64,000 nucleotides of DNA, taken from contig OZ316894.1 of assembly GCA_973895155.1 (NCBI GenBank), positions 5,232,944 through 5,296,943 of the forward strand, read 5' to 3'. Positions 1 to 64,000 of this stretch are shown one piece after another (positions within the stretch are counted from its first letter, which is position 1; every line of letters begins with the position of its first letter). Position numbers and translations under genes: made by a program. This stretch comes from Marsupella aquatica (taxonomy: Eukaryota > Plantae > Marchantiophyta). The notes beneath the pieces were generated by a model. The model was not told the DNA's origin. It was given only the letters and a program-made list of their open reading frames with translations, and made no database searches.

Positions 1-1094
1 AAAGTCTCACCTTTTTATGACTTTTAGTTTAGAAATTAAAATTTAGATAAAACCCCTATTCATTAGTTTTACCACACATTCCCTTTTACAATAGTTAACC
101 CCTAAAATATCTTTTAGTTAGTTTTTCATTCCAGGAACATTCCACTGAACCATAAGTACTCCTGTAGTACACTTTTGTTACTTTTACTTTTACCCATGAC
201 CCTTGAGATAAGAAAGGGCATGTCCTTTCATTATCTTTTTCCCTTTTGGTTCCTCCTAGCCTATAGATAGTAGTTCTCATGTCATTTCTTGTGTGAAGAA
301 ATTTCATGAGCGCTCAGTTGCAAGTCTGCAACTTTGTTACCTCCATTTGTAGCAAGCACTCTATGTTGTTGATGAGTACTTAATACAAATGATTTCTTCC
401 CCTTCCTTGTGTTTGAATGTTGAAATTTCAGACTAGAGAAGTAAAACTTTGTGATTGATGAATCTTTTGAATGTGTGGAGATAGATTCCTTAATTGGTGA
501 AGGCTATACATTCTTGAGTTCTTGATGCATATGTTTTTGGCATAACATTGCTTGTGCATGAGGTGCAAAGAATGTTATCACCCAATTACCTATGACTTTA
601 AGTTGTTGATGATGGTACTTGATATTTGTGACTCAAAGTACCGATTGAATGCTGAAGCGATTGGTTGTTAATCCTAACTTAGTACCTCGGAAGGAAAGGT
701 TGAGATGTGTAGACGGCACCCTAACAACCATCCCAATAAAGTATTCCATTCCAGAAATGTTCTTACAAGTTCAATACCTTAAATCATCTCAAATTAAGTT
801 ATGTTGAGAAGTTACCTTGGTATTTTCCAGACTCCCTCACCATACCTCAAGATTTTCGTTGTGTTTTATTAATTGTTTCCATGCATTTGTTAATTTTATT
901 TTTAATGTTAAGCAAACATTCAAAACTATGCCTTGCTGAGCAACCATAGTAAAAGGCTCACCTTTGTGTTTTGTTACTTAAGTCATTCAAAAGTGCTAAA
1001 TCATAGAAAATCATTCCTTACATGTTCTTCCATGGGAACGAATATCGAGTTTTGGATCTTAAATGTTTATTTATGTCCCTAGTGTGATACTACA
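1..1094 (+). mobile_element. 3' part of an LTR (Athila/Ty3-like), truncated by the window start
   Basis: AT-rich non-coding stretch ending ...gatactaCA (1094; 1098 is an alternative end). It is followed directly by array sequence homologous to 48895 onward. The subterminal motif tgttcttccatgggaac..a..cgagtttt (1023-1053) is shared with the 3' end of the TG..CA element at 49536-53325. The family assignment is inference. Confidence 0.6.
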
Positions 1095-2244
1095 GACATC
1101 GATTTCGCACGTAGAATCAAGGCAGATGAAGGAAATTGATGTAATATTTGGGTAGAGCTGATAAACACACCTCGCAAATTCAAAATTTTTGTCACCCACA
1201 AATTTTGCTGCTTACCAGCACGAGAATTGAGCCAGAGATAAATGTGGAATTCTGTAGATCAATTGAACCACTCCTACCCCATGAGCAGGTACTCGCATTT
1301 GAAAAGTTAAACATTGGAGAGTGACCAAAATTGTCACAACCTGACTTCTTGCCTAGGCATTACCAAAGCACCTAATGCTAATGCCAGTTGCTTTGGATAA
1401 AATCCTGATTGCTTTGGATCCAGAGTGCGCTGGTGAAGGGAGAGGGGATGGGAGACTGCACCATCCACTCGGGCATTCACTCGTTGCGGAGATTGTACTT
1501 TATTCTATTTCAACATCATCTGCGTTAGCTCGTCTACCGCTGCATGAAATTGCGAACATGCAATTCAGGACCTAGGAGTTTGGAAAAGGAGAGACAACTC
1601 AAAATGATCTTCACTATCAGCTATGTATTGGTACTGTGATTGCCGTCATAGCTTCTTTCAGTAGAAATGTGCAAGCATTTAGAGTGATAAGATAAGGGCA
1701 GTGTTGTACGTCGTGGCACAAAGTAGGCGACCATTGATTGACCATAAACTTAGACTGCCACAAATGGACTCAATCTAGGGTGAAAGGAAGACCCTCTCCA
1801 TTTGTATCTCATCTGAGCACTGGTGGCTACAGAAATTGGGAAACATGTCCACCTATCCTCGTCAACGTTGTATGCAAGGACTCGACTGCTAGAGTCCACC
1901 CTAAAAAAATGTAATTACTATCTCCCACAGGTTGACCAAATATATTGCCCACTTTCAGATCAGCGGGAGGGCCCCGAGCCAACTGCACCCAATCGTATAG
2001 CATTTAGATCAATCCTCAGCACCTGCAGAGTCTTGGGATACAACCCCTTCGTAACCAACATCAGCCAGTTCGACTTGCAAACCATCACGTTGACGCTGAC
2101 ATTCTTTAGATCGTCGTCACATGACAACCTCAGTTCCTCAGAAGTCCCTTCCTCTGTGCTGATAACCAGGACATTGTGTGGGTTATTGACTGCCACCATG
2201 TAGAGAACTCCATTGAGATTCATGGCAGTGGAAGGTCTCACAGA

Positions 2245-4235
2245 AAGTTGAGCCTCCAGGGAGAATTACACGCCCTGCTGTTGACCTTCAAGGACAACAA
2301 GACGGGAAGGTAGACAATTTTCATGATTTACAAGTTCAATAGCCACAAACTCAAGTGACAGTTGTCACAACTACAGGAAAACCACTATTGGAGGTTTCAG
2401 TCGATGCCACAAAATTGAAAACCCAATTTCATGATTTACAAGTTCAACAACCACAAACTCAAATGACAGTTGCCACAACTACAGGAGAACCACTATTGGA
2501 GGTTTCAGCCCATGCCACAATTACAGGAGAACCACTATTGGAGGAAACAGGGGACCCACAATTCACAACACAAACCACAGGGACACCAACAGAAGAAAAA
2601 GAGGGAGTTGATCTTGCAATTGGCCCACAGTCGGAAGTTTCTTTCGATTCCACAGCTACAAGAGAACCACTATCGGAGGAAACATGAGACCCGCACCTCA
2701 CAACACAAACCACAGGGACACCAAGAGAAGAAACAGAGGAAGTTGATACTTCTATACGTCTTAGAAGAATTCCTTTCCAGATTTGTAACGACTTAGTTAA
2801 TTTTCATCGGAAATGTGCATACAATCTTGTCGATGACTTGTAATAACTTTGTTAATTTTCGTTGGACATGTGCAAAAATCCTTTTAAACGTCCTGCAAAA
2901 ACGTTCAAGGCAAAAGAGTTCATTTCAGTGTTGCTGATTTGGCATGCCACGATTAGAATCCAGGCAAAAGAGTTCATTTTGGTGTTAATGATTTGGCATG
3001 CCATGATTAGACTCCACTCTCGTTTCCGGTGTGTCACAAATTCAAGTGCTTCCTGACTTATTTTTTTGTTCCGAGTCCCTTGCTTTCTTGTTCTTGTTCT
3101 TCTTTTGTTGTTGTTGTTGTTGTTGCTGGTACTTGCGCTGGACGTGCTCTTCATAAGATAATTATTACATCCGAGAGGGAATATTTTATGTCAGTTTACT
3201 CTCTATACAACGGATAGTCTTTACAAATCCCTTTGAAACGTCCTGCAAAAAAAGTACAAGGCAAAAGAGTTCATTTCAGTGTTGTTGGACCATCGATGGG
3301 TCGTGCTATCGATGGTCTCCTTATCGATGTTCGGGCATCATTGATGTGTGCGGATTCGATTCCACTCTCATTTCTGGTGTGTCCCAGGTTCAAGTGCTTC
3401 CTGTGTTACCTTTTTTGTTCTGCGTCCCTTGTTTTTCACTTCTTCTGCTGCTCTGTTTACAAATCCTTTTGAAGCGTCCTGCAAAAAGTACAAGGTAAAA
3501 GAGTTAATTTCAAACAATTGCCTCAAATCAACTAACACCTACTATAACCCTCACTCTCCTGAAAAGACCGTTTGTTTCTGCCTCACTTTCTTCGTGACTT
3601 ATTTTGTTCGTTCTACGTCTCTTTCCCCCCCCCCTTCCTCTTCTTTTTTTCTCTGTTGCTGCAGTTGCTTGAGCTAGTCGTTCAAGTGCTTCCTGACTTG
3701 CTTTCTTGGGTTTCCTTCCCTTCTTTCTCCCTTCTGCTTTTACTGCTGCTGCTGGTGTTGTGTGTTGATATGGTTGGATATGCTGGGTGTTGATATGGTT
3801 CTTGGGTGTCGATCCAACTCTATGGCATCGGCTGAAACCTTTGATAGTGATCCTGTAGTTGGAGACCCAATTTCATGAATTACAGTGATCATAGTGGTCC
3901 TCCTGTAGCTATGACAACTGTCACTTGAGTTTGTGACTATTGAACTTGTAAATCATGAAATTGGGTCTCCAACTCAAGCATCGAACGGGGCACCTTGTGC
4001 TTCCGTTGGCACAATTCTTGGACTTCCGATAGTTGGATGGCCGACAAAAGCACCTGCTAGACCACATCAACCTTAACATCAACCACAACGACCTTAACAT
4101 ATGATAGCAAAGTTGAAATTTCCTACAAAGCAGTTTCACTTTGACAAAGAAGTGCAAGGTACCTTCTCAATTGCCTGCATTTTCGTCTTGTTGTCCTTGA
4201 AGGTCAACAACAGGGCATGTAATTCTCCCTGGAGG
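2245..4235. mobile_element. Fold-back insertion with inverted arms inside the F-box gene
   Basis: 2253-2319 is the reverse complement of 4169-4235, and 2315-2378 of 3901-3963. The insert is absent from the paralogous F-box segment at 19381-19480, which has about 35 bp here that is missing in unit 1. No TSD seen. Confidence 0.7.
2870..3700. repeat. Three degenerate direct repeats with (GTT)n and low-complexity tracts in the centre of the fold-back insert
   Basis: aaatcc.ttt.aa.cgtcctgcaaaa...caaggyaaaagagtt at about 2876, 3225 and 3461. ttcaagtgcttcctg at 3041, 3389 and 3681. (GTT)n at about 3105-3125. Confidence 0.75.
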
Positions 4236-5399
4236 TTTCTGACTTGGAGTTGTAGATCAGCGCAAAATAGCCACTCCCACCATAGGAGAGGAGGATCATC
4301 TTGTATGTCTTCGTAGATGGGTCTATCACCAGATTGTTGCTGCTGACATAACTAGTCCTCAGCGGACAAGCTGGCAATAGCTTCCAGGTCCGGGTCAAAA
4401 CGTTGGCCACATACAGATTATGCATCTCAGTCCCCGTTTTTGACCAAGGAAACCCATACAACAGAGTTCCTTCCATTCGCCAATATGACCTGGACAGGAA
4501 CTGATTCCGGCTCCCCAGGAACAAATTGTCAGGCAAGAAAGAAAGTGAGGGCAATTTTGCCCAATTTTGAGATGCCATGTCGTAAGCAAGGGCATTCTCC
4601 TTGCCAATGAGGATAGGGGAGAAGCTCTCCCAACTGCTGGACCACTTACCCACCTGATTCTGAAATGATGCAGCTAGGGACTTTTGGGCTTCGTCAGATA
4701 GCGATGAAATGGGCGAGAATCTGGCCAGCCATGATTTCGAGAGGCCCCAAGCTTTGAATATGTACGGGAAAGGCACCATTGCAACCATCCTTTCTACTAA
4801 AATAAATCCTCTGGTAAGATCTGACTCACCTCCCCCAAGTTCTCTCCCACCACCATTTCTGTTGTTGTGGTGCAACTGCTCACGGTTGTGTTCTTTCTAG
4901 AAGACGCAAGTATCTCAGAACATCTGTGATCCAATCCTCTCCGTGCATTGCTCACTGTTGTGTTCATTCTGGAAGCCTCAAGCATTTCAGAACATCTGTA
5001 ATCCAATCCTCTCCCTCCGAGGTCGGATATCCATGCCAATTAAGATTGAAAACCTTTAGGAATCAACCAGGGAGTCAGGCCATCCACAACACTAACCCAC
5101 AAAACAAATGTATTTGAGATTTGTTTCTATAAAGCCACAACACTAACCCACAGAACAAATGTGTTTGAGATTTGTTTCTCTAAAATTCATTCACTCCAAG
5201 TTCTACAGTCAGCTGGATGCTCCTCCACAGCTCGGCGTGGAAACCAGAAATGTAAGTGGCTGGGAGACAACGCAGAACTCGTATACTAGACTGAAAGGGA
5301 ACCATGTAAGGGCCGTGGTGGGGTCTAATTCAAAGATCAATTGCATGATGGGACCTCAAATCCATTTAGTACATGACAGCCAAAGCTTTGAGAAGAGGT

Positions 5400-6900
5400 G
5401 AATGCACATTGCTCCTCCCTGGGAAGGTCTTTGCGAAACATGGTCATTAGAAGAGACTGGTGCGCTAACAACTTCATCACACGCAGCAGTCTGACCCGTG
5501 AACAAAAACTTTCAGTTCAAGCAAAGACGAAAAACTTTCAGTTCAAGTAAAGACGAACTTTGGACAGATTATGGAATACCTGATTGGTGCCTACTTTGAT
5601 ACTCCTAGATGATGATCAATCATCAATCCCGCCATGGCATAGTGAACTTGATCGTGATGAAGCCCTTCGTTCTCCCGACATACCGTCAGACCTGACCATT
5701 GAGAAATTGAGGAGACAAAGATGGATCACTGTCGGACGAGAGGAAGCATTGAGGCACTGTTGTTACTGTAGAAGTTCAGGTAAGAAGCGAGAGCCGACAG
5801 AAGACCTCTAGAGCACAAAAGTGTGGACCTCTGATATTCTCATCAACCATTTGTTTTAACATCTCAGCGTACCTCATTGGCGCTCGCCGAGCACATCGAC
5901 GTATATTATTGAAGATTCTGATTGGTCCACTGGTAAAAATATTCGGGAATTCTGTAAACTCCATTGTTGAGGAGTATCTGAAGAAAAGGCATTGTCGGCT
6001 TTCCACTTTGGTGAGCACCCCTGAAAATTTCTTCCAGTCTCCAGGAGAGCCACGGTGGGGACCTCTTTTGCCCTTGTTTGGGACCAGCTCTCAACTTTTC
6101 GTTTAATTTGCTTTCGTGCTTATTTTCAACACGGTGAGGTAGACTCAGGAATTGAGGGATGTCAAAGATCGTATCACGTGAAGAACCTTGGGCGTCCAGC
6201 CAACGAAGGTGTAGTGCCTGTTGTTCAACAAGTACATGGAACTAGATCCTGCCCAAGCTTCTCCTGCCAACGGGCTTGACGTATGCATGGCGTCAGCCCT
6301 TCCAAAAGCACGCCAATATTGAGTTGCTTCAAATTCACTGAGCATGTTCATACCGCCATAGCCTGCAGGCATCCATGTGGCATTGCACATAGTCAATTGA
6401 ATCTTTGCGCTAGCCACTCTACCGGACGCTGAGATCTTAATTTCTGTTCCGATCGTTCAATTGGCTCACAGGTGAAACTATCTCGATCATTTTGTCACAG
6501 CTGGGCTGAAGAACAAAAGAGACAGCGCTACCATTATCAAATTTCACGACGGGTTTCTCACTCCTTCTAAGTTGTAAGTAAGCTTCAGGGAGTGTCCAAT
6601 CTACTCTTTGAATCAATAGCTCCAATCCGTCTGCTGGCGATGACTGAGAATCTACTTGGCTCGCCCTTGCTCGAGCTGTGGACAAGCAATGAAGAGCTAG
6701 CTCATTGACGAACTCACTTCGACATGATCCCAGACAGATGTGCCAGGGGATTGTTGGCAGCTGTGGCAGGGAGGGTCTTGGGTTTTCTCAGGGTTGGTGG
6801 TGACTTTCTGGTCAAATTCATGGAGGCCTCTATTCTCATGGTGGTTGTTGGTAGCCTACCTAGCCTGTGTTGTTCTCATGGTGGTTGTTAGTAACGCACC
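5400..6900. other. Degenerate coding-like segment of unknown origin (possible TE or gene relic); second copy at about 19990-21510
   Basis: Higher GC content with several broken ORFs (6145-6417 minus, 6437-6685 minus, 5584-5811 plus) whose frames are disrupted differently in the two copies. No domain recognised. Confidence 0.3.
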
Positions 6901-9214
6901 TAGCCCGTGTTGTCAATAGTAACTGATGTTGAGAATAAGTGCTCTTGGGTCGAAGTGAGATGGCCAGGCAATTGCATATTGAGGGGAGTCGGTGAGTCAG
7001 TTTGGCAAGTGGACTTCAATTAGTGTACAAGTTGGGGGGAAAGTGATGGGTTGGACATGGAAAAGGTGCACCCTACAGTGGCCCACGAAGTTACCTCTCA
7101 TAGTTAGGAAAAAAGATGTCCCACAAAGGTACTTCTCATGGTTAGGAAAAGATGTCAAAGTAACGCAACCTCACCTTAATCCAACTGCCAAGGAGTCTTC
7201 CCACCAGATGACATTTTGTAAAGCACACTATGAGAAAGAAATAGTAGGATTGCACATTATAGTGTTTAGAAAGATACAATTTCATATACTCTGAGTCCCT
7301 TTAATTTTCAGGCACTCTCTCATGAGTTCCCTATCAGTCAAATTATCACTCACTCCCATCAGCTGTCTTGCTCGTTTAGAAAACTCTATCAGGCACTCCC
7401 GTTAGGCAAATTTCTTCTCAGCTGATCTTGCTGACTCCTTGTTTTGCTTGGCGGCCTCAATGACTGAACATTTCTAGGGGAAAGAATCATCTTGTCCAAA
7501 CTTGTTGATTCACTCCTTCAATTCAGCCCCACTGAGGAGGACGGTTCTTTGCACTGATGGAAAGACTGATATCTGATACCAACGAGTGATAACTAATGGG
7601 GTTATGACACTCGTTGTCATGTTAGTTGGAGCGCTTGGTCTGGGGAGTAAGGATGAGTGGAAAGATAGGTGAACACCTGAGTCACTAGTATGACCTATTG
7701 ATCACTCAACCTGGCAATTAAAGATTTTCTCTGGAACCAAGCTGTGAAGCTACAAAGTACTCTATACTTAATGTTTTGCGAGTTAAGTTGCAAAAGGTAT
7801 GCCCTGTTGAGAGGTTTGGAAAATCCTCCCGATTTGTTGAGAAGAAATGAGCTTCCTCTAATATGTCTTTTCAAGTTAGTAAACCCTTGAAGGAGGCATT
7901 GCTATGTGCATGGTTGACCAATTTCAGAGGAGAAGCAAAGTGAGATCTTACCAGGGTAATTTCTAGGGTGTTTTTGTTGATTTGCCTAGGCAGTGAATGT
8001 TACCATGTGTCAAGGAGGAGATGCTACAAAATTCATGTGTCCATCCAAGTACCATTGTCAAACATTTTTGTCCATCCCTGCTTCGACTTGCAAACAATGT
8101 TCTATTGATCTTTTTTCATTTTTTCTTTGCATTGTTTACTATCCTATGTATCCCCCACACTAGTGTAAATTACTAATCTGCCCCCAAAACTAAACTAATT
8201 ATCAGATTGCCCCCATTTGGTGTATGGGTTGGCTTAGCTCAACTATACTGACCCATGATTACTGGCATACCATTGGGTTGCGCCCCACTTTAACGGTTGG
8301 AGGGAATTAGTTTGGACAAATTATGAGCCTCAGTCCACGTGTTCCCATAAAAACATGTGGCATCTTGGGCTTGTCTAGTCTGGCTAATCCAACTTACATA
8401 CAAATCGGGGGCAACCTGGTGATTCATTAATTTTCGAGGCAGGTTAGTGAATTTAACTTGTTTGGGGGTAGGGAAGTAAAAGATGGGTTTTTCCTTCTTT
8501 TTTAAATGTGGGGGGAGGGGAAGGGAAACCCTGTCCAAGACAACAAGCCACAAAACCAGCCAGATGTCTCAGGTTCTATTAAGTTTTTTTCCCCAAATCC
8601 CATGAGATTTCTCATTATTTTTCTTGCAGTTTTTGCATCATTCACATGAGACATTACACTTGGTTTGCAACTTTTGGTAGCCACAAACTCCAAAGGTTTA
8701 TTCTTTAAATTCCATTGAGCTTTGAACTCTTGGGGATATCTAGTCTAAAAGACTTATCGTTGCAAACTCCAACAACAAAATCTTCATTTTTTCATTTGAG
8801 TTCAAACTACCTACTGTTCCAGGGTCATTCAAGGGGGCATTCTGTTCAGATAGAAAATCTGGACCCTCAATTTGAGTTTCAACAATAAATTTGAAACATT
8901 TTTTTGTTGTACGTCAAACTTACCTACCAACTTCCCCTGAACAGGTGGCCTGGGCCTTGTATTAGAATAGTGCATGAGGGGGGAGTTCTACTGAAATCAA
9001 AAGCCCTATGGTAGACTTAGCTTCTATTTGCCTTTTTCAAACAGTAAGTTCTGGCAAGGATCATATAGAGCCCTGTTTGAAACATGGCTTAGAACTTTTC
9101 TAATGGAGACAAGGCCGTGTTTGTCTCACTCCATTGGAGACAAAGATTGCATGTGCAAACATAACAACAAAAATTCAATTCACTTCAAGCCTATCCTCCA
9201 ACACAAAGTTCAGG

Positions 9215-9770
9215 TGTTCTATTACAGGATAGCCTCATGTTTTAAGAGATAACACTTTTTGTCAGACTCCGTATTTCTGTGAATTTTCAAGTCTACAATG
9301 GATGATAACTTAAACCTAAAAGTTTCAAATCCTCATTTCCATCAATTTTGGGAAAGAGGGACTTAACCAGGTCCCTTGTGCATCCAAATTCGAGGTTTTA
9401 TATAAATGTTTTGTATAACGGATTGGAGATGCAAATCTAGAAAAGCTTGATAACCTATTGGAATTGTTAAATTCCATAGAAAAGGGATCACAAACACATT
9501 CAGTTAAATAAATGGTTTTTTGTAAATAGTTTTAATTTGAGCAGGTGTTGATTCTAAATCTAGTTTTGTGGATTTTATGCTTAATACATAAGGTCGTAAA
9601 ACATCAGGCTATCTATTACAGGATAGCCTCACGTTTTAAGAGATAACACTTTTTGTAGGACTCTGTGTTTCTGTAATTTTTCAACTCTACAATGCATGTT
9701 AACTTAAATCTAAAAGTTTCAAATCCTCATTTCCATCAATTTTGGGAAAGAGGGATTTAACCAGGTCCCT
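9215..9770. repeat. Pair of ~160 bp direct repeats in the NLR 3' flank
   Basis: ctattacaggatagcctca.gttttaagagataacactttttgt...ccaggtccct occurs at about 9218-9375 and 9613-9770. It is also paired in units 3 and 4, but single in unit 2 (about 23893-24050). Confidence 0.85.
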
Positions 9771-10324
9771 CAGGCGTCTTGTGGACTAGATGGGCACCAT
9801 AGATGGATTTTAGACTTTACCAGCCCGTCTGACGGTGGATTGTCCAAAGTATTGAGATGTGGTTACACCTCACACTTGAATGCAGTCAACACTAGGTCCT
9901 CCTCCGCTAAGCAGGGTGCGACCACTTGACTCAGAGCATCTGAAGAATATATATTAAGCTTTGGTAAGACTTAATATTTTACTTGATTACAGAATGAACC
10001 CTGTTGGAGCTGAAAAGTGCTTGGTGTGATCTATGAAGTTCAAGCTACTTAACAAAAAACGTTTTGTACATCTCCAACACTCAAATCCTATATACTCAAA
10101 ATCTTGCCTAATCTGGCTTCGTAGTGCATAATTATGTAGGACTCCACATAGGCATCCACTTTGCTAACCAGAAAACAAGTAACAAAAATTAGGTTTTCTG
10201 GGCAATATGACATAAATTGGGCTAGTGAGAGACTACGTGTGCTAGCGAAGTGGTGTCTATTTGGGTTTTTCCCTCGTATGACAGAAACGTTTGCCAATAC
10301 CACCAAAAATTCCTCCCATGGTAC

Positions 10325-13300
10325 TTATACCCGGCTGTCCTCAACAGGCGGTTTCCTTTTATAACATCTCGTTCCGTCTATATCAATGGACACATACGTC
10401 CAGCCCAAACTATCCATTTTCGAGTCGTCGAGTAAGGGACGTAAGTCTACGAAAACTCGCATGCCCTCCGTTTTCGTTGTCTGGGACGACTGCTCTGCTT
10501 GCAACCTGAGCTCGTCACTTTGCTCCCCTTGTGGCAATGCCCCTTGAACCCAGGACGACTTTCCCAAGCTTTCTGGCAGAGTCTTCAGTCTCGTGCAACT
10601 CTCAAGTGTCACTTCTTTCAGACAAGAGAGTTGCCCCAAACTGTCCGGAAGGCTCTCCAACGTACCACAATAGGAGATGGTGAGCCTTTCTAGAGAAGAG
10701 AGAGTTCCAAGCTCATCCGGCAATGTCTCCAAACGCGGCAACCACGACAGCCTCAGGGCCCGTAATGACGAAAGGCTACCCAAACCTGCCGGGAGGATCC
10801 GTGTCTTCCGCCCTATGAGAGTTAGCTCATGTTCAAAGCACCGAAAGTGTTCAAAAAGGTCGGGTGCCTCCTCATGACCATCACAATCAAATTCAACCTC
10901 TTGCAATGATGGAATTTGTCCGATGCCATCGAGTAGGCTTCTCGCGTTCTTTCCCGCCGCAAGAGTCACTTTCTTCAGAGACTGAAACTGCCGTACGCTC
11001 TCCGGCAGGCTTTCCAAGCTTCTTGACCCGATCGATAATTCTACCAGGGAAGAGAGGGTTCCAAAATTGTCGGGCAGCCTCTCCAATTTAGAGGACCCCA
11101 ATATCAACGTTCGAAGAGACTTCAGACGGGAAAAGCTGTCTGGTAGGGTCTGCAGCAAATTAGCATTATAAATGTACAAGACCTGCAGCTGAAGGAGCTG
11201 GCCAAAATCCACTGGCAACCTCTTCAATCTCATAGCGTTTTCGAGACTCAAGTCTCTCAAATTATGGAGCCCCCCCAAGCTCTCTGGCAGGCAGTCCAAG
11301 GTTGATGAATCAACTGACAAAAATTCTAGTGAGGAGAGCTTTCCTAAAGTGTCCGGCAACTCCTTCAACTGGGGGCATTGTAATTTGAAAGTTTTCAATA
11401 ATGAAAGCTCCTCCATAATTTCAGGGAGAAGCTTAGCGACCGAAGACATGAAAGTCAAATGACGCAGTGCATACAACTTACCCACACTCAGAGGGAGAGT
11501 CTCCACCCTATCGACATTAAGCTCCAATTCCTCCAGTAGAGCAAGCTCTCCTAGGCTTTCGGGCAATATCTCCAATTTTGGACAAACTATCTTTAACTGG
11601 CGGAGAGATTTCAGACAGCAGAAACTTTCAGGTAAAGTCTCTAGGTACGTAGATGAAATGTACAATTCCTTCAGTGCCGTCCATCCAGCGAAATCGTCGG
11701 GCAAGCTCCTTAGTTGTCCAGCCGTGCTAATGTGAAGTAATTCGAGTCCCGACAGAAGGCTGAAGCTGGGAGGGAGCCTTTCCAGAGCCAGGCCTGTCAA
11801 ATACAGCACTCGTAGAGAGGCTAAGTTGCCAAAAGCATCGCCCAACTCTTCGAAGCCATCGCAATGCTCTATCCTTAATTGCTCGAGTCCCGAAAGCCGG
11901 GAGAAAGACTGCGGTAGACACTTGATCAACGGGCAGTTCGTGATGCGCACTTCTTCCAATGACGTGAGTGAACTGCCAAAGGAGTCAGGGAGTTCTGCAA
12001 GCTCTTCACAGTCTTCAATTTCTAACGTTGCAAGGCGGGATAGATTCCCTAAGGATTCAGGTAACGCCAAAGATTTTATCCTGTCAAGTACAAGATGTTC
12101 GAGGGCTCGGAGGTTGCCTAGTGATTTCGGCAAAGTGAAAGACCTTAGACTCCTCAACTCCAACCGTCTCAACCGAGGTAGATTCCCAAAATTCTCAGGC
12201 AGATGGACCAAACCTGCTAGGTTAGATAGACACAAAATGCGCAGATTGGTCAGGTTCCCCAATGCTTCCAGAAACTCCTCTGGGACCCGAAAATGTGCTA
12301 CATCCAGCACAGCCAAATTCTCCATTTTCTTGAGGCTCAGCTCGAACTTTGACAATTTCAATAGGTCACCTCCGACAACCTCTAGAAGCGATATCTTCCT
12401 CGTGAGACCATTTCCCGAACCGTCTGTGGAGACACCAGAAAGATCTATGTATTTCAATCCCTTCAGTTTAGCCAGCGAATCCAAGTGAAGGGTCCTTTGG
12501 CGCTGGCGGGAATCATACCGGATCCTCAAACATTTTGTCCTTACCTCCACCTGCACATTTAAAGGTAATTATTAAATCATTGTTTCCTAGCTACAAGTAG
12601 TGGTGGACTAAGAAGGCAGATATAAGAAAAGTAGGTATGGTTGAATTTTCTCCTTCTAGCCGACCTTGCATGATTTTATTAGGTTCATCAGTTAACTGTA
12701 CTGGAAAGAACCGTTACCTCCTTGTCATTCAACCGATCCACTGCTGAGTCTGATGATGCATCATCAGTAGCCAAAACCATGATGTCATTGGAAATATTCT
12801 GAGCCAAGTCTCGAAGCTGCTCGTGGACCCATACTCGGTTCTTGATTTCTTTCACTAATGACCTGCTCACCAAGTTGTCCCACGTTGTTTGCATAGTTTG
12901 TGTTAGACTGCTCCATGCGGCAAGGGCCCGGTCCAACGGCTCTTCGAAGAAACATGACGCAGCCTCTGTGAACATCTCCTGTTCCTCTGGTAACAGCGCA
13001 TCGTAACTTATCCGCAAGGAAGCCCACAGTCTGTCCCTCTTCTCCCCAGTTATGGCTTGTGCTTCTCTCAACCTCTGTAGAGCTTCTATCCACACTTCAA
13101 CATTTCTGCCTCTGAGGTAAGTGCCGATAACTTCCAACGTCAACGGCAACCCACCACACTTTTTTACCACTGCATTGACTTTGTCAATAAGAAAGTCTGG
13201 AACATCCTTCGATTCAAATGCATGATGGCAGAATAGAGTCTTTGCATCATCGTCTTTCAAAAACCCTACCTCATGGACAATGCAACCTTTATAATATTTG

Positions 13301-15967
13301 AAAACTTCTTTGTCACGGCTTGTCATGATAACACAACTGCCCGCTCCAAAGTGCTCCAATTTTGGTAGAACTTTGAGCTGATCCTGCGCATCTACGTCAT
13401 CCATGGCAATTAAAGCTTTCTTGCTGCGCAAATGCTGCCACTCCATTGAACCCTTGCCTGGTTTCTTCCCATTGTGATGAAAGTGATTGAGAACCCGATC
13501 CTCCAATTTGTGTGATGGGTTGCCTTTTACATTATCCACAAAGCACGTGTATTCAAAGTCTTTGGAAAGAATGTTAAATGCTTGCGTTGCAAGAGTGGTC
13601 TTGCCAATCCCACCCATGCCAAAAATTCCAAGAATAGCTCCACCAACAAGCTTCTCCTTCACATCCAAGGCGCGTCTCTCCAAATCAAGAGGGAAGTTTG
13701 GAATCCCATGAACTTCATGAATAGGCACTTCCACCTGAAGAGATCAAATAATTTGGATCAGAACACTCGGAATTATAGATAGCAACTACAGTGTTCATAT
13801 GACAACAATCATTCATGGTTGAATCCAACAATATACGTAGTTGTAAATCATTTTGAAGGTGGAAGAATGGTGAACTATGAAGGTATTTGTATTTGGTTTT
13901 CACAGGGTATGAACGTTTAAGGAATCACTGTTACCACCAGCCACCTAGATTGAGCCTATCCAATTTTGCATATATAGGAAAAGTTTTGTCAAGAAAAGCA
14001 ACAGAGTTTTGGTCTATAGCCCTGGTGGACTATGTATCCTGAAATTACTGTCCGGTCAACATCTGTTATCTTGCCCAGCCAAATATTGACCGAGTGGGAT
14101 CGTAACAACTGGAAGTGCATTATCTCAATAACACTGAAGTTACCACAGACCCTCTAGATATAATTCAGAACAATCCGTAGCCATTGTCAGGCAGTGGTGT
14201 ACGTCAAAACTCTCTCTATATCTTTAGGAGGCTTGCTCTTTCTATCGATTCCTATTGGTTTCACTCATAGCCAAGTGTTGCAATACCGCATCCATGTTGG
14301 TTATGTACGTTAAGCGAAAATGGAAATTTTCAGTGTCTGCGTCATCCTTAATTTCCAATTACATATACCATCAACGACTATTCTGATTTTTGTTGTGGAC
14401 TTTTCAGTACATACTCTGAGAAATGCTTGCAATTCAGCAATGATTTCACTACGACGACATCACAAAGCCTAACTTAGGTGATGCGTTTAAAGTGACGAAT
14501 TGGGTGCCAATAACGGCTGCATAATCCTACCTTCATTTCGTCAACAACGTGCATGAGGAAGTCCTTGAGCTTGTGGAAGCTCCTCGAGGACTTGCTCCTT
14601 GCTCGACAAATGGAAAAGTGGTCTGCTCCGTCTACAATATTAAAATTGTACTTCCTCACAGATGCCTCAGGGCCCACCATGACTTCCCCATCCTGCCCAT
14701 CAATGACCAAAGGTTGAACTTCATTAGATCACAATATGTGCTTGTCTCCATTCTAGGCTTTCAGAGCTTGCTTCTCAACACCTCATAGTCGGCAATCCAC
14801 AGGAAAAAGTGCTTCTAAATTACTCAAAACATCAAATGTTAAATACTGCAATCAGTTTAATGCCGCTGGATACCATATGCTATAGAAGGATGAATGCTCC
14901 GACAGCGTGAATTGTAACTTCACGCAGAATACTACCAATGGCTATTCAATTACAACAGTAAGCAAAACGAAATTTTGACTAAATGATTAGATAGCAATCG
15001 CACTGTACCAAATTTGTAGGGCGACCTTCACCAAGTGATGCGAACTGCCACTTCTCATACACTTTCCGTATGGCATCAAATCGACTATTCAGCCGTTCCG
15101 TGTCTGTACTCAACGTTCTGAAGAACTTTAACAAAGCACCTCCCATTTTATCTGCCAGACGGTCTGCAGCAGGGCTTCCGTGATGAGGGGTAGCATAATC
15201 GAATACCCCTCTCATGCTGTTAGCAAACTTCTCCAACTTCGCCCTCTGAAAATCTCGGCTCACTTGGAGTCTCTCATGCGCTTGGCAACATAATTCTTTG
15301 ATCACCAATCCTCCAATGGAGTGGCCTACCAATACAATTGGACAATTCGACTCTTGCCCAATGTTTGCCATCAGAAGATCTGAGATCAGGTTTTCCCCTA
15401 AATTGAACATATCAATGTCATCGTTTGAAATATTTCTTAGGATTCCACTGTAAGACACTGAGAATATCTGAGCCTCAGGAATCTCCTCAACCAACCACTC
15501 CTGCGGCCAGATGCAGGAGTCATCCTCACATTTCCATGTAGACAGATGTGGGTCTCGGCTGTTTGGTCCCAACTGGAGACCATGGAAAAACACAACCTGT
15601 ATGCTTGGTCTGCCTGCAGGCTTGTACAACTGGTACACGGAGTCATTCACCTGAGAAAACCAATCACAATGAGAAAAAAGGGACTTCGAATGTCACCAGT
15701 CGTGCTGTGCAAGGATGACAGAGGCTCGACTCGGCTTAAAAGCAACGTCTTAAACAGCTTTACTGGGATTGCTAAGGTATAACTATAGCGATGCTCAGGA
15801 GCTTTCCAAATCGACTCAACTACAAAAACAAACCTAAAGCGATTTGGACAAATAGACTCAACGAAAAAGCAAAAAACCTCGAAGCCCGATTTCAGGGGAT
15901 CTTGGCTGTGTATTACCTGCAAAATTTGAGAAGACCCTTGCGGTCTGGATGAGGAGGCACCCAACAT
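10325..15967 (-). CDS. Alpha/beta-hydrolase-NB-ARC-LRR immune receptor (HNL), copy 1, intact, about 1365 aa
   Basis: Inferred exons 15967-15917, 15650-15009, 14692-14531, 13734-12718 and 12550-10325, all with GT..AG phase-0 introns conserved in four copies. Hydrolase motifs VVFFHGL, IWPQEWL, GHSIGG, TPHHGS and ADHFSIC. NB-ARC motifs GMGGIGKTT, AMDDVD, GSCVIMTSRD, CGGLPL and WVHEQLRDL. About 25 LRRs of the LxxLPxsfgxLxxLxxLxL type. Exon 1 is the least certain. Confidence 0.9.
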
Positions 15968-18928
15968 TGGGTGGCAGGGACTTAAGAGCTTTGGGGACAA
16001 TCAATGGGCCGTAGCCACAAGGGACCCACAAATAAGCTTAGGGAAAGCTACTGAGAATCGCTGTCTTGATCTTCAGCGTCTTTCTCATATGATTTAGGAG
16101 ACTCATCCACTCACTTAAAAGTAGAGCAAGTGGTGTACTCAGTTCAGGGCTCAATAGTCAATTGGAAGACGACTATTTGAGGAGGTCAGTACCTGTCCGG
16201 TAGAAGTTTGTGACCCAAGATTAGAAATAAATTTGACATCATGTCATTCTGAACTGAAGCAAAGTATAAATTGCATATGCCGACGTCTAATTTCAGGAAA
16301 ACGGTTCTCAGAAAAATGCCGCACGTATAAATCCGCAATGGTGACGTGGAGGCAACGGTCGGAATTGTGCATAGTTAATACGACCACCGACTTGGATTCT
16401 CCTCGATCCATATACATCAGGAGCTCCAGAGGTCTAGAGTGGCACCGACCTGAATACAAACTGAACAATTTGCTTTGCATAGAGCAAGGGAATGTTAATG
16501 TAAATGGTGACAATTTAGAGTAAGAGAAAACCACGCATTGGTCACGCTGGCAAAAAGAGAAAACTAGGCCGATCCTCCGTCTCTTCTTTCCCCTGGACTG
16601 CTGTGACTCTGCAATTGGACATTCGAGACAATTTCCAACACATTGTTAGTGATCTCTGTCTCACAGCATGTGTGGAAGGAAGACGACATAATTCTTCGCA
16701 CTTGCGGGAGGGCGACAGGGAATGCACGATGCAGTTGAGGTGGGAGAGACATTACCCAAAAACAAAAGCGGCGAACGACAATGGTATTTGATCACATCTG
16801 CTAAGGGGAATCAGCCATGGAGTGATTTCAGGTGAACGACAATGAAAATTGATAACATTGGCAAAGGGGAATCAGCTATGGAATGAATTGAGGTGGGAAA
16901 TGGACCAAGACATCTGTTCTTGAGCAGTGTCTGCCTCTGTCCATCGAGCCTTTCTGAGCTCCAGAGATTCGGAGGTGAGGGTGAACTTTTGAGATCAGGG
17001 AAGGATTGATTGAGAAGATCGAATCTCTTATGAAGAAGTCATTGTTAGGTTAGTTGCCTTGGGTACACGAGGGTCAGCCGGGCTCTCAACGTACAGGTAA
17101 GTAGCGTGATTAACTGAAATCGTCTGGGCATCCAGATAGATGAGCTTGCAAACTATAGCTCTTCACGAATTGGGTTTCTAGCAGTCCAGGACATCGCTAT
17201 TGAACAGGCCCAAACGAAGTGGGGAACAACATCACGAGAAAATGAACCCAAAACGCACAATTTTTGTGGCTAACCAAGATCTAGAAGTATCATGCAATAC
17301 CTGATGATCGCGGTTTCTGGTTCCTCAAGCTCACGTAAACAAATCGACCATCCCACAGCACAGTGAAGTTGACCTTGTCGAGGCCGTTCACGTCCCTTCA
17401 ATATCATCAGTCGTCCGCACTGTAGAACAATTGGAAATCAGAAGAAATCACGAAAAGATAGAAGAAACTGACGATAATGTGATGCCATGGTCACCTGGTG
17501 CACCGGTTCTAATCCAAGAGCCAAGCGAAAGCCGGCAGAACAAATGTGGACGGCTTTGTGATGTTTGTACGAGAATTCCTTGGGGTTGTGTGACTTTTGG
17601 TGCTCGGACCGATTGACCTGGCTTTAAAGTTTACCCTTTCAATGCTCATCCTACCAAGTCAGGACTTGAAGGAATTGTAAACTATAAATTTTCCTAGGGG
17701 CCCACCTTCCATCGAAGGTATACCGGCCCTACTGAGGAGTCCACCGAGGGACCATCGCGACTGTCAACCTGACGTGTTGAGTTTGTTCGCTTTTGCACTA
17801 GGTCGCCTGTTTCAGTTGAACGAAAGGACGGTTGCCCCTGCAGCGATCGGTTATAGTGGACGAGAGATTATTTTACATGATGATATGAGTTGAACTTTGT
17901 TGAACTGATGGATAATTTACGAGACCAAGCTCACTTGGAAAGTTGGTCAGTCCGGGAATTTCGCCCTTGCAACTTTGAGCTTGTTGATATCAAGAATCAT
18001 CTACAACCTTGTTTTGGAGACGAATAGCAGGTTGCAATGTGTTCAGATCCGGCCAGATCGATTTGTAGATTAATATAGATTTCAAACTTTGTGCAATTTG
18101 GCGGACAGCATTTCACACGTAGAATCAAGGCAGATGAAGGAAATCGATGTAATATTTGGGTAGAGCTGATAAAAGCACCTCCCAATTTTAAAGCAATCTG
18201 TACAAACTTAAGGAGGCATATTTGGGTTTTCTTCCGAAACTTCTCCATAGGAATACGAAATTAATGGATGGAAATTTGCCGGGCTCCTATCTTTCCACAG
18301 TTTGGTCCAGGAAAATTGCTGCTTTGGAAATTTTGCGTGTGGAAATATTGTTTCTGAGAAGGGACAAGATTGAATTTCAATATTTCTGTCACACACAAAT
18401 TTTGCTGCTTACCATCACCAGAATTGAGCCAGAGATATGCAAAATGTGGAATTCTGTAGATCAATTGAACCACATATCTCCTGCCCGACTCGCATTTGAA
18501 AGTTAGACATTGGAGAGTGACCATAACTTGTCACTACTTGACCTCTTGCCCACGCATGACAAAAGCACCTAATGCTAATGCCAGTTGCTTTGGATAAAAT
18601 CCTGATTGCATTAGTGAAAAGAGAGGGGATGGGAGACTGCACCATCCACTCGGGCATTCACTCGTCGCGGAGATTGAACCTTATTCTATTTCAGCATCCT
18701 CTGCATTACGTCTACGGCTGCATGAAATTGAGAACATGCAATTCAAGACCTAGGAGTTTGGAAAAGGAGAGACAACTCAAAATGACCTTCACTATGAGCT
18801 ATGTATTGGTACTGTGATTGCCGTCATAGCCACTTTCAGTAGAAATGTGCAAGCATTTTGAGTGATAAACTAAGGGCAGTGTTGTACTTCGTGGCACAGA
18901 AGTAGGCGACCATTGATTGACCATAACT

Positions 18929-19680
18929 GAGACTGCCACAAATGAACTCAATCTGGGGTGAAAGGAAGACCCTATCCATTTGTATCTCATCTGAGCACTG
19001 TTGGCTGCGGGAACTGGGAAACAAGTCCACCTATCCTCGTCAACGTTGTATGCAAGGACTCGACTGCCAGACCCCACCCTGAAAAAAATGTAATTACCAT
19101 CTCCCACAGGTTGACCAAATATATTGGCCACTTTCAGATCAGCAGGAGGGCCCCGAGCCAACTGCACCAATCGTAGAGAATTTAGATCAATCCTCAGCAC
19201 CTGCAGAGTCTCGGGATACAACCCCTTCGTTACCAACATCAGCCATTTGACTTGCAAACCACCACGTTGACGCTGACATTCTCGAGTACGTTGTCACAAC
19301 AACCTCAGTTCCTTGGAAGTCCCTTCCTCTGTGTTGATAACCAGGACACTCTGTGGGTTATTGACTGCCACCATGTAGAGAACTCCATTGAGATTCGTGG
19401 CAGTGGAAGGTCCCACAGATAAATCTCCTGAAACAGCAAAATCTTTGCTGTTCCAGGTTTCTGACTTGGAGTCGTAGATCTGCGCAAAATAGCCTCTCCC
19501 ACCACAGGAGAGGAGGATCAGCTTGTACGTCTCCGTAGATGGGTCTATCACCAAATTGTTACAGCTGACATAACTAGTCCTCAGCGGCCAAGCTGGCAAT
19601 AGCTTCCAGGTCCGGGTCAAAACGTTGGTCACATACAGATTATGCATCCCAGTCCCCGCTTCCGACCAAGGATTTCCCCA
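18929..19680 (-). pseudogene. F-box gene remnant, unit 2 (C-terminal half only)
   Basis: ORFs 19294-19647 and 18799-19257 match the unit 1 F-box C-terminal half, with a frameshift and a lost stop. The 5' half is replaced by about 250 bp of unrelated sequence (19680-19930). Confidence 0.8.
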
Positions 19681-22600
19681 TAGATTTCGTTGAAGAGGTG
19701 GAATAGACTAATCCACGAGAATCTAGACATGAGATTTCATGAGCCTCTGTTCATCAGGACGGTGTGAGATTGCTTGCACAGATTTGGAGATTTGGGATGT
19801 TCAGTGAGAGGATGGCATCACTGAGTGACAACATTCCATCATGAAGCTTCGACTGAGAGAATTACTCAATTCGTCGTACAATTAACCTACTTTCACGACG
19901 TCATTTGAGATCAGATGCCTTTAAAATCAGAGGCCCGCGGTGGGGCCTAATTCAAAGATCAATTGCATGATGGGACCTCAGATCCATTTGATACATGACA
20001 GCCAAAGAGGTGAATGCACATTGCTCCTCCCTGGGAAGGTCCTTGCGAAACATGGTCATTAGAAGAGACTGGTGCGCTAGCAACTTCATCACACGCAGCA
20101 GTCTGACCCGCGCGTGAACAAAAACTTTTAGTTCAAGCAAAAACGAAGATTCGGATAGATTATGGAATACCTGATTGGTGCCTACTTTGATACTCCTAGA
20201 TGATGATCAATCACCAACCCCGCCATGGCATAGTGAACTTGACCGTGACGAAGCCCTGCACTCTCCCTCCATACCGTCAGACCTGACCATTGAGAAATCA
20301 AGGAGACAAAGATGGATCACTGCCGGACGAGAGAAAGCATTGAGGCATTGTTGTCACCATAGATGTTCAGCTAACGGCGCACCGAGAGCCGGCAGAAGAC
20401 CTCTAGAGGACAAAAGTGTGGACCTCTGATATTCTCATCAACCATTTGTTTAACACCTTGGCTTACCTTATTGGGTTCGCCGAGCACATCGACGTATATT
20501 ATTGAAGATTCTGATTGGTCCATTGGTAAAAATATTCAGGAATTCTCTACACTCCATTGTTGAGGAGTATCTGAAGGACATATGAAAAGGCATTGCCGGC
20601 TTTCCAATCTGGTGAGCACCCCTAAAAATTTCTTCCAGTCTCCAGGAGAGCCACGGCGGGGCTAATTCAGCACATGTTGTGTACAGTATCCTCTAACTGA
20701 AGGACCTCTTTCGCTCCTGTTTGGGACCAGCTCTCAACTTTTCACTTAATTAATTTTGCTTTCGTGCTTATTTCCAATGCGGGGAGGTAGACTCAGGAAT
20801 TGAGGGATGTCAAAGATCGTATCACCTGAAGAACCTTGGGCGCCCAGCCAACGAAGGTGTAGTGCAGCTGTTCAACAAGTACATGGAACAAGGTCCTGCC
20901 CAGGCTTCTCCTGCCAACGGGCTTGACGTATGCATGGCGTCAGCCCTTCCGGAAGCACGCCAATATTGAGCTTCTTCAAATTCACCGAGCACGTTCATAC
21001 CACCATAGCCTGCAGGCATCCATCGTCAATTGAATCTTTGCGCGAGCCACTCTACCGGACGCCGAGATCTTAATTTCTGTTCCGATCGATCAATCGGCTC
21101 ACAGATGAAACCATCGCGATCACTTCGTCATAGCTATGTTGAATAACAAAAGAGACAGCGCTACCATTATCAAATTTCATGAGGGCTTTGTCACTGGGCA
21201 TCTAAGTTCTAAGTAAGCTTCAGGGAGTGTCCAATCTACTCTTTGAATCAATAGCTCCGATCCGTCTGCTGGTGATAAATGAGAATCAATTTGGCTTGCC
21301 CTTGCTCGAGCTGTGGACAAGCAATGAAGAGCTAGCTCATTCACAAACTCACTTCGACATGATCCCAGAGCAGATGTTGCCAGGGGATTGTGGGCAACTG
21401 TGGCAGGGAGGGTCTTGGGTTTTCTCAGGGTTGGTGGTGACTTTCTGGTCAAATTCATGGAGGCCTCTGTTCTCATGGTGGTTGTTAGTAACCCACCTAG
21501 CCTGTGTTGTCAATGGTAACTGATGTTGAGCAGAAGTGCTATTGGGCTGAATGAGATGGCGAGGCAATTGCATACTGCCGGGAGTGGGTGAGTCGGTATG
21601 GCAAGTGGATTTCAATTAGTTGGATTTCATTTAGTGTGCAAGTTGCAAGGAAAGTGATGGGTTGGAAATGGAAAAGGTGCACCCTACAGTGGCCCGTGAA
21701 GTTACCTAGACTCATAGTTAGTAAAAGTTGTCCCATGAACGTACTTCTCATGGTTAGGAAAAGATGTCACATTAATGCAACCTCACCTTAATCGAACTGC
21801 CAAGGAGGCTTCCCACCAGATGACATTTTGTAAAGCACACTATGAGAAGAAATACCAGTATTGCACATTATAGTGTTTAGGAAGATACAATATCATATAC
21901 TCTGAGTCCCTTCAATTTTCAGGCACTTTCATTGATCAGTTCCCAATCAGTCAATTTATCAGTCACTCCCATCAGCGGTCTTGCTAGTTTAGAAAACTCT
22001 ATCAAGCCTTCCCCTTAGGCAAATTTCTTCTTAGCTGATCTTGCTGAATGGCATTTTCTTTCAGTAGTCTTGCCAAGGAGGAAAATTCCACTCAGCTGAT
22101 CTTGCTCACTCATTGTTTTGCTTGGCGGCCTCAATGACTGAACATTTCTAGGGGAAAGAATCCACTTGTCCAAACTTGTTGATTCACTCTTTCAACTCGG
22201 CAGCCCTGCTGAGGAGTATGGTTCTTTACAAAAAGCACTGATGGAAAGACTGATACCTGATACCAACGAGTGATAACTAATGGGGTTATGACACTGTTGT
22301 CATGTTAGTTGGAGCGCTTGGTCTGGGGAGTAAGGACGAGTGGAAAGATAGCTGAACACCTGAGTCACTAGTATGACCTATTGATCACTCAACCTGGCAA
22401 TTAAAGATTTGCTCTGGAACCAAGCTATGAAGCTACAAAGTACTCTGTACCTAATATTTTGCTTGTTAAGTTGAAGCAACAGGTACGCCCTGTTGAGAGG
22501 TTTGGAAAATCTTCCCCAATTGTTGAGAAGAAATGAGCTGTCTCTAATATACATTTTCAAGTTACCAAAACCCTTGAAGGAGGCCTTTCTATGTGCATGG

Positions 22601-24591
22601 TTGACCAATTTCAGAGGAGAAGCAAAGTGAGATCTTACCAGGGTAATTTCTAGGGTGTTTTTGCTGATTTGCCTAGGCAGTGAATGTTACCATGTGTCAA
22701 GGAGGAGATGCTAGACAATTGATGTGTCCATCCAAGTACCATTGTCAAACATTTTTGTCCGTCCCGCTTCCACTTCCAAAAAATGTCCTATTGATCTTTT
22801 TCATTTTTCTTTCCATTCTTTACGATCCTATATATCCCCCACACTAGTGGAAATTAGTAATCTGCCCCCAAAACTAAACTAATTATCAGATTCCCCATTT
22901 TGTGTACTGAGCTCGACTATACTGACCCAAGATTACTGGCATGCCAATGGGTTGCACCCCACTTTAACGGATGGAGGGGGTTAGCTTGGACAGATTATGA
23001 GCCTCAGTCCACTTGTCCCCAGACAAAAAACGGGGCATCTTGGGCTTGTCTAGTCTGGTTAAGCCAACCCACATACAAAATGGGGGCAACCTGGTGATTC
23101 ATTAGTTTTGGAGGCAGGTTAGTAAATTTGACTTGTTTGGGGATACGAAGTAAAAGATGTTTTTTTTTTTTTCTTTCCTTTTTTTGTTTAAATTTGGGGG
23201 GAGGGGGAACGGAAACCCTGACAGAGACAACAAGCCACAAAATCAGCCAGATGTCTCAGGTTCTATTAAGTATTTTTCCCAAATTCCATGAGATTTTTCT
23301 TGCAGGTTTTGCCTCACATGAGACATTACTTTTTGTAGCCACAAACTGCAAAGGTTTTTACTTTGAATTCTGTTGAGCTTTGAACTCTTGGGATACCTAC
23401 GGTAGTCTAAAACTATTCATAGTTGCAGACTCCAACAACAAAATCTTGATATTTGTGATTTGAGTTCACACTCAATTACCTACTGTCTTCCAGGTCATTC
23501 AAGGGGGGCATTCTCTTCAGATAGAAAGTCTGGACCTTCATTTTGAGTTTCAACAATAAATCTGAAACATTTTTCTGTTGTAGGTCAAACTTACCTACCA
23601 AATTCCCTTGAACAGGTGGCCCGGGCCTTGTATTCCAATAGTGCATGAGGGAGGAGTTCTACTGAAATCAAAAGCCCTACGGTAGACCTTGTATTTGCCT
23701 TTTTCAAACAGTAAGTTCTGGCAAGGATCATATAGAGCCCTGTTTGAAACATGGCTTAGAACTTTTCTAATGGAGACAAGGCAGTGCTTGTCTCACTACA
23801 TTGAAGACAAAGATTGCATGTGCAAACATAACAACAAAAATTCAATTCACTTCATATACCAGGCCTATCCTCCAACACAAAGTCCAGGTGTTCTATTACA
23901 GGATAGTCTCATGTTTTAAGAGATAACACTTTTTGTCGGACTCTGTGTTTCTGTAAATTTTCAACTCTACAATGCATGTTAACTTAAATCTAAAAGTTTC
24001 AAATCCTCATTTCCATCAATTTTGAGAAAGAGGGACTGAACCAGGTCCCTCCTGCGTCTTGTGGACTAGATGGGAACTCCAAAGTAGTTGAGATGTGGTT
24101 ACACCTCACTTGAACGCAGTCAACACCAGGTCCTTCTCCACTACTCAGGGTGCGCCAACTTGACTCAGAGCACAACTCAATCTGAAGAATATATATTAAG
24201 CCTTGGTAGGACTTAATATTTTACTGGATTACAGAATGAACCGTGTTGGAGCTGAAAATTACTTGGTGTGATCTATGAAGTTCAAGGTTCTTAACAAAAA
24301 ACGTTTGTACATCTCCAACACTCAATTCCTACATACTCAAAATCATGTTTTTTCCAAAATCCCTCTGATTTTGACCTAATCTGGCTTCTAGTGCATAATT
24401 ATGTAGGACTCCACATAGCCAGCCAGTTTGCTAACCAGAAAAGAAGTAACAAAACTTAGATTTTCTGGGCAATATGACACAAATTGGGCTAGTGAGAGAC
24501 TACGTGTGCTAGCGAAGTGGTGTCTATTTGAGTTTTTCCGTTATATGACAAAAACGTTTGCCAATGCCACCAAAAATTCTTCGCATGGTAC

Positions 24592-27500
24592 TTACACCCC
24601 GGCTGTCCTCAACAGGCGGTTTCCTTTCATAACATCTCTCTAAAGTATCAGAGGGCACATACGTCCAGCCCAAACTTTCCATTTGGAGTGGTCAAGTAAG
24701 GGACACAGTGTTACGAAAACTCGCATGCCCTCCGTTTTCGTTGTCTGGGCCGACTGCTCTGCTTTGCAACCTGAGCTCGTCACTTTGCTCCCTTTGTGGC
24801 AATGCCACTTGAACCGAGGACGACTTTCCCAAGCTTTCTGGCAGAGTCTTCAGTCTCCAGCAATACTCAAGTGTGACTTCTTTCAGAGAAGAGAGTTGCC
24901 CCAAACTGTCCGGAAGGCTCTCCAACGTACGACAACTCAAGATGGTGAGCCCTTCTAGAGAAGAGAGAGTTCCAAGCTCATCCGGCAATGTGTCCAAACT
25001 CCCCAACCTCTCCAGACTCAGGGCCCTTAATGACGAAAGGCTACCCAAACCTGCCGGGAGGATCCGTGTCTCCCGCCCTGTGAGAGTTAGCTCATGTTCA
25101 AAGCACCGAAAGTGTTCAAAAAGGTCGGGTGCCTCCTCATGCCCATCACAATCAAATACAACCTTTTGCAATGATGGAATTTGTCCGATGCCATCGAGTA
25201 GGCTTCTCGCGTTCTTTCCCGCCGCAAGAGTCACTTTCTTCAGAGACTGAAACTGCCGTACGCTCTCCGGCAGGCTTTCCAAGCTTCTTGACCGGATAGA
25301 GAATTCTTCCAGGGAAGAGAGGGTTCCAAAATCGTCGGGCAGCCTCTCCAATATAGAGCACTCCAATTTCAACCTTTGAAGAGACTTCAGACGGGAAAAG
25401 CTGTCTGGTAGGGTCTGCAGCTCATCAGCATCAAAACTGTCCAAGTACTGCAGCTGAAGGAGCTGGCCGAAATCCTCTGGCAACCTCTTCAATCTCTTAG
25501 CGTTTCTGAGACTCAATTCTCTCAAATTATGGAGCCCCCCCAAGCTCTCTGGCAGGCAGTCCAAGGTTGATGAATCAATTGACAACACTTCTAGTGAGGA
25601 GAGCTTTCCTAAGGTGTCTGGCAACTCCTCCAACTGGGGGCATTGTAATTTGAAAGTTTTCAATGAAGAAAGCTCCTCCATACTTTCAGGAAGAAGCTTA
25701 GCAACCGAAGACTTGAAAGTCAAATCACGCAGTGCATACAAGTTACCCACACTCAAAGGGAGAGTCTCCACCCTATCGACATTAAGCTCCAATTCCTCCA
25801 GTAGAGCAAGCTCTCCCAGGCTTTCGGGCAATATCTCCAATTTCGGACAAACTATCTTTAACTTGCGGAGAGACTTCAGACCGCAGAAACTTTCAGGTAA
25901 AGTCTCTAGGTGCGCAGATGAAATGTACAATTCCTTCAGTGCCGCCCATTCAGCGAAATCGTCGGGCAAGCTCCTTAGTTGTCCAGCCTCGCTAATGTGA
26001 AGTAATTCTAGTCCCGACAGAAGGCTGAAGCTCGGAGGGAGCCTTTCCAGCGCCACGCCATCCAAATACAGTACTCGTAGAGAGGCTAAGTTGCCAAAAG
26101 CATCCCCCAACTCTTCGAAGCCACGGCACCGCTCTATCCTTAATTGCTTGAGTCCCGAAAGCCGGGAGAAAGACTGCGGGAGACACTTGATCAACGGGCA
26201 CCTCCTGATGCGCACTTCTTCCAATGACGTGAGTGAACTGCCAAACGAGTCAGGGAGACCTGCAAGCTCTTCACAGTCTTCAATTTCTAACGTTGCAAGG
26301 CGGGATAGATTCCCTAAGGATTCAGGTAACGCCAAATATTGTATACTGGCAAGTTCAAGATGTTCGAGGGCTCGGAGGTTGCCAAGTGATTTCGGCAAAG
26401 TGAGAGACCTTAGATTCATCAACTCCAACCGTCTCAACCGAGATAGATTCCCAAAATTCTCAGGCAGATGGACCAAACCTTGTAGGTTAGATAGACACAA
26501 AATGCGCAGATTGGTCAGGTTCCCCAATGCTTCCGGAAACTCCTCTGGAATCCAAAGATTTGATAGTTCCAGCACAGCCAAATTCTCCATTTTGTTGAGG
26601 CTCAGCTCGAACTTTGACAATTTCAATAGGTCACGTCCGACAACCTCTAGAAGCGATATCTTCCTCGTGAGACCATTTCCCGAACCGTCTGTGGGGACAC
26701 GAGAAAGATCTATGTATTTCAATCCCTTCAGTTTAGCCAGCGAATCCAACTGAAGGGTCCTTCGGCGCTGGCGGGAATCAGAACGATACCAGAGCCTCAA
26801 GCATTTTGTCCTTACCTCCACCTGCACATTTAACGGTAATTATTAAATGATTATTTCCTAGCTACAAGTAGTGGTCGACTAAGAAGGCGAATATAAGGAA
26901 AGTAGGTATGGTTGAATTTTCTCCTTCTAGCCTACCTTGCATGATTTTAATAGGTACATCAGTTTACTGTACTGGAAAGAACCGTTACCTCCTTGTCATT
27001 CAACCGATCCACTGCTGAGTCTGATGATGCATCATCAGCATCATCAGTAGACAAAACCATGATGTCATTGGAAATATTCTGAGCCAAGTCTCGAAGCTGC
27101 TCATGGACCCACACTTCGTTGTTGATTTCTTTCACCAATGACCTGCTCACTAAGTTCTCCCACGTTGTTTGCATAGTTTGCGTTAGACTGCTCCATGCGG
27201 CAAGGGCCCGGTCCAATGGCTGTTCGAAAAAACATGACGCAGCCTCTGTGAACATCTCCTGTTCCTCTGGTAACAGGGCATCATAGCTTATCCTCAAGGA
27301 AGCCCACACTCTGTCCCTCTTCTCCCCAGTTATGGCTTGTGCTTCTCTCAACCTCTGTAGAGCTTCTATCCACACTTCAACATTTCTTCCTCTGAGGTAA
27401 GTGCCGATGACTTCCAACGTCAACGGCAACCCACCACATTTTTTTACCACTGCATTGACTTTGTCAATGAGAAAGTCTGGAACATCCTTCGATTCAAATG

Positions 27501-30212
27501 CATGATGGCAGAGTAGAGCCTTTGCATCATCGTCTTTTAAAAACTCTACCTCATGGACAATGCAACCTTTATAATATTTGAAAACTTCTTTGTCACGGCT
27601 TGTCATGATAATACAACTGCCCGCTCCAAAGTGCTCCAAGTTTGGTAGAGCTTTGAGCTGGTCCTGCGCATCTACGTCATCCATGCAATTAAAGATTTCT
27701 TGCTGCGCAAATGCTGCCACTCCATTGAACCCTTGCCTGGTTTCTTCCCATTGTGATGAAAGTGATTGAGAACCCGATCCTCCAATTTGTGTGATGGGAT
27801 GCCTTTTACATTATGCACACAGCACGTGTATTCAAAGTCTTTGGAAAGAATGTTAAATACATGCCTTGCAAGAGTGGTCTTGCCAATCCCACCCATGCCA
27901 AAAATTCCAAGAGTACCTCCACCAACAAGGTTCTCCTTCACATCCAAGGCGCGTCTCTCCAAATCAAGAGGGAAGTTTGGAAGCCCATGAACTTCATGAA
28001 CAGGCACTTCCACCTGACGAGATCAAATAATTTGGATCAGAACACTCGGAATTATAGATAGCAACTACAGAGTTCATATGACAACAATCATTCATGGTTG
28101 AACCCAGCGGTATGCTTAGCTCTAAAAACATTCCGAAGCTAGAGGAGCATATGGTGAACTAGGAGGGTATTTGGGTTTTGGAGGATGTGAACATTTAAGA
28201 AAACGATGTTGCGACTAGCCAGCTAGATTGAGGCTATACAACTTTCAGAAATATGTGGAAAGCAAGAGACTTTTGGTCTATGGCCCGTGCAGACTCTTTC
28301 ACTCCTCAAAGCTGGACCTCTGATATGATCGATTTAACAACTATCCAGTCAATATCTATGGTCTTGCCCATGGAACCAGATGTTGACCAAGTGAGATTAT
28401 AACAACTGGAAGTAAATTATCCCACTAGCACTGAACTTACCGCCTAAGGTATATATAGCATTCATAACAATCTGTGGACATTCTTCGTGGTCTACTTCAG
28501 AAAAGTCTCTATCATTTTAGGGGACTTGCTCTCTGTATCCACTCTTATTGTTTCTCCTCGAAGCCAAGTTTTGCAATGCAACAGTTACTTTGGGTTTGAG
28601 AGAACGAAAATCTTGAGTTTCTTCTTCATCCTAAATTTCCGATAACATATGTCATCAACAATTCCTATGATTATTTGTTGCCAGCTTTCAAGGAAATACT
28701 CTGTGACACGCTAACAACTCAACGTTAAGATGAGATCACGAAGCCAAACGTAGGAACAATTCAGTGCCAGCCATCGGCTGCATAATCCTACCTTCATATC
28801 GTCAACAATGTGTATGAGGAAGTCCTTCAGTTTGTGGAAGCTCCTTGACGACTTGGTCCTTGGTCGACAAATGGAAAAGTGGTCTGCTCCGTCTACAACA
28901 TTAAAATTGTCCTTCCTCACAGATGCCTCAGGGCCCACCATGACTTCCCTACCAAACCAGCCCTGCCCATCAATGGCCAAAAGTTGAACTTCATTAGATC
29001 ACAACTGTGTGCCTGTCTCCATCTTAGGCTTTGAGAACAGACTTTTCCACACCTCAGAATCGGCAGTCCAAAGGAACAAGTGCTTGTAGATTACTCAAAT
29101 CTTACTCCAGCATTGAGAAAATGCCGCTGGAAACCATATGCTAGAAGGTTGAATGCTCTGACAGCATCAATTGTTACTTTATGCAGAATTCTACCAATTG
29201 CTACTCATTCACAACAGTAGGCAATGCGAGATTCTGATTAAATGATTGGGTAGCAATCGCAGTTGTACCAAATTTGTAGGGCGGCCTTCTCCAAGTCCTG
29301 CAAACTGCCATTTCTCATACACTTTACGTATGGTATCAAATCGACTATTCAGCCGTTCCGTGTCTCTACTCAACGTTTTGAAGAACGTTATCAAAGCACC
29401 TCCTCTTTTATCTACCAGACGGTCTGCAGCAGGGCTTCCGTGATGAGGGGTAGCATAATAAAATACCCCGCTGATGTTGTTCACCAACTTCTCCAACTTC
29501 TTCCTCTCGAAATCTCGGCGCACTTGGAGTCTCTCATGCGCTTGGCAACACAATTCTTTGATCACCAATCCTCCAATGGAGTGGCCCACCAATACAATTG
29601 GACAATTCGATTCTTGCCCAATGTTGGCCATCAGAAGATCTGAGATCAGATTTTCCCCTAAATTGAACATATCATTGTTATCGTTTGAGTTCTTTCTTAG
29701 GATTGCACTGTAAGACACTGAAAATATCTGAGCTTCAGGAATGTCCTCAACCAACCACTCCTGCGGCCAGATGCAGGAGTCATCCTCACATTTCCATGTA
29801 GACAGATGTGGGTCTCTGCTGTTTGGCCCCAACTGGAGGCCATGGAAAAACACAACCTGTATGATCGTTCTGCCTGCAGGCTTGTACAACTGGTACACGG
29901 AGTCATTTACCTGAGAAAACCAATCACAATGAGAAAAAAGGGACTGCGAATGTCACCAGTCGTGCTCTGCATGGATGACAGAGGCTCGACTCGGCTTGGA
30001 AGCAACGTCTTGAACAGCTTTAATGGCATTGCTAAGGGATGCTCAAGAGCTTTCCAAATTGACTCAACTACAAAAACAAACCTAAAGCGATTTGGACAAG
30101 TAGACTCAACGAAAAAGCAAAAAACCTCGAAGCCCGATTTTAGGGGATCTGGACTGTGTATTACCTTAAAAGTTTGAGAAGACCCTTGCGGTCTGGATGA
30201 GGCACCCAACAT
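24592..30212 (-). pseudogene. HNL copy 2, frameshifted as assembled (may be intact in vivo)
   Basis: Exons 30212-30165, 29910-29269, 28962-28792, 28013-26989 and 26821-24592. A 1 bp deletion at 27685 just before Walker B, and further 1 bp indels at 24763-65, 24682-84 and 24597-600 in the C-terminal tail. All motifs are otherwise retained. Confidence 0.85.
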
Positions 30213-33103
30213 TGGGTGGCAAGGACTTAAGAGCTTTGGGGACAATCAATGGGCCGTAGCAACAAGGAACCCACAAATCAAGTTTAGGGAAGGCTACTGA
30301 TATCGTATACAGGAATCACCGTCTTGATATTCAGCGTCTTTCTCATATCATTTAGGAGACTCATCCACTCACTTAAAAGTAGAGCAACTGGTGTACTCAG
30401 TTTAGGACTCGGTACTGAATTGGAAGACGACTATTTGAGGGGTTCAGGACGTATCCGGTAGAAGTTTGTGAACCAAGACTAGAAATAAATTTGACATTTT
30501 CATGTCATTGTGAACTGGAGCAAAGTATGAATTACATATGCCGAAGTCTAATTTCAGGAAAACGGTTCTCAGAAGAATGCCGCACGTATAAATCCGCAAT
30601 GGTGACGTGGAGGCAACGGTCGGAATTGTGCATAGTTAATACGACCACCGACTTGGACTCTCCTCGATCCATATACATCAGGAGCTCCAGAGGTCTAGAG
30701 TGGGACCGACCTGAATACAAACTGAACAGTTTGCTTTGTGTAGAACAAGGGAATGTTGATGTAAATGGTGACAATTTAGTCTAAGATAAAACTACGCATT
30801 GGTCACGCTGGCTAAAAGAGGAAACTAGGCCGATCCTCCGTCTCTTCTTTCCCCTGGACTGCTGTGACTTCTGCAATTGCACATTCGAGACAATATCCGA
30901 ACACATTGTTAGTGATCTCTGTCTCACAGCATGTGTGGTATGAAGACGACATAATTGTTCGCACTTGCGGGTGGACGACAGGGAATGCACGATGCAGTCG
31001 AGGTGGCAGAGAGACATTACTCAAAAACAAAAGCGGCGAACGACAATGGAATTTGAGGTGGGAAATGGACGAAGACATCTGTTTTTGAACACTGTCTGCC
31101 TCCGTCCAACGAGCCTTTCTGAGCTCCAGGAGGTGAGGGTGAAGGTTGATCAGGGAACGATTTATTGACAAGGTTGATCAGTTCATTAGAGATCAAAAAT
31201 AAGTCACTGTTCGGTCAGTTTCCTTCGGTACTGAAGGATCAGCCGGGCTCTCAACAGGTGAATAGCGTGATTAACTGAAATCTTCTGTAGATGAGCTTGC
31301 AAACCATAGCTCTTCACGAATTGGGTGTCTAGCAGTCCAGGACATCCCTATTGAACAGGCCCAAACGAAGTGGGGAACAACATCACGCGAAAATGAACCC
31401 AAAACGCACAATTTCTGTGGCTAACCATGAGCTAGAAGTATCGTGCAATACCTGATGAACGCGTTTTCTGGTTTCTCAAGCTCACGTAAAAAAATCGACC
31501 GTCCCACAGCACAGTGAAGTTGACCTTGTCGAGGCCGTTCACGTCCCTTCAATATCATCAGTCGTCCGCACTGTAGAACAATTGGAAATCAGAAGGAATC
31601 ACGAAAAGATAGAAGCAACTGACGATAATCTGATGCCACACGGTCACCTGGTACACCGGTTCTAATCCTAGAGCCTAGCGAAAGCCTGCAGAACAAGTGT
31701 GGACGGCTTGCATTGTGTGATGTTTGTACGAGAACAATTCCTTGGGATTGTGTGACTTTTGGTGCTTGGACCGATTGACCTGGCTTTAAAGTTTACCCTT
31801 CTAATGCTCATCCTACCAAGTCAGCACTTGAAGGAATTGTAAACTATGAATTTTCCTAGGGGCCCACCGTCCAGCGAAGCTATGCCGGCCCTACTGAGGA
31901 GTCCACCGAGGGACCATAGCGACTGTAAACCTGACGTGTTGAGTTTGTTCCCTTTTGCATTAGGTCGCCTGTTTGACTTGAGCGAAAGGAAGGTTGCCCC
32001 TGCAGCAATCGGTTTTAGTGGACGAGAGATTTTTTTACATGATGATATAAGTTGAACTTTGTTGAACTGATGGATAATTTACAAGACCAAGCTAACTTGG
32101 AAAGTTGGTCAGTCCGGGTATTTTGCTCTTGCAACTTGAGAGCTTGTTGATATCAAGAATCATCTACAACCTTGTTTTGTAGATGATTAGCAGGTTGCAG
32201 TGTGTTCAGATCCGGCCACATCCATTTGTAGATTAAAATAGATTTCAAATCTTGTGCAATTTTGGCGGACAGCATTTCACACGTAGAATCGAAGGCAGAT
32301 GCATGATGGATATCGATGTAATATTCGGGTAGAGCTCATGAAAACACCTGCCAATTTTAAAGCAATTTGTTCAAAATTAAGGAGGCATATTTGGGTTTTC
32401 TTCCGGAACTTCTCCATAGGAATACGAACTTAATGGATAGAAATTTGCAGGGCTTCAATCATTCCACAGCTTTGGTCAAGGAAAATTGCTGCTTGGAAAT
32501 TTTTGCGTGTGGAAATACAGTTTCTGAGAAGGGACAAGATTGAATTTCAATATTTCTGTCACCCACAAATTTTGCTGCATATCATCACCAGAATTCAGCC
32601 AGAGATATGCAAAATGTGGAATTCTGTAGATCAATTGAACCACATATCTCCTGCCCGAACTCGCATTTGAAAAGTTAGACATTGGAGAGTGACCATAACT
32701 TGTCACTACTTGACCTCTTGCCCAAGCATGACAAAAGCACCCAATGCTAATGCCAGTTGCTTTGGATGAAATCCTGATTGCGTTAGTGATGGGAGAGGAA
32801 ATGGGAGACTGCACCATCCACTCGGGCATTCACTCGTCGCGGAGATTGTACCTTATTTTATTTCAGCATCCTCTGCGATAGCTCCGTCTGCCGCTGCATG
32901 AAATGCAGACACGCAATTCAAGACCTAGGAGTTTGGAAAAGGAGAGACAACTCAAAATGACCTTCACTATCAGCTATGTATTGGTACTGCGATTGCCGTC
33001 ATAGCCACTTTCAGTAGAAATGTGCAAGCATTTTGAGTGATAAACTAAGGGCAGTGTTGTACTTCGTGGCACAGAAGTAGGCGACCATTGATTGACTATA
33101 AAC

Positions 33104-33275
33104 TTAGACTGCCACAAATGGAATCAATCCGGGGTGAAAGGAAGACCCTATCCATTTGGATCTCATCTGAGCACTGGTGGCTGCGGGAACTGGGAAACAT
33201 GTACACCTATCCTCGTGAACGTTGTATGCAAGGACTCGACTGCCAGAGTCCACCCTGGAAAAAATGTAGTTACCA
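33104..33275 (-). pseudogene. F-box gene remnant, unit 3 (last ~55 codons)
   Basis: Matches 18929-19100, then jumps at about 33276 to sequence homologous to about 21427 (a deletion). Confidence 0.75.
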
Positions 33276-33317
33276 TGGCAGGGTTGGTGATGGCTTTCTG
33301 GTCAAATTCATGGAGGC

Positions 33318-33460
33318 CTCTGTTCTCATGGTGGTTGTTAGTAACCCACCTAGCCTGTGTTGTTCTCATGGTGGTTGTTAGTAACCCACCTAGGTTGTTA
33401 GTAACCCACTTAGCCCGTGTTGTTCTCAGGGTGGTTTGTTAGGAACCCACCTAGCCTGTG
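33318..33460. repeat. ~40 bp minisatellite, copy number differs between units
   Basis: tgttctcatggtggttgttagtaacccacctagcctgtgt: 3-4 copies here, 2 at about 6830-6912 and 1 at about 21467-21508. Confidence 0.85.
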
Positions 33461-33600
33461 TGCTCTTGGGCAGAAGTAAGATGGCCAGGCAGTTGCATAC
33501 TGCCTGGTGTAGGTGAGCGGTATGGCTAGTGGATTTCAATTAGTGTGCAAGTTGCAAGGAAAGTGATGGGTTGGACATGGAAATGGTGCACCCTACAGTG

Positions 33601-33781
33601 GGAGAGATATGCTTAGTAGACCATTTTCTGGAAAAAGTTTGCTTAATCAACCCCCTCTATACTTTTGTCCAATCTGGACTGTTGATGGACCTCTCAATGT
33701 CAGATCTGGACAGTTCATAGACCTCAGGGGGTAGATCAAGTAACAAATTTCATTTTGGGGGTTGATCAAGCAAATACCTCC
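33601..33781. mobile_element. MITE-like non-autonomous DNA element (Mutator- or hAT-like)
   Basis: Absent at the homologous sites 7071-7090 and 21681-21700. Flanked by ctacagtg/ctacagcg (TSD 8-10 bp depending on the boundary chosen). Imperfect TIR ggagagatatgctt / aagcaaatacctcc and an internal inverted repeat tttgcttaatcaaccccc / gggggttgatcaagcaaa. Confidence 0.8.
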
Positions 33782-36287
33782 CTACAGCGGCCCCTGAAGT
33801 TACCTCTCATAGTTAGGAAAAGATGTCCCATGAAGTTACTTCTCATGGTTAAGGAAAAGATGTCACTGTAATGCAACCTCACCTTACTCGAACTGCCAAG
33901 GAGGCTTCCCACCAGATGAGATTTTGTAGAGCACACTATGAGAAAGAAATAGTAGGATTGCACATTGTAGTGTTTAGAAAGATACAATTTCATATACTCT
34001 GAGTCCCTTTAATTTTCAGGCACTCTCTCATGAGTTCCCTATCAGTCAAATTATTACTCACTCCCCATCAGCTGTCTTGCTCGTTTATAAAACTCTATCA
34101 GGCACTTCCCACTAGGCAATTTCTTCTGGGCTGATCTTGCTGAAAGGCCTTTTCTTGCAGTAGTCTTGCCAAGGAGGAAAATTCCACTGAGCTGATCTTG
34201 CTGACTCATTGTTTTGCTTGGCCGCCTTTATGACTGAACATTGCTAGGGAAAAGAATCCACTTGTCCAAACTTGTTGATTCACCCCTTCAACTCGGCAGT
34301 CCTGCTGAGGAGGACCGTTCATTACAAAAAGCACTGATGGAAAGAGTGATACCTGATACCAACAACGGAAAACTTAATGGGGTTATGACACTCGAGATAT
34401 CATGTTAGTTGCATCACTTGGTCTGGGAGTAAGGACGAGTGGAAAGATAGCTAGACTCCTGAGACACTTACTGACCTGTTGATCACTCAACCTGGCAATT
34501 AAAGATTTGCTCTGGAACCAAGCTATGAAGCTACAAAGTACTCTGTAGGTAATGTTTTGCGTGCTAAGTTGAAGCAACAGGTATGCCCTGTTGCAAGGTT
34601 TGAAAAATCTTCCCCATTTGTTGAGAAGAAATGAGCTGCCTCTAATGTATCTTTTAGAGTTAGTAAATCCTTGAAGGAGGTCTTGCTATGTGCATGGTTG
34701 ACCAATTTCAGAGGAGAAGCAAAGTGAGATCTTACCAGGGTAATTTCTAGGGTGTTTTGCTGATTTGCGTAGGCAGTGAATGTTACCATGTGTCAAGGAG
34801 GAGATGCTAGAAAATTCATGTGTGCGTCCAAGTACCATTGTCAAGCATTTTTGTCCATCCCCGCTTCAACTTGCAAACAATGTCCTATTGGTCTTTTTTC
34901 ATTTTTTCTTTTCATTCTTTATATATCCCCCACACTAGTGGAAATTACTAATCTGCCCCAAAAACTAGACTAATTATCAGAGTGCCCCCATTTTGTTAAT
35001 GGGTTGGCTTAGCTAGACCATACTGACCCAAGATTACTGGCATACCATTGGGTTGTGCCCCACTTTAATGGCTGGAGGGGGTTAGCTTGGACAAATTATG
35101 AGTCTCAATTCACGTGTCCCAAGACAAAATAAGTGGCATCTTGGGCTTGTCTAGTCTGATTAATCCAACCCACATACAAAATGGGGGCAACCTGGTGATT
35201 CATTAATTTTGGAGGCAGGTTAGTAAATTTGACTTGTTTGGGGGTAGGAAAGTGAAAGATGGGTTTTTCCTTTTTAATTTTTTTTAAAAATGTGGGGGAG
35301 GGGAAGGGAAACCCTGTCCAAGACAACATTCAAGCCACAAAACTAGCCAGATGTCTCAGGTTCTATTAAGTTTTTTTCCCCAAATCTTATGAGATTTCTC
35401 ATTATTTTTCTTGCAGCTTTTGCATTACATGAGACATTACAGAATTCGTTGCAACTTTTGGTAGCCACAAACTGGAAAGGTTTTTTCTTTAAATTCTGTT
35501 GAGCTTGGAACTGTTGGGATATCTAGGTTAAAATACTTATAGTTGCAAACTCCAACAACAAAAATCTTCATTTTTTCATTTGAGTTCAAACTTAATTACC
35601 TACTGTCTTCCTGGGTCTTTCAAGGGGGCATTCTCTTCAGATAGAAAGTCTGGACCTTCAATTTGAGTTTCAACCATGAATTTGGAATATTTTTCTGTTG
35701 TGGGTCGAACTTACCTACCAACTTCCCCTGAACAGGTGGCCCGGGCATTGTATTTGAACAGTGCATGAGGGAGGGAATTCTACTGAAATCAAAAGCCCTA
35801 CGGTAGACCTTGAGTTTGCCTTTTTCAAACAGTAAGTTCTGGCAAGGATCATATAGAGCCCTGTTTGAAACATGGCTTAGAACTTTTCTAATGGAGACAA
35901 GGTCGTGTTTGTCTCACTCCATTGAAGACAAAGATTGCATGTGCAAACATAACAACAAAAATTCAATTCACTTGATATACCAAGCCTATCCTCCAACACA
36001 AAGTCCAGGTGTTCTATTACAGGATAGCCTCATGTTTTAAGAGATAACACATTTGTCGGACTCCGTGTTTCTGTAATTTTTCAAGTCTACAATGGATGAT
36101 AACTTAAATCTAAAAGTTTCAAATCCTCATTTCCATCAATTTTGGGAAAGAGGGACTTTTCCAGGTCCCTCCTGCGTCCAAATTTTAGGTTTTATATAAA
36201 TGTTTTCTATAAGGGATTGGAGATGCAAATGTAGAAAAGCTTGATAACCTATTGGAATTGTTAAATTCCATAGAAAAGGGATCACAA

Positions 36288-36632
36288 TGTTGAGCATAGA
36301 CGACGATCGCAACGGCAAGCCCATGAACCATCCAACGCACAATAGTCGACACAGAGAGATATGTGGTTCACCTCCACATGAGGCTACGTCCACGGGAACA
36401 CACAAGAGCTTTACTGCACTCTAGGCCGACCGGCCATACCAAGCATCCACAACACAAGCTGTCCCTATCTCTCAACTGGCTTCGTAACAATGAGCCTGAG
36501 TTCCTTTTCTCCAAGCAAACACCGCTTGGTTATAGAGTGTGCACAGCATGACTAACGTAACCAAGTCTACGACTAAGGTTAGCCTTAACTACGGTGCAGT
36601 CATGACTCTAGACCTAAGAGTAAATCCTAACA
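36288..36632. mobile_element. 345 bp solo LTR (copia-like size)
   Basis: Termini TGTTGA...CTAACA with a perfect 5 bp TSD cacaa (36283-87 and 36633-37). The site is empty in units 1 and 4 (ggatcacaaacacatt at about 9485 and 55205). Confidence 0.9.
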
Positions 36633-36942
36633 CACAAATACATTCAGTTGAATAAATAATTTTTGTAAATAATTTTAATTTGAGCAGGTGTTGATTCTAA
36701 ATCTAGTTTTGTGGATTTTATGCTTAGTAAAAAAGGTCTTAAAACATCAGGCTATCTATTCCAGGATAGCCTCATGTTTTAAGAGATAACACTTTTTGTC
36801 TCTTAACACTTTTTGTCGGACTCTGTGTTTCTGTAATTTTTCAACTCTACAATGCATGTTAACTTAAATCTAAAAGTTTCAAATCCTCATTTCCATCAAT
36901 TTTGGGAAAGAGGGATTTAACCAGGTCCCTCCTGCGTCTTGT

Positions 36943-37040
36943 GGACTAGATGGGCACCATAGATGGATTTTAGACTTTACCAGCCCATCTGAGGACTAGA
37001 TGGGCACCATAGATGGATTTTAGACTTTACCAGCCCAACT
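36943..37040. repeat. 50 bp tandem duplication specific to unit 3
   Basis: ggactagatgggcaccatagatggattttagactttaccagccca starts at 36943 and again at 36993. Units 1 and 4 have a single copy. Confidence 0.9.
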
Positions 37041-37564
37041 GACGGTGGATTGTCCAAAGTATTGAGATGTGGTTACACCTCACACTTGAATGGAGTCCAC
37101 ATCAGGTCCTTCTCCGCTAAGCAGGGTGCGACCACTTGACTCAGAGCATAACTCCATCTGAAGAATATATATTAAGCTTTGGTAAGACTTAATATTTTCC
37201 TTGATTACAGAAGGAACCCTGTTGGAGCTGAAAAGTGCTTGGTGTGATCTATGAAGTTCAAGGTACTTAACAAACAAAAAACGTTTTGTACATCTCCAAC
37301 ACTCAATCCTATATACTCAAAATCTTGCATAATCTGGCTTCGTAGAGCATAATTATGTAGGACTTCACATAGGCTGTAGGACTTCACATAGGCATCCAGT
37401 TCGCTAACCAGAAACCAAGTAACAAAAATTAGGTTTTCTGGGCAATATGACATAAATTGGGCTAGTGAGAGACTACGTGTGCTAGCGAAGTGGTGTCCAT
37501 TTGGGTTTTTCCCTCGTATGACAAAAACGTTTGCCAATGCCACCAAAAATTCCTCGCATGGTAC

Positions 37565-40500
37565 TTATACCCGGCTGCCCTCAACAGGTGGTTTCCTTTC
37601 ATAACATCTCCTTCCGTGTTTGTCAATGGACACAGACGTCCAGCCCAAACTTTCCATTTTCGAGTCGTCAAGTAAGGGACACGCTTTTACGAAAACTCGC
37701 ATGCCCTCCGTTTTCGTTGTCTGGGACGACTGCTCTGCTTGCAACCTGAGCTCGTCACTTTGCTCCCCTTGTGGCAATGCCACTTGAACCGAGTTCGACC
37801 TTCCCAAGCTTTCTGGCAGAGTCTTCAGTTTCCAGCAAACCTCAAGCGTGACTTCTTTCAGAGAAGAGAGTTGCCCCAAACTCTCCGGAAGGCTCACCAA
37901 CGTACGACAACGGCGGATGGTGAGCCTTTGTAGAGACGAGAGAGTTCCAAGCTCATCCGGCAATGTCTCCAAACACCACAACAAGTGCAGACTCAGGGCC
38001 CTTAATGACGAAAGGCTCCCCAAACCTGCCGGGAGGATCCGTGTCTCCCGCCCTTTGAGAGTTAGCTCATGTTCAAAGCACCGAAAGTGTTCAAAAAGGT
38101 CGGGTGCCTCCTCATGCCCATCACAATCAAATTCAACCTCTTGCAATGATGGAATTTGTCCGATGCCATCGAGTAGGCTTCTCGCGTTCTTTCCCACCGC
38201 AAGAGTCACTTTCTTCAGACACCGAAACTGCCGTACGCTCTCCGGCAGGCTTTCCAAGCTTCTTGACCGGATAGATAATTCTTCCAGGGAAGAGAGGGTT
38301 CCAAAATTGTCGGGCAGCCTCTCCAATTTAGAGGACCCCAATATCAACGTTCGAAGAGACTTCAGACGGGAAAAGCTGTCTGGTAGGGTCTGCAACAAAT
38401 TAGCATTATAAATGTACAAGACCTGCAGCTGAAGGAGCTGGCCAAAATCCGCTGGCAACCTCTTCAATCTCTTAGCGTTTTCGAGACTCAAGTCTCTCAA
38501 ATTATGGAGCCCCCCCAAGCTCTCTGGCAGGCAGTCCAAGGTTGATGAATCAATTGACAAAAATTCTAGTGAGGAGAGCTTTCCTAAAGTGTCCGGCAAC
38601 TCCTTCAACTGCGGGCATTGTAATTTGAAAGTTTCCAATAATGAAAGCTCCTCCATAATTTCAGGGAGAAGCTTAGCGACCGAAGACTTGAAAGTCAAAT
38701 GACGCAGTGCATACAACTTACCCACACTCAGAGGCAGAGTCTCCACCCTATCGACATTAAGCTCCAATTCCTCCAGTAGAGCAAGCTCTCCTAGGCTTTC
38801 GGGCAATATCTCCAATTTTGGACAAACTATCTTTAACTGGCGGAGAGATTTCAGACAGCAGAAACTTTCAGGTAAAGTCTCTAGGTGCGTAGATGAAATG
38901 TACAATTCCTTCAGTGCCGTCCATCCAGCGAAATCGTCGGGCAAGCTCCTTAGTTGTCCAGCCGTGCTAATGTGAAGTAATTCGAGTCCCGACAGAAGGC
39001 TGAAGCTGGGAGGGAGCCTTTCCAGAGCCAGGCCTGTCAAATACAGTACTCGTAGAGAGGCTAAGTTGCCAAAAGCATCCCCCAACTCTTCGAAGCCATC
39101 GCAATGCTCTATCCTTAATTGCTCGAGTCCCGAAAGCCGGGAGAAAGACTGCGGTAGACACTTGATCAACGGGCAGCTCGTGATGCGCACTTCTTCCAAT
39201 GACGTGAGTGAACTGCCAAAGGAGTCAGGGAGTCCTGCAAGCTCTTCACAGTCTTCAATTTCTAACGTTGCAAGGCGGGATAGATTCCCTAAGGATTCAG
39301 GTAACGCCAAAGATTTTATCCTGTCAAGTACAAGATGTTCGAGGGCTCGGAGGTTGCCTAGTGATTTCGGCAAAAGTGAAAGACCTTAGACTCCTCAACT
39401 CCAAGCGTCTCAACCGAGGTAGATTCCCAAAATTCTCAGGCAGATGGACCAAACCTGCTAGGTTAGATAGACACAAAATGCGCAGAATGGTCAGGTTCCC
39501 CAATGCTTCCAGAAACTCCTCTGGGACCCGAAAATGTGCTACATCCAGCACAGCCAAATTCTCCATTTTCTTGAGGCTCAGCTCGAACTTTGACAATTTC
39601 AATAGGTCACCTCCGACAACCTCTAGAAGCGATATCTTCCTCGTGAGACCATTTCCCGAACCGTCTGTGGAGACACCAGAAAGATCTATGTATTTTAATC
39701 CCTTCAGTTTAGCCAGCGAATCCAACTGAAGGGTCCTTTGGCGCTGGCCGGAATCATACCGGAGCCTCAAACATTTTGTCCTTACCTCCACCTGCACATT
39801 TAAAGGTAATTATTAAATCATTGTTTCCTAGCTACAAGTAGTGGTGGACTAAGAAGGCAGATATAAGAAAAGTAGGTATGGTTGAATTTTCTCCTTCTAG
39901 CCTACCTTGCATGATTTTAATAGGTACATCAGTTAACTGTACTGGAAAGAACCGTTACCTCCTTGTCATTCAACCGATCCACTGCTGAGTCTGACGATGC
40001 ATCATCAGTAGCCAAAACCATGATGTCATTGGAAATATTCTGAGCCAAGTCTCGAAGCTGCTCGTGGACCCATACTCGGTTCTTGATTTCTTTCACTAAT
40101 GACCTGCTCACCAAGTTGTCCCACGTTGTTTGCATAGTTTGTGTTAGACTGCTCCATGCGGCAAGGGCCCGGTCCAATGGCTCTTCGAAGAAACATGACG
40201 CAGCCTCTGTGAACATCTCCTGTTCCTCTGGTAACAGCGCATCGTAACTTATCCGCAAGGAAGCCCACAGTCTGTCCCTCTTCTCCCCAGTTATGGCTTG
40301 TGCTTCTCTCAACCTCTGTAGAGCTTCTATCCACACTTCAACATTTCTGCCTCTGAGGTAAGTGCCGATAACTTCCAACGTCAACGGCAACCCACCACAC
40401 TTTTTTACCACTGCATTGACTTTGTCAATCAAAAAGTCTGGAACATCCTTCAATTCAAATGCATGATGGCAGAATAGAGTCTTTGCATCATCGTCTTTCA

Positions 40501-43106
40501 AAAACCCTAGCTCATGTACAATGCAACCTTTATAATATTTGAAAACTTCTTTGTCACGGCTTGTCATGATAACACAACTGCCCGGTCCGAAGTGCTCCAA
40601 TTTTGGTAGAACTTTGAGCTGATCCTGCGCATCTACGTCATCCATGGCAATTAAAGCTTTCTTGCTGCGCAAATGCTGCCACTCCATTGAACCCTTGCCT
40701 GGTTTCTTCCCATTGTGATGAAAGTGATTGAGAACCCGATCCTCCAATTTGTGTGATGGCAAGCCTTTTACATTATCCACAAAGCACGTGTATTCAAAGT
40801 CTTTGGAAAGAATGTTAAATACATGCCTTGCAAGAGTGGTCTTGCCAATCCCACCCATGCCAAAAATTCCAAGAGCGGCTCCACCAACAAGCTTCTCCTG
40901 CACATCCAAGGCGCGTCTCTCCAAATCAAGAGGGAAGTTTGGAAGCCCATGAACTTCATGAATAGGCACTTCCACCTGAAGAGATCAAATAATTTGGATC
41001 AGAACAATCGGAATTATAGATAGCAACTATAGTGTTCATATGATAACCATCATTCATGGTTGAAGCCAACAATATACGTAGTTGTAAATCATTTTGAAGG
41101 TGGAAGAATGGTGAACTATGAAGGTATTTGGTTTTCACAGGATGTGAACGTTTAAGGAATCACTGTTACCACAAGCCACCTAGATTGAGCCTATCCAACT
41201 TTGCATATATAGGAAAAGTTTTGTCAAAAAAGCAACAGAGTTTTGGTCTATAGCGCTGGGGGACTCTATCAGTCCCACTCAAAGGTGGACCTGTGATGTA
41301 TCCTGAAATTAAGAAACTGTCCGGTCAATTCCAAGGAAGAAACTGTCCGGTCAACATCTGTGGTCTTGCCCAGCCAAATATTGACCCAGTGGGATTGCAA
41401 CAACTGGAAGTGCATTATCTCAATAACACTCAAGTTACCACAGAACCTCTATATAGAATTCAGAACAATCCGTAGCAATTGTCAGGCAGTGGTGTACGTC
41501 AAACGTCTATATCTTTAGGAGGCTTGCTCTTTCTATCGAGTTCTATTGCTTTTACTCATAGCCAAGTGTTGCAATAGCGCATCCATGTTGGTGACGTACA
41601 TTAAGCGAAAATGGAAATCTTTCGTTAATGTTAGTTAGTTAGTTAGCCGTTAGTTGGCTGCATAATCCTACCTTCATTTCGTCAACAACGTGCATGAGGA
41701 AGTCCTTGAGCTTGTGGAAGCTCCTTGAGGACTTGCTCCTTGCTCGACAAATGGAAAAATGGTCTGCTCCGTCTACAATGTTAAAATTGTACTTCCTCAC
41801 AGATGCCTCAGGGCCCACCATCACTTCCCCATCCTGCCCATCAATGACCAAAGGTTGAACTTCATTAGATCACAACTATGTGCTTGTCTCCATTCTAGGT
41901 TTTGAGAGCAGACTTCTCAACACCTCATAGTCGGCAATCCACAGGAACAAGTGCTTCTAAATTACTCAAAACATCAAATGTTAATACTGCAATTAGTAAA
42001 ATGCAGCTGCATACCATATGCTATAGAAGGTTGAATGCTCCGACAGCATTAATTGTTACTTCATGCAGAACACTACGAAGGGCTATTCAATTACAACAGT
42101 AAGCAATGCGAAATTTTGACTAAATAATTAGGTAGCAATCGCACTTGTACCAAATTGGTAGGGCGACCTTCACCAAGTCCTGCAAACTGCCACTTCTCAT
42201 ACACTTTCCGTATGGCATCAAATTGACTATTCAGCCGTTCCGTGTCTGTACTCAACGTTCTGAAGAACCTTAACAAAGCACCTCCAATTTTATCTGCCAG
42301 ACGGTCTGCAGCAGGGCTTCCGTGATGAGGGGTAGCATAATCAAATACCCTCTCATGCTGTTAACAAACTTCTCCAACTTCGCCCTCTGATAATCTCGGC
42401 TCACTTTGAGTCTCTCATGCGCTTGGCAACATAATTCTTTGATCACCAATCCTCCAATGGAGTGGCCTACCAATACAATTGGACAATTCGACACTTGCCC
42501 AATGTTTGCCATCAGAAGATCTGAGATCAGGTTTTCCCCTAAAATGAACATATCAATGTTATCGTTTGAGCTATTTCTTAGCATTCCACTGTAAGACACT
42601 GAGAATATCTGAGCTTCGGGAATCTCCTCAACCAACCACTGCTGCGGCCAGATGCAGGAGTCATCCTCAGATTTCCATGTAGACAGATGTGGGTCCCTGA
42701 TGTTTGGCCCCAACTGGAGGCCATGGAAAAACACAACCTGTATGCTCGGTCTGCCTGCAGGCTTGTACAACTGGTACACGGAGTCATTCACCTGAAAAAA
42801 CCAATCAGAATGAGAAAAAAGGGACTGCGAATGTCACCAGTCGTGCTCCGCATGGATGACAGAGGCTCGACACGGCTTAAAGGCAACGTCTTAAACAGCT
42901 ATAATGGGATTGGTGAGGTATGACTATAGTTATGCTCAAGTGCTTTCCAAATCGACTCAACTACAAAAACAAACCTAAAGCGATTTGGACAAATAGACTC
43001 TACGAAAAAGCAAAAATCCTCGAAGCCCCATTTCAGGGATCTGGACTGTGTATTACCTGCAAAATTTGAGAAGACCTTGCGGTCTGGATGAGGAGGCACC
43101 CAACAT
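37565..43106 (-). pseudogene. HNL copy 3, frameshifted as assembled (may be intact in vivo)
   Basis: Exons 43106-43057, 42791-42151, 41833-41672, 40975-39959 and 39791-37565. 1 bp indels at 43075-76 (-1), 42348-50 (-1) and 39372-75 (+1). Closest to copy 1 except in the last LRRs. Confidence 0.85.
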
Positions 43107-45146
43107 TGGGTGGCAAGGACTTTAAGAGCTTTGGGGACAATCAATGGGGCGTAGCCACAAGGGACCCACAAATAAGTTTATGGAAGGCTACTGAGAATCA
43201 TCGTCTTGATCTTCAGCGTCTTCTCATATCATTTAGGAGACTCATCCACTCACTTAAAAGTAAAGCAAGTGGTGTACTCAGTTCAGGGCTCGGTACTCAA
43301 TTGGAAGACGACTATTTGAGGAATTCAGGACCTGTCCGGTAGAAGTTTGTGACCCAAGACTAGAAACAAATTTGACATTTTCATGTCATTCTGAACTGGA
43401 GCAGAGTATGAATTACATATGCCAAAGTCTAATTTCAGGAAAACCGTTCTAAGAAGAATGCCGCACGTTTTAATCCGCAATGGTGACGTAGTTGGTCGGT
43501 ATAGTCCATAGTTTATACGACCACCGACTTAGACTCTCCTCGATCCATATATATCAGGAGCTCCAGAGGTCTAGAGTGGAACCGAACTGAATACAAACTG
43601 AAACAGTTTGCTTTGCATAGAACGTGGAAATGGTGACAATTTAGTCTAACTAAGATAAAACTACGCATTGGTCACGCTGGCAAAACGAGAAAACTAGGCC
43701 GATCCTGCGTCTCTTCTTTCCCCTGGACTGCTGTGACTTCTGCAATTGGACATTCGAGACAATTTCCAACACATTGTTAGTGATCTCTGTCTCACAGCAT
43801 GTGTGGAATGAAGACGATATGATGGTTCGCACTTGCGGGAGGACGACAGGGAATGCACGATGCAGTCGAGGTGGCAAAGAGACATTACTTAAAAACAGAA
43901 GCGGCGAACGACAATAGAATTTGATCACATCTGCTAAGGGGAATCAGCCATGGAGTGCTTTGAGGTGAACGACAATGAAAATTGATATCATTCGGTAAGG
44001 GGAATCAGCCATGGAATGAATTGAGGTGGGAAATGGACCAAGCCATCTGTTCTTGAGCAGTGTCTGCCTCTGTCCATCGAGCCTTTCTGAGCTCCAGAGA
44101 TTCGGAGGTGAGGGTGAAGTTTTGAGACCAGGGAACGATTTATTGAGAAGGTTGATCAGTTCATTAGAAGATCGAATCTCTTTTGAAGAAGTCACTGTTA
44201 GGTCAGTTGCGTTCGGTACTCGAGGATCAGCCAGGCTCTCAACGTACAGGTGAATAGCGTGATTAACTAAATCTTCTGGGGACGCAGATAGATGAGCTTG
44301 CAAACTATAGCTCTTCACGAATTGGGTTTCTAGCAGTCCAGGACATCGCTATTGAACAGGCCCAAATGAAGTGGGGAACAACATCACGCAATGAAACCCA
44401 AAACACACAATTTTAGTGGGTAACCAAGATCTAGAAGTATCGTGCAATACCTGATGAGCGCGTTTTCTGGTTCCTCAAGCTCACGTAAAAAACTCGACCG
44501 TCCCACAGCACAGTGAAGTTGACCTTGTCCAGGCCGTTCACGTCCCTTCAATATCATCAGTCGTCCGCACTGTAGAACATTTGGAAATCAGAAGAAATCT
44601 CGAAAAGATAGAAGCAACTGACAATAATTTGATGCCACGGTCACCTGGTGCACAGGTTCTAATCCAAGAGCCTAGCGAAAGCCGGCAGAACAAATGTGGA
44701 CGGCTTTGTGACGTTTGTACGAGAACAATTCCTTGGGATTGTGTGACTTTTGGTGCTCGGACCGATTGACCTGGCTTTAAGGTTTACCCTTCCAATGCTC
44801 ATCCTACCAAGGCAGCACTTGAAGGAATTGTAAAACTATGATTTTTCCTAGGCGCCCACCTTCCATCGAAGCTATGCCGGCCCTACTGAGGAGTCCACCG
44901 AGTGACCATAGCGACTGTAAACCTGACGGTTTGAGTTTGTCCCCTTTTGCACTAGGTCGCCTGTTTCACTTGAACTAAAGGAAGGTTACCCCTGCAGCGA
45001 TCGGTTTTAGTGGACGAGAGATTATTGTACATGATTGTATGAGTTGAACTTTGTTAAACTGATGGCTAATTTACGAGACCAGACTAACTTGGAAAGTTGT
45101 CCAGTCCGGGAATTTTGCTCTTGCAACTCGGAGCTTGTTGATATCA

Positions 45147-48100
45147 CAAGTTTATCTTGCACTTTCAGGTTATGAGTGCCCTTGACAGCCTTTGCCCAAA
45201 ATACAAACCCAACACACCGGGAGGGCTTAATGGATCAATTAAATCAGTTGCATAAGAGGTCCAGTACTCACTTGAAGAAGAGTTCATTATCAAACTATCG
45301 TGAGAATACAGCGGGTGAGTGTAGATAGCATAGAACGTGGACAATCCGGACAATTTATCAGCACTGATGTACCAATCCTATAGTTCTTTGACCAATAGTC
45401 ATGGGTATGCAGGAGAGCAAACAGTACCTTAAGAATTAAACAACAAAAAACTACATTATTTTCCAACCTTGAGTTTCTTCATTAATTTGACCTCAAGACC
45501 TTCAAAAAATCACAAAGAGTTTCTTCTTAAAATGCGGTGGGACTATTGCTATCATAGATTAAATATATCATGACCAAAGCAACTTTTGGGATAGATGAGT
45601 ACTGTAGTGCTGGGTGACACACCACAACATCCTTTAATTTTGCATGACATTATTCATTCAATTATGTTTTAGCTTAACACAAATCACCTCCTCTCCGCAT
45701 GGCCTTTTTTTGGCTTTGCATGGGTACCAACAGTGACACATAGGACGTATGCAAATACTGAGAGAACATGCCTTTCCAATTCAGGATACCCTTCTATGTA
45801 ATCTTTGAATGTTCTTGTCTAACTACCTTACCATACCAGCATACCCAGCTAGATTACCAAAAGCAAAAGCATAAGAGATACATGCATATAAAAACAAAAG
45901 CATAAATTGTTAGATCCAAAAGATCAGTGCATGCAATTGACAAGAGGCAGCGGTGAATGGTGGGCGAAAGCCACCATGCATGGGCCACGCACTAGCCATC
46001 AAATCTTCAATTTAACCGGCAACAGTGTGTACTACAAGCCGACAGTAGTTTAAGTTTGTGAGGGTGTTTCTTTCTGGGGTTCCATCGTGAAGTTTGTGTG
46101 ATATTGAGATACCTAAACCTCTTTTGTTGTGTCAAATGAGTTTGAGTTTGGGTTTTCAGGTACCCTTTTATAATGTGTTTTGGCTGTAGCTTCGTCATTT
46201 TAATGTGATTGGGCTAAAAGTTTTGGTGTTGGTGCCAATATGGGGACATTCACTGCAATTGTTTTGGGGAAAAATGAAACTCCCAGAATTTTCTGACTAG
46301 CAACACCAAACCAATCAGATAAATCCAAAAGAGTGGTAACATGCTCGGTAACATGCCTGTATAAGTGCTATACTTAAAACAGACAGGCAGGGCCACATAG
46401 GAGAGGGGCAACTTCCCATACTCCACATCAGAAAACAACATGAGGGTGGGGACAGGAGAAAGATTGGCAGGAAGGAAGGGTGGGGAAATGGTGAGGGGAG
46501 GGTATGGTTGTTTCAACACTCTCAACAACTTACACATTTGACAACACTTCTTTGCTCTATCTCAACATTTTCCATGCGACACACATGCATAGAACTAGTG
46601 ACAATAAATTATGTATTATTTGTGCAAACCAGGATGACACTAAATTAAACAAATAGGCTATTGCCAGAGTGGCTACCTCCCTAATTCACGAGATGTACTT
46701 GATGGACCCCTACTATAAGAAGTGTTATTAATGAACCCCATGAATGATCCAAACCCTTGTTGGCCCTTAAATCAATGGACCCAGAAATCACCTAAATTGT
46801 AAAACTAATGCAATACATCAAAGCAACATTACACTCATTCTTCTCCTCTCCTCTCTGGCCATTTTGCTCCACACTTTCAGGAAAAGGGCACTATTTATGG
46901 TGACACCGGTTTTGTCATGGTTGGAAATGGTTGAAAGGAATTTGGGAGAGAAATATACCCAATGGTCACCTAAATTGGAAAATTTTGCTCTATGTACCGC
47001 AAGAGTTTTTGGGGAAGCGGAATGACCATAAATATATTCTAATGGACACCTAAATTGAAAAAATATATGGCTAGTGGCCGTTTCAGAAAAAAAACATCAA
47101 CAAACACTTTTCAATCTAGGTGTTCATGGAGTATGTGTTTTTCAATTTACAGTAGGTGTCCATCAAGAATATTTCTCGTCCAAATGGGCCTGGACTTAGA
47201 GACACGCCTGTACCTGTCCCTGTGCTTTACCAGTACCGTATGTGGGCGCCGCGTCGCAATGCCGTCATTACGGTTTGTTCTCCAAAAGCTATTTGATTCC
47301 TTTCCTCAGTCTTTCCTTTCGTTACTGTTCTTCTCTCACTGTTCTCGTCCAAAGCTTTATCCTATGCAGAAGGTCGCGAAGGTCGGCCCTGCAGAGTCCA
47401 GACAGTCGACTGCCATGTCGGTTCAGGTTCAGGTTCATGTCCTTCCCAAGCTGCCACGGCACTCGAGAATGAGAAGCATGTCTTTGTGATGCAGTTCAAT
47501 TCGCTACGGCTCGGAAATGAGCCGCATCGCCATGGGATGCTCCTCGTTTCTACCTTTCAAGTGTTGAGGTCTCGGCTTGAGTGCGGACTCGTCTTTCGGC
47601 TGCTCTTTCTTCCTCTGTTGTTGGCGTGTGTGTTGTCCGTGTGAGGATAGCTTGCTACATGCGAGCGAGATGCTAGGTTCCATTATTTTTGATTCCCTAT
47701 CGGCGCAATATGGGTTTGATTTCCAGCATCTTATAGTTAGCTATGTGTGAGCAAGATGCTAGGGTTTTGGGAAGCTCGGACCTGATCGGCACTGCCGTTG
47801 TCGAGACTTGTGCGTTGTTGCAGTAGAGGTTCAGCTTTAGAGGCAGGGTTGATATTTGTGGTAGGGATGATGATCTCGATTAGATGTATGAGGCAGCTTG
47901 CTGCCTTTGATTCGAAACATTAACGAGGCATATCTATTCTATGACTGAATTGTCCTTCGCTAGTTTTAGTTTCAGTTTTCTCTTTCACTCCCTGTGTCTG
48001 TGGCTGACCGTTAGAGGACGAACCACCGGCTGGCAAGGCAGTTGCAGAGTCTTGGGGTCCTTTGTTGCTTGGCCTGCAAATGAATTATCCACGCATAAGA

Positions 48101-48264
48101 AGACTCGTCCCTATGCGTGGAGTCTTCTTGCCTCTTTCTCACCTGTCTATTGTGCAAAATCTGGAGCATAAATTCTAAGTTAGTTGTGGATGCAGATTTC
48201 CATGGCTATCGCTCTTTCGATTTGTGCTCGTTATTAGTATGCTACCTCCTTCTAGTCTCTGTTG
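45147..48264. other. Unique 3.1 kb segment interrupting the array, flanked by a ~500 bp duplication of unit sequence
   Basis: Unit homology stops after gttgatatca (45146) and resumes at acctggtgcaccggttct (about 48266), so 44643-45146 recurs at about 48266-48770. The segment contains exon-like relics and a gene-leader-like region. Confidence 0.75.
46940..47187. mobile_element. MITE-like inverted-repeat element
   Basis: The left end atttgggagagaaatatacccaatggtcacctaaattggaaaa resembles the reverse complement of the right end (atttggacgagaaatattcttgatggacaccta...aaattgaaaaa). The motif atggacacctaaattgaaaa is repeated internally in both orientations. No clear TSD. Confidence 0.5.
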
Positions 48265-48845
48265 TACCTGGTGCACCGGTTCTAATCCAAGAGCCTATCG
48301 AAGCCGGCAGAACAAATGTGGACGGCTTTGTGATGTTTGTATGAGAACAATTTCTTGGGATTGTGTGACCTTTGGTGCTCGGACGGATTGACCTAGCTTA
48401 CAGTTTACCCTTCCAATGCCCACCCTAACAAGTCAGCACTTGAAGGAATTGTAAATTGTGGTCCCTTAGGAAGATTTTTCCTAAGGGACCACCTTCCAGC
48501 GAAGCTATACCGGCTCCACTAAGGAGTCCACCGAGGGACCAATGCGACTGTAAACCTGACGTGTTCCCTTTTGCAGTAGGTCGCCTGTTTCACTTGAACG
48601 AAGGGAAGGTTGCCCCTGCAGCGATCGGTTTTAGTGGACGAGAGATTATTTTACATGATGTTATGAGTTGGAATTTTGTTAAATGATGGCTAATTTAAGA
48701 GACCAAGCTAACTTGGAAAGCTGGACAGTCCGGGAATTTTGCTCTTGCAACTTGGAGCTTGTTGATATCAAGAATCATCTGCAACCTTGTTTTGTAGACG
48801 ATTAGCACTAGGTTGCAATATGTTGCGATGTGTTCAGATCCGGCC

Positions 48846-49061
48846 AGTCGATTTGTAGAAAAAAAATAGATTTCAAATCTTGTGCAATTTGGCGGACAGC
48901 GATTTCGCACGTAGAATCAAGGCAGATGAAGTAAATCGATGTAATATTTGGGTAGTCGATTTGTAGAAAAAAATAGATTTCAAATCTTGTGCAATTTGGC
49001 GGACAGCGAATTTGCACGTAGAATCAAGGCAGATGAAGGAAATCGATGTAATATTTGGGTA
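48846..49061. repeat. ~108 bp tandem duplication
   Basis: agtcgatttgtagaaaaaa...gtaatatttgggta occurs twice in succession. The homologous region of other units has a single copy. Confidence 0.9.
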
Positions 49062-49535
49062 GAGCTGATAAACACACCTCGCAAATTCAAAATTTCAGTC
49101 ACCCAAAAATTTTGCTGCTTACCATCACGAGAATTGAGCCAGAGATAAATGTGGAATTCTGTAGATCAATTGAACCACTCCTGCCCCATGAGCGGGTACT
49201 CGCATTTGAAAAGTTAAACATTGGAGAGTGACCAAAATTGTCACAACCTGCCCTCTTGCCCAGGCATTACCCAAGCACCTAATGCTAATGCCAGTTGCTT
49301 TGGATCCAGAGTGCGCTGGTGAAGGGAGAGGGGATGGGAGACTGCACCATCCACTCGGGCATTCACTCGTTGCGGAGATTGTACTTTATTCTATTTCAGC
49401 ATCCTTTGCGTTAGCTCGTCTGCCGCTGCATGAAATTGCGAACATGCAATTCAGGACCTAGGAGTTTGGAAAAGGAGAGACAACTCAAAATGATCTTCAC
49501 TATATATCAGCTATGTATTGGTACTCTGATTGCGG

Positions 49536-52500
49536 TGTAATTAGGTGATTATTCTAAAAAAAAGAGTTAAAGTATCAAAACCATAAAATTTTAAAATTTT
49601 AAAGTTTTTATAAGGCACTTTAAGCAAAATTAAGTTAGTATAAACTCAAATGAGTAAGGATACCATTGGAAGACGTCAAGGCCACTCTAGTTTTCACATA
49701 TTAGACGTCAAGACGGTAAGAAGTTGAAAGGAGCTTCAAAAATGAGGTGACGTCCTGGACGGCCTCCTCATAGGGACAGCCGGGACGGCGCCGTCCTGGA
49801 CGGCCTCCTCACGAAGACGGCGAAGACGGCGCCGGCTTGGACGGCTTCTACACAGGGAGGGCCGGGACGGCACCCATTTTTCGCCAAGGACGGCCGACTC
49901 CTTCCGCGCCGGCCCGCGTGAAAACTTGAGGATGTCTTGGACGGCCTCCACGTAGGGATGTCTGGGACGTCCACCCCGCCACGACCTAATGTGACGTCCG
50001 CGCCGGCCCAAACCTTTTTCTCCATTTTTCTTTGAGGGACGTCCATGGCGGCCGACAGTAGGGCGCGAGCTTCGACCCTTAGTGCTCACTCGTTAGACCA
50101 CCATTCGAGCTCGTTTCAATTGCTATAGCAACGCAACTGCCTAGAGAATATTCACCCCGATTCTGAACTGCCATTGATGAGACGTTGAGGAGTATTGGAT
50201 CATCGATGCTCTCTGATTTCTTGGAATTGAAGAAATTTCAATTTTGAGAGCTTCGCCTGATCAGAGCTCCTTCATTTCTATCTCTTTCCAGTTCATTTCT
50301 TCTCCCACAGTAGTGCAACTACCTTAGATCCCTGAGATTTCATTCTTGAACCTCAATGCTTAACCGTTTTTAGGAGGAGAGCTCTCGAGCCTTCTCAGAT
50401 TTTCTGAGCTATGGCCACCAGGAGCTTACCAATTAGTAAGGTCATTAGGGTGACCTTACCCCCAGGTCCTAAGGCTTACTTTAGACTCCTTAGTAACCTG
50501 GTAGAGATGGGCTTGAGTTCCTTACTTTTTCTTCCTTGGGATATGGTGCATGGGTCCATCATTGCCGATTTTCTTCGTCCATCCCGAGCTGGCGCTTTTC
50601 GGAGCTCTACTAGAGGTTCAACTGATGTGTGTACCACCGCCGTTGTTTCTAAGGTGTACCAGTTGAGCCAGGAAGGAGAGAGACTGATCTCTGTTGGGGA
50701 GGACTTGACTGTCCCCTACTTTAGAGGTACCAGGGACCGGAGATCTGGGTTGGAAGATTGATCAGTGCAGGAACCGGGAGTTAGCTCATCTACTCCGATT
50801 CCTTGTACCTATCTTTCATCCGACCAAACCCACCAGGGCTATGGTTTACTTGATCAGCTCTATCATCGTATCATGGACCGGCAGGAGGAGGATCAACTGG
50901 GCCCTAGCTCTTTCGGAGGTGATCGCCAAGCAGGTGGCTATCCTGTCTACTACCGGTGATACATATCTGACACCCTACTTGGCGCACATTTACTTTTCGA
51001 GAGGCTGCTTGTTACCAGTGGAGCTGCGCGATTGGAGGAGGAGAGCGAGACACTTTGAGCTCCCCCAGCCAGAGTTAGCGAGAGATTTGACTCCACCGCC
51101 TACGACATCTCCGAGACCCCCTCCAGTGGAGCAGACGTCAGTACCGGATCTACCAGGGATGACTTCTCCCTCTTTCGTTGCTTCCACTTCTTACACATCA
51201 TGGACTGATTTTGTTGGTGATGCTGAGCGACTAGCTAGTGTGGCTGGTTTCAACCAGCATTTGGTAGATGAGGCCACTAGACTCTTGAGTTGTACCCCTC
51301 TACAGTTACTTGACTGTATTCGTGCTTTGCTTTCTGAGTCTCATACCGCCCCACCCCCTCATGTCTCACCCCCTGCACCTTCACCACAGCCTGATCACCC
51401 TATGGATGTGGATGAGCCGGAGGTACCTATCGCTGATCCTTCACCACCTCCTCCATCCTCACCTACACCCCCTCTACCTGATCCCATTCCTTCCCCTATT
51501 ATTGATTCCCCTATCCCTCCTACATTTTCACCTGAGCATCCTCCATCTACTACCCCTGAGCCTTTACCCCTTTCACCAGTATCCCCTCCAGATCCATTTT
51601 ACTCCATTGCGGATACCACCCTATCACCCCTTGATGATTCATTTCCCTCTCCTACCAAGGAAGGAGATGAACCCATCCATGAGCCTATTCCCGAGACTGA
51701 GCCTGAGCCTCAGACTGTAGAGCCTCCCAGTGTACCATTTATAGCTCCTACTCCTTTGATGTCTCAGCCTCCTATTGTCTCTTCTGTTGCCGATATTGAG
51801 CCTCTTTTTGTCTTTCCCGCCCAGTTTGATAGGATGATTACGTCACTCATTGACGCATGCACTCCTCTTGCACCTCCTTTACTTCCACTTATGTTTGGTC
51901 GTGAGTCTTTTCCTTTTCCACACACCTACGACATGGTTCCGATTTCTCGTGGTATTCTATGGCTACCTATCGACAAGCTGAGACTACCCACGATTGAGAC
52001 TCCTGACCTTTGGAGTTGGGTTTATCACTGTAGAAAGGTCATAGCACCTTTCTCTCTTCCAGCTCCAGACATTCCATGGCCATCAGATTACTTTCTTTGG
52101 ATCGGACCGGATGGACATCCCATCCGAAAGACCAGTGAGCCCCGTTTGATTCGTTATCGTGAGGACCTTTTCCGTCGACAGTATTTGAAGGGACAAAGGA
52201 CCAAAGGGAAGATAGCCCTTGGTTATGTAGCTCGCCTCCCTCTACTTGTAGTCGACCCTCCTCCTATTACAGTATGAGATTAGTATTTTATTTTGTAGAT
52301 TTTTACTTAGCTTTGACCATTTGACTATCCCTTAGTCAAAGTTGACTTTTACTTTACTTAGTTTAGACTTAGGAAATGAAGAGGCATGTCTCTTCATTCT
52401 CCTTAGCCCGTGGGCGATCTCATGTACTTATTGTGATACTAGTCTCATTTTGAGACAGTGTGGATAGTTATTTGCATCTCCTCATCTTGGAGTTTTGTCC

Positions 52501-53325
52501 CTTGTACGTGTAATGCAATTTTGCAAGGAAGATTTGCATACCTTGGAATTTGATTACTTGTGCTAGGAGTCTACCCCTCCTTCGTATGGTAATGCATGTT
52601 GCAATTATCGTAAGAAGTAAAAATCCATAAAAATACAGTTTGTGGAATGTATTAGAAGATCCATTGGTCGGTGCCTAATCCAAACTACAACATTTGTTGT
52701 CAATTTCTGTATTTACATGAAGAACTTATCTTTGGAAGATAAGTATTGTATGAAATCAAGAAAAGAGAAATCTATATGTTAAGAAGTAGCGACATTCTTA
52801 ATTCACGGATTTGAAGTACCATTGTGGTATACTGAATGTGCATTAGTTTTTCTTTGGAATTGCGCATCGCTGAAGAAGGAAACATGTTGCCGGCATTTTA
52901 ATGACACACTACTATACACACAATCCGAAACTTATCTTGGGTTTTGTGAGCATAGACACTTCTTAAACTTAGATTTATGATGGAAACCTAGAGAGCAGTT
53001 ATAGCAAGGTTATGTTTGACTTATCAACGTCTCAAATAATATCGTAGCTCTTTCTTAAGACATGGTGACGGAGTTAAACATTACTAAACTATACCTTTAA
53101 AAGCTCTAAGATTCTATTATTCAGCAAATGTCACTTTTGTTCTTATTTTGTTAATTGCCTGTGTTTTGTTTAAGATTCTATTTTTCTTATAGATGTTGAG
53201 TACCATCTCTAAACCACTCAAAACACTTTAAAACATCTTTTCATCCCATTCTTGTTCTTCCATGGGAACAAACACCGAGTTTTTAGCATATATTCGATGA
53301 TATTTGCTTTTGTTAGCATACGACA
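49536..53325 (+). mobile_element. 3.8 kb TG..CA element (giant solo LTR or deleted Ty3-like retroelement) carrying an internal ORF
   Basis: Starts TGTAA and ends CGACA. TSD tgcgg (49531-35) / tgccg (53326-30). The empty site gattgccgtcatag is seen at about 1638, 18816 and 32991. GC-rich gacggc-repeat patch at 49740-50075. No gag/pol and no second LTR seen. Confidence 0.85.
50411..52277 (+). CDS. Retroelement-associated accessory protein, about 620 aa, with a Pro-rich centre; one +1 frameshift as assembled
   Basis: ORFs 50411-50761 and 50841-52277 join if one G of ggg (50747-49) is removed, giving ...RRSGWKIDQCRNRELAHLLRFLVPIFHPTKPTRAMVYL...INWALAL...YLTPYLAHIY. This resembles bryophyte retrotransposon extra-ORF proteins (from memory, not searched). 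Confidence 0.6.
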
Positions 53326-53434
53326 TGCCGTCATAGCCACTTTCAGTAGCAATGTGCAAGCATTTAGAGTGATAAGATAAGGGCAGTGTTGTACGTCGTG
53401 GCACAAAGTAGGCGACCATTGATTGACCATAAAC

Positions 53435-53670
53435 TTAGACTGCCACAAATGGACTCAATCTGGGGTGAAAGGAAGACCCTCTCCATTTGTATCTCATCTG
53501 AGCACTGGTGGCTGCGGAAATTGGGAAACATGTCCACCTATCCTCGTCAACGTTGTATGCAAGGACTCGACTGCCAGAGTCCACCCTAAAAAAAATGTAA
53601 TTACTATCTCCCACGGGTTGACCAAATATATTGCCCACTTTCAGATCAGCGGGAGGGCCCCGAGCCAACT
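53435..53670 (-). pseudogene. F-box gene remnant, unit 4 (last ~78 codons)
   Basis: Near-identical to 1750-1985, then joined at 53671 to sequence homologous to 7956 (a deletion of about 6 kb relative to unit 1). Confidence 0.8.
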
Positions 53671-56051
53671 GTAATTTCTAGGGCGTTTTTGTTGATTTGC
53701 CTAGGCAGTGAATGTTACCATGTGTCAAGGAGGAGATGCTACAAAATTCATGTGTCCATCCAAGTACCATTGTCAAACATTTTTGTCCATCCCTGCTTTG
53801 ACTTGCAAACAATGTTCTATTGATCTTTTTTCATTTTTTCTTTGCATTGTTTACTATCCTATGTATCCCCCACACTAGTGTAAATTACTAATCTGCCCCC
53901 AAAACTAAACTAATTATCAGATTGCCCCCATTTGGTGTATGGGTTGGCTTAGCTCGACTATACTGACCCATGATTACTGGCATACCATTGGGTTGCGCCC
54001 CACTTTAACGGTTGGAGGGAATTAGTTTGGACAAATTATGAGCCTCAGTCCACGTGTTCCCATAAAAACATGTGGCATCTTGGGCTTGTCTAGTCTGGCT
54101 AATCCAACTCACATACAAAACGGGGGCAACCTGGTGATTCATTAATTTTTGAGGCAGGTTAGTGCATTTAACTTGTTTGGGGGTAGGGAAGTAAAAGATG
54201 GGGTTTTCCTTCTTCTTTTTTAAATGTGGGGGGAGGGGAAGGGAAACCCTGTCCAAGACAACAAGCCACAAAACCAGCCAGATGTCTCAGGTTCTATTAA
54301 GTTTTTTTTCCCCAAATCCCATGAGATTTCTCATTATTTTTCTTGCAGTTTTTGCATCATTCACATGAGACATTACACTTGGTTTGCAACTTTTGGTAGC
54401 CACAAACTCCAAAGGTTTTTTCTTTAAATTCCATTGAGCTTTGAACTCTTGGGGATATCTAGTCTAAAAGACTTATTGTTGCAAACTCCAACAACAAAAT
54501 CTTCATTTTTTCATTTGAGTTCAAACTACCTACTGTTCCAGGGTCATTCAAGGGGGCATTCTGTTCAGATAGAAAATCTGGACCCTCAATTTGAGTTTCA
54601 ACAATAAATTTGAAACATTTTTCTGTTGTAGGTCAAACTTACCTACCAAATTCCCATGAACAGGTGGCCTGGGCCTTGTATTAGAATAGTGCATGAGGGG
54701 GGAGTTCTACTGAAATCAAAAGCCCTATGGTAGACCTAGCTTCTATTTGCCTTATTCAAACAGTAAGTTCTGGCAAGGATCATATAGAGCCCTGTTTGAA
54801 ACATGGATTAGAACTTTTCTAATGGAGACAAGGCCGTGTTTGTCTCACTCCATTGGAGACAAAGATTGCATGTGCAAACATAACAACAAAAATTCAATTC
54901 ACTTCAAGCCTATCCTCCAACACAAAGTTCAGGTGTTCTATTACAGGATAGCCTCATGTTTTAAGAGATAACACTTTTTGTCAGACTCCGTATTTCTGTA
55001 AATTTTCAAGTCTACAATGGATGATAACTTAAACCTAAAAGTTTCAAATCCTCATTTCCATCAATTTTGGGAAAGAGGGCCTTAACCAGGTCCCTTGTGC
55101 ATCCAAATTCGAGGTTTTATATAAATGTTTTGTATAACGGATTGGAGATGCAAATCTAGAAAAGCTTGATAACCTATTGGAATTGTTAAATTCCATAGAA
55201 AAGGGATCACAAACACATTCAGTTGAATAAATGGTTTTTTGTAAATAGTTTTAATTTGAGCAGGTGTTGATTCTAAATTTAGTTTTGTGGATTTTATGCT
55301 TAATACATAAGGTCGTAAAACATCAGGCTATCTATTACAGGATAGCCTCACGTTTTAAGAGATAACACTTTTTGTCGGACTCTGTGTTTCTGTAATTTTT
55401 TCAACTCTACAATGCATGTTAACTTAAATCTAAAAGTTTCAAATCCTCATTTCCATCAATTTTGGGAAAGAGGGATTTAACCAGGTCCCTCCGGCGTCTT
55501 GTGGACTACATGGGCACCATAGATGGATTTTAGACTTTACCAGCCCGTCTGACGGTGGATTGTCCAAAGTATTGAGATGTGGTTACACCTCACACTTGAA
55601 TGCAGTCAACACCAGGTCCTTCTCCGCTAAGCAGGGTGCGACCACTTGACTCAGAGCATAACTCCATCTGAAGAATATATATTAAGCTTTGGTAACACTT
55701 AATATTTTACTTGATTACAGAATGAACCCTGTTGGAGCTGAAAAGTGCTTGGTGTGATCTATGAAGTTCAAGCTACTTAACAAAAAACGTTTTGTACATC
55801 TCCAACACTCAATCCTATATACTCAAAATCTTGCCTAATCTGGCTTCCTAGTGCATAATTATGTAGGACTCCACATAGGCATCCAGTTTGCTAACCAGAA
55901 AACAAGTAACAAAAATTAGGTTTTCTGGGCAATATGACATACATTGGGCTAGTGAGAGACTACGTGTGCTAGCGAAGTGGTGTCTATTTGGGTTTTTCCC
56001 TCGTATGACAGAAACGTTTGCCAATACCACCAAAAATTCCTCCCATGGTAC

Positions 56052-59000
56052 TTATACCCGGCTGTCCTCAACAGGCGGTTTCCTTTTATAACATCTCGTT
56101 CCGTCTATATCAATGGACACATACGTCCAGCCCAAACTATCCATTTTCGAGTCGTCGAGTAAGGGACATAAGTCTACGAAAACTCGCATGCCCTCCGTTT
56201 TCGTTGTCTGGGACGACTGCTCTGCTTGCAACCTGAGCTCGTCACTTTGCTCCCCTTGTGGCAATGCCCCTTGAACCGAGGACGACCTTCCCAAGCTTTT
56301 CTGGCAGCATCTTCAGTCTACTGCAATACTGAAGTCTCACTTCTTTCAGACAAGAGAGTTGCCCCAAACTGTCCGGAAGGCTCTCCAACGCACCGGAGAT
56401 GGTGAGCCTTTCTAGAGAAGAGAGAGTTCCAAGCTCATCCGGCAATGTCTCCAAACGCGGCAACCAATGCAGACGCAGGGCCCTTAATGACGAAAGGCTA
56501 CCCAAACCTGCCGGGAGGATCCGTGTCTTCCGCCCCCGCCCTCTGAGAGTTAGCTCATGTTCAAAGCACCGAAAGTGTTCAAAAAGGTCGGGTGCCTCCT
56601 CATGCCCATCACAATCAAATTCAACCTCTTGCAATGATGGAATTTGTCCGATGCCATCGAGTAGGCTTCTCGCGTTCTTTCCCACCGCAAGAGTCACTTT
56701 CTTCAGACACCGAAACTGCCGTACGCTCTCCGTCAGGCTTCCCAAGCTTCTTGACCGGATAGATAATTCTTCCAGGGAAGAGAGGGTTCCAAAATTGTCG
56801 GGCAGCCTCTCCAATTTAGAGCACTCCAATTTCAACCTTTGAAGAGACTTCAGACGAGAAAAGCTGTCTGGTAGGGTCTGCAGCTCATCAGCATCAAAAA
56901 TGTCCAATAACTGCAGCTGAAGGAGCTGGCCGAAATCCTCTGGCAACCTCTTCAATCTCTTAGCGTTTCTGAGACTCAATTCTCTCAAATTGTGGAGCCC
57001 CCCCAAGCTCTCTGGCAACTCCTCCAACTGGGGGCATTGTAATTTGAAAGTTTTCAAAAAAATAACCTCCTCCATACTTTCAGGGAGAAGCTTAGCAACC
57101 GAAGACTTGAAAGTCAAATAACGCAGTGCATACAAGTTACCCACACTCAGAGGAAGAGTCTCCACCCTATCGACATCAAGCTTCAATTCCTCCAGTAGAG
57201 CAAGCTCTCCTAGGTTTTCGGGCAATATCTCCAATTTTGGACAAACTATCTCTAACTGGCGGAGAGACTTCAGACAGCAGAAACTTTCAGGTAAAGTCTC
57301 TAGGTGCGCAGATGAAATGTACAATTCCTTCAGTGCCGTCCATTCGGCGAAATCGTCGCGCAAGCTCCTTAGTTGTCCAGTCGTGCTAATGTGAAGTACT
57401 TCTAGTCCCGAGAGAAGGTTGAAGCTCGGAGGGAGCCTTTCCAGAGCCACGCCTGTCAAATACAGTACTCGTAGAGAGGCTAAGGTGCCAAAAGCATCCC
57501 CCAACTCTTCGAAGCCACGGCACCGCTCTATCCTTAATTGCTTTAGTCCCGAAAGCCGGGAGAAAGACTGCGGTAGACACTTGATCAACGGGCACCTCCT
57601 GATGCGCACTTCTTCCAATGACGTGAGTGAACTGCCAAACGAGTCAGGGAGACCTGCAAGCTCTTCACAGTCTTCAATTTCTAACGTTGCAAGGCGGGAT
57701 AGATTCCCTAAGGATTCAGGTAACGCCAAATATTGTATACTGGCAAGTTCAAGATGTTCGAGGGCTCGAAGGTTGCCAAGTGATTTCGGCAAAGTGAGAG
57801 ACCCTAGACCCCTCAACTCCAACCGTCTCAACCGAGATAGATTCCCAAAATTCTCAGGCAGATGGACCAAACCTTCTAGGTTACATAGACACAAAATGCG
57901 CAGATTGGTCAGATTCCCCAATGCTTCCGGAAACTCCTCTGGAATCCAAAAATTCCTTACTTCCAGCACAGCCAAATTCTCCATTTTGTTGAGGCTCAGC
58001 TCGAACTCTGACAATTTCAATCGGTCACCTCCGACAACCTGTAGAAGCGATATCTTCCTCGTGAGACCATTTCCCGAACCTTCTGTGGAGACACCATAAA
58101 GATGTATGTATTTCAATCCCTCCAGTTTGACCAGCGAATCCAACTGAAGTGTCCGTTGGCTATCGTGGGATCTACCAAAATACCAGAGCCTCAACATTTT
58201 GTCCTTACCTCCACCTGCACATTTAAAAGGAATTATTAAATGATTATTTCCTAGCTACAAGTAGTGGTCTACTAAGAAGGCAAATATAAGGAAAGTATAT
58301 AGGGTTGAATTTCTCTTTTAGCCTACCTTGCATGATTTTAACAGGTACATCAGTTGACTGTACTGGAAAGAACAGTTACCTCCTTGTCATTCAACCGATC
58401 CACTGCTGAGGCTGATGATGCATCATCAGTAGCCAAAACCATGATGTCATTGGAAATAGTCTGAGCCAAGTCTCGAAGCTGCTCATGGACCCATACTCGG
58501 TTCTTGATTTCTTTCACCAATGACCTGCTCACCAAATTGTCCCACGTTGTTTGCATAGTTTGCGTTAGATTGCTCCATGCGGCAAGGGCCCGGTCCAATG
58601 GGTGTTTGAAGAAATATGACGCAGCCTCTGTGAACATCTCCTGTTCCTCTGGTAACAGGGCATCATAGCTTATCCTAAAGGAAGCCCACACTCTGTCCCT
58701 TTTCTCTCCTGTTATGGCTTGTGCTTTTCTCAACCTCTGTAGAGCATCTATCCACACTTCAACATTTCTTCCTCTGAGGTAAGTGCCGATAACTTCCAAC
58801 GTCAACGGCAACCCACCACATTTTTTTACCACTGCATTGACTTTGTCAATGAGAAAGTCTGGAACAACCTTCGATTCAAATGCATGATGGCATAATAGAG
58901 TCTTTGCATCATCGTCTTTCAAAAACTCTACCTCATGGACAATGCAACCTTTATAATATTTGAAAACTTCTTTGTCACGACTTGTCACGATAACACAACT

Positions 59001-61595
59001 TCCCGCTCGAAAGTGCTCCAATTTTGGTAGAACTTTGAGCTGATCCTGCGCATCTACGTCAACCATGGCGATTAAAGCTTTCTTGCTGCGCAAATACTGC
59101 CACTCCATTGAACCCTTGTGTGTTTTCTTCCCATTGTGATGAAAGTGATTGAGAACCCGATCCTCCAATTTGTGTGATGGGATGCCTTTTACATTATCCA
59201 CAAAGCACGTGTATTCAAAGGCTTTGGAAAGAGTGTTAAATGCTTGCATTGCAAGAGTGGTCTTGCCAATCCCTCCCATGCCGAAAATTCCAAGAGCAGC
59301 TCCACCAACAAGCTTCTCCATCACATCCAAGGCGCGTCTCTCCAAATCAAGAGGGAAGTTTGGAAGCCCATGAACTTCATGAACAGGCACTTCCACCTGA
59401 CGAGATCAAATAATTTGGATCAGAACACTCGGAATTATAGATAGCAACTACAGAGTTCATATGACAACAATCATTCATGGTTGAACCCAGCGGTATGCTT
59501 AGCTCTAAAAACATTCCGAAGCTAGAGGAGCATATGGTGAACTAGGAGGGTATTTGGATTTTGGAGGATGTGAACATTTAAGAATACGATGTTGCGACTA
59601 GCCAGCTAGATTGAGGCTATCCTACTTTCAGAAATATGTGGAAAGCAAGAGACTTTTGGTCTATGGCCCGTGCAGACTCTTTCACCCCTCAAAGCTAGAC
59701 CTCTGGTATGATCGATTTAACAACTATCCAGTCAATATCTATGGTCTTGCCCATGGAACCAGATGTTGACCAAGTGAGATTATAACAACTGGAAGTAAAT
59801 TATCCCACTAGCACTGAACTTACCGCCTAAGGTATATATAGCATTCATAACAATCTGTGGACATTCTTCGTGGTCTACTTCAGAAAAGTCTCTATCATTT
59901 TAGGGGACTTGCTCTCTGTATCCACTCTTATTGTTTCTCCTCGAAGCCAAGTTTTGCAATGCAACAGTTACTTTGGGTTTGAGAGAACGAAAATCTTGAG
60001 TTTCTTCTTCATCCTAAATTTCCGATAACATATGTCATCAACAATTCCTATGATTATTTGTTGCCAGCTTTCAAGGAAATACTCTGTGACACGCTAACAA
60101 CTCAACGTTAAGATGAGATCACGAAGCCAAACGTAGGAACAATTCAGTGCCAGCCATCGGCTGCATAATCCTACCTTCATATCGTCAACAATGTGTATGA
60201 GGAAGTCCTTCAGTTTGTGGAAGCTCCTTGACGACTTGGTCCTTGGTCGACAAATGGAAAAGTGGTCTGCTCCGTCTACAACATTAAAATTGTCCTTCCT
60301 CACAGATGCCTCAGGGCCCACCATGACTTCCCTACCAAACCAGCCCTGCCCATGAATGGCCAAAGGTTGAACTTCATTAGATTACAACTGTGTGCCTGTC
60401 TCCATCTTAGGCTTTGAGAACAGACTTTTCCACACCTCAGAATCGGCAATCCAAAGGAACAAGTGCTTGTAGATTACTCAAATCTTACTCCAGCATTGAG
60501 AAAATGCCGCTGGAAACCATATGCTAGAAGGTTGAATGCTCTGACAGCATCAATTGTTACTTTATGCAGAACTCTACCAATTGCTACTCATTTACAACAG
60601 TAGGCAATGCGAGATTCTGATTAAATGATTGGGTAGCAATCGCAGTTGTACCAAATTTGTAGGGCGGCCTTCTCCAAGTCCTGCAAACTGCCATTTCTCA
60701 TACACTTTACGTATGGTATCAAATCGACTATTCAGCCGTTCCGTGTCTCTACTCAACGTTTTGAAGAACTTTAGCAAAGCACCTCCTCTTTTATCTGCCA
60801 GACGGTCTGCAGCAGGGCTTCCGTGATGAGGGGTAGCATAATAAAATACCCCGCTGATGTTGTTCACCAACTTCTCCAACTTCTTCCTCTCGAAATCTCG
60901 GCGCACTTGGAGTCTGTCATGCGCTTGGCAACACAATTCTTTGATCACCAATCCTCCAATGGAGTGGCCCACCAATACAATTGGACAATTCGATTCTTGC
61001 CCAATGTTGGCCATCAGAAGATCTGAGATCAGATTTTCCCCTAAATTGAACATATCATTGTTATCGTTTGAGTTCTTTCTTAGGATTGCACTGTAAGACA
61101 CTGAAAATATCTGAGCTTCAGGAATGTCCTCAACCAACCACTCCTGCGGCCAGATGCAGGAGTCATCCTCACATTTCCATGTAGACAGATGTGGGTCTCT
61201 GCTGTTTGGCCCCAACTGGAGGCCATGGAAAAACACAACCTGTATGCTCGTTCTGCCTGCAGGCTTGTACAACTGGTACACGGAGTCATTTACCTGAGAA
61301 AACCAATCACAATGAGAAAAAAGGGACTGCGAATGTCACCAGTCGTGCTCTGCATGGATGACAGAGGCTCGACTCGGCTTGGAAGCAACGTCTTGAACAG
61401 CTTTAATGGGATTGCTAAGGGATGCTCAAGAGCTTTCCAAATTGACCCAACTACAAAAACAAACCTAAAGCGATTTGGACAAATAGACTCAACGTAAAAG
61501 CAAAAAACCTGGAAGCCCGATTTTAGGGGATCTGGACTGTGTATTACCTTAAAAATTTGAGAAGACCCTTGCGGTCTGGATGAGGCACCCAACAT
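56052..61595 (-). pseudogene. HNL copy 4, frameshifted as assembled, lacks one LRR, Walker B D-to-V
   Basis: Exons 61595-61548, 61293-60652, 60345-60175, 59396-58380 and 58214-56052. A -1 at 58193-94 gives an immediate TGA in exon 5, and there is a +1 at 56297-300. In-frame 69 bp deletion at about 57011. AMVDVD replaces AMDDVD. Confidence 0.85.
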
Positions 61596-64000
61596 TGGGT
61601 GGCAAGGACTTAAGAGCTTTGGGGACAATCAATGGGCCGTAGCAACAAGGAACCCACAAATCAAGTTTAGGGAAGGCTACTGATATCGTATACAGGAATC
61701 ACCGTCTTGATATTCAGCGTCTTTCTCATATCATTTAGGAGACTCATCCACTCACTTAAAAGTAGAGCAACTGGTGTACTCAGTTCAGGACTCGGTACTG
61801 AATTGGAAGACGACTATTTGAGGGGTTCAGGACGTATCCGGTAGAAGTTTGTGAACCAAGACTAGAAATAAATTTGACATTTTCATGTCATTGTGAAGTG
61901 GAGCAAAGTATGAATTACATATGCCGAATTCTAATTTCAGGAAAACGGTTCTCAGAAGAATGCCGCACGTATAAATCCGCAATGGTGACGTGGAGGCAAC
62001 GGTCGGAATTGTGCATAGTTAATACGACCACCGACTTGGATCTCTCCTCGATCCATATACATCAGGAGCTCCAGAGGTCTAGAGTGGGACCGACCTGAAT
62101 ACAAACTGAACAGTTTGCTTTGCGTAGAACAAGGGAATGTTGATGTAAATGGTGACAATTTAGTCTAAGATAAAACTGCGCATTGGTCACGCTGGCTAAA
62201 AGAGGAAACTAGGTCGATCCTCCGTCTCTTCTTTCCCCTGGACTGCTGTGACTTCTGCAATTGCACATTCGAGATAATATCCGAACACATTGTTAGTGAT
62301 CTCTGTCTCACAGCATGTGTGGTATGAAGACGACATAATTGTTCGCACTTGCGGGTGGACGACAGGGAATGCACGATGCAGTCGAGGTGGCAGAGAGACA
62401 TTACTCAAAAACAAAAGCGGCGAACGACAATGGAATTTGAGGTGGGAAATGGACGAAGACATCTGTTTTTGAACACTGTCTGCCTCCGTCCAACGAGCCT
62501 TTCTGAGCTCCAGAGATTCGGAGGTGAGGGTGAAGGTTGATCAGGGAACGACTTATTGAGAAGGTTGATCAGTTCATTAGAGATCAAAAATAAGTCACTG
62601 TTTGGTCAGTTTCCTTCGGTACTCAAGGATCAGCCGGGCTGTCAACAGGTGAATAGCGTGATTAACTGAAATCTTCTGTAGATGAGCTTGCAAACCATAG
62701 CTCTTCACGAATTGGGTGTCTAGCAGTCATCCCTATTGAACAGGCCCAAACGAAGTGGGGAACAACATCACGCGAAAATGAACCCAAAACGCACAATTTT
62801 TGTGGCTAACCAAGAGCTAGAAGTATCGTGCAATACCTGATGAACGCGTTTTCTGGTTTCTCAAGCTCACGTAAAAAAATCGACCGTCCCACAGCACAGT
62901 GAAGTTGACCTTGTCGAGGCCGTTCACGTCCCTTCAATATCATCAGTCGTCCGCACTGTAGAACAATTGGAAATCAGAAGGAATCACGAAAAGATAGAAG
63001 CAACTGACGATAATCTGATGCCACACGGTCACCTGGTACACCGGTTCTAATCCTAGAGCCTAGCGAAAGCCTGCAGAACAAGTGTGGACGGCTTGCATTG
63101 TGTGATGTTTGTACGAGAACAATTCCTTGGGATTGTGTGACTTTTGGTGCTTGGACCGATTGACCTGGCTTTAAAGTTTACCCTTCTAATGCTCATCCTA
63201 CCAAGTCAGCACTTGAAGGAATTGTAAACTATGAATTTTCCTAGGGGCCCACCGTCCAGCGAAGCTATGCCGGCCCTACTGAGGAGTCCACCGAGGGACC
63301 ATAGCGACTGTAAACCTGACGTGTTGAGTTTGTTCCCTTTTGCATTAGGTCGCCTGTTTGACTTGAACGAAAGGAAGGTTGCCCCTGCAGCAATCGGTTT
63401 TAGTGGACGAGAGATTTTTTTACATGATGATATAAGTTGAACTTTGTTGAACTGATGGATAATTTACAAGACCAAGCTAACTTGGAAAGTTGGTCAGTCC
63501 GGGTATTTTGCTCTTGCAACTTGAGAGCTTGTTGATATCAAGAATCATCTACAACCTTGTTTTGTAGACGATTAGCAGGTTGCAGTGTGTTCAGATCCGG
63601 CCACATCCATTTGTAGATTAAAATAGATTTCAAATCTTGTGCAATTTTGGCGGACAGCATTTCACACGTAGAATCGAAGGCAGATGCATGATGGATATCG
63701 ATGTAATATTCGGGTAGAGCTCATGAAAACACCTGCCAATTTTAAAGCAATTTGTTCAAAATTAAGGAGGCATATTTGGGTTTTCTTCCGGAACTTCTCC
63801 ATAGGAATACGAACTTAATGGATAGAAATTTGCAGGGCTTCAATCATTCCACAGCTTTGGTCAAGGAAAATTGCTGCTTGGAAATTTTTGCGTGTGGAAA
63901 TACAGTTTCTGAGAAGGGACAAGATTGAATTTCAATATTTCTGTCACCCACAAATTTTGCTGCATACCATCACCAGAATTGAGCCAGAGATATGCAAAAT

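Follow-up and report, generated by a model that had tools for sequence, protein, structure and literature searches.

The 64-kb window (the whole stretch of DNA that was analysed) carries four tandem minus-strand hydrolase-NB-ARC-LRR genes, whose membership of the HNL/Hyd-NLR class described in 2012 is supported, and every one of the four heads encodes Ser-Glu-His. The best reading of these receptors, to which we assign a probability of roughly one half, is an oligomerisation-triggered serine acyl-hydrolase output. A pathogen molecule is the predicted ligand of the LRR domain; its perception would make the NB-ARC domain oligomerise, and the heads brought together in this way would hydrolyse a lipid or another acyl ester with Ser128-Glu225-His256. 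Damage to membranes, or a lipid signal, may result and lead to cell death. That these copies are spliced and expressed, that the receptors oligomerise, and that they cleave such a substrate is inferred here. As a locus, the array is an ordinary birth-and-death cluster in which one copy is open.

In a motif search of the window, VFFHGL, GHSIG, TPHHGS, LGEGRPT and ADHFSIC each occurred four times on the minus strand, as the first-pass annotation had reported, and its positions for the copy 1 Ser (15320-15318) and His (14620-14618), the latter on a separate exon of 162 bp, were reproduced. The P-loop GMGGIGKTT, GLPL and LRRs follow downstream of the hydrolase motifs. Each copy was modelled with five exons and phase-0 GT-AG introns, the splicing of copy 1 being deduced from GT-AG borders, phase 0 and collinearity with Calypogeia fissa gene models. 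No fifth HNL copy was found within the window. The features are as follows:

10325-15967, minus strand: HNL copy 1, whose 1365-aa reading frame is the only open one; modelled exons 15967-15917, 15650-15009, 14692-14531, 13734-12718 and 12550-10325
15009-15650, minus strand: copy 1 exon 2, hydrolase core with oxyanion HG, Ser128 (15320-15318), TPHHGS, Glu225 (15029-15027) and an unusual Asp168 in strand beta6
14531-14692, minus strand: copy 1 exon 3, His256 (14620-14618) and the last helix of the head
13735-14530, minus strand: copy 1 intron 3, phase 0, the switch point in ancestry from a P0001-type head to a P0040-type NB-ARC-LRR
12718-13734, minus strand: copy 1 exon 4, NB-ARC with P-loop, Walker B, GLPL and MHD in the VHE form typical of the family
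10325-12550, minus strand: copy 1 exon 5, LRR domain and short tail
24592-30212, minus strand: HNL copy 2, head open; Ser 29580-29578, Glu 29289-29287, His 28881-28879; 1-bp deletion at 27686 in Walker B of the NB-ARC, leading to a stop at codon 401, and three further 1-bp indels in the tail
37565-43106, minus strand: HNL copy 3; Ser 42461-42459, Glu 42171-42169, His 41761-41759; 1-bp frameshifts at 43077, 42351 and 39376
56052-61595, minus strand: HNL copy 4, open through head and NB-ARC; Ser 60963-60961, Glu 60672-60670, His 60264-60262; 1-bp frameshifts at 58195, which gives a stop at codon 634, and at 56301; a 69-bp deletion removes one LRR
18802-19704, minus strand: F-box/kelch-type beta-propeller remnant, duplicated with the HNL repeat unit; other pieces at 1624-2265, 4207-4893, 32977-33286 and 53312-53674

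The HNL class is known from liverworts and mosses (PMC3352924, Xue 2012; PMC11218826, Chia 2024) and was defined by three phase-0 introns, which lie within the hydrolase, between hydrolase and NBS and between NBS and LRR (PMC3352924). All three are present in our gene models. In Pfam, exon 2 matched DUF676 with 22.4 bits (cut-off 20.3), exon 4 matched NB-ARC (E 3e-34) and exon 5 LRR families (LRR_14, E 2e-54). The best NB-ARC matches were C. fissa, Riccia and Marchantia proteins, followed by TIR-NLRs, and trees agreed with a liverwort HNL grouping near the TNLs. Class membership, as proposed at first pass, is thus borne out by the hydrolase head (DUF676 and fold search), the order NB-ARC then LRR, the intron pattern and the NB-ARC grouping. 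The head had also been likened to SERAC1/PGAP1 and SesB lipases. The SesB/SERAC1 part stood, as the motif set HG, GHSxGG, TPHxGS, E-x-x-P-T and DH-x-x-IC together with the DUF676 profile marks a sesB-like/SERAC1-like head, and the ESM Atlas places it in the same family; PGAP1 (PF07819), on the other hand, stayed below its gathering score in exon 2 (16.1 and 17.3 versus 24.3 bits). The EP domain and Lipase_3 gave no Pfam match in exons 2, 4 and 5, and the head does not qualify as an EDS1-family protein.

For the fold, the AlphaFold model of a C. fissa head served as a stand-in (77% identical, pLDDT 91.5). Its Ser sits at a strand-turn-helix elbow, its Glu ends the next-but-one strand and its His follows the last strand, and Ser128, Glu225 and His256 of copy 1 are placed by this model in canonical fold positions. 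From sequence and stand-in model together, the G-x-S-x-G elbow Ser, the oxyanion HG and the His after the last strand are as expected of an active serine hydrolase. The best hit in a fold search with the stand-in was the Legionella phospholipase PlaB (Z 20.3, rmsd 3.1, 224 aligned residues), followed by lipases and esterases. Sequence searches of the PDB returned weak elbow matches only (best E 0.25 for the single sequence, 0.0038 for the profile), too short for placing the acid. Two residues depart from the family: copy 1, the only open copy, has Asp in beta6 where 142 of 146 relatives have Phe or Tyr, and a site that is Val in 118 of 146 relatives is Gly in all four copies.

Across the 146 related heads, the elbow nucleophile was Ser in 82, Cys in 42, Gly in 17 and Asp in 5, so that Ser or Cys, both nucleophiles, occupied 124 elbows and Gly or Asp 22; the NB-ARC search added 20 heads, 19 of them with Ser. 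The nucleophile is the least conserved site of the triad, with at least 36 changes on the tree, and many family members therefore cannot be serine hydrolases. The Ser heads kept an acid at the LGE site in 79/82 and the His in 76/82 cases. The Glu in LGEGRPT, the first-pass candidate acid, proved well chosen, being the sole one of five conserved acidic columns that falls when Ser is lost (78/82 Ser heads versus 41/64 non-Ser heads), although a Leu column drops equally in non-Ser heads and, when pairs that are phylogenetically independent are compared, the association of Ser with Glu does not reach significance (median p 0.5). PEAS Glu, DH Asp, AEN Glu and IDM Asp were rejected as catalytic acid because they showed no such drop (p 0.55-0.8). 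Just before VVP, at the site of the Asp in LCAT/lipase-type enzymes, the heads are not conserved.

Head and body of these receptors appear to have separate histories. Exons 1-3 match one C. fissa lineage and exons 4-5 another, with the switch at intron 3. The likeness to P0001 (and P0002) is confined to the head, with 77% identity in exon 2 and 69% in exon 3, P0001 being just 32% identical in the NB-ARC. The likeness to P0040 (CAM6102488.1) lies in the NB-ARC-LRR, with 63% identity in exon 4 and 57% at the LRR start; its head is just 47% identical and has a Cys elbow. The head thus likely derives from a different receptor lineage than the NB-ARC-LRR body, and no database protein with the same pairing was found. 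In HNL trees, heads are exchanged between NB-ARC lineages, and the same head type is also fused to U-box, caspase, B-lectin and NB-ARC-ARM/TPR partners. As a tentative proposal, which we hold with well under even confidence, bryophyte Hyd-NLRs may be mix-and-match receptors: NB-ARC-LRR sensors would exchange complete heads through a single phase-0 intron, and these heads, having Ser, Cys or inactive elbows, would differ in their chemistry. On this view, the array captures a recent exchange in which a sensor related to a Cys-headed C. fissa receptor acquired a Ser-Glu-His lipase head. If true, plants would have a third type of resistosome output, acyl hydrolysis or transfer, and its chemistry would evolve independently of what the receptors recognise.

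Selection differs along the protein. In comparisons of copy pairs, dN/dS was 0.27-0.47 for the head (five of six pairs), 0.35-0.65 for the NB-ARC and 0.88-1.27 for the LRR, where 42/122 exposed positions were variable versus 75/464 elsewhere. The heads are under purifying selection, and exposed LRR residues are the most variable. The copies are mosaic, i.e. tandem paralogues with conversion and a diversifying LRR surface, as in an active resistance-gene cluster. The first description as an expanding, active cluster agrees with this mosaicism and LRR diversification, but not with the state of the copies, three of four being broken as assembled.

An enzymatic output is plausible but not new, a lipase-like output of hydrolase-headed NLRs having been published as a hypothesis (PMC10952240). 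In fungal NLR/amyloid systems and in bacterial conflict systems, look-alike heads act as effectors (PMC4986451, PMC3321046). In PMC11218826, two isolated Marchantia heads caused HR/cell death and ion leakage in N. benthamiana, and a search of its main text for plant Hyd heads with catalytic mutations found none. A literature search, largely at record level, returned neither a test of a plant Hyd-head triad nor a description of head swaps between HNL lineages.

EDS1-family proteins are lipase-fold scaffolds or small-molecule- or lipid-binding modules, and the heads studied here might likewise be scaffolds or binding modules that, once oligomerised, recruit a partner or the membrane, the triad being incidental. 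A non-catalytic role is conceivable since the family does not keep one nucleophile throughout: just 82 of 146 heads have Ser, 22 have Gly or Asp after many independent switches, and fold residues and the His stay conserved, the latter in 15 of 17 Gly heads. Binding and EDS1-like roles are also among the open options in PMC10952240. We nevertheless consider this reading doubtful, as the replacements are mostly Cys, itself a nucleophile, acid loss is concentrated in non-Ser heads, all five Asp heads have also lost the His, as expected of dead enzymes, and the scanned exons gave no EP or Lipase_3 match. Head exchange between NB-ARC lineages and the varied fusion partners would also suit a head that acts as an integrated bait, imitating a host hydrolase which effectors of pathogens target, with head swaps altering recognition and signalling passing through a helper NLR. 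This is very improbable, given that isolated heads cause cell death (PMC11218826), that the most constrained head and the most variable LRR are the reverse of what a bait should show, and that the protein has no other signalling domain.

A further question is whether the array is functional, as the first impression of four apparently intact receptors did not survive: copies 2-4 carry 1-bp frameshifts, though without nonsense codons, and the triad of copy 3 is split across frames because the frameshift at 42351 lies between Ser and TPHHGS. The frameshifts are either assembly errors or very recent losses. Were they real, copies 2-4 would be young pseudogenes and conversion donors in a decaying array, copy 1 might be impaired, and signalling by the locus could not be taken for granted. 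Such decay fits the nine private exonic indels, each of 1 bp, in copies 2-4, and it also fits the replacement by Val of the copy 4 Walker B Asp, invariant in 61/61 relatives, the beta6 Asp common to copies 1 and 3, and the broken F-box remnants within the HNL repeat unit. Over 12040-13500 of copy 1, the intron-covering contigs from four sequencing runs gave two indels in all, neither matching a break in copy 2, 3 or 4; an unrelated 1-bp NB-ARC deletion at 13413 in one contig of run X3 also fits decay. These runs probably represent other haplotypes because they carry neither the bases private to copy 1 nor the in-frame insertions of copies 2 and 4, and their lack of the breaks carries no weight. 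However, none of the 206 private exonic substitutions in copies 2-4 created a nonsense codon (about 8 expected if neutral), 8/9 exonic indels lie in homopolymer runs, like long-read errors, variants shared by two copies are rarely 1-bp indels (1 versus 153 substitutions in introns), and dN/dS is below 1 in head and NB-ARC. We regard decay as unlikely.

Both PMC10952240 and PMC11218826 acknowledge the biochemical output of hydrolase-headed plant NLRs as an open question. It is not one that the locus raises for the first time, but the family survey makes it directly testable by supplying a concrete triad (Ser128, Glu225, His256) together with natural Ser, Cys and Gly variants. The head swap suggests that heads are portable between sensors, which bears on understanding and engineering NLR outputs.

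Compared with the HNL class as described, the genes have an additional phase-0 intron after a 17-codon first exon, three frameshifted copies, and a head and body probably from different HNL lineages. PlaB is the closest solved fold (Z 20.3), and its activity depends on its oligomeric state (10.1101/2020.09.01.246603). It is an analogy only, with 15% identity, Asp as the acid, no NLR architecture and a tetramer that is the inactive form. In plant NLR signalling, an alpha/beta-hydrolase fold also occurs in EDS1, PAD4 and SAG101. Unlike HNLs, these lipase-like proteins, which PMC10952240 mentions, act separately downstream, have an EP domain, belong to a different hydrolase family and are not fused to NB-ARC. 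The effector domains of fungal sesB-like NLRs share the head family with SERAC1 (DUF676) and with the heads described here, according to Pfam and the ESM Atlas, and were proposed as direct lipase effectors (PMC4986451), whereas their receptors combine NACHT or NB-ARC with WD, ANK or TPR repeats, sometimes with amyloid coupling in trans, instead of an LRR.

The four tandem hydrolase-headed NLR genes (HNLs, copies 1 to 4) are genuine and belong to a known class. A six-frame motif scan recovered VFFHG, GHSIG, TPHHG, LGEGRPT, ADHFSIC, GMGGIGKTT and GLPL four times each, all on the minus strand, bearing out the four motif sets of the first-pass annotation, which had also placed the nucleophile Ser (15320-15318) and the His (14620-14618) of copy 1 correctly. 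Alignment of the copies gave a single gene model of five exons, with every intron GT-AG and phase 0, and the spliced model was collinear with gene models of the leafy liverwort Calypogeia fissa, first exon included. The profile check proposed earlier for head, NB-ARC and LRR gave the expected Pfam families in exons 2, 4 and 5 of copy 1, with DUF676 at 22.4 bits against a cut-off of 20.3. The nearest proteins to copy 1 are from C. fissa, the top one 77% identical over exon 2 (29 matches among 818 candidates), which points to a liverwort origin of the window. The class is defined by this domain architecture together with three introns of phase 0, a structure backed by RACE in Marchantia, and by their gene models the window genes share these features as given in the available sections of Xue 2012 (PMC3352924).

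The copy starts are spaced by 14.2, 12.9 and 18.5 kb, and the flanking DNA was duplicated together with the genes (84-97% identity). The duplicated unit reaches the right edge of the window (62430-64000), so the array may extend further, and the left edge (1-1095) is unique sequence. An additional copy of the unit's upstream region at 48266-49536, with no gene behind it, is likely the leftover of a deleted unit. Other features are as follows.

1624-2265, 4207-4893, 18802-19704, 32977-33286 and 53312-53674: F-box/kelch-type beta-propeller remnants
50709-52277, plus strand: open frame of 522 codons, Pro-rich in its central part, within the unique block that separates copies 3 and 4

The F-box/kelch remnants are broken in each unit and co-duplicated with the NLRs, the leftmost being interrupted by approximately 2 kb with 108-bp and 54-bp repeats. 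The open frame had no Pfam match and a weak ESM Atlas lead (a cluster with 13% Transposase_32, score 0.87); it is probably retroelement-derived.

Pairwise dN/dS was 0.27-0.47 for the head in five comparisons (copies 2 and 4 had no synonymous difference), 0.35-0.65 for the NB-ARC and 0.88-1.27 for the LRR, where exposed xxLxLxx sites varied at 42/122 positions vs 75/464 for other sites (p 2e-5). The copies are mosaic: across the head and intron 3, copies 2 and 4 are near-identical, while the 3' end is common to 1 and 4 and the middle to 1 and 3. Mosaic copies under such selection are the usual mark of NLR clusters undergoing conversion and unequal crossing-over. The MHD motif reads VHE in 12718-13734 and the paralogues, and His-Glu is present in 37 of the 61 family rows; the standard Asp-to-Val change for autoactivation may therefore need adjusting.

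With regard to the head, exons 1-3 of copy 1 are 65/77/69% identical to the C. fissa protein P0001 and the NB-ARC 32%, whereas against P0040 (CAM6102488.1, also C. fissa) exons 1-3 reach 35/47/37%, followed by 63% and 57%. The identity crossover lies at residues 285/286, the intron-3 junction of copy 1. In 64-row trees, the window heads are sister to P0001/P0002 (98), and the NB-ARCs fall into a different clade together with P0040 (100). AU tests were run on 28 of the 64 rows, picked once the trees were known: the NB-ARC tree rejected the grouping seen for the heads (p 2e-48), and the head tree rejected the groupings seen for the NB-ARCs (p 4e-5 and 3e-4); these p-values are descriptive only, because the groups were named from the first trees. 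The heads carried by this NB-ARC clade come from about five positions of the head tree, so exchange looks recurrent. For the window lineage, one swap, in either direction, would be the simplest history, with P0040 represented by one gene model. As to how the class arose, the sections available of Xue 2012 (PMC3352924) suggest exon shuffling at the head/NB-ARC intron; the literature searched held no account of heads exchanged from one HNL lineage to another.

The head survey covered 171 proteins, including the best 150 of 3212, with 184 head domains; removal of 37 domains below 85% coverage and one fungal outgroup left 146 heads, among which divergent heads are over-represented. In this set, with its best 150 of 3212, the elbow residue was Ser in 82, Cys in 42, Gly in 17 and Asp in 5 heads, and 40, 23, 11 and 3, respectively, in the 77 heads immediately before the P-loop; on the 151-row tree this residue switched state 36 times or more (shuffled mean 57), with 24 changes for Ser-Cys alone. 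Again within the best-150-of-3212 set, an acid is found at the LGE site in 79/82 Ser, 30/42 Cys, 10/17 Gly and 1/5 Asp heads, a drop in non-Ser heads that ranks second after a Leu among 62 conserved columns, in which no other conserved acid drops. With kinship controlled, the trend had the same direction (2.8 vs 0.3 pairs) and was not significant. An NB-ARC search added 25 bryophyte proteins (nine seed-plant TIR-NLR matches excluded), of which 20 have the elbow, 19 with Ser. Owing to the elbow survey and the retention of the LGE acid, Ser heads may be read as mostly live enzymes, in a family that would also hold Cys variants and dead members.

P0035, P0031, P0049, P0032 and P0042 have heads in tandem, two or three per protein, and in some of them Ser and Cys elbows occur side by side in a single protein. 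Marchantia polymorpha P0081/P0172, annotated SERAC1/DUF676, each consist of a stand-alone head of 320 aa with Ser-Glu-His, and are possible in-trans effectors or the origin of the fused heads. Further bryophyte proteins (P0005, P0006, P0010, P0012, P0015, P0018, P0019, P0004, P0017 and P0007) join the same head to other partners, namely U-box (seven proteins), B-lectin and NB-ARC with ARM/HEAT and TPR repeats, and in Marchantia paleacea a caspase domain follows three tandem heads. Such fusions indicate an effector toolkit broader than NLRs.

The P0001 head, a stand-in for the spliced window head, was modelled from a 58-row alignment (pLDDT 91.5, pTM 0.91), with Ser in a strand-turn-helix elbow, Glu where a strand ends and His beyond the last strand. 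The closest folds were PlaB (Z 20.3), lipase BlEst2 (18.3) and many esterases (15.7-17.6), and Foldseek matched monoglyceride lipases, fold likeness being no proof of function. In the ESM Atlas, the look-alikes fall into DUF676 clusters of fungal, plant and bacterial origin, the bacterial ones belonging to three-component systems and one fungal cluster carrying a NACHT sigma amyloid motif.

In known resistosomes, nucleotide exchange is followed by oligomerisation of the NB-ARC. By analogy, the LRR would sense a ligand, the NB-ARC would exchange nucleotide and oligomerise, and the clustered heads would hydrolyse acyl esters through the predicted Ser128-Glu225-His256, leading to membrane damage or a lipid signal. 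We consider this ligand-triggered, oligomerisation-dependent hydrolysis the most likely mechanism, with a probability of about 0.5. A non-catalytic scaffold is a less probable role for the head. In strand beta6, copies 1 and 3 have an Asp at a site that is Phe/Tyr in 142/146 relatives (set with the best 150 of 3212), which calls for caution at this locus, although the rare-residue counts of both heads (4-5) equal the family median in that same set. An integrated bait seems improbable; two Marchantia hydrolase heads caused HR and ion leakage in N. benthamiana, according to the sections available of Chia 2024 (PMC11218826).

Hydrolysis at this locus is further weighed against a decaying array without output. 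The first-pass annotation had described the catalytic residues as apparently intact; the four copies are indeed genuine and correctly placed, but the cluster is less intact than that description suggests: only copy 1 has an open frame (1365 aa), while those of copies 2, 3 and 4 end at codons 401, 18 and 634, each via a 1-bp indel. None of the four copies has a nonsense substitution, and of 206 exonic substitutions private to one of copies 2-4 none creates a stop (approximately 8 expected under neutrality). Eight of the nine private exonic 1-bp indels lie inside homopolymer runs, and among intronic variants common to two copies 1-bp indels are scarce (1 vs 153 substitutions). Errors of long-read assembly would leave such a pattern, as would very recent loss, and we lean towards error for the frameshifts. 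Two observations speak against pure assembly error: the Walker B Asp, invariant in 61/61 relatives, is Val in copy 4, and one contig of X3, a public sequencing run aligned to copy 1, has another 1-bp NB-ARC deletion, different from the copies' breaks. On balance, a decaying array is unlikely.

The HNL class and the lipid-hydrolysis hypothesis are already in print, given Xue 2012, Chia 2024 and a review that, in its available part, puts forward hydrolysis of lipids, binding of lipids or a role like that of EDS1 (PMC10952240). Section 8 of PMC11218826 describes TIR and kinase heads with catalytic mutations and no such hydrolase heads, and the available text leaves the biochemistry of the latter undecided. 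A figure legend in PMC12513842 lists full-HNL overexpression among constructs shown with cell-death symptoms, and the available part of PMC12856790 holds no further mechanism. A published test of plant hydrolase-head catalysis was not found in the literature searched. What deserves pursuing here is the head swap, together with the Ser/Cys/Gly polymorphism. Among known systems, the sesB-like heads of fungi are put forward as lipase effectors in the available parts of PMC4986451 and PMC3321046, and PlaB activity varies with oligomeric state, as stated in the portion available of bioRxiv 10.1101/2020.09.01.246603, which for HNL heads is an analogy only.
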